Shown here: piece by piece, positions 1 to 40,714 of the stretch | Position numbering within the stretch: the first letter of the stretch is position 1 | Layout: each line of letters opens with the position of its first letter | Origin: Gemmatimonadota bacterium | Lineage (GTDB): Bacteria > Gemmatimonadota > Gemmatimonadetes > Gemmatimonadales > GWC2-71-9 | Assembly (NCBI GenBank): GCA_036679605.1 | Contig: JAZDCZ010000294.1 | Span: forward strand, 1-40,714 | Direction of reading: 5' to 3' | DNA: 40,714 nucleotides | Translations under genes and position numbers: made by a program | Notes under the pieces: model-generated | Databases searched by the model: none | What the model was told of the DNA's origin: nothing | What the model saw: the letters and a program-made list of their open reading frames with translations, nothing else

Positions 1-101
1 CCCGGTGCAAACGGGCACCGATCAGAGTGCGGATGGTAGCCAATCGATGAGCACAGGCGTAGCCGCCACGTCGGCGAACTTGACAACTTGGCCTTCTCAT
101 G

Positions 102-125
102 GTAGCGAGCGTTTTCTAACGCTCG
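102..125 (+). repeat. REP-like hairpin family D (GTAG foot + CGAGCGTT-TTCT-AACGCTCG)
   Basis: Perfect 8-bp stem preceded by GTAG. Related copies at 20167-20187 and 20233-20252 (reverse) and 37075-37098. Confidence 0.7.
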
Positions 126-240
126 GATAATTAGGAGAGAGATCACTCTCTCCACTCTGCTCGCATTGACACCTTTCAAGTTCTATGTTTCCTGAGTGAT
201 TCAGGGGAGACTGATGGAGTCCATTGGAATTCACACCTGT

Positions 241-789
241 CTAGATCGGCCGGAACAGCTCGGCCAACTCCAGCGTGAACGGCTTCGCTGCGCCCGCCGG
301 GCTCCAGGTTACAACTCGACGCTCAACTGTCGGGAAGGTGTCGTGCGGCGTCCAGACCTCGACCAATTGTTGATCGGTATCCACGATCCAATAGACCGGG
401 ACTCCCACTTCCTGATAGAGGTGCCGCTTCGTGAAGCGATCGTAACGGGTCGTGCTGGGGCTCAGAACCTCGATGGCCAGTAGTAAGGTCTGGATGTTCT
501 TCCACTCGCCTGTCCGCCATTCGTCGAGATCGGCGACGAACACGTCGGGTTGGACCAGAATGCCGCTTCCCCACGAGATATCCGCCGGTGAACCTACCAC
601 GAACCCGACCCCGCCGTCCCCGAGGTACCGCTCAAGCGCTGAGATCAGCCGCGTGACGACTTGTTGATGTGCAGGACGGGGTGCCGGTGTCACCAACAAC
701 TCCCCGTGCACGGTCTCGTAGCGCTTCCCGTCGTCGGGTAGCGCACGGACCATTTCGGCCGAGTAATAGATTGGAGCGGCCATACCCAT
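241..789 (-). CDS. Uma2 family (DUF820, PD-(D/E)XK-like) putative endonuclease
   Basis: Motifs RYETVHGELLVTPAP, VQPDVFV, LAIEVLSPST..D...KR.LY...GV..YWIVD. RBS GAGGTG 5 nt before ATG 789. Confidence 0.9.
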   Translation of the reverse strand: MGMAAPIYYSAEMVRALPDDGKRYETVHGELLVTPAPRPAHQQVVTRLISALERYLGDGGVGFVVGSPADISWGSGILVQPDVFVADLDEWRTGEWKNIQTLLLAIEVLSPSTTRYDRFTKRHLYQEVGVPVYWIVDTDQQLVEVWTPHDTFPTVERRVVTWSPAGAAKPFTLELAELFRPI

Positions 790-895
790 AAGCTCACCTC
801 GGCTGTACGGATGGGGCAAGAGCATTGCACGCACTAGGGTAACGCGGGTGGGTCAGGAACCAGGTACCATGCGAGCGCAGTTAGGTACGGAAAAT

Positions 896-948
896 CGGGA
901 AGCGGGAAGCGGGAAGCGGGAAGCGGGAAAAGGGAAAAGGGGGGAGTA
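896..948 (+). repeat. Heptamer tandem array (CGGGAAG)x4 + GGGAAAA + GGGAGTA
   Basis: Directly visible tandem repeats. Confidence 0.95.
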
Positions 949-995
949 CCTACCCGGGCTTGCATCTTGGCCCCGCAGCGCCAAGATTTCCCCAC

Positions 996-1208
996 ATGCC
1001 CAAGCCCGCGTTTGACTACCGCAAGCTCTCAGTCGCCGAGCGGCTGCAGCTGGTCGAGGACATCTGGGATAGCATTGCCCAGGATACAGGTGCCGTCCCG
1101 GTTCCTTCTGAGGTCTTGGACGAAGCCGAGCGGCGACTTGCGGAACATCGTCGCGATCCCGATTCTGCCATCGCTTGGGAGGACGTAAAGGCTGAGTTGT
1201 CGTTCTGA
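996..1208 (+). CDS. Putative addiction module antitoxin (TIGR02574-like); C-terminus altered by a deletion
   Basis: LSVAERLQLVEDIWDSI...ERRLAEHR..P..AI.WEDVKAEL. Close paralog at 40131-40352. Confidence 0.85.
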   Translation: MPKPAFDYRKLSVAERLQLVEDIWDSIAQDTGAVPVPSEVLDEAERRLAEHRRDPDSAIAWEDVKAELSF

Positions 1209-1264
1209 CGGTTCACCATCATAGGCGGGCCCCGACGCGCTGGCACGCGGGGCGTGATGCCTAA
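1201..1264 (+). pseudogene. parE: 3' remnant of RelE/ParE toxin (VLTVHHHRRAPTRWHAGRDA*)
   Basis: Matches the reverse complement of 39840-39894. 253 nt are missing relative to the paralogous module. Confidence 0.85.
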
Positions 1265-1306
1265 CAACTGATCGTGCTGAGGGACGCTGTAATAGAGCGG
1301 CCGTGG

Positions 1307-1334
1307 GCTCCCTTTAGGGTCTTCCAGCGTGAAG
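1307..1334 (+). repeat. REP-like family C (CCCT-TT/TC-AGGGTC.TCCAGCG)
   Basis: Similar to 40581-40615 and to the reverse complement of 20259-20304. Confidence 0.65.
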
Positions 1335-1335
1335 T

Positions 1336-1380
1336 CCGCGACATGAGAGTCGCGTCTCGGCTGTTGCCGCTCAAGCGGCG
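1336..1380 (-). repeat. Double-hairpin element A, divergent copy
   Basis: Reverse complement reads CGCCGCTTGAGCGGC-AACAGCCGAG-ACGCGACTCTCATGTCGCGG; compare 8666-8734. Confidence 0.75.
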
Positions 1381-1443
1381 TTTTCTTCAATGTCCGGGGT
1401 GTTACGACAGTAGGGTTGGAATGCGTCGCGCTCTAGCGTTGTA

Positions 1444-1500
1444 CATTTCACTTTTCACATTTTATTTTTCCCGCTCCCCACTCCCCACTCCCCACTCCCT
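1444..1500 (-). repeat. Heptamer arms (GGGGAGT)n and (GTGAAA.)n following the stop of the response regulator
   Basis: + strand CATTTCACTTTTCACA...CTCCCCACTCCCCACTCCCCACTCCC. Confidence 0.9.
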
Positions 1501-1505
1501 TGTCC

Positions 1506-2462
1506 CTACGTAGTCTCCGACCTCGCCCGCCCGCCTATCTCGAAGGGCTTGATCCAATCTCCGTTGCCGGTGACTCTGGCTTTGCGCAGCGCGATGGTGG
1601 CGTGGAGCATGAGGTCGCGGGCTTCAACGGGGGTTTCGCGCACGTTGTTCACCGCATCATAACCGGCGCGCATTCGCAGCGGGTGTGCCTCGTCGGTTTG
1701 CTCCCGGATGAGTGTCTCCAGCCGTTTGGCCAGGCGCACGGCACCGGCGCTGTCAGTGCTGGGTGCCATGATCGCGAACTCGTTCTGCCCCAATCTGCCA
1801 ATGGCGTCGGACACGCGGCCCACGTCCTTGAGTGCTTTGCCCACGCGAATAATGGCTGCAAGCAGCGCCTTGTCGTCGAGCGTCGGAGTGGTTTCGTCTT
1901 CAGGTGGCGTTTGGGTAGGGGCGATAACTACGCAGGCCAGGGCCTGATGATCTCTGTAGGCCTGGGATCGGAGTTCACGAGCACGCTGTTCCAGGCCTCG
2001 CAGGTTGTAGAGTCCGGTAGACTCATCGACCAGACAACGCTCCAGGGCCCGGTCGGTCTCGAACTTGGCCCGGACGTACGCATCCAATCGCAGCAGCAGT
2101 TCCTGGGCATCGACGGGGAAGGATAGGAATTCCCAGGCACCCGCTCGCAACGAGGCCAATCGCTGATCGCGGGTGAGGCGTTCCGAACTGGTGACCAAGA
2201 TGGGGATGCTGGCGCTGAAGTGGGCGTTTTCGCGCAGTGTGCGGCAGAACTGAACCCCGTCACTGTTGGGCAGATTGGCACTCACGAAAATTAGATCCGG
2301 CGGTTGGGCTTGTGCTCGATCCAGCCCGGCCTTCGCCGTAAACGCCCGCATGACCGCATATCCGTTGGGTGCTAACACGCTCTCGAGCGATCGTGTCGAC
2401 CACTCTTGATCGTCTACAATTAGCACCACTGGTGGACGCGCATCAATACCGCGGTCAGACAT
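1506..2462 (-). CDS. Response regulator: receiver domain + degenerate GGDEF domain
   Basis: VLIVDD...PDLIFVSANLP (REC); D..TGLYN.RG and IGRLGQNEFAI (GGDEF position). RBS GGAGGG. Confidence 0.85.
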   Translation of the reverse strand: MSDRGIDARPPVVLIVDDQEWSTRSLESVLAPNGYAVMRAFTAKAGLDRAQAQPPDLIFVSANLPNSDGVQFCRTLRENAHFSASIPILVTSSERLTRDQRLASLRAGAWEFLSFPVDAQELLLRLDAYVRAKFETDRALERCLVDESTGLYNLRGLEQRARELRSQAYRDHQALACVVIAPTQTPPEDETTPTLDDKALLAAIIRVGKALKDVGRVSDAIGRLGQNEFAIMAPSTDSAGAVRLAKRLETLIREQTDEAHPLRMRAGYDAVNNVRETPVEARDLMLHATIALRKARVTGNGDWIKPFEIGGRARSETT

Positions 2463-2813
2463 TTCCCTCCTAATAAACGCGATTTTCGGAGTACGGCGTG
2501 GACAGCCGGCAGATTTCTAGCGCAGACTTTGTGCCGGGTCCCGAACTTAGGAAAAACATTGAGCCATAAGGGCTTAGGTATCTCAGAAGGACCGCCGGGA
2601 GCCATCAAATCGCTGCAACAGGCCTACAAGAGACCCTGTTGTGCCGCGATGTTGCAACGCGACAACGCGTTGATCCTGCCCGGTTGGTCTCTCATGGATA
2701 CCACAACTCGTTGTCACGTAACGCTCTAGATCATGCGACACGCGTCCGATATCACTCGGCCTCAATCTTGAACTTGCGTAGGCAGGTGAGGGCGGGTCCC
2801 TCAGAACGCTGGT

Positions 2814-3080
2814 TTGATAAGGTACTTAGAGAAAGCTTTACCTTTGCTCTGTCCTAGCTGTGAAATTGTCGTTACGAGGCTAAGTTCGGGTCCCGACCGC
2901 CGAGTTCGGTGGTCGCGCCTGGGAGATCCCTTGAGTGCGCTTCTCTGTGCGCGCTGTGGTGCGGTCTTGCCTTCTAACGACTCGGTGGATGCGATGTTGG
3001 CGAAGTTGTCGCAACTTTCACGCTTCGGCCTAGGGGCTGACGACAGACCGCTACTGAGCGCGTCGCGCCCGGGAGACTGA
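2814..3080 (+). CDS. Possible small zinc-ribbon protein (CPSC...CARC)
   Basis: Two CxxC motifs; stop ends 2 nt before the glmS ATG. TTG start is uncertain. Confidence 0.35.
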   Translation: MIRYLEKALPLLCPSCEIVVTRLSSGPDRRVRWSRLGDPLSALLCARCGAVLPSNDSVDAMLAKLSQLSRFGLGADDRPLLSASRPGD

Positions 3081-3082
3081 CT

Positions 3083-4909
3083 ATGTGCGGCATAATTGGA
3101 TACGTCGGAAAACGCGAGGCAGCACCGATCCTCCTGGAAGGATTGCGGCGTCTCGAATACCGCGGCTACGACTCGGCCGGAGTCGCGATCCAGAATGGGC
3201 AGGGTCTGAACGTGCGGAAGTTGGCGGGCCGAGTGCAGGGATTGTCCGATTCGCTGGCCGAGATGGCGCTTCAGGGGTCCGGGGGAATCGCACACACCCG
3301 CTGGGCAACCCACGGCGCTCCTACTCAGACGAACGCTCACCCGCACACCGACTGCTCCGGCAAGATCGTGCTGGTCCACAACGGCATCATCGAGAACGCC
3401 GATGCGTTGAGGAAGCAGCTCGAGCAAGACGGCCACGCGTTTGCGACCGAGACCGACACCGAGGTGCTTACCCACCTGATTGAGGCGTCGTCCGGTACCA
3501 CTCTAGAGGACAAGGTGATCGCCGCGCTCGAGTTCGTGGAGGGCGCATACGGCATGGCCGTCATGTGGGAGGACGAGCCGCGCAAAATAGTGGTGGCCCG
3601 CAAGGGATCGCCCGTGCTCTTAGGTATAGGTGACGGCGAGTACTTCGTGGCCTCAGATGCGACCGCCATTCTAGAGTACACTCGCTCGGTTGTCTACTTG
3701 GACGACGGCGATATCGCGATCCTGACGCCCGACGGTTACAGGGTGGTAGACCGAAAATCGCACGACCTCGATCGCTCTGTTGCGAACATCGATTGGGATA
3801 TGGGCGCCATAGAGTTGGGCGGCTATCCCCACTTCATGCTCAAGGAGATTTGCGAGCAGCCCGAGAGCGTGCGCAGCACGCTGCGCGGCAGGCTGGTGTT
3901 CGAGCAGGGCACCACTCGACTCAACGGTCTCAACCTGCCGCCCGAAGAGTGCGAGAAGATTCGCCGGATCGTGATTCTGGCTTGCGGCACGTCGTGGCAT
4001 GCCGCGCTGGTGGGGCGACACTGCATAGAGGAACTGACAGGCATTCCGGTGGATGTGGAGTACGCTTCCGAGTACCGCTACCGGCCGCAGCTCGAGATCT
4101 CCGGAACGCTGGCAATCGCCGTGTCGCAGTCGGGTGAGACGGCAGACACGCTCGAGGCCATGCGTGCCGCACGAGCGGTGGGCTGCAAGATCATCGGTAT
4201 CGTGAACGCAGTCGGTAGCAGCATCGCGCGGGACTCGGATGGCGGGATCTACCTGCATGCCGGTCCCGAAATCGGCGTGGCGTCCACCAAGGCGTTTACG
4301 TCGCAGATCGTGGCGCTGTTGCTGTTCGCGATCCACTTGGGTCGCCAGCGCGGGCTGTCCTTGGCGCAGGGCCAGGAACTGGTGTACGAATTGGCGCGGT
4401 TGCCGGAGCTGGTCGATCAGGTTCTGGAACTCGGGCCGGTCACGGAGGGCCTGGCGCGCGCGTACGCCGATGCCGGCAATTTCCTGTACTTGGGACGAGG
4501 AGTGAACTTTCCAGTGGCGCTGGAAGGTGCGCTCAAGTTGAAGGAGATCAGCTACATCCACGCCGAGGGGTACCCCGCGGCGGAGATGAAGCACGGCCCC
4601 ATTGCCTTGATCGACGAGAGCATGCCGGTCGTGTTCGTGGCTCCCAAGGACCACGTGTACCAGAAGGTGGTGGCCAATATGCAGGAGGTGAAGGCGCGGG
4701 GTGGTAGAATCATCGCTATCGCTACCGAGGGTAACGGTGATCTCCGCAATCTGGCCGATCACCAGCTGCGCGTGCCGAAGACATTGCCGCTGCTATCCCC
4801 GGTAATCACGTCGATACCGCTGCAACTCCTGGCATATCACATCGCAGTGCTGCGCGGGTGTGATGTGGACAAGCCGCGCAACCTCGCCAAGAGCGTCACG
4901 GTGGAGTAG
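3083..4909 (+). CDS. glmS: Glutamine--fructose-6-phosphate aminotransferase (isomerizing)
   Basis: MCGIIGY, LEYRGYDSAG, HTRWATHG, SQSGETADT, EGALKLKEISYIHAEGY, PRNLAKSVTVE. Confidence 0.99.
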   Translation: MCGIIGYVGKREAAPILLEGLRRLEYRGYDSAGVAIQNGQGLNVRKLAGRVQGLSDSLAEMALQGSGGIAHTRWATHGAPTQTNAHPHTDCSGKIVLVHNGIIENADALRKQLEQDGHAFATETDTEVLTHLIEASSGTTLEDKVIAALEFVEGAYGMAVMWEDEPRKIVVARKGSPVLLGIGDGEYFVASDATAILEYTRSVVYLDDGDIAILTPDGYRVVDRKSHDLDRSVANIDWDMGAIELGGYPHFMLKEICEQPESVRSTLRGRLVFEQGTTRLNGLNLPPEECEKIRRIVILACGTSWHAALVGRHCIEELTGIPVDVEYASEYRYRPQLEISGTLAIAVSQSGETADTLEAMRAARAVGCKIIGIVNAVGSSIARDSDGGIYLHAGPEIGVASTKAFTSQIVALLLFAIHLGRQRGLSLAQGQELVYELARLPELVDQVLELGPVTEGLARAYADAGNFLYLGRGVNFPVALEGALKLKEISYIHAEGYPAAEMKHGPIALIDESMPVVFVAPKDHVYQKVVANMQEVKARGGRIIAIATEGNGDLRNLADHQLRVPKTLPLLSPVITSIPLQLLAYHIAVLRGCDVDKPRNLAKSVTVE

Positions 4910-4942
4910 CCGGTATCTTTGACCCCTACTAGGTTGCAACTC

Positions 4943-5734
4943 ATGAAGGCTGTTCTCCTTTCCGCACTGGTCGCGATCGGCGTGTCGCTGAACGCGGGCC
5001 CACTCACTGCCCAGGGCCAGGACAACTGGGATCCTCGGCGAGTCTACATGACCCGCGAGGCGTTGGAGGGGCTGCTCAGCCGTCTCGAATCCGCGTCCAG
5101 GTCGACAGTGTACACCGCCTCGCTCAAGCGGCGTGGCAGCTTCGAGGCCGCGCTCATACGCACTCGTCTGGACCAGGGTGATTTTCAGGTGGGCGACCGG
5201 ATCCTCTTGACCGTGGAGGACGAGGAGGCGTTGTCCGACACGTTCACCGTGGCTCAGGGCCAGGTGTTGCGGCTGGAGACGGTGGGCGAAGTCCCGCTCC
5301 GGGGGGTCTTGCGGTCCGAGTTGGAGCCCCATATCACCAAGTCCTTGTCACAATATCTGAGAGATCCCGTGGTAACGGCGCGTTCGCTCATTCCCATCAC
5401 GATCCACGGTGGTGTAGGGCAGCCGGGGTTCTATACGGTGCCTTCCGAGGCGCTGCTGCCTGCTGCGATCATGTTGGCGGGCGGGTTCGCCCAAGACGCC
5501 GAGATCACCGAGGTGCGGGTGGAGCGAGGTGAAAACCGAATCTGGGAAGCCGAAGCGTTGCAACAGGCGATCGTGGAGGGTAGGACACTGGATCAGCTCA
5601 ATATGCGCGGCGGTGACCGGATCTTTGTGCCGCAGCAGAGCGGTGGGCTGGGTGGGGCGGAGAACGGGTTGCGGGCGATCAGCCTGCTGTTGGCGATTCC
5701 GCTCACGATAGTGGGGCTTGTGGCGATTTTTTAA
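4943..5734 (+). CDS. SLBB-domain polysaccharide export (Wza/OPX-like) protein
   Basis: Signal peptide; FQVGDRILL, GGVGQPGFY, AGG, GDRIFVP motifs; C-terminal hydrophobic helix. Alternative start at 4919. Confidence 0.8.
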   Translation: MKAVLLSALVAIGVSLNAGPLTAQGQDNWDPRRVYMTREALEGLLSRLESASRSTVYTASLKRRGSFEAALIRTRLDQGDFQVGDRILLTVEDEEALSDTFTVAQGQVLRLETVGEVPLRGVLRSELEPHITKSLSQYLRDPVVTARSLIPITIHGGVGQPGFYTVPSEALLPAAIMLAGGFAQDAEITEVRVERGENRIWEAEALQQAIVEGRTLDQLNMRGGDRIFVPQQSGGLGGAENGLRAISLLLAIPLTIVGLVAIF

Positions 5735-5865
5735 GCGGGAAGCGGGAAGCGGGAATAACGAACATCGAACAAGGAACGCCGAACATCGAAGTTGCTCCCT
5801 ACTCCCCACTCCCTCTCTGTTGCGTTTCACCTTTCACTGCGACTCATTCATGTCTCACATTTCAG
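5733..5865 (+). repeat. Composite junction: (AAGCGGG)x3, GAAYATC-type arm, then complementary TACTCCC and TTTCAC arms
   Basis: Visible repeats. 5742-5806 matches 21074-21138 at 60/65 nt. Confidence 0.9.
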
Positions 5866-5883
5866 TTCTACCCTGAGTCGCTC

Positions 5884-6663
5884 TTGATCCAACAAATCAT
5901 CCCCATAGTCGAGTCTGCGGGCCGCCTGATCCAACAGGTTGCTTCGCGCGACTTCGACGTCGAACAAAAGGGCAACCAAGGGCCCGTGACCGAGGCGGAC
6001 CGCGGGGCGGACGAGCTGCTCAAATCAGCACTGCTGGCGATCGAGAGCTGCGGCTGGCTCTCGGAGGAGACCGCCGATGACCGTTCTCGGCTCGATGTCG
6101 AGCGGCTTTGGGTCGTGGACCCGCTGGACGGCACGAAGGAGTTCGTACAGCGGATCCCGGAATACACGGTGGCGGTAGCATTGGTGGAATCGGGTCGTCC
6201 CGTGCTGGGCGTCGTCCACAATCCCGCTACAGGTGACACGTATTGGGCGGTTAAGGGCGGCGGAGCGTTCAAGAACGGAGTAGCCGTGCACGTCTCCGAT
6301 GGAGCGGCGCTGCTCGCGTCCCGCTCAGAGATCAAGCGTGGCGAGTTCGAGCCTTTCACTCATGATTGGGAAGTGACCGCCCTAGGCAGCATCGAGTACA
6401 AGCTCGCGCTCATTGGATCCGGCCGCGCCAGTGTTACATTTTCACGCGGTCCCAAGTGGGAGTGGGACGTGTGCGCGGGCTCGCTCATAGTCGAGGAGGC
6501 CGGAGGTATCGTGACAGACCTGTTCGGGGCGCCGCTAGAGTTCAACCAGTCGTTCCCCAAGGTCAAAGGAGTGCTGGCCGGCGCGCCCGAGGCGTACGAG
6601 CGCGCTCGTGTCCAGCTCGCGACGATCGGGGCGTCCGATCGGATGGGGGAGTTTGGTATGTAG
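5884..6663 (+). CDS. cysQ: 3'(2'),5'-bisphosphate nucleotidase (inositol monophosphatase family)
   Basis: PVTEAD, LSEE, WVVDPLDGTKEF, WEWDVCAG..IVEEAGG; adjacent to sat/cysC. Confidence 0.85.
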   Translation: MIQQIIPIVESAGRLIQQVASRDFDVEQKGNQGPVTEADRGADELLKSALLAIESCGWLSEETADDRSRLDVERLWVVDPLDGTKEFVQRIPEYTVAVALVESGRPVLGVVHNPATGDTYWAVKGGGAFKNGVAVHVSDGAALLASRSEIKRGEFEPFTHDWEVTALGSIEYKLALIGSGRASVTFSRGPKWEWDVCAGSLIVEEAGGIVTDLFGAPLEFNQSFPKVKGVLAGAPEAYERARVQLATIGASDRMGEFGM

Positions 6664-6798
6664 GGGCCGGGAAGCGGGAAGTGTCAAAAGTGAAATGTGA
6701 AAAGTGAAATGTGAAAAACGGGAGTAGGGAGTAGGGAGTAGGGAGTAGGGAGTAGGGAGTAGCTTCGATGTTCCATCTCCCCACTCCCCACTCCCCAG
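6664..6798 (+). repeat. Composite junction: GGGAAGC, (GTGAAAT/A)x4, (GGGAGTA)x6 at 6720-6761, then CTTCGATGTTC and (CTCCCCA)x3
   Basis: Visible; purine arm followed by complementary pyrimidine arm. Confidence 0.95.
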
Positions 6799-6833
6799 TA
6801 AACCTGAACCAACCAACAACTAGGAGTTATTTC

Positions 6834-8561
6834 TTGCCTGACCATCTTATCACCCCGCACGGCGGGGCTCTAAATAATCTGATCGTAAGCGAAGATCGCG
6901 CTGCGGAACTCAAAGCCGCATCGCGCGACTGGCCGTCGTGGGACCTCACGCCGAGGCAACTGTGCGACTTGGAACTCTTGTTGAACGGGGGTTTTTCGCC
7001 GCTGCTGGGGTTCATGACACGCAAGGATTACGATGGTGTCTGCGAGTCGATGCGGCTGGCGGACGGCACGCTTTGGCCCATGCCGATCACGCTGGACGTT
7101 ACCGACGAGATGGCCGAGAAGCTGGAGTCGGGCGACACCTTGGCACTGCGGGACGCTGAGGGCGTGATGTTGGCGGCGATGAACGTGACTGACAAGTGGA
7201 CGCCCGACCGGGAGTCCGAGGCTCAGTCCGTATTTGCAACCACCGATCGCGAGCACCCTGCGGTAGCCTACCTGCTCGAAAAGAGCCACGCGGTTTACGT
7301 GGGCGGCACGCTGGAAGGACTGACCCTCCCGGCACACTACGACTACAGGGAATTCCGCGCTACGCCGGAGCAGGTGCGGGCAGAGTTTTCCCGCAGAGGT
7401 TGGCGCAGGATCGTGGCGTTCCAGACTCGGAACCCCATGCACCGGGCCCACCAAGAACTCACACTGCGTGCGGCCAAGGAGGTCGAGGCAAATCTCCTGA
7501 TTCATCCCGTTGTGGGGATGACCAAGCCGGGCGATGTCGACCACTACACCAGAGTGCGTTGCTACCAGGCGCTGCTACCGCGCTATCCCAAGAGCACTGC
7601 CATGCTGTCACTGTTGCCGTTGGCGATGAGAATGGGCGGGCCGCGCGAGGCTGTGTGGCACGCCATCATCCGCAAAAACTTTGGCTGCACTCATTTGATA
7701 GTGGGTCGCGATCACGCCGGTCCGGGCAGCGATTCGAGTGGGACTCCGTTCTACGGACCGTACGACGCCCAGGAGTTGCTGCAACAGCACGAGGAGGAGC
7801 TGGGCGTTGCGATGGTGCCGTTCAAGATGATGGTCTACGTGGATTCCCTGGACAAATACGTGCCGGTGGACGAAGTGCCGGAGGGCAAGCGGTCGCTCAG
7901 CATCTCGGGCACGGAGTTGCGGGCCCGTCTGGCTGAAGGCCGTTCGATCCCCGAGTGGTTCACGTTTCCCGATGTGGCGGCGGAGTTGCAGAAGAGCCAC
8001 CCTCCGAGGCCCAAGCAGGGCTTCACCGTTTTCTTTACCGGTCTGTCGGGATCGGGCAAGTCCACAATAGCGAACGTATTGATGGTGAAGTTTCTGGAGA
8101 TGGGCGGTCGGCCCGTGACGTTGCTGGACGGCGACATCGTTCGGACGAATCTCTCGTCTGAACTCGGATTTTCCAAGGAACATCGCGACATCAACATCCG
8201 CCGGATCGGCTTTGTGGCTTCGGAGAACACAAAGAACGGTGGCATTGCGATCTGTGCGCCCATCGCGCCATACGACGCGGTACGCCAAGAGGTGCGCGCC
8301 ATGATCGAGCCCGTTGGCGGGTTCGCTCTGGTGCATGTGGCCACACCGCTCGAGGTGTGCGAGCAGCGCGATCGCAAGGGGCTCTACGCAAAGGCCCGTG
8401 CCGGAATCATCAAGGAATTCACCGGGATCTCCGATCCCTACGAAGAGCCCGAGCGCGCCGAGGTCGTGATAGACACGACCAACGTGGAGCCCGAGGAGGC
8501 CGCGCAGCAGATCATACTATACCTTGAGCGGGAGGGATATGTGGGGGCGAGTGGGCTGTGA
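6834..8561 (+). CDS. sat: Bifunctional sulfate adenylyltransferase / adenylylsulfate kinase
   Basis: FQTRNPMHRAH, GRDHAG (ATP sulfurylase); FTGLSGSGKST, LLDGD, RDRKGLY, FTGISDPYE (APS kinase). RBS AGGAG before TTG 6834. Confidence 0.97.
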   Translation: MPDHLITPHGGALNNLIVSEDRAAELKAASRDWPSWDLTPRQLCDLELLLNGGFSPLLGFMTRKDYDGVCESMRLADGTLWPMPITLDVTDEMAEKLESGDTLALRDAEGVMLAAMNVTDKWTPDRESEAQSVFATTDREHPAVAYLLEKSHAVYVGGTLEGLTLPAHYDYREFRATPEQVRAEFSRRGWRRIVAFQTRNPMHRAHQELTLRAAKEVEANLLIHPVVGMTKPGDVDHYTRVRCYQALLPRYPKSTAMLSLLPLAMRMGGPREAVWHAIIRKNFGCTHLIVGRDHAGPGSDSSGTPFYGPYDAQELLQQHEEELGVAMVPFKMMVYVDSLDKYVPVDEVPEGKRSLSISGTELRARLAEGRSIPEWFTFPDVAAELQKSHPPRPKQGFTVFFTGLSGSGKSTIANVLMVKFLEMGGRPVTLLDGDIVRTNLSSELGFSKEHRDINIRRIGFVASENTKNGGIAICAPIAPYDAVRQEVRAMIEPVGGFALVHVATPLEVCEQRDRKGLYAKARAGIIKEFTGISDPYEEPERAEVVIDTTNVEPEEAAQQIILYLEREGYVGASGL

Positions 8562-8660
8562 AAGGTGAAATGTGAAACGTGAAAAAAAGGGAGTAGAGAG
8601 TAGAGAGTAGGGAGTAGGGAGTAGGGAGTGGCGCACTGGAAGCGGGACAAGGGAAAAGGA
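8558..8660 (+). repeat. Purine arm (GTGAAA.)x4 + (G[G/A]GAGTA)x6 + GGGA[C/A]AA
   Basis: Begins within the sat stop codon. Confidence 0.95.
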
Positions 8661-8665
8661 GCGGT

Positions 8666-8734
8666 TTGGCAGAATCAAAGAGATGGCACGTCGCTGTTAG
8701 CGACATCAGCCGAGCCGCGACTCTCACGTCGCGG
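8666..8734 (+). repeat. Double-hairpin element A (GTCGCT-GTT-AGCGAC ATCAGCCGAG CCGCGAC-TCTCAC-GTCGCGG)
   Basis: Near-identical copies at 14996-15065 and 37999-38067, divergent copy at 1336-1380, partial copy at 40447-40466. Confidence 0.9.
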
Positions 8735-8742
8735 ATTCCGCA

Positions 8743-10512
8743 TTGACCGGCGACGGCTGGATAACGCTCGCAGTTCTGGTGGTGGTCGTTGTGATTCTGG
8801 CGCGCGACGTCGTCGCTCCGTCGGTTGCGGTGGTTGGGGCCGTAGTGGCTCTGCTCGTGACCGGTGTGGTCAATGCGCAGCAGGCCTTCATGGGTTTCTC
8901 CAGCCCCGCGCCGCTCACCGTAGCGGCGCTCTACGTGCTGGCCCGGGCGATCGAAAAAACCGGTGCCCTGCAGCCTGTGGTGTCGGGCACGCTGGGTGAG
9001 GGAAAGGGCACGAGCATGACCCTGGCGCGGCTCCTGTTGCCCACCGCGGCGGCCTCCGCGTTTCTCAACAACACGCCGATAGTTGCCATGCTGGTACCGC
9101 AGATCAAGAACTGGGCGAATCGGCACGGTCACTCTGTTTCATGGTTCCTCATGCCGCTCTCGTTTGCGGCGATCCTGGGCGGCATGGTCACCTTGATAGG
9201 CACGTCCACCAATCTCGTAATATCCGGCATGTTGCAGGCGACGGGGCACGAGCCGCTGGGGATGTTCGAGTTGACCCGCGTGGCGTTGCCCGTTGCGCTA
9301 GTGGGGATCGTTGCGATAGTGGTGTTGGCCCCACGGTTGTTAGCGGACCGTAGCACTTCGCGCCGCGAGATCGAGCAAGAGTTCCGCGAGTTTGTGGTGG
9401 GGATGACTGTGGAGCGTGGTGGGCCGCTAGACGGCAAGACCGTCGAGTCGGCAAAGCTCAGAAACCTCCAAGCAGTGTTTTTGGTGGAGATCGAGCGCGA
9501 TGGCGAACTGATCTCGCCGGTGGGACCTCACACCAGGCTGCATGGTGGTGATCGCCTGACGTTCGCGGGCAGGGTGGGGCAGATCGTGGATCTTCAGGGC
9601 ATGCGAGGTCTGGTGTCCGCCGAGCAGGAGCACCTGGCGGAGTTCGACAGCGCGCGACACACATTTCTGGAGGCTGTGATAGGGCCGGCCTCGCCGTTGG
9701 TCGGCCGGACGCTGAAGGGCGCTGGTTTTCGCAGCACCTACCAGGCGGCGGTGGTAGCGATCCACCGTGCGGGCCAGCGGGTCGAAGCAAAGCTCGGGTC
9801 GGTGCGTCTCAAGGTGGGTGACACGCTGTTGCTGCTGGCGGACGAGGGATTCCAATGGCGTTGGCACGATCGCAATGTGTTTCTCTTGGTGTCGCGTCTG
9901 GGCGGTGCTCCGCCGGGGGTGACGCGCAAGGCCTGGGTAGCGGGGCTCGTTGGATTGGGGATCGTTCTGGCGGCCAGTTTGGGCGTGATGCCCATTCTCA
10001 ATGCCGCGTTGGTCGGAGCATTCGCTCTCGTCGTGTTTGGCGTTCTAACGCCGGGCGAGGCCCGCACGGCAGTGGATCTGGATGTGGTGCTTACGATCGC
10101 CGGAGCGTTCGGTCTTGCGAGCGCGCTCCAGGCATCGGGCCTGGCGTCGGCCGCTGCGGGTGTGTTGGTAGACGTGTTCGGTGGACTCGGACCACATGGC
10201 GGGCTGCTGGCGATAGTCCTGGCAACGGTGGGCCTCGTGTGCGTCATCACCAACAATGCCGCCGCGGTCCTCATGTTCCCGATCGCCATGTCTACTGCGA
10301 CTGAGCTGGGGCTCGCTCAACGGCCGTTTGCGATAGCGCTGGCGCTTGCCGCCTCTGCGTCGTTCCTGACACCTGTGTCCTATCAGACCAACCTCATGGT
10401 CTACGGACCCGGCGGCTATAAGTTCTCGGATTACCCCAGGCTTGGGTTGCCGCTTGTTGTTCTCATCGTTGTAGCGGCGGTGCTGGTGGTGCCGGTGTTT
10501 TGGGGACTATAG
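8743..10512 (+). CDS. SLC13 family permease with TrkA-C domains (possible sulfate/di-tricarboxylate transporter)
   Basis: SAFLNNTPIVAM, LGGMVTLIGTSTN, two TrkA-C regions, TNNAAA, SFLTPVSYQTNLMVYGPGGY. Confidence 0.9.
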   Translation: MTGDGWITLAVLVVVVVILARDVVAPSVAVVGAVVALLVTGVVNAQQAFMGFSSPAPLTVAALYVLARAIEKTGALQPVVSGTLGEGKGTSMTLARLLLPTAAASAFLNNTPIVAMLVPQIKNWANRHGHSVSWFLMPLSFAAILGGMVTLIGTSTNLVISGMLQATGHEPLGMFELTRVALPVALVGIVAIVVLAPRLLADRSTSRREIEQEFREFVVGMTVERGGPLDGKTVESAKLRNLQAVFLVEIERDGELISPVGPHTRLHGGDRLTFAGRVGQIVDLQGMRGLVSAEQEHLAEFDSARHTFLEAVIGPASPLVGRTLKGAGFRSTYQAAVVAIHRAGQRVEAKLGSVRLKVGDTLLLLADEGFQWRWHDRNVFLLVSRLGGAPPGVTRKAWVAGLVGLGIVLAASLGVMPILNAALVGAFALVVFGVLTPGEARTAVDLDVVLTIAGAFGLASALQASGLASAAAGVLVDVFGGLGPHGGLLAIVLATVGLVCVITNNAAAVLMFPIAMSTATELGLAQRPFAIALALAASASFLTPVSYQTNLMVYGPGGYKFSDYPRLGLPLVVLIVVAAVLVVPVFWGL

Positions 10513-10592
10513 AATATCGAATCATGAACAAGGAATTCTGAATGTCGAAGGGAGGCTGCTATTCCCCACTCCCTCCATTTCACATTTCACTG
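10512..10592 (+). repeat. Junction: GAATATC-type arm followed by CCCCACT / TTTCACA arms
   Basis: Lies between convergent genes and overlaps both stop codons. Confidence 0.85.
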
Positions 10593-11086
10593 TCAAAACT
10601 GCTTGCGGTCACTATCTGGAGATTCGCCCTTGCGACCAGTTGCTGTCCGACGGGCGTCAGCCGCCGCAGCAGATCTGCATCACCGGTTACCAACACAAGC
10701 GCCTGCCCTGCGAGGACAACTCGTAAGACATGATCGTCCTCGGGGTCGGGGCAGAGCAGCCCGCCTGACGGAACTGGGTGCGGGTCGGGCACCCAACATC
10801 TTACCCACTCCATGATCTCTCGGCCCACTCGATCGGAGCTTTCGAGTGAGAATCCGAGCTTGGCATAGGCGAGAACCTTACGCAGCCGGTCGAGCATCGC
10901 GGGACTCATCACGAGTTCGATTGTGCCTTGGCGTGCGTCGGCCAAACAGCGAGCCGGTGGGGTGTCACGCAGGCTGCGTTCTGCCAGGAGGCCCGAGACC
11001 AGGATGTTCAGGTCTAGGACGACGCGAGATGCACTAGCCGGCAGTGTCCGCTCGGTGGTCTAGGGAGACAGTGGGCTGCGGGTCAC
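10580..11086 (-). pseudogene. PIN-family toxin (TIGR00305-like) with in-frame TAG at codon 9
   Basis: GTG 11086 overlaps the antitoxin TGA; TAG at 11062-11060; then RVVLDLNILVSGLL...CPDPEDDHVL...LVTGDADLL. A CTG restart at 11044 cannot be excluded. Confidence 0.7.
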
Positions 11087-11469
11087 GGCTTGGGGGTGTG
11101 GGTGGGGTTGCGAGACCGAGTGGCGCGCACCGCCTCGTCTGCCAAAGCATCGATCTCTTCGTCTGTCATCGCATCAAACCTTTGGAGATCGGCTGATTCC
11201 GTGGCGGCGCGGAGCTGCGCCATCGACTGTTGCCAGCGAAAATCCAGCAACGCGGCCCGCAGACGTGTCGCCAACGCCGGTGCGAGTTCGGGGGTATCCG
11301 CCACAGCAAGGTCCCGCAGCAACTGCCGAACATCGCTGGGTAGGGCGGTATAGAGTGACAGCGCCTCTGCCACCACCGCGCTTTGCTTGCGTCCGTCCTC
11401 GCGTGCGGTCTGCTTGGTTCGGTCGTACAGTCCCGGGTCGAGCGACGCGCTCAGTGTTTTGGTGGTCAT
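11083..11469 (-). CDS. Ribbon-helix-helix-like antitoxin
   Basis: MTTKTLSASLD..LY...A..DGRKQSAVVAEAL..Y with acidic tail MTDEEID; directly upstream of the PIN gene. Confidence 0.7.
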   Translation of the reverse strand: MTTKTLSASLDPGLYDRTKQTAREDGRKQSAVVAEALSLYTALPSDVRQLLRDLAVADTPELAPALATRLRAALLDFRWQQSMAQLRAATESADLQRFDAMTDEEIDALADEAVRATRSRNPTHTPKP

Positions 11470-11603
11470 TATTGAATCCCATGAAAACATATTGACTATT
11501 GTTGAATATAGCAGCGCGGGGAGGGGAGAGTAGGGGTCCGGCCTACGGCAAGCGTTGACCACGGTGACTAGCTAGCCGTCATATTTCATGGTATTATGAC
11601 GGC

Positions 11604-12767
11604 ATGGTTAACAAACCCCATTACCCGCGGCTCACCCAGCTTCCGCGGGGCAGCTTCTTTCTCTTCGGTCCCCGTGGGATCGGGAAGAGCACGTGGGCAC
11701 GAGAGCGGCTCGGCGACGCGCATCGGGTCGACCTGCTCGACGAAGCCCTGTACCACGACCTCCTCGGTGATCCCTCCCTCTTCGCAGCAGAACTCCGCGC
11801 CGTGAAACAGGGACGCTGGGTGGTCGTGGATGAGATCCAGCGCATACCCGGACTGCTCAACGAGGTCCACCGCTTCATCGAGGATCGCAAGCTTCGCTTC
11901 GCGCTGCTCGGATCGAGCGCCCGCAAGCTCAAGACGGCCGGAACCAACCTGCTCGCCGGCCGGGCCATCCGGAAGACCATGTTTCCGCTAACTCCCGAGG
12001 AGCTGGGAGCCGATTTTTCCTTCGAATCCGTGCTCCGCTATGGAAGCGTCCCTCTCATCTGGAGTGCGCCAGACCGACGGCTCGCGCTCGAAGCTTACGT
12101 GCAGATGTATTTGCGCGAGGAGATCAGAGCTGAAGCACTCGTGAGGAACCTGCCCGGCTTCATCCGCTTTCTCCCTACTGCCGCGCTGTTTCATGGACAG
12201 GTGGTCAATGTATCCGGCCTCGCTCGCGATGCCGGAACTGCTCGCACCACGGTGAACGGTTATCTCGAGATCCTTGAAGACACGTTGATGACCTACCGGC
12301 TTCCGGCATTCGAGGCGCGCTTGCGAGTGCGGGAGCGAAAACACCCAAAGCTGTACTGGGTGGACCCTGGCGTCGTTCGGGCCATCAAGAAGCAATTCGG
12401 TCCCGTATCGGCGGAGGAGCGCGGTGCGCTGCTGGAAGGATGGGTGCTGTCCTTGCTCCGGGCCTACGAAGAAGAGAAACGGCTCTTTGACCACATTTAC
12501 TATTGGGCGCCCGTCCAGGCCAAACGCGTCGAAGTTGACTTTCTTCTCAAGCGAGGACGCGAGTTCCTGGCCATCGAAGTGAAATCACAGAAGAGATTCT
12601 CGAATTCGCTCTTGACTGGGCTCAGGGCCCTGGAAGACCTGCCGAAGGTCGCACGGAGAATCCTCGTCTACAGTGGGACTCGGAAGCTACGGACGTCGGA
12701 CCAAATGGACGTCTGGCCGGTTGACGATCTGGCGAACGCGCTGGCAGACGATACGCTGTGGCCGTGA
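11604..12767 (+). CDS. AAA+ ATPase (AAA_14) with DUF4143 C-terminal PD-(D/E)XK-like domain
   Basis: GPRGIGKST, VVVDEIQR, LLGSSA, LAGRA, PKLYWVDPG, EVDFLL...AIEVK. Confidence 0.9.
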   Translation: MVNKPHYPRLTQLPRGSFFLFGPRGIGKSTWARERLGDAHRVDLLDEALYHDLLGDPSLFAAELRAVKQGRWVVVDEIQRIPGLLNEVHRFIEDRKLRFALLGSSARKLKTAGTNLLAGRAIRKTMFPLTPEELGADFSFESVLRYGSVPLIWSAPDRRLALEAYVQMYLREEIRAEALVRNLPGFIRFLPTAALFHGQVVNVSGLARDAGTARTTVNGYLEILEDTLMTYRLPAFEARLRVRERKHPKLYWVDPGVVRAIKKQFGPVSAEERGALLEGWVLSLLRAYEEEKRLFDHIYYWAPVQAKRVEVDFLLKRGREFLAIEVKSQKRFSNSLLTGLRALEDLPKVARRILVYSGTRKLRTSDQMDVWPVDDLANALADDTLWP

Positions 12768-12778
12768 CCTTGCAGCTC

Positions 12779-12845
12779 ATTCACCTTTCGCATCTCACGT
12801 TTCACCATACTCCCCGCTCCCAACTCCCAACTCCCTACTCCCCTA
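12779..12845 (+). repeat. Pyrimidine arms (TTTCAC.)n + (ACTCCC.)n upstream of the phd-vapC module
   Basis: Visible repeats. Confidence 0.85.
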
Positions 12846-12873
12846 ACAGTTAGCCTTTCCTACCGACATCAAT

Positions 12874-12910
12874 TGACTATATTAGTCACATCAAACAGGT
12901 CAGACAGGTC
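12874..12910 (+). promoter_or_regulatory. Probable TA operator: palindrome TGACTA-TAT-TAGTCA plus ACAGGTC direct repeat
   Basis: Perfect 6-bp inverted repeat overlapping TTGACT just upstream of the antitoxin. Confidence 0.55.
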
Positions 12911-12926
12911 TTAAAATGGGGGAGCC

Positions 12927-13202
12927 ATGAAGAAGGTCGCCAAGGTCTCGGAATTGAAGGCTTCGTTGAGTAAGTACCTGGCTCGGGTCAAGGCCGGGGA
13001 GGAGGTGGTTGTGACGGAGCGGGGGAAGCCCATAGCCAACGAGGACTCGCAGACGGAGCGAATGAACCAACTAGCGCGGCGTGGTGTGATCACACTTCCG
13101 AAGGGCAGATTGCCCGAAGATTTCTTCGATCTGCCTCGGCCCGACGATCCTGAGGGGTTGGTCCTAAAGGCTTTGCTCGACGAGCGCCGGACGGGCCGTT
13201 GA
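12927..13202 (+). CDS. Phd/YefM family antitoxin
   Basis: VSELKASLSKYLARVKAGEEVVVTERGKPIA; overlaps the toxin start. Confidence 0.9.
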   Translation: MKKVAKVSELKASLSKYLARVKAGEEVVVTERGKPIANEDSQTERMNQLARRGVITLPKGRLPEDFFDLPRPDDPEGLVLKALLDERRTGR

Positions 13203-13630
13203 AGTTCTGGGATTCTTCAGCCCTGGTTCCCCTGTGCGTCATTGAGCCAAGCTCCGACCAAGTCCATGCGGTGCTGGCGAGCGATCGAGGCATGACGGTT
13301 TGGTGGGGCACGGTTGTCGAGTGCGAATCGGCTCTCGCACGCAGGCGGCGCCAAGGGAGCTTTCCAGAAGCTTCCTTTCGGGAGGGACAGGTACTGCTGC
13401 GAGATATAGAAGCGGCCTGGTACGTTGTCGAGCCGAGTGCGGCGGTTAGAGACAAGGCTGTCCGACTGCTGTGGGTGCACGGGCTAACTGCCGCTGATGC
13501 TCTCCAGCTTTCTGCTGCGCTCGCGTGGTGCGAGGAAAGGCCGAGCGGTCACGAGTTCGTTTCACTGGACGAGCGCTTGGCTGAGGCGGCGGCGCTTGAA
13601 GGGTTTGAGGTGCTGCGATGGCAGGAGTGA
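13199..13630 (+). CDS. vapC: VapC PIN-domain toxin
   Basis: MKFWDSSALVPL, EC.SALAR, L.AADALQL.AA, FVSLDERL..AA..EGF. Confidence 0.9.
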   Translation: MKFWDSSALVPLCVIEPSSDQVHAVLASDRGMTVWWGTVVECESALARRRRQGSFPEASFREGQVLLRDIEAAWYVVEPSAAVRDKAVRLLWVHGLTAADALQLSAALAWCEERPSGHEFVSLDERLAEAAALEGFEVLRWQE

Positions 13631-13746
13631 GAAAAGGCAAGAGGGGGAGTAGGGAATGGGGAGTACCGTCATGTTCCACCATGGTGAAGAGCGAAAAGCG
13701 AAACGTTGAAGGCGCCGGTTTCTTACTCCGTACTCCCTACTCCCCA
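13627..13746 (+). repeat. Junction: GGGAGTA/GGGAATG arm ... TACTCCC arm
   Basis: Inverted heptamer arms between vapC and wecB. Confidence 0.85.
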
Positions 13747-13750
13747 ATAG

Positions 13751-13784
13751 TTGCCGTTCTCAATTGGGTTCATAGGTTCGTCGC
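13751..13784 (+). promoter_or_regulatory. Possible sigma70 promoter for leaderless wecB (TTGCCG-16-TAGGTT-6-ATG)
   Basis: Spacing fits; no Shine-Dalgarno before the ATG. Confidence 0.4.
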
Positions 13785-14870
13785 ATGAAAATACTCTCCG
13801 TAGTGGGCGCGCGTCCCAACTTCATGAAGCTGGCCCCGCTGGCCCGCGAGTGCGACGGCCGGGAAGGGATCGAGCACATCGTCGTGCACACCGGCCAGCA
13901 CTATGACCGGAACATGTCCGACAGCTTCTTCACTGACCTGGGGATCCCCTCGCCCGACCACAATCTGGATGTCGGCTCGGCGTCGCACGCGCAGCAGACG
14001 GCTGCCATCATGCAGCGGTTCGAGCAGGTGTGTATCGACGTCCAGCCCGACATCGTGCTGGTGTACGGTGACGTCAACTCGACGGTTGCCGCGGCGTTGG
14101 TCGCGAGCAAACTCGGCGTCAAGGTGGGTCACGTGGAGGCGGGCCTAAGAAGTCGGGATTGGACGATGCCCGAGGAGATAAACCGCGTGGTGACCGATCG
14201 GTTGTCGGATTTCCTGTTCACGCCGTCGCGCGATGGGGATGCCAACCTAGTGGCCGAGGGTGTGCCGAAGGAGCGGATCCACTTCGTTGGCAACATCATG
14301 ATCGATTCGTTGGCGTACGCTCTTCCGCAGGCGCGGCAATTGAACGCGCCGGCCAGGCACGGGTTGGAGCAGCGTGGCTACACCGTTGTGACACTGCACA
14401 GGCCCTCCAACGTGGACGATCCCGCGACCCTGGGCGAACTACTCGAGACGCTCCGTAAGTTGGCGGAAGATCGTCCTGTGCTGTTTCCGGTCCACCCGAG
14501 AACGCGTGAACGGATCGATGGGTTGGGAGCCGGTGCAGCGGTGGACTCGGCGTCCGGCCTCCGACTAATCGAACCGGTGAGCTATCTGGAGATGCTCGGC
14601 CTGGTGGCGTCGGCGGGGATCGTGATCACCGACTCCGGGGGGCTGCAGGAGGAGACCAGCTACTTGGGTGTGCCGTGCATAACGGTACGGCCCAACACCG
14701 AGCGGCCGATCACGTGTACCGAGGGGACCAACCAGCTCGTGCCGCCGGAACGTGAGCGTATTCTCGAGGCCGCCGAACGGGCGCCAGCGCGGCGCGTCGA
14801 AGGTGGTGCCAAGATCGAGCGCTGGGACGGCAAGACCGCGGGGCGGATCGTGGAGGTGTTACTAAAGTGA
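13785..14870 (+). CDS. wecB: UDP-N-acetylglucosamine 2-epimerase (non-hydrolyzing)
   Basis: VVGARPNFMK, HTGQHYD, GDVNST, HVEAGLRS, MPEEINR, TLHRPSNVD, TDSGGLQEE, TERP. Confidence 0.97.
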   Translation: MKILSVVGARPNFMKLAPLARECDGREGIEHIVVHTGQHYDRNMSDSFFTDLGIPSPDHNLDVGSASHAQQTAAIMQRFEQVCIDVQPDIVLVYGDVNSTVAAALVASKLGVKVGHVEAGLRSRDWTMPEEINRVVTDRLSDFLFTPSRDGDANLVAEGVPKERIHFVGNIMIDSLAYALPQARQLNAPARHGLEQRGYTVVTLHRPSNVDDPATLGELLETLRKLAEDRPVLFPVHPRTRERIDGLGAGAAVDSASGLRLIEPVSYLEMLGLVASAGIVITDSGGLQEETSYLGVPCITVRPNTERPITCTEGTNQLVPPERERILEAAERAPARRVEGGAKIERWDGKTAGRIVEVLLK

Positions 14871-14915
14871 AATGTGAAATGTGAAAAAATGAGAGTAGGG
14901 AGTAGGGAGTAGGGA
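14867..14915 (+). repeat. (GTGAAAT)x3 + (GGGAGTA)x4 purine arm
   Basis: Supplies the wecB TGA. Confidence 0.95.
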
Positions 14916-14970
14916 GTCCTTTAGGACCATTTTCTTGGCCGAGCGCGGCCTCTTAGGCCGGGACCATCGC
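14916..14970 (+). repeat. Double-hairpin element B (GTCC-TTTA-GGAC ... GGCCGAG [CC/CG]CGGCC-loop-GGCCGGG ACCA)
   Basis: Copies at 36998-37054 and 39716-39765. Confidence 0.85.
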
Positions 14971-14995
14971 ACGGGAAAAGGGAAAAGGGCGCGGA

Positions 14996-15065
14996 TTGGC
15001 AGAATCAAAAGAGAAGGCACGTCGCTATTAGCGACATCAGCCGAGCCGCGACTCTCATGTCGCGG
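14996..15065 (+). repeat. Double-hairpin element A
   Basis: Near-identical to 8666-8734. Confidence 0.9.
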
Positions 15066-15066
15066 G

Positions 15067-15112
15067 CGAGATGCCGCCGGAGATCTGCCAGGCGTTCGGC
15101 AAGGAAGGTCAC
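15067..15112 (-). pseudogene. 5' remnant (15 codons, MTFLAERLADLRRHL) of probable HEPN/HepT toxin
   Basis: GTG overlaps the TGA of the upstream MNT gene. Resembles DUF86/HepT N-termini (recognition from memory). Ends at element A. Confidence 0.6.
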
Positions 15113-15528
15113 CGGGCCAAGGTCCGGAGCTTGGTGCGGCGGGTGCGTTCCAGAAAAGGCCGGAGATCGGCGTTCCGCAGCAGGGCGGTGCGCACGAAAG
15201 CGTGGTCCTGAGCCGCGTCCCGGCAGTATACACGGCGGCCCTGCCGCACCACGTGCGCCGCGAGTTCGGGGGTCGCGTCGTTAAGTACGATCACGTCCAC
15301 CTCGTTGATGTGGGTAACCGCGATCAGCTCGCCGGCCAGCCCGACGGCCAGCCGGCTGCGGTCGGCGCGTTCGGGTAGCGCGACGCGATCCACCACCACG
15401 CCCACATCCACGTCGCTCTCGCTGTGCGAGCGCCCCGTTCCATGGCTACCGAACAGGTAGGCCACCGCCACCTCGGCGGGCGCCCGGGTCCCGAAATAGG
15501 TACCGACGGCGGTTGCTATGTCGAGCAC
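15109..15528 (-). CDS. mntA: Minimal nucleotidyltransferase (MntA-like) antitoxin
   Basis: AYLFGSHGTGRSHSESDVDVGV, VDVIVLNDA.PEL; RBS AGGAGAGG. Confidence 0.88.
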   Translation of the reverse strand: MLDIATAVGTYFGTRAPAEVAVAYLFGSHGTGRSHSESDVDVGVVVDRVALPERADRSRLAVGLAGELIAVTHINEVDVIVLNDATPELAAHVVRQGRRVYCRDAAQDHAFVRTALLRNADLRPFLERTRRTKLRTLAR

Positions 15529-15593
15529 GGTGTGCCTCTCCTGGTCTGTGGTCTTAGGGCGCTGCAGCTGGATGCCCGGGCGGTCAGCAAGAT

Positions 15594-15670
15594 AAGGGAA
15601 AAGGGAAATGTGACAAACAAGGCGGTAGAACTGGGCGGCAGAACAGCGGAAAAAGGGAAAGGGGAGTCCC
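15594..15670 (+). repeat. Purine arm GGGAAAA / GGCGGTAGAAC / GGGGAGT
   Basis: AGGCGGTAGAACTGGGCGG is also found near 21044, and a shorter copy near 16365. Confidence 0.8.
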
Positions 15671-15791
15671 TAATACTCGCCGTGAATTTTAAGCTCCACA
15701 GTGCGTAGAAAAGGTACGGGAAACGAGCTACGGACAACGTATAGTAGGTCGTGTATCCTACTTGCAATCTACATATCGCCGAGGCGACATT

Positions 15792-16340
15792 ATGGGTATG
15801 GCGGCACCTGTCTACTACTCTGCGGAGATGGTTCTTGCGTTGCCGGACGACGGCAAGCGCTACGAGACAGTGCATGGCGAGTTGCTGGTGACACCGGCCC
15901 CGCGTGCCTGGCATCAGGAGATCGTAGGGCGAATGCATGTGGCCCTCGCAAATTTTCTCACAGAACATTCGATTGCTCACCTGTTTGCCTCGCCGGCAGA
16001 TATCTCATGGGGTCCCGACATCTTGGTGCAGCCCGATCTGTTCGTTGTGAATCTGGAACAAGCGCGCACTCTCGATTGGTCGCGCATGCAGGATCTTCTT
16101 CTCACCGTCGAAGTCTTGAGTCCGTCCACCGGCCGCCACGACAGGTTCACGAAACGGAGACTGTACCAGGAAGTTGGAATTCCGCTGTACTGGATAGTTG
16201 ACCCCGACGAAAAGAGCGTTGAGCTGTGGACGCCCGAGGCCACATTCCCAACTGTCGCGCGGGAGCGTGTTGTGTGGCAGCCTGAGGGAGCTAGCGAGCC
16301 CCTGACGATCGAGCTGAAACACCTGTTCCGGCCGATCTAG
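15792..16340 (+). CDS. Uma2 family putative endonuclease (paralog of 241-789, same length)
   Basis: Same motifs; identical N-terminus pattern MGMAAP.YYSAEMV.ALPDDGKRYETVHGELLVTPAP and C-terminus LFRPI. Confidence 0.9.
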   Translation: MGMAAPVYYSAEMVLALPDDGKRYETVHGELLVTPAPRAWHQEIVGRMHVALANFLTEHSIAHLFASPADISWGPDILVQPDLFVVNLEQARTLDWSRMQDLLLTVEVLSPSTGRHDRFTKRRLYQEVGIPLYWIVDPDEKSVELWTPEATFPTVARERVVWQPEGASEPLTIELKHLFRPI

Positions 16341-16359
16341 CGGCCAGCTGGGCGGGCGA

Positions 16360-16441
16360 AAACGAGGCGGTAGAACGGGGTGATATCGCTCCTACCGCCG
16401 TTGGGTGCCGGGGACGGGTGGGGTACCGCCCTTTACCGCCC
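16360..16441. repeat. GGCGGTAG...CTACCGCC inverted pair and TACCGCC repeats
   Basis: Visible; overlaps the 3' end of the Fic ORF. Confidence 0.65.
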
Positions 16442-18014
16442 GGTGGTGGGTCGGAAGCGGTGCGGTACTGCCCGCATCTCCCCACAGCTCACCATAGAGC
16501 TGTTCCATTCCTTCGGCTTCCCGGTCTGTCAGCCTCGCGAATTCACTGTTTCGCGCCCGCCCTGACAAGCGGCCGCTATTCTGGTGCAGGAAGTGGAACA
16601 AGAGATCGATGGACCGCTCGGGCATGTCGACGATCAATTCCACATTTGCGCGGAACCGGTCGTAGCGGCGGAGGAATTCCGTCTCGTGCGGCAGGTTCTC
16701 CTCGATGGTCTTACGGACGGAGTCGTACAGGAATTCCGCCTGCGGTGTGGCATCGAAGAAGCGGTAGAAGTCACCGGTGTCGTTTAGCACGCGCACATTG
16801 AAGTCAGCCGTCGGCTCCCAGTCGATCGCAGGCAGGAGCCGCAGGGAATAGTCCTCCAGCGTGCGGCGATATTCGTCGAGCCGGTCGAGAATCGCGGCCG
16901 ATACCGGAAAGACGACGCCCGGTGGGTTGAAGCCGCGTTGGGCGAGGACATGGTGGATGAGAAAGCGGTGAAGCCGGCCGTTCCCATCGTCGAAGGGATG
17001 GACATAGACGAAACCGAACGCGAGCACGGCGGCGGCAATCACCGGGTCGAGCTGCTGCGCCTGCCCTTGGTCGAAAGCGATCATGCCTGCCACAAGGGAT
17101 GGGAGATCACTCGGCCGAGCGTTGATATGGTCGGGTACGGGCAAGCGCGTGTCGCGGTCATCCCTTCCCACGAAACCGTCTTCCAGGCGGAGACCAAGCT
17201 TGACGAAACGAGTATCACCGATCACGATGCGCTGCAGCCGCAGCAATCCTGCGAGTTCAAGAGGTTCACGACCTGCCTCGCCGATGGTGCGCCCCCAGCG
17301 CTGAATGCGGTCTTGTGGTGCAGGCGCGCCTTCGATGGCGTAGCTGGACTTTGAATCCTCCAGGAGCAGGAAGGCCGCGGCCCGTGCGAGCAGATCGCGC
17401 GGCACGTTCGCTACGATCTCCCGGGCGCGCTCCGCCAAGTCCATGGTGACGAACCGATCGAGGGCCGGCGTGCGGAAGACGAGCGGACAGAAATCGGGCG
17501 TCCCCGGCAGATTGTTCTTAACACGGTGACGCGGCGAGTTTTCGCCGTCAACGGCCCATTGGCGGTCGGGGTCAACCACCGGCACGTACCGGCCTGCGTC
17601 CGCGTTGGGGAGATCGAGTCTCCGTCCCGTCAGCCACTCATAGAGAAACCAGATGCGCCGCGCATAGCCGCCCGTAGGCTTGGCGCGCACGAGGGTCTCG
17701 ATATCGGCGGCGCCAACTGTGAGGAAGAGGTGCTTGAGGACGGCAAGGTCGAGTCCTTCGTACTTAAGCGCGAAAGTCAGATGTCCTTCGAGAGTGGGAC
17801 GTGGCGCGTGGCGGGGTGTGAGAATGCGCCAGCCACGCTCGTCGATCACCCTGTGGCGCTCGCCGGTCGCAGAGAGCGTGCGCGGCAGCGGCACGGACAG
17901 CTCATAGCCATGGATGAGGGCGCTGTATCCGCTCAGCGTGGCCCTTTCAGGAAGGTGCCCATCCCGAAAAACGGTCACCGGCCCCGAAAAATGATGCTGC
18001 ATGGCGTTATCCAC
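16392..18014 (-). CDS. Fic family protein (long form with N-terminal extension)
   Basis: Fic motif HPFDDGNGRLHR. Start may be ATG 18002. Confidence 0.9.
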   Translation of the reverse strand: MDNAMQHHFSGPVTVFRDGHLPERATLSGYSALIHGYELSVPLPRTLSATGERHRVIDERGWRILTPRHAPRPTLEGHLTFALKYEGLDLAVLKHLFLTVGAADIETLVRAKPTGGYARRIWFLYEWLTGRRLDLPNADAGRYVPVVDPDRQWAVDGENSPRHRVKNNLPGTPDFCPLVFRTPALDRFVTMDLAERAREIVANVPRDLLARAAAFLLLEDSKSSYAIEGAPAPQDRIQRWGRTIGEAGREPLELAGLLRLQRIVIGDTRFVKLGLRLEDGFVGRDDRDTRLPVPDHINARPSDLPSLVAGMIAFDQGQAQQLDPVIAAAVLAFGFVYVHPFDDGNGRLHRFLIHHVLAQRGFNPPGVVFPVSAAILDRLDEYRRTLEDYSLRLLPAIDWEPTADFNVRVLNDTGDFYRFFDATPQAEFLYDSVRKTIEENLPHETEFLRRYDRFRANVELIVDMPERSIDLLFHFLHQNSGRLSGRARNSEFARLTDREAEGMEQLYGELWGDAGSTAPLPTHHRAVKGGTPPVPGTQRR

Positions 18015-18109
18015 GATAAACGGTCACTTCATCCGAAATTTGATACTTGAGAACACTAAGACATGAATAACGATTCTAACTCACGGACGACAGTAGATCA
18101 AGCGACTGG

Positions 18110-18173
18110 TGGGGAGTGGGGTCTTTTCACCTTTCACGTCTCACGTTTCACTGTAGCTCATTCACCTATCACC
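18110..18173 (+). repeat. GGGGAGT arm then (TTTCAC.)n arm
   Basis: Visible repeats between the divergent Fic and MNT genes. Confidence 0.8.
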
Positions 18174-18188
18174 ATTAGGTTACATCCC

Positions 18189-18650
18189 ATGGAAAATCTC
18201 CCAACTCTCGAGCGTCTACGCGAAGTAGCAGAGCAGGTCGGTCGGGAGATTAAGTGCCGGTTGATCGTGCTGTTCGGCTCTGTCGGGAGGGGAGATAGCC
18301 GGTGCGAGGATGTGGACCTGGCGGTCTTGCCGGCCAGGGGTGTCACGCTCGACACGATCGACTTCACCAATCGGCTGATTCAGGCTTTGAGAATTCAGCA
18401 AATAGATGTGAGCGATCTAAGCCGTGCCGATCCTCTGCTGCTCATGCTGGTGGCCAAGGAGGGTATCCCACTGTATGAGGGAGCCCAGAGCGAGTTCGCC
18501 TGTTTCGTGTCACTGGCGTCACGCCGGTATTGGGACACGCGCAAGTTCCGCGAAATGGAGCGGCAAGATCTTGAGCGTTTTGCGGCAGGGGAGGGCAACG
18601 GAAAGGGAAAAGGGAAAAGGGAAAAGGGAAACGTCGAGAGGGAAAAGTGA
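18189..18650 (+). CDS. mntA: MntA-like nucleotidyltransferase antitoxin; C-terminus encoded by GGGAAAA repeats
   Basis: LFGSVGRGD...DVDLAV, IDVSDL..ADPLL...V..EG.PLY; overlaps the HEPN start. Confidence 0.85.
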   Translation: MENLPTLERLREVAEQVGREIKCRLIVLFGSVGRGDSRCEDVDLAVLPARGVTLDTIDFTNRLIQALRIQQIDVSDLSRADPLLLMLVAKEGIPLYEGAQSEFACFVSLASRRYWDTRKFREMERQDLERFAAGEGNGKGKGKREKGNVEREK

Positions 18651-19078
18651 CCGAGTTCGACGCGGCTTTGGCTCGGCGGAAGCTCGCCACCATTCGGCGC
18701 AACCTGGATGATCTCGCGGTTGTCCGAGATTTGACCGTTGCCGAATATAGAGCCGACAGGTTCCGCCAGAAGGGGACCGAGCGCCTGTTACAGGAGACCG
18801 TTGAGGCAGCAGTGGATGTGAACATGCACGTGCTGCGCGCGCTGGGCGAGTCCCCCACGGACTACTTCACCAGTTTCGTTCAGCTGGGCCGGCAGGGCGT
18901 TATTGGCGAGGACCTGGCCGATCTCCTTGCGCCCGCGGCGGGATTGCGAAATCGTCTCGTCCACGAGTACGAGGATCTCGATGACGCGATCGTACTCGAG
19001 GCTGTGGGCGATGCCATCGATCAGTTTTCCTGGTATGTGGAACAGGTGGAGCGGTATTTGGAGGCAGATGGGGTTTGA
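18647..19078 (+). CDS. hepT: HepT-like HEPN (DUF86) RNase toxin
   Basis: ERLLQ..VEAAVD, RX4H motif RNRLVHEY. Confidence 0.9.
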   Translation: MTEFDAALARRKLATIRRNLDDLAVVRDLTVAEYRADRFRQKGTERLLQETVEAAVDVNMHVLRALGESPTDYFTSFVQLGRQGVIGEDLADLLAPAAGLRNRLVHEYEDLDDAIVLEAVGDAIDQFSWYVEQVERYLEADGV

Positions 19079-19273
19079 GGGAAACGGGAAGTAGAATATC
19101 GAATATTGAACAGGGATTTCTGAATGTCGAAGTGAAGCGGGGGCTGGTACGAGGCGGGAAACGGGAAACGGGCGAGTAGCCAGTACTTCGACATTCGATA
19201 GACCCTGTTGGATATTGGATATTCCCCACTCCCCACTCGCTAATCCTTTCACTTTTCACCTTTCACATTTCAC
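19078..19273. repeat. Junction with 40-nt imperfect inverted repeat (19094-19133 / 19185-19224), GGGAAAC repeats, CCCCACT and TTTCAC arms
   Basis: 32/40 complementary positions by manual alignment. Confidence 0.85.
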
Positions 19274-19365
19274 CATTAGGTTACATCCCATGGACAGTCC
19301 GGAAGGTTCGATTTCACAAGGCCGGAGAATGGGCGAATGCGTCGGCCGACCGGTGGAGATAGCGA

Positions 19366-19740
19366 GTGCCGGATAAGACGGGCTTCTCACTCGACCGGCA
19401 GCGTGTGGAGTACGTAGAGGCGCTGGGCCGGGCGGTGGAAACCGCAACCGCCGAGTTGGGTGCTATGCCGGAAGTGGAATTGGTTGTGCTGTTCGGCTCG
19501 TATGCCGCGGGACGACGCGATCTGTTCACCGATCTGGACTTGCTTGTGGTGATGGAGAGTCAGGAGGACTTTATCCATCGTGGCGCGAACATAAGGAGCC
19601 GGCTTCGGTTGGGGGTTGATTGCGATCTCTTGGTCTACACGCCGGAGGAGTTCGCCCGAATGCGCGATCACGGCTTCGTCAAGCGCGCGCTCGAAACAGG
19701 GAGAGTACTGTATGCGAAAGAGCCCGCGAGAAGAGGCTGA
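19366..19740 (+). CDS. Nucleotidyltransferase (MNT) domain protein
   Basis: [10 protein letters not shown]....[24 protein letters not shown]. Confidence 0.88.
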
Positions 19741-20131
19741 GCGGTGGCTCGCCCAGGCGGCTGTGGATCTCCGCTGGGTCGATCACCTCGTAAAGGAAGG
19801 GGGCTGGCACATAGCCTGTTTCCTTGCCCAGCAGGTGACCGAGAAGGCGATAAAGGCGTTCCTGTATAGCCAGGGAGAGGAGATCGTGCTCGGCCACTCG
19901 GTGGAGCGTTTATGTTCGGCCGCAGAGCGGTTCGATCCGAGGTTTGCCGAGCGAGCCAAGCGTTGGGCCCTGTTGGACAGCTACTATGTGGCGACACGGT
20001 ACCCCAATGGTCTGCCCGACGGCATTCCGGCCGACGTGTACACCCGAGACGCAGCAGAAGGCGCGCTTGCTCTGGCGCGTGAAGCGGTGGAATGGGTGCG
20101 TGAGTTGTTGGACGCGGGTGAGGGGATTTAG
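19712..20131 (+). CDS. HEPN domain protein (PF05168-type)
   Basis: [32 protein letters not shown]; overlaps the MNT gene. Confidence 0.88.
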
Positions 20132-20330
20132 GGCGGGAAAAGGAAACATCGAACATCGACCTTATTCGAGCGTTGGAAAACGCTCGCTGAGCCCGATCCG
20201 AGATTGTGCTTTGAGGTGGTCCCGCCCGTCATTCGAGAGTTAAAACGCTCGCCATGCTGCGCTCCGCGCTGGACGACCCTGAAGGGAGGCTGCCGGTCCA
20301 CTACGACACTCCCCACTCCCCACTCTCCCT
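20131..20330. repeat. Junction: GGGAAAA/AACATCG arm, two family-D hairpins, family-C GTAG hairpin (20259-20304, reverse), (ACTCCCC)n arm
   Basis: Visible repeats and hairpins. Confidence 0.75.
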
Positions 20331-20400
20331 ATCCGAACCCGTTGTCTTAGTTATACCGAATACGTATTCTTATTCTGTACTCCCACTGCAGGAGAGGCCG

Positions 20401-20616
20401 ATGAAAGTGACGGAACGGGGTCAGGTGACGATCCCCAAGGAGCTGAGGGAGCGGTTCGGGTTTCTGGCTGACACGGAGGTGGAGTTTGAGGTCAAGGATG
20501 GTGCGCTCCGATTGGTGCGAAGCCAAAGGCAACGTGCGGCAGCCGTGGAGAGTTTGTACGGCCGCAAGCAGTTCGGGCGGTCGACCGAGGAACTCATGAG
20601 GTTGCTGCGGGAATGA
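20401..20616 (+). CDS. AbrB/MazE/SpoVT family antitoxin
   Basis: MKVTERGQVTIPKELRERFG....EVEF; RBS AGGAGAGG. Confidence 0.92.
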   Translation: MKVTERGQVTIPKELRERFGFLADTEVEFEVKDGALRLVRSQRQRAAAVESLYGRKQFGRSTEELMRLLRE

Positions 20617-21023
20617 AGCAGTGGCTCGTGGATACCAACGTCCTACTGGACGTGATCGGGGCCGACCCTCGGTTTGGCCCGGCGTCCAGGAAACAGCTGG
20701 CCCAGTGTGCGCGGGACGGGGTGATGGTGATCAACCCGATCGTCTACGCCGAAGTTGGCGCGTTTGTATCGTCCAGGGAGGAACTGGACGAACTCGTTCC
20801 GGCGGCGCTGTTCCGGCGGGACCCGATACCGTGGGACGCCGCGTTCCTCGCGGGCAAGGCGTTGGAGCGGTACCGGCGGCGCGGGGGGAGCAGGCGTCGA
20901 GTGCTGGCTGATTTCCTGATCGGCGCGCATGCTGCAGCGGCGGGCTTCGGGTTGATTAGTCGCGATCGCGGGTATGCGCGCTATTTCAACGTTGAGGTGG
21001 TTGAGCCCGGGAAAATAAAGTGA
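20613..21023 (+). CDS. vapC: VapC PIN-domain toxin
   Basis: LVDTNVLLDV, INPIVYAE, ADFLIGAHA, LISRD; ATGA overlap. Confidence 0.92.
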   Translation: MKQWLVDTNVLLDVIGADPRFGPASRKQLAQCARDGVMVINPIVYAEVGAFVSSREELDELVPAALFRRDPIPWDAAFLAGKALERYRRRGGSRRRVLADFLIGAHAAAAGFGLISRDRGYARYFNVEVVEPGKIK

Positions 21024-21220
21024 AATGTGAAAGGCGGCGGACGAGGCGGTAGAACTGGGCGGTAGGAACAGAGGCGGGAAGCGGGAATATCGAACATCGA
21101 ACAAGGAACGTCGAACATCGAAGGTACTCCCCACTCCCACCAAACCAGACTGTAGCACCCACGCCACACAGCGACGTCGATGTGTTCACCACTCCCTACT
21201 CCCAACTCCCCACTCCCCAT
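21020..21220 (+). repeat. Composite junction GTGAAAT, GGCGGTA, GGGAAGC, GAAYATC, then TACTCCC arms
   Basis: Visible; supplies the vapC TGA. Confidence 0.9.
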
Positions 21221-21705
21221 TCTAATCCCCATCTCAGAAAAATTTACCGGTATCTTCACGCACATGACGCATTATTGACGCCTAATGTGCAGAGTGTAGA
21301 GGCGTTGAGTGGTGTTAGGGTAACTGCCCGGAGGTGTGTAGGGGAATTACCACTGGCGCGGGGCGTTACCAAGTGACACTTTTTCCGGGAGTTGCTCTCA
21401 GCGTTCGGAGTTTGGGTGTGACATTTTGCGGTGCGCGAGCGCTAACTTTTCAACATGAGTGTCGTCTTTTGTTTGTTTGGAGGGTTTTGGGGCGGCAAAA
21501 GCGTGTAAGGTATTGACGGGAGGGGAGTTCCGGTTCAATATACTCCGTTCCGGAACGCCGTGTTTCGACCTCGCCGGGTCGCCGTTGAGTTCTCAATGAA
21601 GTTCCAATGGATAGGGTCTAAGTGCATCGCATTTTGAGAAACAGGGTCTTTCTAGCCGTTCCGCACGATAGTTGTAGCGCCTGTGGTTCGAGAGTTTACC
21701 CTTAA

Positions 21706-23247
21706 GTGACTACAACAGCTCGACCCACTCCGAGTGGAGAGATCCGCACCGTCCCTGATACGCGGCCAAAGACCCCGTCGCGGATGCTTTTGCAGCGGCG
21801 CGCGCCTGGGAGGTTTCGACGCCACTTCTTGCGTGCCATCACCCGGGTCGTTGTGTTATCGGGTGCGGATATCGGCGCGTTCCTGGCGGTGCGCTCGACT
21901 ATCCGGCTTGTGCGAGACGGCGGAATCTTGGGTGATGGCGTCGCCAGCGTCGCTAGACAAGTTCTTCCCCTGGGCTACTTGGGAGGCTTGGAGTTCGCGG
22001 CAGCATTATGGTTGGGCCTGCTGGTGGCCGGTACCTACGGACGCGGTGATTGCAGAAAGGATGTGGGGTGCCTCTTTCTAGGTGTGTCGATGGCAGGGGC
22101 CTTGGTGTTGTGGCAAAGCATTTGGGATGTTGGCCTACTTACGGTGGCTCTCCAGTTTGCATTAACTACGGTAGGTCTTTGGGCGACGATCGCACTCGAG
22201 CGGCTGATCATAGACTGGAGTGTAGTCCGATTCCTCCCGCGGCGGCATGGAGCGGAGCGGGTGCTGTTTGTGGGTGACGAACACGACCCTACGGGCGCCA
22301 GGGTGTATAGCAGATTAACCGGTAACGGGAGTATGATGCCATTGGGATGGGTGTACGGTTCGAACGGCGGACCCGAGGCCAAGGTCGGCGGGAACGGTGA
22401 TGGTCGATTGGGCGTGGTGGCTGACATCTGGAACATCCTGCATGAGACGGAAGCCGACACTGTGGTGTTGTGCGGCGAGCTGCCGAACGACTCCTTTCAG
22501 CGTGTGGTTGAAGCAGCAACTGTAGCGGGCTGCCAGGTGCTTTCGGTGTCACGTTTCGATGGGGTAGCACGCCAGCGGGCTGGGTTGGTTTGGCATCGCG
22601 GGATTCCGTTCGTCGAACTCACTGTGCCGGCTCTCAAGGCTCGACAACTGCTCATCAAACGCGTGATCGATGTCATCGGATCAGTGCTTGGGCTCGTGGT
22701 GTTGTCACCGTTGTTTGCGGCCATAGCGATGGTTGTCAAGATGGGTTCCAGGGGGCCCGTGTTCTTCTCCCATGAGCGAGTCGGTTACGGCGGGCGTATT
22801 TTCCGGCTGCTCAAGTTCCGGACGATGAGGGATGGTGCTGACGATGAGAAGGAATCAGTCGCACACCTAAACCACACGGGTGACCCTCGGCTCTTCAAGA
22901 TTCCGGATGATCCGCGGGTGACTCCCGTGGGTGCGTGGCTGCGCAGATGGAGCCTGGATGAGTTACCACAGTTATGGAATGTGCTCGTGGGCACGATGTC
23001 GTTGGTTGGGCCGCGGCCATTCTTTGAGGCAGATCTAGCGGATTATTCTGATCGGCATTTCACCAGGCTGGGTGCGAAGCCGGGCATCACGGGGCTTTGG
23101 CAAGTGGAGGGGCGCAGTGCGGTTGTCGATTTTGAGGAAGTTGTGAGATTGGATCGGGAGTATATTGATCGGTGGTCGTTGTGGTTGGATTTGCGAATCC
23201 TAGTGCAGACGCTCCCCGCCGTCATGAAGCGCACAGGAGCATATTGA
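21706..23247 (+). CDS. Priming polyprenyl-phosphate sugar transferase (WcaJ/WbaP family)
   Basis: N-terminal TMs; KRVIDV, GPVFF..ERVG..G..F...KFRTM, DPRVT.VG..LRR.SLDELPQLWNVL.G.MSLVGPRP, KPGITGLWQV.GR. Confidence 0.95.
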   Translation: MTTTARPTPSGEIRTVPDTRPKTPSRMLLQRRAPGRFRRHFLRAITRVVVLSGADIGAFLAVRSTIRLVRDGGILGDGVASVARQVLPLGYLGGLEFAAALWLGLLVAGTYGRGDCRKDVGCLFLGVSMAGALVLWQSIWDVGLLTVALQFALTTVGLWATIALERLIIDWSVVRFLPRRHGAERVLFVGDEHDPTGARVYSRLTGNGSMMPLGWVYGSNGGPEAKVGGNGDGRLGVVADIWNILHETEADTVVLCGELPNDSFQRVVEAATVAGCQVLSVSRFDGVARQRAGLVWHRGIPFVELTVPALKARQLLIKRVIDVIGSVLGLVVLSPLFAAIAMVVKMGSRGPVFFSHERVGYGGRIFRLLKFRTMRDGADDEKESVAHLNHTGDPRLFKIPDDPRVTPVGAWLRRWSLDELPQLWNVLVGTMSLVGPRPFFEADLADYSDRHFTRLGAKPGITGLWQVEGRSAVVDFEEVVRLDREYIDRWSLWLDLRILVQTLPAVMKRTGAY

Positions 23248-23327
23248 TCGGTGTTGGGAGTGGACCACGACATCTCACTGGGTTGTTCACCACGCTCTGG
23301 TTTGCGTGCATTCAGGAGGCTCGGGTT

Positions 23328-24299
23328 GTGAAGCTGGCGCCTATCAGCGTCCTAATGGCAACTCATCGAGACGAATCGGCGACTAACCTCGCCACGTCCT
23401 TACAAAGCTTGCTTGACCAGACGCTCCTTCCGCAGCAGGTAGTGCTCGTTCTTGATGGTCCCGTAGACGATGACCAAGAACGGGTAATCAAGGCATACTC
23501 GCGGAACGACCGTGGGGTGGAGTTCACCAGTCTCCGTTTACCCGACAGACAGAGCCTGGCGACCGCTCTCAATGCCGGCCTTAGGGAGTGCCGACACGAG
23601 ATAGTTGCTCGGATGGACAGCGACGATATCTCCGCACCCCACCGTCTGGAAACTCAATGGCGAGTGCTATCCGAGCATGGACTTGTCGATGTGCTCGGCT
23701 CCTGGCACGCCGAGTTCCGGGAAGATCCACGGTGCGTCGATCGGATCAAGACCGCGCCGGAGCTGCACGATCAAATTGTGCGAGCGTTGAAGTGGAGATC
23801 CGTGGTTTCGCATCCCACCATCATGTTTCGTAGAAGTGTCGTCCTGGCAGCGGGAGGGTACGATCCGCTCGCCGGCAAGTTAGAGGATTACGACCTTTTC
23901 ATGCGCTTGGTGGCTAGTGGAGCCCGGTTTCACGTCGTTCAGGAATCTCTGCTGTGGGTCCGCGTGACGCGGCACCAACGCATGCGACGGGGAGGGGTGA
24001 GACATATCCGCAGCGACTTGCGGGTGCGATACAGGTGTTATCGACGGGGAACTCTGACGGGGACCGAGTTTCTGCTCACCTTCGCGCTATTTACAGCCTT
24101 CCGCCTGGCTCCATGGTCCATCAAATCCTTGTTGTATAGGCTCGTTAGGAAACGCCCCCGCGGTTTAGCTGAGGCGACGGTCGACGCGTCAGAGCTGGTG
24201 GATGCCGGAAGCGCGCTCGCGACGGAGTTGGCACCCCCGGAACACCGCACGGAGCAAACCGATCACTATTCGTCCCGCTCTCGGCTGGCCGGGTTGTAA
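23328..24299 (+). CDS. GT2 glycosyltransferase (AmsE-like)
   Basis: ISVLM, VVLVLDGP, ALNAGL..C..EIVARMDSDDIS, HPTIMFRR, EDYDL; RBS AGGAGG before GTG 23328. Confidence 0.88.
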   Translation: MKLAPISVLMATHRDESATNLATSLQSLLDQTLLPQQVVLVLDGPVDDDQERVIKAYSRNDRGVEFTSLRLPDRQSLATALNAGLRECRHEIVARMDSDDISAPHRLETQWRVLSEHGLVDVLGSWHAEFREDPRCVDRIKTAPELHDQIVRALKWRSVVSHPTIMFRRSVVLAAGGYDPLAGKLEDYDLFMRLVASGARFHVVQESLLWVRVTRHQRMRRGGVRHIRSDLRVRYRCYRRGTLTGTEFLLTFALFTAFRLAPWSIKSLLYRLVRKRPRGLAEATVDASELVDAGSALATELAPPEHRTEQTDHYSSRSRLAGL

Positions 24300-24346
24300 G
24301 GGGAGGCTGCAGCCCACCGGCGCGCTTCACTCCCCAAGTGTCGGAT

Positions 24347-25123
24347 CTAGAGGGGTCGAACGAACTCGAACAGACCGCAGCCGTACTCCAAGTCTGGCAG
24401 TGTTGCGACCTCAACACCTTCATGCAAATCGCCCGCATCATCCACGTACGAGAATGACACGAGCTCCAATTGGTCGATGGTGTCGATTACCGTCGTAGCT
24501 GCAAAGACGCGGTGAGCGTCGAAGAATACACGTTGTGTACCGACTGGCGTGCTGAGATACAAGTGTCCGCCTTCCTTGACAACGCGTTGTAGCTCCCGAA
24601 GTCCTTTCTTCCACCCGTCCGGATCGACCTCGTCACCGTATCGTCCGAGGCCTATGTGTTCAATGGCGTGGAGGCAGGACAGCGATTCGATTGATCTGTC
24701 TGGAAACCCGAGTCGCGTGATGTCACCCTGTTTGAACATCAAGCCTCGGACACTACTTCTCAACGGTCTGAGATCCACCACGGTAGCGCTGCGGAAGGTC
24801 AGCAAGTGCGCGACGAAACCGTCGATCCTGGATCCGACGTCGACGTGCTCAATTGGGTTGTTGCGGAAGATTTTCCTCGCAGCCCACAGATCCTGAAGGA
24901 AGTAGTGCCCCTTCGCGACGCCAGCGTCGGCATATCGGTCGACGTAACGAGGAAACAGGTAACGCAGCTTCAGCGGGAAATGGGCGTCGACATTACGCCG
25001 TGCGTATAAATAACCGTTGGCGACAAAGGTCGGAAAGCCACGGATCCTGTAAGAGAGCGGACGGGGATCAAACCCAATGAACTGAACGAGTCGCAGCCCA
25101 GCGGATCTTAAGGAGATGGCCAT
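24347..25123 (-). CDS. DUF268-like / class I SAM-dependent methyltransferase-fold protein
   Basis: HYF.QDLWAAR, HVDVGSRIDGFVAH, SLSCLHAIEHIGLGRYGD. Confidence 0.75.
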   Translation of the reverse strand: MAISLRSAGLRLVQFIGFDPRPLSYRIRGFPTFVANGYLYARRNVDAHFPLKLRYLFPRYVDRYADAGVAKGHYFLQDLWAARKIFRNNPIEHVDVGSRIDGFVAHLLTFRSATVVDLRPLRSSVRGLMFKQGDITRLGFPDRSIESLSCLHAIEHIGLGRYGDEVDPDGWKKGLRELQRVVKEGGHLYLSTPVGTQRVFFDAHRVFAATTVIDTIDQLELVSFSYVDDAGDLHEGVEVATLPDLEYGCGLFEFVRPL

Positions 25124-25226
25124 AATCGTAACGACGTCGCGTGAGGTTTAGAGAGCTTCAGAACAGCATCTTAGGCAAGGGCGCTGCCCAACCGCCAGGG
25201 TGCGCGGCTATCGTACAACGGTTTCG

Positions 25227-25889
25227 CTAACGGCTGGTTTGGCGTCGCGGACATATGCGTATTATATCGTCTTGCACGTCAAAGGTGTGATTCGGAAACT
25301 TGTCCGCCACTGCCTCGATCATCCGATCAATCGAAGGATAATCTGGCGCGCTTCCAAACAGTCGTGCGTCATCTATCAGGATGATGTGGCTTCTGGTGTC
25401 GGGCTCTGCAATCTGCTGGAGCTCGCGCATTATCGGTGTGTCGCTCGCACCCCTAGCCGTGCTGCCACCCGAGAAGTGCGCGTCGAGCCAGAACAAGCAG
25501 GGTGACCGGACCTCAGCCAGGATGCAGGCCAGAGCATGGCAACTGTCGCCCTCCATGATGGTGATATGCCGGTACTTCGCGAAGCGTCGCGTCGCCCGAG
25601 CGTACAGCTGAGCGTCGAGCTCTATGGAGAAGATTCTGTCGAAGGTTCGCCGAGTCGCGCTGACCATGTCTCCCTGATACGTTCCTGTTTCTACGAAGGT
25701 CGATAGGTTGTAACCCGAGGCGTAACGTTGCACAACGCGTTGTTTGAGCAAATGCGGTGGAGGAGGTGTCCTGCCGTGCCGTATCCACCGTCTGAGCTGG
25801 ATCCTCTGAGATACCGATCGGTATGAACCGAATAGGATCGAATTCCTCAGCACCTGCCTCAGGGTCTGCTCTCTGTGGATTCCAGACAC
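25227..25889 (-). CDS. Putative methyltransferase-fold protein
   Basis: FVETGTY.GD, SIELD, GDS, FWLDAH, ILIDDARLF. Confidence 0.65.
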   Translation of the reverse strand: MSGIHREQTLRQVLRNSILFGSYRSVSQRIQLRRWIRHGRTPPPPHLLKQRVVQRYASGYNLSTFVETGTYQGDMVSATRRTFDRIFSIELDAQLYARATRRFAKYRHITIMEGDSCHALACILAEVRSPCLFWLDAHFSGGSTARGASDTPIMRELQQIAEPDTRSHIILIDDARLFGSAPDYPSIDRMIEAVADKFPNHTFDVQDDIIRICPRRQTSR

Positions 25890-25892
25890 GGG

Positions 25893-26858
25893 TTAGCGCC
25901 TTTCCAAGGAATGGAGGATGTAAGTAACGGCCCAGAAGGGTGCGGCGACAAGAGTGACGATACCCGCGGGATTGCTCCTGACCGCCAGACCGAAATAGCG
26001 ATGAGCCACGTGGTAATCCTTGCTGGCGAGTCGCCGCCGGCCAAAGTACGCGTAGAAATATGCCTGTGCTAATCGCTTGGTTCGCGGTCTCACTTTGTCG
26101 TTCGTTAAGACTCGTTTCCTCAGGACCGCCATCCACGTATCTTCCAAGATACCGGGCTCGGCGGATAACGAAGTGGGACTTCGGCGATGCCGCGTCAAGA
26201 TATCTGGGAGATACCCAAACCGATGCCCAGCCTCGGCAATTCTGATCCACAGGTCCTGGTCTTCGCAGGCCCGCAATGTTTCGTCGAATCCGCCATGCTC
26301 AAGGAACACTCGGCGCTCAACGAGGACGGTTGACGTCCCGACGACATTTCGTATGTACAGAAGAGGCAGCAGCCGCCCGCGACGCAGAGTAAGCCAATCG
26401 AGACGACGTAGGCGAACACGTCGAGCGTTTCCCCGGTGATTAACGATCTGGTAATCCGTATGGCTGACAATGCAACCGGGGTGTTGCTCGTGATAACGGA
26501 TTTGTGCTTCGAGCTTCCTTGGCAACCACACGTCGTCGGAGTCCAGAAACACCAGATGGTGCCCGCTCGCCACAGTTGCTCCGAGATTGCGGGCTGCACT
26601 AGCGCCGCCGCGGGTGCTGGTGTGTTCCAACCGAATTCGCGCGTCGCGCATTAGACTCTGCACGATGGGACGAGTGCCGTCTTCGGATGAATCGTCAACG
26701 ATAATCAGCTCCCAATTGCGGAACGTCTGGGCCTGGACACTCGCGACTGACTCAGCGATGGTTCTTTCAGCATTGTAAGCCGGCGTGATGACCGAGACGA
26801 TTGGCTGTCCCGTGGTACCCGGCGCGTCTGATTCGCGCTCCTGCGCCTGGCGCGTCAC
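25893..26858 (-). CDS. GT2 glycosyltransferase
   Basis: VSVITPAYNAE, ELIIVDD.S.D.T, ARNLG, FLDSDD.W.P.KL, FDE....EDQDLW.R. Confidence 0.92.
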   Translation of the reverse strand: MTRQAQERESDAPGTTGQPIVSVITPAYNAERTIAESVASVQAQTFRNWELIIVDDSSEDGTRPIVQSLMRDARIRLEHTSTRGGASAARNLGATVASGHHLVFLDSDDVWLPRKLEAQIRYHEQHPGCIVSHTDYQIVNHRGNARRVRLRRLDWLTLRRGRLLPLLYIRNVVGTSTVLVERRVFLEHGGFDETLRACEDQDLWIRIAEAGHRFGYLPDILTRHRRSPTSLSAEPGILEDTWMAVLRKRVLTNDKVRPRTKRLAQAYFYAYFGRRRLASKDYHVAHRYFGLAVRSNPAGIVTLVAAPFWAVTYILHSLERR

Positions 26859-26939
26859 GCTGTCGAACAGTTCCTAGTAAGACCCGTTTCGGAGGCTGCT
26901 GGCTCCTCGTGTTCTTGCATCCCGGGGCCAGCTGCGAGG

Positions 26940-28223
26940 TCAGTGGGTTGCGTCATATCCGATCCTGATCGGTTCCAATGGGCTTTCACCACGAAAAGGA
27001 TGATTCGCAGATTCGCCTCGCAGGAAGTCAAGGAGCGAGCGGAACCGGTGGTTCCATGTGTGCTCGGCAGCACAGCGGGCACGTCCCATGGCAGCGATGG
27101 CTTCGCGAAATCTGTCGTCGAGAAGGAGTGAGCTGGCCTTGTTCACCAGCTCCTGCGTTGTGGAGTACACGACGATCTCCTCGCCAACTCGGAAGACGCG
27201 GTGAAGGTCCGGATTGTCCTGGGTGAGATAACAAGAGCCACTCATCGGACCGTCAAAATCACGCAACTTGAAGGCGCAGAGAGTCCGCGACTGCCCCACG
27301 CCGCCAACACCGAGAATGAGCTTGGACTGTGCGAACAGGTGAGGCACCTCTTCAGTGTCGATCCGACCGTTGGGCCAGCCGCTGCCATACGTCGTGACCG
27401 AGATATCCGTGCGTCGCAATGCCTCCACGAGCTGTGCTCGGATTCCGTAGTTCATACCCACGAATGTCACTTCATGGGCCTTCCCGAGCTCAGGCATTGG
27501 GTGAAAGAGCTCTGCGTCGCTAGCTTCTGGGAAAAACACTGCTGGGCAGCCTTCCGCGAGGTACCAATGCACCGCTTCGGGGGCGGCCGTTGCTGCCAAG
27601 TCTATGCCTGGAATCAGTCCCTTCGTTGAGAACGTTCGGCCGTGCTTTCTCTCCGGCTGAAACGTGTGCCGGTCATCCATGGCAATGTTGACGACAATGC
27701 AGCCGTGATCCTCCTTCACGCGCTGCAAGACCCCGCAAGGCATGTAACCGTCCCACATCTGGCCGATAAGTAGGTCAAACGCCTCGTCACGCTTGGCTGC
27801 ACCAGCGACCAGCTCGATCAGCCTCCTGCCATTGGACTCGCTCAAGCCGAAGCTCATCTGGCCTTTGCTCGTCGCCTGGCCGTAAGTGCCATCCTCCTTA
27901 GTGAAAGCCACAACGGAACCAAGTCGCTGCAACGCCTGGAGTATGCCGCTTGAATCCTGCATGTAATCAGTCCCGACGTATAGGATCCTGATGGGAGTTC
28001 GACGTGAGCGCAGCCGCGCGAGCCGGACTCCACCGCGACTTGAAAGGAGCACTCCTGCGTCCTTGGTGACAAGGGTTGCAGCCGAGTACCCACGCACGGT
28101 TTGCGCATAGCGCCGCTCGAGCCGCCGAGCTTTCTGCCACGCGGCCAGCCGTCCGAGGCCGGGTGTCGCCAGAATCAGTCGCTTGGTCCGCTGAAAACTC
28201 TTCTCTCGAAGCTCGACGTTCAT
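26940..28223 (-). CDS. CgeB/Glycos_transf_1_2-like glycosyltransferase
   Basis: FVG..YG.R, YGSGWP, KLRDFD.PMSG..YLT, IA..GR.R...EHTW..R; ATG coupled to the upstream TGA. Confidence 0.75.
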   Translation of the reverse strand: MNVELREKSFQRTKRLILATPGLGRLAAWQKARRLERRYAQTVRGYSAATLVTKDAGVLLSSRGGVRLARLRSRRTPIRILYVGTDYMQDSSGILQALQRLGSVVAFTKEDGTYGQATSKGQMSFGLSESNGRRLIELVAGAAKRDEAFDLLIGQMWDGYMPCGVLQRVKEDHGCIVVNIAMDDRHTFQPERKHGRTFSTKGLIPGIDLAATAAPEAVHWYLAEGCPAVFFPEASDAELFHPMPELGKAHEVTFVGMNYGIRAQLVEALRRTDISVTTYGSGWPNGRIDTEEVPHLFAQSKLILGVGGVGQSRTLCAFKLRDFDGPMSGSCYLTQDNPDLHRVFRVGEEIVVYSTTQELVNKASSLLLDDRFREAIAAMGRARCAAEHTWNHRFRSLLDFLRGESANHPFRGESPLEPIRIGYDATH

Positions 28224-29506
28224 CACGAACTTGCGCACGTGGTGGGACTTGTGCGTATGACGTCGTGAGCGGCAAACGAACCGCGCGGCTGGCCGGGTGC
28301 TATTCCGAAGGCCCAAACACACAACAGCGGGTAGATCGGAATCAAATATCGATGATAGGAGATAGGATACATCGTGATGAGAATCAGGAAAAGGCCTATA
28401 TACCTACCTACGGGAGCCATATTCATCGGGCGCGTACGTAGGTAGCGAGCTATGCCTGCTGCCGCGACGAATGCCATCAAGTAGGAAGAGGTGATGTTAC
28501 CGAACCAGCCGATGTCCAAGATGTTCTCGTAGGCTCTGGGATTCAGCATCGGCGACACGGTGCTGACGAGCGCGACGATGGGTGCCGCAATGAGATGTCC
28601 GAACGGATAGGCCTGAACGTTCGCCAAGGCGGCCATCAGCTGACCCGTCTGCGCTCCCAACTCTGTCGCGCGATAGAGCCGGATGGCCTGGAGGTTTCTG
28701 ATGACGTCCAAATCGACCCGCGCCAGCAGACCTAGCAGGAGCGAGGCTGCCAGGAGGTACCATATCATCTTCGCGCGGAGCACCCTAACCGCGATGAACC
28801 CGAGTGCGACCGGCAGGTAGAAGCTGCGGAACGCAACTGACACCAGTGCGAGACCGAGAACGGTGCCATACCGTGACTCCGAGCAGTACCTAGCAAACGC
28901 CGCTATGAAGAAGATTCCCCAGATCTCCTTGGTCAGCGAAAGGGCGTAGTAGGTTGTCAGCGGATTCAGCAGAATCAACGGGATTGCTCTCGCACTCACG
29001 TTAAGCCCGAGGTTATCGCCCAAGTGAAGCAGATGTCTAACGGCGAGAACAAGTAAGAGAAAATTCATCCCAAATATGAACAGCTGAGGTGCCCAGGGTG
29101 TTAGGTGGTAGGCAAGGGCACCTTGCAGGTAAAGGCCGAGGTTGTTCATCGTGAACACGCTGGCCTTGAGATTTGTGATCGTGTCCAAAAACCTGGTGAC
29201 GACGTTGGCGATGCCTAGGTCTTCGCTCGTCTTCATATAGGTCAGGCTGTCCCAGAGCTGGAGGCCACAGCCGTCATGCATCTGCCATTGGACGCAGTCC
29301 GCATATTGGGTGCTCCCGCTTGCGACGGGATCAAGGAGGAGCAAGACGTACGCACTACCGCTCGCCAGTATGAGCGCTAACAAGGCGACTGTGGCAAGTG
29401 CAGCGACGTTGGGGCCGGGGGGCAACCCGTAGTGCGCTCGAAGAAGTGCGGGGCTCACAGGCGCTCTACCGAACGCCGCCTCAGGGCTACGCTGCTTGGG
29501 GCTCAT
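28223..29506 (-). CDS. Polytopic membrane protein, probable Wzy polymerase
   Basis: About 10 hydrophobic segments; position after the flippase. Confidence 0.6.
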   Translation of the reverse strand: MSPKQRSPEAAFGRAPVSPALLRAHYGLPPGPNVAALATVALLALILASGSAYVLLLLDPVASGSTQYADCVQWQMHDGCGLQLWDSLTYMKTSEDLGIANVVTRFLDTITNLKASVFTMNNLGLYLQGALAYHLTPWAPQLFIFGMNFLLLVLAVRHLLHLGDNLGLNVSARAIPLILLNPLTTYYALSLTKEIWGIFFIAAFARYCSESRYGTVLGLALVSVAFRSFYLPVALGFIAVRVLRAKMIWYLLAASLLLGLLARVDLDVIRNLQAIRLYRATELGAQTGQLMAALANVQAYPFGHLIAAPIVALVSTVSPMLNPRAYENILDIGWFGNITSSYLMAFVAAAGIARYLRTRPMNMAPVGRYIGLFLILITMYPISYHRYLIPIYPLLCVWAFGIAPGQPRGSFAAHDVIRTSPTTCASS

Positions 29507-30845
29507 GATCCAAGGTCTTGAGGATTCTCGTATTGACAAACGTCACCGCAGCAAAATGGAGTGCCTGGATGGCCAACACTCCGTAGACCACCCCAGCGAG
29601 CCCGAACCTTGCGCCAGAGAATGGCACAACCACGCTGGCGGTTGCGCCAACTGCAAGCCTGATCCAGAGATAACCGACGGTCTTCTTAACAACCAGGCCT
29701 GTTAACGTAGCTTGTTGGGACATGCCGAAAAACAATGCCGATAACAGCAAGACCCAGAAGAATTGGGCACCAGCGTCATAAGCGGTTGTTGATACGACTG
29801 AGATGATCTCGTGTGGCCACAGGTAGTACACCACGAGCAACGGCGCCACCGCCGCCACCAATACATAAGTGACAGCCCGCACGACTTTGATGCTTCGCTC
29901 AATGCGCCGCGCCTCATCACCCTTGCCTGCCAGTGCGAAGATCTCTGGCGCCAATCCTCTATGGAGGGCTGCCATGCCAGAGGTCATGAGGCTCATCGTA
30001 AGGACCATCATAACGCCGTACATACCGACCGTGTCGTTATCTGTAAAGCGAGCGAGAACCCATCGATCGATGTAGAGCATCACGTAACTTGGAACGGCCC
30101 AAAGAACGAACGGGAGGGCATAACGGGCAATCGGCTTTGCCAAACTCCGCTCGTTTTGTGGAAGTTCACTGGCGTTCACCGGTTCCCGAAGTCGATGAAC
30201 CCGCCAAATCGCGAACATCTGGCTGGTAAGAACTGCAAGAAGGGCAACAGCAAAGCCCCCCAGAAATCCCTCCAGGCGTGGTGTGCCCAGCGCGTACACG
30301 ACGCCAACGGAGATGACCTGTCCCCACGGCGTGAAAAGGATGAAGAGGCTCGTCACCAAATGTCGTCGGGATGCGTTGAGAACGCTCGCGCCCAGCGCGA
30401 GAAGCCCTTGCAGCACTCCTAACAGCAAACCGACGGTGACAAATAACGTCGACTGCATGGCAGAATCGAGGAGCCAGATCTCGATGGGATCCGCTCGAAT
30501 AATCAGGATGGCAGAGAACGGAACAAGGACCGCGACGGTAGCGAGTATCGACAGTGTGCGCAAGTACTCGGCGAGCCGTCCCTCCTCCTGTGCCTCCTGA
30601 TAGAACCGTAGCGCGGTCTGTTCGAGGGGGCCAAAAAGCAGCCACTGTGTGGCGGTGCTCACTGCGAGGACGAGAATGTAGAGGCCGAAATCCGACGGTG
30701 AGACAAGGTTAGACACGAGCTTGAACAGGAGCAACTGGCCGACGATGGCAAACACGTGCGCGCCGCCGACGAGCGCCGGGCCGCGCATACGGAACCCGCC
30801 CGCCCAGGTAGTTCGGGCGAGCGGCTTGAGGGTAGTCACAGTCAT
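29487..30845 (-). CDS. wzx: Wzx-type oligosaccharide flippase
   Basis: ~12 TMs; SPSDFGLY, YIDRWVL......VGMY. Confidence 0.85.
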   Translation of the reverse strand: MTVTTLKPLARTTWAGGFRMRGPALVGGAHVFAIVGQLLLFKLVSNLVSPSDFGLYILVLAVSTATQWLLFGPLEQTALRFYQEAQEEGRLAEYLRTLSILATVAVLVPFSAILIIRADPIEIWLLDSAMQSTLFVTVGLLLGVLQGLLALGASVLNASRRHLVTSLFILFTPWGQVISVGVVYALGTPRLEGFLGGFAVALLAVLTSQMFAIWRVHRLREPVNASELPQNERSLAKPIARYALPFVLWAVPSYVMLYIDRWVLARFTDNDTVGMYGVMMVLTMSLMTSGMAALHRGLAPEIFALAGKGDEARRIERSIKVVRAVTYVLVAAVAPLLVVYYLWPHEIISVVSTTAYDAGAQFFWVLLLSALFFGMSQQATLTGLVVKKTVGYLWIRLAVGATASVVVPFSGARFGLAGVVYGVLAIQALHFAAVTFVNTRILKTLDHEPQAA

Positions 30846-30951
30846 TTGGCGGAGGTGCAGAGTTCGGCGAGGACGTCACGGACGGGATTTGCGACTTCAG
30901 CTTCACCGCTGGCGTCAGCGCACCGCTCGGCCGTTCGGTTCGCAGCGCACG

Positions 30952-32073
30952 TCATGAGTCTTCCTCGGCTTCGGATCTTGGAGAAAGCCCAAAGCCTTGC
31001 CTGATGCGCTCCCATCGGGAGGCGAGCTCCTGAAAGTCCCGTCGGTTGTTCTGTCTCGCACGATCGACGTACTCGCCCCAAAGCATTCCAGCGAACGCCA
31101 ACACGGTGCCGAGAAACGCCGCGACCACGATGTTCCGAACTGGTCGGGGACTCGACTTACGTTGGGGGGGCACTGCACCATCGATAACCGTAATCAGCGG
31201 CGTGTCATTGACCTCTTGGATGCGAGCTTGCTCATACTCCCTACGAAGTGTGATCAGGACCTCCTGCTTGATGGTGACCTGCCGCTGCAGCCGATCATGT
31301 TGGAATCGGAGTTCTGGTGAGTTTTCGAACGCACGGTTCTGTTCTAGGAACCGTCTCAACGCTTCCTCGGCTTGGTGCAGCTCAGATTCGGTCTCAGTGA
31401 CCCGTTCCTCGGTGAAGCTTCGGCGGGCATGAGCACTTGATTGACGGGTTTCTAGATTGAAGTGGTTGAGGGACCCAACCAAGCTGTCAGCCACGTCGGC
31501 CGAGAGTGTAGGGTAGCGGGTTTCAACTTCCAGTGTTATCACATTGCTCTCATTGTCTATCCCGATCGAGATCGCTTTTTCGAGTGCCTTCCGCCCATGC
31601 TCAAGTCGCTGGGGGGTGTCGCGGCCCTCTCCCTCTATGGCGAGGATGTCGAGTAGCGTTGCGCTGTCCTGCTCTGTCTCTGTGCGTGGGTCCAGGAAGC
31701 GAGACACCAGAACATGGTCCATGATGCTGCGGCTGCGCAGGACCGTGGCGTAGAACTTCGGCGGGGCAGTACCTTGCTGAATATCAACCCCGAATTGCGA
31801 GGCCAGTCCGGCGAGTCCGCTTGGAACACTCTGATTTTGACTCTGTGTCTCGGGTAGGATCGTCGTTGTAGCCGTGTATCTCGCGGGACCCAGCACCGAT
31901 AGGATGCCAGTAACTCCTACTGCCACAACTGGCACGCCACCCACGAGCCGCCACCGTTTTAGAATGGCGCTGAGGATGTGCAGGACCGTGACCTGCTCCA
32001 ACGTACCTTCGGGCCCAGGGGCGCTGGTCTTGTTCGGTTCCTCAGGGAGAGCTGCCTCCGACGTGCTCCTCAT
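30952..32073 (-). CDS. Wzz/GumC chain-length determinant
   Basis: Two TMs flanking a coiled coil; RY.ATT, LAGLASQFG, VID.AVPP..KSSP. Confidence 0.85.
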   Translation of the reverse strand: MRSTSEAALPEEPNKTSAPGPEGTLEQVTVLHILSAILKRWRLVGGVPVVAVGVTGILSVLGPARYTATTTILPETQSQNQSVPSGLAGLASQFGVDIQQGTAPPKFYATVLRSRSIMDHVLVSRFLDPRTETEQDSATLLDILAIEGEGRDTPQRLEHGRKALEKAISIGIDNESNVITLEVETRYPTLSADVADSLVGSLNHFNLETRQSSAHARRSFTEERVTETESELHQAEEALRRFLEQNRAFENSPELRFQHDRLQRQVTIKQEVLITLRREYEQARIQEVNDTPLITVIDGAVPPQRKSSPRPVRNIVVAAFLGTVLAFAGMLWGEYVDRARQNNRRDFQELASRWERIRQGFGLSPRSEAEEDS

Positions 32074-32298
32074 GGCACCTGCTGTCCATGGGTCGCGCAC
32101 CCGACGCGGATGCTCAGATTCGTCGGGTTCTTGGCCAATGTCCGGGGCCTTGATCGCAGGATCCGCAGAGGTCTCGGCAATGCGCCGAGGCTGTTCGCCA
32201 TGCCCAGTTATCCGACGTCCTTTCTCACGCGATCTCTGGACATCATCCGGTCCGACTCGCTCGCCATGGTCCGCTCCTCACGCGACGGTGTGCGGTGA

Positions 32299-33303
32299 TC
32301 ACGCAGGTTTCTCCGCTGCGGTGCACGCGGAATCCGGCGTCGATGCTCTGGCGCATTCCACTTGGCTCGCTATCCACGGATAAGTAGCAACCATCCCCTC
32401 CCGAAGCGAGAATCTCGGCTTCCAGCCAGCGGAATAAATTCTGTCGTTACTGAAGTTCCTTGACCTCACACCAACTGGTCCGTTCACGCACTGCACCTTT
32501 ATATTCTTGCCGGCAACTTCGCAGACAGTCGCAACTAGCTCCTTCACCGATACGTATTCGGGCGAGCCGATGTTTGTCGGCCCTTCAAGATCGGAGTCCA
32601 TGAGCCTACGGATGCCGTCTGCCATGTCGTCAACGTACGTGTACGAGCGGATGGCAGTGCCGTCACCCCAGACCTCGATAGTGCCGCCATCCTCTACCTC
32701 GGCGATCTTACGGCAAATGGCTGCGGGTGCTTTTTCCCTCCCACCGGTCCACGTACCTTCTGGACCATAACAATTCTGAAAGCGCGCGATCCGGATGTTC
32801 ATCTCGTATCGGCGTCCATATGCCATGGCCATTCGCTCCGCGTACAGCTTTTCCCAGCCGTACTCATTGTCTGGTTGTGCCGGGTACGCTTGCTCTTCCG
32901 TTAGCTCCGGTTCACCTGCAGCCATGTCCCGGTAGATGCAGACTGAAGAAGAAAAGAAGTACCGGCTTACTCCTGTCTCAGCCGAAGCGTCGATCATGTT
33001 AAGGTTAATCAATGCGTTATTGCGCATGATCTCGCATTCGGCCGAGTGGATAAATCCCATACCTCCCATGTCGGCCGCTAGCTGGTACACTTCGTCGAAC
33101 TTGTGACAACCGTCCGGGGCTAACGCTCGCTCACATCCTCCGGCATCACGTAGATCTAGCGACATGAACTCGTCCGCAGCCGATGAGGAGAATTCCGGGT
33201 GCTTGATGTCGACACCACGAACCCAGTAACCCTCTTGCTTCAGCCGTCTTACGAGGTGGCTCGCTATGAAACCACCGGCGCCACATACTAATGCACGCTT
33301 CAC
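32299..33303 (-). CDS. NAD-dependent epimerase, GDP-mannose 3,5-epimerase-like
   Basis: [49 protein letters not shown]. Confidence 0.85.
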
Positions 33304-34331
33304 AAGGTGCTCCTCCTTATCAAGTGCTTATTGCTGTTTTCAGCAGTTTGTACGGTGTCAAGATCTGCGTCAACCATCATATGCACGAGTTCTTTAAAAG
33401 TGATTTTCGGTTCCCACCCAAGTTTCTCATGAGCCTTTGAAGCGTCTCCAATGAGGAGGTCAACTTCGGTGGGTCTGTAATATCTCGGATCAATTTCGAC
33501 GTATTGCGCCCAATCTAACTCGGCATATGAGAACGCCTCATCCAAAAACTCCCGTACCGAATGTGTCTCACCGGTAGCCAGTACATAATCATCAGGGTTT
33601 TCTTGTTGCAGCATGAGCCACATGCCTTCCACATAGTCTCCTGCGTAACCCCAGTCACGTTTCGCATCCAGATTGCCCAAGTATAGTTTATCTTGCGTAC
33701 CAACAAGAATATTGGCGATTGCCCGAGTAATCTTACGTGTCACAAAAGTCTCACCGCGTCTTGGCGACTCATGGTTGAAGAGTATGCCGTTGCATGCGAA
33801 CATGCCATACGCCTCGCGGTAGTTCACCGTCGAATAATAGGCGAAGGCCTTCGCGCAGGCATAGGGACTCCGAGGATTGAAGGGTGTAGTCTCACGCTGG
33901 GGCGTTTCTACCACCTTGCCGTACAGTTCGCTGCTTGAGGCTTGATAGAACTTCGTGTCGACCTCCGTCTCACGGATGGCCTCGAGTAGCCGAACGCAGC
34001 CGGTACCCGTAATATCGGCGGTGTACTCCGGTATGTCGAAGCTGGTCCTCACGTGGCTTTGAGCTGCAAGATTGTAGACTTCGTCGGGCTTTATGGCCTT
34101 GACGATTTGATTTAGCGAGCTTGCGTCACCGAGATCTCCGTACACTAAGTGCAGATGTACATCCGGATTGTGCGGATCATCATAGAGGTGGTCGATTCTG
34201 GCAGTATTGAAGGTGCTTGAGCGCCGGATGATACCAAATACTTCATAGCCCTTGGCCAGAAGGAACTCGGCTAGGTAGGATCCGTCCTGTCCCGTGATTC
34301 CAGTGATTAGAGCTTTCAGCGGTTTGCCCAT
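33300..34331 (-). CDS. gmd: GDP-mannose 4,6-dehydratase
   Basis: [67 protein letters not shown]. Confidence 0.98.
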
Positions 34332-34344
34332 GTCTGTTGCGATC

Positions 34345-36888
34345 CTACCTTGTCGCCACCACAATCACCGTGGTTATACCAACCAGGATCGAAGCGATAT
34401 TTCCAAACAGGGTGACAAAATCCACTCTATCTGACGGATCCTTGGCCGGCACAAGCACCGTACTTCCCGGCCCAGGCTTAGGCGAGGAACGGAAAAACAG
34501 GAACTTGCTCTTGGTTTTCGCCGAGCCGTTAGCGTAACGCACGCTGGCCTTCCCCTTGTCTGCCAGCCGCGCAAAGCCGCCCGCATTGGCGATGTAATAA
34601 TCTAGGCCGGCGCCCTTGCTGAACAGCACGCTCGTTGGCGTGTTTACCGCTCCGATGACTCGTACGGTCGGGTTGTACTCCGGGATGAAGAGTGAGTCGC
34701 CGGGCTGTAGCATAATGTCGTGTCCGTTGGCGGGGTTCTGCAACACCTTTTCCAGATCCACATTCACCTGACCCGCCGAGTCCAAAGACCTGAAGAAGCG
34801 GGCCCCTCCCACATAGGCCGTGCTCAGCAATCCACCGGCTCGCCGCACCAAATCGCTTACCCGCTCGTCTTTTCGGGTCAGAGCGTACATGCCGGGAAAC
34901 AGCACCTCGCCAAAAATCTCAGCCGTCCGCTGTAACTCGAACTGCGGCTGGCGGAATATCGTGATCTGATCGTACGGCTCGAGCGATACCTCCGGTGCGC
35001 CGCTCGGCTGCGCAGGGAGCCCCGGCAGTCGGGGATAGCTGCTCGATCCCGGCTCAAAGATATAGGTGGAGTCCAGCGGCACCCGCCGCTGGATCGCCAG
35101 TGTGCCGCCCGTCCTGTCCGCCGGCAGCCGCGCGATCTCGGCCGAGTCGAGCCAAGCACCGTCGCGAAGGCCCCGTGCCATTAGCACCAAATCCCTTAAC
35201 GTCATCCCGCCCCGAAACGGGAACCTGCCAGGTTGATTGACCATGCCTGCGATCGATACCGTACGCGGCTGCCTCAGTTCGGCCCGCCCGTAGATCGTCA
35301 CAATGTCGTAGTCCTGTAGCAGCACGTCGTCGGGGTAGGGCAGAGAGCTGTCCGCCGGTAGCCCTGCTACTACGAGGTAGCGCGTCGAGTCGGCCGCGTT
35401 AAGTCGCTCGATGTGGGCTCGCCCGGAGTAGACCGCCGACTGAAATCCACCCGCCAACTCGATCAGGTCACTCAGGCGTAGGCCCTGCCGCCAGCCGTAC
35501 GTGCCCGGCTGGTAGACGTTTCCGATCAACTCTACAGTCGAGCGTATCGCTTCGGGCACCTCGAATACGGTTACGAAGTCGCCACCCTCTATGGGGAAGA
35601 GTGGTGCGTGCCCGGCCTCTATCTGGTCGATCGGAACATCGACCACTATTCGGTCGGCTCCGCCGGGCTGACGTACGTTGGGCGGTACGATGCGGGAGAT
35701 TGAAATGCGGCGGAGCGCCGCCGTCACGTCGAAGCCGCCTGCCGCCTGCACCAGATCGTCGAGCGTCTGACCTTGCTTGAGATCGTAGATCGCCGGTCGC
35801 AAGACCGCCCCGCTGATGCTCGCCCTGATGCCGTGCACCGGCACGAACACCACATCCCCCTGCTCCAGGATCACATCGTTGCGTGTATCGCCTGCCAGCA
35901 GATAGTCGTACAGGTCGAACACCGCGACCGTATCGCCTCGGCGTCGCACCATGATATTGCGGAAGTTGGCCCGCTCGGTTGGGCCGCCCGCCGCATACAG
36001 CGCATTCAGCACGGTGGCAACGGAAGCCAGTTGATACGCGGCCGGCTGGGCCACTTCGCCGATCACGAATATCTGATTGGCGTGGAGTCTCGCGACCGTG
36101 ATGTCAAAGCGCGTCGTTCCGGCCTGGATGCCGGAGTACGACTGGCCGAGCCTCCGCCTCAGCAGAATCCGCAACTGCTCCATCGTCAGGTTTGCCACTG
36201 CGATCTGGCCGACCTGTGGGATCACGATGAAGCCCCCGCGGGTCACTTCCAGCTCTCGCGCCAACTCTACGTCGCCCGTAATGACCAACACCATCACGTC
36301 GCCGGGTCCGACGCGGTAGTTGGGCGGCACCGGACCGGACAGCACCGGCTGGAAGCGGGTTGTCCGACCGCCGAACACGTCGAGCCCGAACACTTGGAGC
36401 GGCTCGACTTGCGCCAGCGAATCGACCTCTGCACTGTCGGCCAAGATCTTGAGCGAATCGAGGCCGGTTTGCAGCGGCACCTCCTCCAATCCCTGTGCTT
36501 GCATTTGCCGGATGCCCAGCATCCCGAGCGCCTGCGCGGCCTGCTCGCTGACGCCCCCCAAAACGGCAAGCGAATCGGCCGTCATGAACTGATCGAGCAG
36601 GGTGGGGGAGTATCCTGCGGCTCGGAGTTGTGACCGAATCTCGGCTGGGGTGAGGCCCGACTCGCGTATGCGCTGCCGCACCAGCTCGGGGTTGCGTCTC
36701 AGTTGCTCGATCTGTTGCGGAGTTAGCTGTTGGGCGTGCGCCGTGACGACCGCTCCAGCGCACAGCAGCACTGCCGTCGCATGGACGCGTATGCCTCGAA
36801 TGACACGCTGTCTGATGCATGAAAAAAACAGCGATAGCTGTGGCGGCAAACGCGGCCTCTGGATGTCAAAGTTAACTTTGTAGCGCAA
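34345..36888 (-). CDS. Large multi-SLBB polysaccharide export protein (KpsD/Wza-like); start uncertain
   Basis: YRVGPGD, G.IVIPQVG, repeated GEV..P / L..AGG / GD...VP units, C-terminal helix. Confidence 0.88.
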
Positions 36889-36974
36889 AGTACTTTAACA
36901 GCCCCCGAAAGGGCCGTCAAGCGGCGCGAAAGATGCGGGCTAAATTCCTGGCAGTCAAGGGGTTGTGAAACAGG

Positions 36975-37098
36975 TAGTAGGGAGTGGGGAGTGGGGAGTC
37001 CTTTAGGACCCTTTTCTCGGCCGAGCCCGGCCTTGTTAGGCCGGGACCATCGCAAACAGACTCACCGGCGCACCCGAGCGCGCGTTTTCTAACGCGCG
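36975..37098 (+). repeat. GGGAGT arm + element B (36998-37054) + family-D hairpin with CGAG foot (37075-37098)
   Basis: Visible; matches the other copies. Confidence 0.85.
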
Positions 37099-37195
37099 AA
37101 CAACGGGAGAACGCCCGATTCCCAGCCAAGGATCACTGGGTGCGCATTCCCAGGAGATGTGCCCGACGTTCGCGCGCGGCTGGTCTCTTCTCACC

Positions 37196-37243
37196 TTGAC
37201 CGGGCCTCCGATACTCGTAGATTTGTAAGGAATCCTTGTTTCC
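37196..37243 (+). promoter_or_regulatory. Probable promoter TTGACC-16-TAGATT with AAGGAATCCTT palindrome (operator)
   Basis: Consensus-like elements upstream of the AbrB antitoxin. Confidence 0.5.
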
Positions 37244-37303
37244 TTTCTTCCTCACCTTGCCTTGAGCACGGCTACGGAGAGGGAGCAACGAGTGGAGAGC
37301 GCC

Positions 37304-37528
37304 ATGCCAATCGCCAAGAAGACCTCGAAGAATCAGATCACCCTTCCATGTTCCGTCGTGGATCGATTCCCAGGTGTCAACTATTTCGAAGTGCGGGAGG
37401 AGGATGGCCGGATTGTACTGTGTCCGGTCCGCCCCGAGCGGGCCGACGAGGTTCGCAGGAAGCTCGCTGCGCTTGGAATCGAGCAGGGAAATGTTGAGGC
37501 TGCCCTGCGTTGGGCCCGGGGGAAGTGA
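37304..37528 (+). CDS. AbrB/MazE/SpoVT family antitoxin
   Basis: AKKTSKNQITLP...V....GV.YFEV..EDGRIVL.P; RBS GGAGAG. Confidence 0.85.
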   Translation: MPIAKKTSKNQITLPCSVVDRFPGVNYFEVREEDGRIVLCPVRPERADEVRRKLAALGIEQGNVEAALRWARGK

Positions 37529-37944
37529 TCCGGCGAGTGGTGCTGGACACCAACGTGGTCGTCTCGGCCCTCCTTTTCGAACGTGGCCGGCTGTCCTGGC
37601 TTCGGCCGGCGTCGATCGCGGGGGACTTCCGTCCGCTGGTCTCCCACGCCACCGCCGCGGAATTTCTCCGGGTCCTGTCTTATCCCAAGTTCCACCTCTC
37701 CGATCGGGAGATCGAGGCCGTTCTCGGTGACTTTCTTCCCTTCGCGGAGCCCGTTGAGGTGAAAGAGACGACCGCCGTGTTGCCCCGGCTTCCGGACCCG
37801 GACGACCGCATCTTCCTCCAGCTCGCCGAGGCCGGAACAGCCGAGTTTCTGGTCACGGGAGATCGGGATCTCCTCGCAGTCCCCCCGCCTGGTGACTATC
37901 GGATCATCTCGCCCACCGAGTTTGAGGCCATCCTCAGGGGCTGA
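37525..37944 (+). CDS. PIN-family toxin (TIGR00305-like)
   Basis: RVVLDTNVVVSALLF, RVLSYPKF, DPDD..FL.LA..G.A..LVTGD.DLL; GTGA overlap. Confidence 0.9.
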   Translation: MIRRVVLDTNVVVSALLFERGRLSWLRPASIAGDFRPLVSHATAAEFLRVLSYPKFHLSDREIEAVLGDFLPFAEPVEVKETTAVLPRLPDPDDRIFLQLAEAGTAEFLVTGDRDLLAVPPPGDYRIISPTEFEAILRG

Positions 37945-37966
37945 CGGAGAGACAATCCGGTCGTTC

Positions 37967-38106
37967 AGGGATACGGGAAAACGGGAAAAGGAGGCCGGTT
38001 GGCAGAATCAAAGAGATATCACGTCGCTGTTAGCGACATCAGCCGAGCAGCGACTCTCATGTCGCTGATCATTTATGGTGAAACGTGAGATGTGAAGAGT
38101 GAAACG
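37967..38106 (+). repeat. GGGAAAA arm + element A (37999-38067) + (GTGAAA.)n arm
   Basis: This element A copy has a compensatory C>A / G>T change in stem 2. Confidence 0.88.
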
Positions 38107-38292
38107 TTGCGCGCATTGCGAGCGAAGGACGAAGGCGATATCCGTTTCAAGTCTGTAGCACACGCTCGAGTTTCGCCAACGCTGCGTCTCGCTTCCGGGT
38201 ATCCGTCTTTCGGATATTGAGGAGCTTCCACTGGATGTCTTCTGCAATGATGCCCAGTGCGGCACCGATTCCTCGCAAGAACTCACTACGAA

Positions 38293-38424
38293 TCAGACAC
38301 CGCATTCCTTGAGGTAATTCCCAAGGGATATGATCAGGCGCGTGACGACTTGCTGGTGCGAAGGATGGGGGACGGGTGTCACCAACAACTCCCCGTGCAC
38401 GGTCTCGTAACGCTTCCGGTCTTC
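38293..38424 (-). pseudogene. Internal fragment of a third Uma2 gene
   Basis: Translates EDRKRYETVHGELLVTPVPHPSHQQVVTRLIISLGNYLKECGV*; DNA matches 646-730. Confidence 0.85.
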
Positions 38425-38508
38425 GGACCGGCGCCGTTTCCGTCCGTCCCCGTCCGGCGCGCAGGACTAACACTTGCAAAAGAACTGATTTTATACGTTA
38501 TTATGTAA

Positions 38509-39360
38509 GTGCACGTCTTCAAGTACCAGTTTCCCGAGGTGTCCATACCGCCCCCGCGACTGGCTCAGCAGATAGCCATATGGCAAGGAGATGGCCGGTA
38601 TACGTTTACGCGGGAGGACATCGCACACGCGCTCGGCCGTTGGACGACGAGCACCCGCGACACCCTCCGCCGCCTCCAGCAGGCACACCGGGTTGTGCGC
38701 CCCCGGACGGGATTCTACGCAATTGTCCCGCCGGAATACCGCCGTATCGGCACCCCGCCCCCAACGTGGTACATTGACCAGCTCATGCAGTACCTCGAGC
38801 AGCCGTACTACGTCGGTCTCCTGTCGGCGGCAGCCACGTACGGCGCGGCTCACCATCAGCCACAGGAACTGCAGGTCGTCACCGATCGACCGACCCGGGT
38901 CCTCCAGACCGGCCGCGCCAGAGTGCGCTTCATCATGAACCGCCACGTCGTCGAGGTGCCGATCCAGATGGTCAATACCCCCACCGGCACCATGCGCGTG
39001 GCTACCCCTGCGGCCACCGCATTCGATCTCGTGACCCACCTCCGCCACGTTGGTGGAATAGGCAACGTGACCTCAGTTCTACTTACTCTGGCACCGCAGA
39101 TCGATGTCGGCGAACTCGAGCGCCTTGCCAAACGGCACACTCAGGCCGCTGTGCGGCGTCTTGGCTATCTCATGGAGGCCGCTGGAGCAACGCGCTGCGC
39201 CGATTTGCTCGCCTCAAACCGAGTTCCGGGAGTCGGCCGTGCTGTGGTGCCACTGCACCCGGGGGCGGGGAGTGATGACGACGCCCGCGGAAGCGCGCTC
39301 ATCGATGCTCGCTGGGGTATCCGGGTCAACACGGATCCGACGCCCGAAGAGGACGCCTGA
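38509..39360 (+). CDS. abiEi: Type IV TA antitoxin AbiEi family
   Basis: GRY.FT, P..GFY.IVPPEY...G.PP..WYID.LM......YYVGLLSAA..YGAAH.QPQE.QV.T, TP..TA.DL. Confidence 0.88.
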   Translation: MHVFKYQFPEVSIPPPRLAQQIAIWQGDGRYTFTREDIAHALGRWTTSTRDTLRRLQQAHRVVRPRTGFYAIVPPEYRRIGTPPPTWYIDQLMQYLEQPYYVGLLSAAATYGAAHHQPQELQVVTDRPTRVLQTGRARVRFIMNRHVVEVPIQMVNTPTGTMRVATPAATAFDLVTHLRHVGGIGNVTSVLLTLAPQIDVGELERLAKRHTQAAVRRLGYLMEAAGATRCADLLASNRVPGVGRAVVPLHPGAGSDDDARGSALIDARWGIRVNTDPTPEEDA

Positions 39361-39684
39361 TACCGAGCGCCTTCATCACGGCCTGGCGCTCGCAGGTTCC
39401 GTGGGTGCGGGATGAGCAAGCTCGGCGTCGCGCTCGATCGTGGGGTTGCCCCGCCCGCGACGATCGTCGACGCCTTCCAGTTCTACATGGAGCGCGAGGG
39501 GCACCGCGTGTCGCGAGCGGAGTTCGAGAAGAACGTAGCCGAGAAGATGCGCGACAAAGAGTTCGTGGAGGATACGGCTCCGTTCTTGACAACCGATGTC
39601 AGGTTGGATCTCGTGCAGGCACACGCCAAGGTGGCTGCTGCACTCCTTGCGCTCCTCCCGGGTGAACCATGGCGTGGGGACTAG
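39357..39684 (+). pseudogene. abiEii: AbiEii/AbiGii nucleotidyltransferase toxin with large internal deletion
   Basis: N-terminus (L)IPSAFITAWRSQVPWVRDEQ joined out of frame near 39420 to C-terminus ...VALD...YMEREGHRVSRAEFEKN...LLPGEPWRG; NTase core absent. Confidence 0.8.
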
Positions 39685-39765
39685 GGGACTAGGGGAGTAG
39701 GGGAGTGGGGGAGAAGTCCTTTAGGACCCTGTGCTAGGCCGAGCCCGGTCTTCAGACCGGGACCA
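39676..39765 (+). repeat. GGGGACTA/GGGGAGT arm + element B
   Basis: Begins within the AbiEii stop region. Confidence 0.85.
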
Positions 39766-39836
39766 CACGTGAGGGGCCCCCCAGGCGCGCTTGAGGTCTT
39801 TGGGAAGACGAACCCTGGCCTCGCGGTGATCGTCGC

Positions 39837-40134
39837 CTAACGCCCCGGGTGCCAGGGCGTCGGAGCCCGCTTATGATGGTGAACCGTCAGAACGATGATC
39901 TCATCGTTCTCGTACGCGTAGAGAATCGAATAAGGGAATCGGCGCAGAACAACGTGCCTCACATCGGGCCGCAACGGCGGGAACGCATCGGGCATCCGCA
40001 CCACCACCGCCAGTGCTCCATCCACAGCTCGCGCAAACTCGAGCCCAAGGCCCGGTGATCGCGTCTCATACCAATCTTGTGCCTCGAGAAGCTCTGCGCG
40101 CGCTCGTGACCGGAAAGCGCAAACGCGGCGTCAT
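39837..40134 (-). pseudogene. parE: RelE/ParE toxin with a +1 frameshift near codon 7-8
   Basis: ATG 40134 overlaps the antitoxin TGA; total 298 nt. MTPRLRF-[extra base]-RSRARAELLEAQDWYE...LRRFPYSILY. Confidence 0.8.
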
Positions 40135-40352
40135 CCGCCGCGCTTGTACAACTCAGCCTTTACGTCCTCCCAAGGAACGGCAGAATCGGCATCGCTCCGA
40201 TGCTCCGCCAGTCGCCGCTCGGCTTCGTCCAAGACCTCGGGAGGAACCGGGACGGCACCAGTCTCCTGGGCAATGCTATCCCAGATGTCCTCAACCAGCT
40301 GGAGCCGCTCGGCGACGGAGAGCTTACGGTAGTCAAACGCGGGCTTGGGCAT
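40131..40352 (-). CDS. Putative addiction module antitoxin (TIGR02574-like)
   Basis: Full-length paralog of 996-1208. Confidence 0.88.
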   Translation of the reverse strand: MPKPAFDYRKLSVAERLQLVEDIWDSIAQETGAVPVPPEVLDEAERRLAEHRSDADSAVPWEDVKAELYKRGG

Positions 40353-40405
40353 GTGGGAAATCTTGGCGCTGCCGGGCCAGGATGCAAGCCCGGATGACGC
40401 CTGAG

Positions 40406-40615
40406 ATGAGAAAAGGGAAAAGGGAAGACGGCTGAGCCGTAGCACTCACGTCGCTGTTAGCCGAGCTGTTTCGGCCGATCTAATCACCGACTCCTTCCGC
40501 AATCCCCAGCCGCGTGACGACTTGCTGGTGCGAAGGACGCGGGGACTGTCACCTCGGCTGTACGGATGGGGCAAGAGTGCGCGGCCTCCCTTCAGGGTCG
40601 TCCAGCGCGAAGCGC
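40406..40615. other. Mosaic junction of GGGAAAA arm, element A fragment, Uma2 fragments in both orientations and family-C repeat
   Basis: Piecewise matches to 8687-8715, 241-264, 646-694, 794-822 and 20259-20292. Confidence 0.75.
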
Positions 40616-40714
40616 TGCCGAGATTGAGATGAGAAGGCCAACCTCCCGATGGCGGGATACCTTGTAGAGGTTCCCAATATCAAAGGACGGGCTCTTGAGG
40701 CCCAAGAACCAGGA

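Follow-up and report, generated by a model that had tools for sequence, protein, structure and literature searches.

What are the runs of seven-base words that stand at the gene junctions of this Gemmatimonadota polysaccharide locus, and do they govern the toxin-antitoxin (TA) modules found between them? The initial annotation of the window (the whole analysed stretch of 40,714 nt) had proposed that TA modules and housekeeping genes alike are packaged as cassettes, each reading pyrimidine-rich arm, gene, purine-rich arm, which are inserted, inverted or deleted without an integrase. The words and positions that it gave were confirmed: the window contains 17 copies of GTGARANGTGAAA and 21 of GGGAGTRGGGAGT, with 0 expected for either in 100 shuffles, and period-7 arrays detected by TRF span positions 896 to 40426. 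The arms comprise at least five different heptamer words and are strongly clustered, as a whole-genome motif scan placed 90 of 150 hits on 4 of the 434 contigs, with 33 inside the window. Counting skewed period-7 arrays and their distances by hand with a pairing limit of 300 nt, we found a purine-rich (R) array before a pyrimidine-rich (Y) array in 11 cases and the reverse in 0 across the genome of the window (G000), and again 11 and 0 in 21 loci of a same-genus genome (G001), as the claimed polarity predicts. The unit itself was not borne out. Of the 18 arm-bounded gene blocks in the window only 9 are Y..R, among them one whose R is weak, while 7 are R..R and 2 are R..Y, and right of 36900 every arm is R on the plus strand. 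The element unit is the inverse of the one proposed, an opening arm followed by a closing arm. The arms are real, polar elements; they mark a hotspot of TA modules and do not form a universal cassette system.

The window begins with an opening arm of GGGAAGC x4, GGGAAAA x2 and GGGAGTA (893-947; plus strand, as for all features below except the multigene blocks and the arms within them), a TIGR02574 antitoxin gene that is missing at the G001 junction (997-1208), and a closing arm of TTTCAC and CTCCCCA runs (1442-1507). A backbone block with a response regulator/GGDEF gene, glmS and a polysaccharide export gene, in an order identical to that in G001 (1506-5734), leads to an empty junction of opening C/D words and then closing A/B words (5730-5837). 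The cysQ-like backbone gene (5884-6663) is set in the nested mirror described earlier, with closing arms at 5795-5837 and opening arms at 6668-6762. It is followed by an empty junction in which GGGAGTA x6 and CTCCCCA x3 form a hairpin (6665-6800; z -2.66), where G001 has a GTGAAA word only, and by the backbone sat/APS kinase gene (6768-8561). Opening arms alone come next (8556-8660; GCAGATT x5 in G001 instead), then a REP-like palindrome that belongs to a second family of repeats and is interleaved with the arms (8662-8736; 22 genome matches), the backbone SLC13-type permease (8743-10512), and an empty junction of an opening D word and closing A/B words with a weak fold (10510-10590; z 0.09).

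An accessory block containing a PIN_3 toxin with a partner ORF, an AAA/DUF4143 ATPase and a Phd/PIN pair (10580-13630), with a closing arm inside it (12780-12844), is separated by an empty hairpin junction (13631-13750; z -3.54) from the backbone gene wecB (13785-14870). Downstream are opening arms with two non-heptamer palindromic repeats (14862-15065) and a further accessory block of nucleotidyltransferase, Uma2 and Fic genes (15109-18014), which has opening arms alone as borders and arms at 15590-15668 and 16366-16376. After a weakly folding empty junction (18105-18154; z -0.87) comes an MNT/HepT pair (18190-19078) with an opening arm between both genes (18597-18646), then an empty junction of a long D-word hairpin and closing A/B words (19075-19277; z -3.30), an MNT/HEPN module (19277-20131), a junction of opening C/D words and a closing A word (20132-20330), an AbrB/PIN module (20332-21023), and a junction of opening B/E/C/D words and closing A words that holds the final arm before the glycan block (21018-21223). 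No arm was found at any internal junction of the 15-kb glycan synthesis block with its 12 ORFs, gmd included (21706-36888). A further opening arm (36971-37002) starts the right-hand TA array of AbrB/PIN, Uma2 fragments, AbiEi and a second TIGR02574 antitoxin (37304-40432), in which the arms, at 37966, 38078, 39676 and 40403, are opening only. Whole junction blocks are duplicated at 87-91% identity, such as 5739-5806 with 21071-21138 (91%) and 14864-14917 with 8562-8615 (89%). One or two decayed core-site-like words are visible by eye at junctions.

Since a full-length close orthologue of sat was found in G001 alone among 40 relatives, the locus is comparable with this one genome only, a close relative whose assembly is fragmented. 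The order of glmS, the export gene, cysQ, sat and the permease is kept in G001, while the AbrB/PIN and MNT/HEPN modules are swapped: in G001 the AbrB/PIN module (89% identity) lies directly after the permease junction and the MNT/HEPN module (88% identity) comes after it, with homology stopping at the arms, within about 25 nt of their edges. Between the export gene and hflX, where the opening arm at 36971-37002 lies, G001 has a junction of about 320 nt and the window a TA array of several kb. In addition, G001 has the MNT gene and the arm of the MNT/HepT pair without HepT, and the boundary of this loss or gain is the arm lying inside the module. Relative to G001, the junctions of the glycan locus have seen gain, loss and reordering of TA modules, with the backbone order unchanged. 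The proposed insertion and deletion of modules near arms was thus upheld, but no inversion was seen between the window and G001, and two G001 deletions fall within genes, away from arms. Some coincidence of alignment ends with arms is to be expected, since arms lie at the ends of genes, where intergenic sequence diverges. No circle or inversion running from arm to arm could be made out from the assembled contigs, in which joints between junction pieces more probably come from other loci or other organisms and were not counted as rearrangements.

Comparisons outside the window indicated what the paired arms belong to. Both genes of this genome for a four-helix-bundle protein (PF05635/TIGR02436), a family related to the DGR accessory factor Avd, sit among or in protein genes and are enclosed by opening and closing arms as R..gene..Y, in one case with the GGGAGT word of the window. 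Among PF05635 loci, 22 of 31 had a perfect reverse-complement match of at least 12 nt between their own flanks, compared with 15 of 930 mismatched flank pairs, and 31 of 48 flank arrays had period 7. The ZIP-rarA junction, empty in G000, contains a PF05635 gene with the same word in G001 and is filled with a PF05635 gene with the word GGGATTC in G011. No PF05635 gene occurs anywhere in the window; because such a gene is enclosed by the same word elsewhere and is present at the orthologue of an empty junction, the window junctions are gene-less copies of the element. The numbers of period-7 arrays near rarA were 5, 4, 7, 1 and 0 in genomes with PF05635 (G011, G004, G016, G017 and G018) and 0 and 2 in genomes without it (G006 and G005), and near wecB they were 0 in G006 and 2 in G007; clear arms flanked wecB in one of four relatives. 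One heptamer pair occurs in G005, which has no PF05635 hit, and the 20 kb tested in G018, a genome with three hits, contains none.

Arms were also found in frame within ftsK, alaS, an SDR gene, a CCA enzyme gene and rarA, so they cannot be cassette borders there, and two RarA sites carry in-frame arms rewritten to the word of each lineage. The words turn over fast and are locally rewritten, even in frame in permissive protein loops. Annotators should be aware that an unusual low-complexity loop in FtsK, AlaS or RarA can be the footprint of a DNA repeat.

These results bear heavily on the idea of a dedicated, integrase-free system that inserts, inverts and deletes cassettes, housekeeping genes included. 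The nine Y..R blocks, the clean mirror around cysQ and the two moved TA modules with their borders at arms speak for it, but it is at odds with arms in frame inside essential genes, with helix-bundle genes enclosed in the opposite sense, and with a backbone of constant order and no inversion. In the genome as a whole, TA genes are mostly without arms (2 of 29 PIN and 3 of 14 MNT genes are near arms, all in this window). Among homologs of the PIN module from other lineages, TRF on the 8 closest of 80 loci showed none with arms on both sides, and of 4 paralogous HEPN loci 0 had them. The supposed universality of the packaging is likewise not supported, and this is the least probable of the readings considered here. 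That the locus has no integrase was correct for the window and its contig (TIGR02249); the genome does have two integron integrases, on C73 and C407, the only TIGR02249 matches over the cut-off. Its two integrons have attC-like repeats of another form and no heptamer arms.

No recombinase was tied to the heptamer arms. A Y1_Tnp gene (G000:C154:36988-37452) is surrounded by copies of the second-family palindrome, which has sites in the window at 1335, 8662, 14992 and 37999. An IS200/RAYT-like HUH nuclease acting on these REP-like palindromes might therefore drive the shuffling and carry the heptamer arms along, given that the copies around the gene are tandem units that include a closing arm and that C154 probably continues the locus of the window. 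We consider this very doubtful, as NCBIfam assigns the gene to IS200/IS605 TnpA at 61 bits against a cut-off of 55, a REP-associated model is not among the matches listed, and the reordered modules are bordered by heptamer arms, not by the palindrome.

A stronger, though still rather unlikely, alternative is that the effect of the arms is confined to RNA or DNA structure, through RNase III-type cutting, stability, termination or G-quadruplexes, and that TA modules pile up because glycan loci are plastic, with breakpoints meeting arms only because arms stand at gene ends. Three of the seven window junctions do fold at z below -2.6 with matched hairpins, as do three of four correctly placed junctions outside the window (a count that leaves out L008:3448-3560, which missed its arms), and the remaining four window junctions join unmatched words and fold no better than shuffles. 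Also in line with a purely structural role are the C319 hotspot, where many arms lie among housekeeping genes whose order G001 keeps, the few PIN and MNT genes near arms, and the heptamers of Xanthomonas and Nostoc, which are reported to have the same placement and to stand at junctions that were more stable than control junctions (PMC4692102). The GTGAAA and GAAYATC words have no G3 tract, so G-quadruplex formation cannot cover all arms. Structure alone leaves unexplained the filled and empty forms, the copying of junction blocks, the in-frame rewriting of arms, and the HepT loss or gain that stops at an arm within its module.

The best explanation, in which our belief and doubt are evenly balanced, is that the arms are the ends of a PF05635 inverted-repeat element, here empty, that they are written by templated local copying, and that TA modules move by ordinary recombination. 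The opening and closing runs would terminate the members of a family of small inverted-repeat elements; the full form of the element encloses the four-helix-bundle gene, and its ends can pair as an RNA stem. Neighbouring arms would be written and homogenised through conversion or template switching among them, perhaps with help in trans from the Avd-like helix-bundle protein. The numerous short arrays and the copied 47-68 nt junction blocks would then offer passive homology, over which ordinary recombination may capture and move TA modules, and a dedicated recombinase would not be needed. Counting against it are the lack of a helix-bundle gene in the window, the four junctions with shuffle-level folds and unmatched words, the uneven link between PF05635 and arrays in single genomes (G005, G018), and the gene-internal G001 deletions. 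A more elaborate version, in which the helix-bundle protein recognises arm RNA or DNA and directs templated arm writing, with the arms serving as integrase-free exchange sites for TA modules, appears quite unlikely.

Several features of the arms have precedents. In Xanthomonas (GGGAATC) and Nostoc (GGGGA(C/T)T), runs of about four heptamers have the G-rich strand just past stops on the coding strand and the C-rich strand before starts, with convergent inverted pairs in 70 and 75 cases and lengths that differ between relatives (Rehm et al. 2015, PMC4692102). The same three placements are present in the window arms, and the GGGAGT word is close to the Nostoc word. The polarity is already published for Xanthomonas and Nostoc. 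The repeats of those two genera have one word, occur genome-wide at stable junctions and have no reported tie to mobile genes, whereas the arms here are strongly focal, use several words that are swapped at orthologous sites, and come with in-frame copies, helix-bundle payloads and TA turnover. The TAACTGA runs of Beggiatoaceae, Cyanobacteria and Bacteroidetes lie just before starts, some in ORFs, and MacGregor 2015 describes them as direct repeats for translational control, with one inverted case only and without the term 'helix bundle' (PMC4679880); we found this word in the closing arm of a helix-bundle locus (L059). The 23S rRNA intervening sequences of Coxiella carry an S23p ORF (PF05635) and are excised by RNase III (Warrier et al. 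2016, PMC4990558, whose abstract does not mention heptamer arms). They sit in rRNA, unlike the arms here, which are at mRNA junctions, and Rfam detected none in the window. Small hairpins of the REP/BIME, MITE and in-frame palindromic kinds lie between genes, can also be fused in frame into proteins, and are linked to the plasticity of a TA-bearing E. coli junction (PMC3184786). The arms differ from these in being tandem heptamers whose word varies by locus and lineage, with no conserved terminal sequence. Like integron arrays, the locus lines up accessory and TA modules, has repeats at their junctions and varies in content between relatives; unlike them, the window has neither an integrase nor an Rfam match at its junctions, its modules lie in both orientations with their own leaders, and its junctions are heptamer runs, not attC sites.

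In the mostly open literature searched, no publication was found that connects PF05635 genes with heptamer arms. To our knowledge, the over-representation of heptamer repeats in many bacteria has no known cause, and the large PF05635 family has no known function. The filled and empty junction forms, the lineage-matched in-frame arms and the TA moves at arms tie these two puzzles together, and both become testable through protein binding, stem cutting and local recombination.

The window, contig C217 of a 6.7 Mb assembly of 434 contigs (G000), carries backbone genes (a GGDEF regulator, glmS, an export gene, cysQ, sat, a permease and wecB), a glycan block of 12 ORFs (21706-36888) and two clusters of toxin-antitoxin (TA) type genes, namely PIN, Phd, AbrB, MNT/HepT, MNT/HEPN, Fic, Uma2, AbiEi and TIGR02574. 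The heptamer runs described in the initial annotation were real and far above chance, with two dimer patterns giving 17 and 21 matches in the window and none in 100 shuffles. Genome-wide, the GTGAAA dimer was matched 69 times, against 3 for the reversed control, and a de novo scan for period-7 arrays of the two outer purine classes recovered 142, compared with 40 after shuffling. The arms are focal in the genome, as the 150 motif matches fall on 28 of the 434 contigs, with 33 in the window and 90 on four contigs together. In a hand count of the de novo array list, a purine-rich opening arm (R) was followed within 300 nt by a pyrimidine-rich closing arm (Y) in 11 cases and the reverse order occurred in none; hand counting gave the same 11 and 0 in 21 loci of the same-genus genome G001, picked by match to the window, to the second hotspot (an arm-rich region of contig C319) or to the arms. 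The polarity, with the purine arm first, therefore stands. The unit proposed with it, a gene between Y and R arms, did not hold: only 9 of the 18 arm-bounded blocks of the window were Y..R, 7 being R..R and 2 R..Y, and the internal junctions of the glycan block carried no arms. A third small repeat of two short hairpins lies 3' of GGGAGT arms three times (14917-14965, 36999-37050 and 39716-39766) and is also present in G001.

A different unit was observed around genes of the PF05635 four-helix-bundle family. G000 has two such genes, one of which, between recX and alaS, is preceded by an opening GGGAGT run and followed by a closing run of the same word as in the window; the other is enclosed by a different arm pair. 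The latter (L001:1420-1945, contig C210) has GTGAATA arms and lies within an apparent DNA methylase gene, where another frame reads through, judged by eye; a 1340-aa open frame with a weak Y1_Tnp match is located nearby. In G001, the recX-alaS interval (L042:10330-10523, L040:1-80) shows an opening arm, another tandem palindromic repeat and then a contig break. The family had 140 matches in 34 of 41 genomes, and we examined 31 of these, comprising the top match in 29 relatives and the pair present in G000. At 22 of the 31 loci (21 of 30 without L078, which comes from the unpublished genome G015), the gene's own upstream and downstream flanks shared a perfect reverse-complement match of 12 nt or longer, as did 15 of 930 mismatched pairs; these figures are counts and not a test, the related genomes not being independent. 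Direct matches occurred at 3 of the 31. Tandem arrays were present in 21 upstream and 27 downstream flanks (5 of 29 each at 1 kb away), and 31 of these 48 had period 7. The opening arm was purine-rich at only 18 of 21 loci, and thus the purine-first rule has exceptions.

The junction between a ZIP transporter gene and rarA shows this element filled and empty. G000 has an empty opening/closing pair, and G001 has a TIGR02436 gene inside the same pair, with adjacency inferred across a contig break within the opening arm; in the relative G011 the gene is present on a single contig with GGGATTC arms. The most economical interpretation is that G000 lost the gene, and the window junctions are thus the empty form; the supposed cassette corresponds to the DNA separating two elements. 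The second hotspot (C319, 167-187 kb) also has arms within coding sequences, where they keep the reading frame of ftsK (with a complete pair), alaS, an SDR gene, the CCA enzyme gene and rarA. When 11 RarA proteins were aligned, one arm site was a same-length replacement and the other a variable loop. Both sites read GTGAAA in G000 and G001 and GGGATTC in G011, agreeing with the element just upstream; because the words follow each genome's upstream element, they point to local templated rewriting, a mechanism that we infer from sequence.

Comparison with G001 (76-89% identity) showed TA modules gained, lost and reordered, with homology ending at arms, as the initial annotation had expected. After the permease, G001 carries AbrB/PIN and then MNT/HEPN, which stand in the opposite order in the window, about 9 kb further on, past wecB. 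The homologous segments, 19277-20125 and 20332-21009, run from closing-arm end to opening-arm start, and G001 has about 110 extra nt ahead of the AbrB leader. HepT is absent in G001, with the border at the arm at 18597. The TIGR02574 antitoxin occurs twice in the window (997-1208, absent in G001, and 40131-40352), and Uma2 genes and fragments recur at 241-834, 15795-16340, 38279-38426 and 40507-40577. The expectation was not borne out for the backbone: the order and orientation of GGDEF-glmS-export gene and of cysQ-sat-permease are unchanged, with different arm words at corresponding junctions. The internal deletions in wecB and in an antitoxin remnant of G001, which lie away from arms, argue against a broad cassette function. 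Some coincidence of alignment ends with arms would also be expected simply because arms sit at gene ends.

The antitoxin remnant lies in the export gene-hflX junction, about 320 nt in G001 and occupied in G000 by the right-hand TA array. This region probably runs on to contig C154, up to the closing arm before hflX, by a join that rests on synteny and crosses a repeat present at five contig ends. The first 107 nt of the window recur at those ends; the pieces at 1-107 and 40611-40714 carry a 13-nt subterminal inverted repeat and interrupt a palindrome that is intact in G001, and they resemble a putative element of IS1111 type with a REP-like target site. In G011 (C67, L205:326-1594), wecB directly adjoins hflX. 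GGGGATT arms occupy the junction of the two genes and recur in frame in the C-terminal part of wecB, and a GAGTGCG pair lies beyond the far end of hflX; the wecB to hflX distance in G000 exceeds 20 kb.

Junction blocks are duplicated within the window at 87-91% identity over 47-68 nt. Closing arm, leader and start are 81% identical between 18146-18198 and 19247-19299, in two different nucleotidyltransferase modules, which suggests that genes may have been replaced behind a common 5' end. Strong hairpins were predicted at 3 of 7 window junctions (z -2.66, -3.54 and -3.30) and weak folds at the other 4 (z -0.90 to 0.09), where the words brought together do not match, as would be expected of recombined junctions. 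At 13038, an otherwise identical contig of run X1 carries 21 extra bases within the Phd antitoxin gene, and hflX on C154 is 21 residues shorter than in G001; both differences reflect strain variation or assembly loss.

A search for a recombinase or HUH nuclease found integron integrases and a Y1 transposase. The two integron integrases of G000, on contigs C73 and C407 (L018 and L019), are accompanied by attC-like repeats, with no arms; a hairpin with 26-nt arms, close to the integrase end, is common to both. Copies of a second, non-heptamer palindrome family, which in the window are interleaved with arms, surround a Y1 HUH transposase gene on C154, making the enzyme a candidate for acting on that family more than on the heptamer arms. 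Around this IS200/RAYT-like gene (C154:36500-37620, L009:8500-9620), each tandem unit combines a 70-nt palindrome with a closing heptamer arm, and a long tandem array of decamers comes next.

Rehm 2015 (PMC4692102) describes heptamer repeats similar to the window arms in placement and convergent pairing, but consisting of one word at stable junctions. MacGregor 2015 (PMC4679880) reports TAACTGA runs, Warrier 2016 (PMC4990558) an S23p-bearing rRNA IVS excised by RNase III, and a DGR preprint (10.1101/2023.10.23.563531) Avd as a pentameric barrel that binds RNA and resembles S23 proteins; we also consulted PMC3184786 and PMC8700078. Our literature search, with supplements outside its scope, found no paper tying the PF05635 family to heptamer arms.

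A general role of the arms in moving genes was not supported. Across the genome, only 2 of 29 PIN and 3 of 14 nucleotidyltransferase matches had an arm no more than 300 nt away, and all of these are in the window. Arms on both sides were found neither at the 8 nearest PIN homologs from other lineages (8 of 80 fetched loci) nor at 4 paralogous HEPN loci. Assembled contigs of 4 runs yielded no usable circle or inversion. The heptamer arms are a real feature whose unit is the inverse of the earlier reading, and the cassette idea holds solely for TA modules at the window locus, where the process is probably passive.
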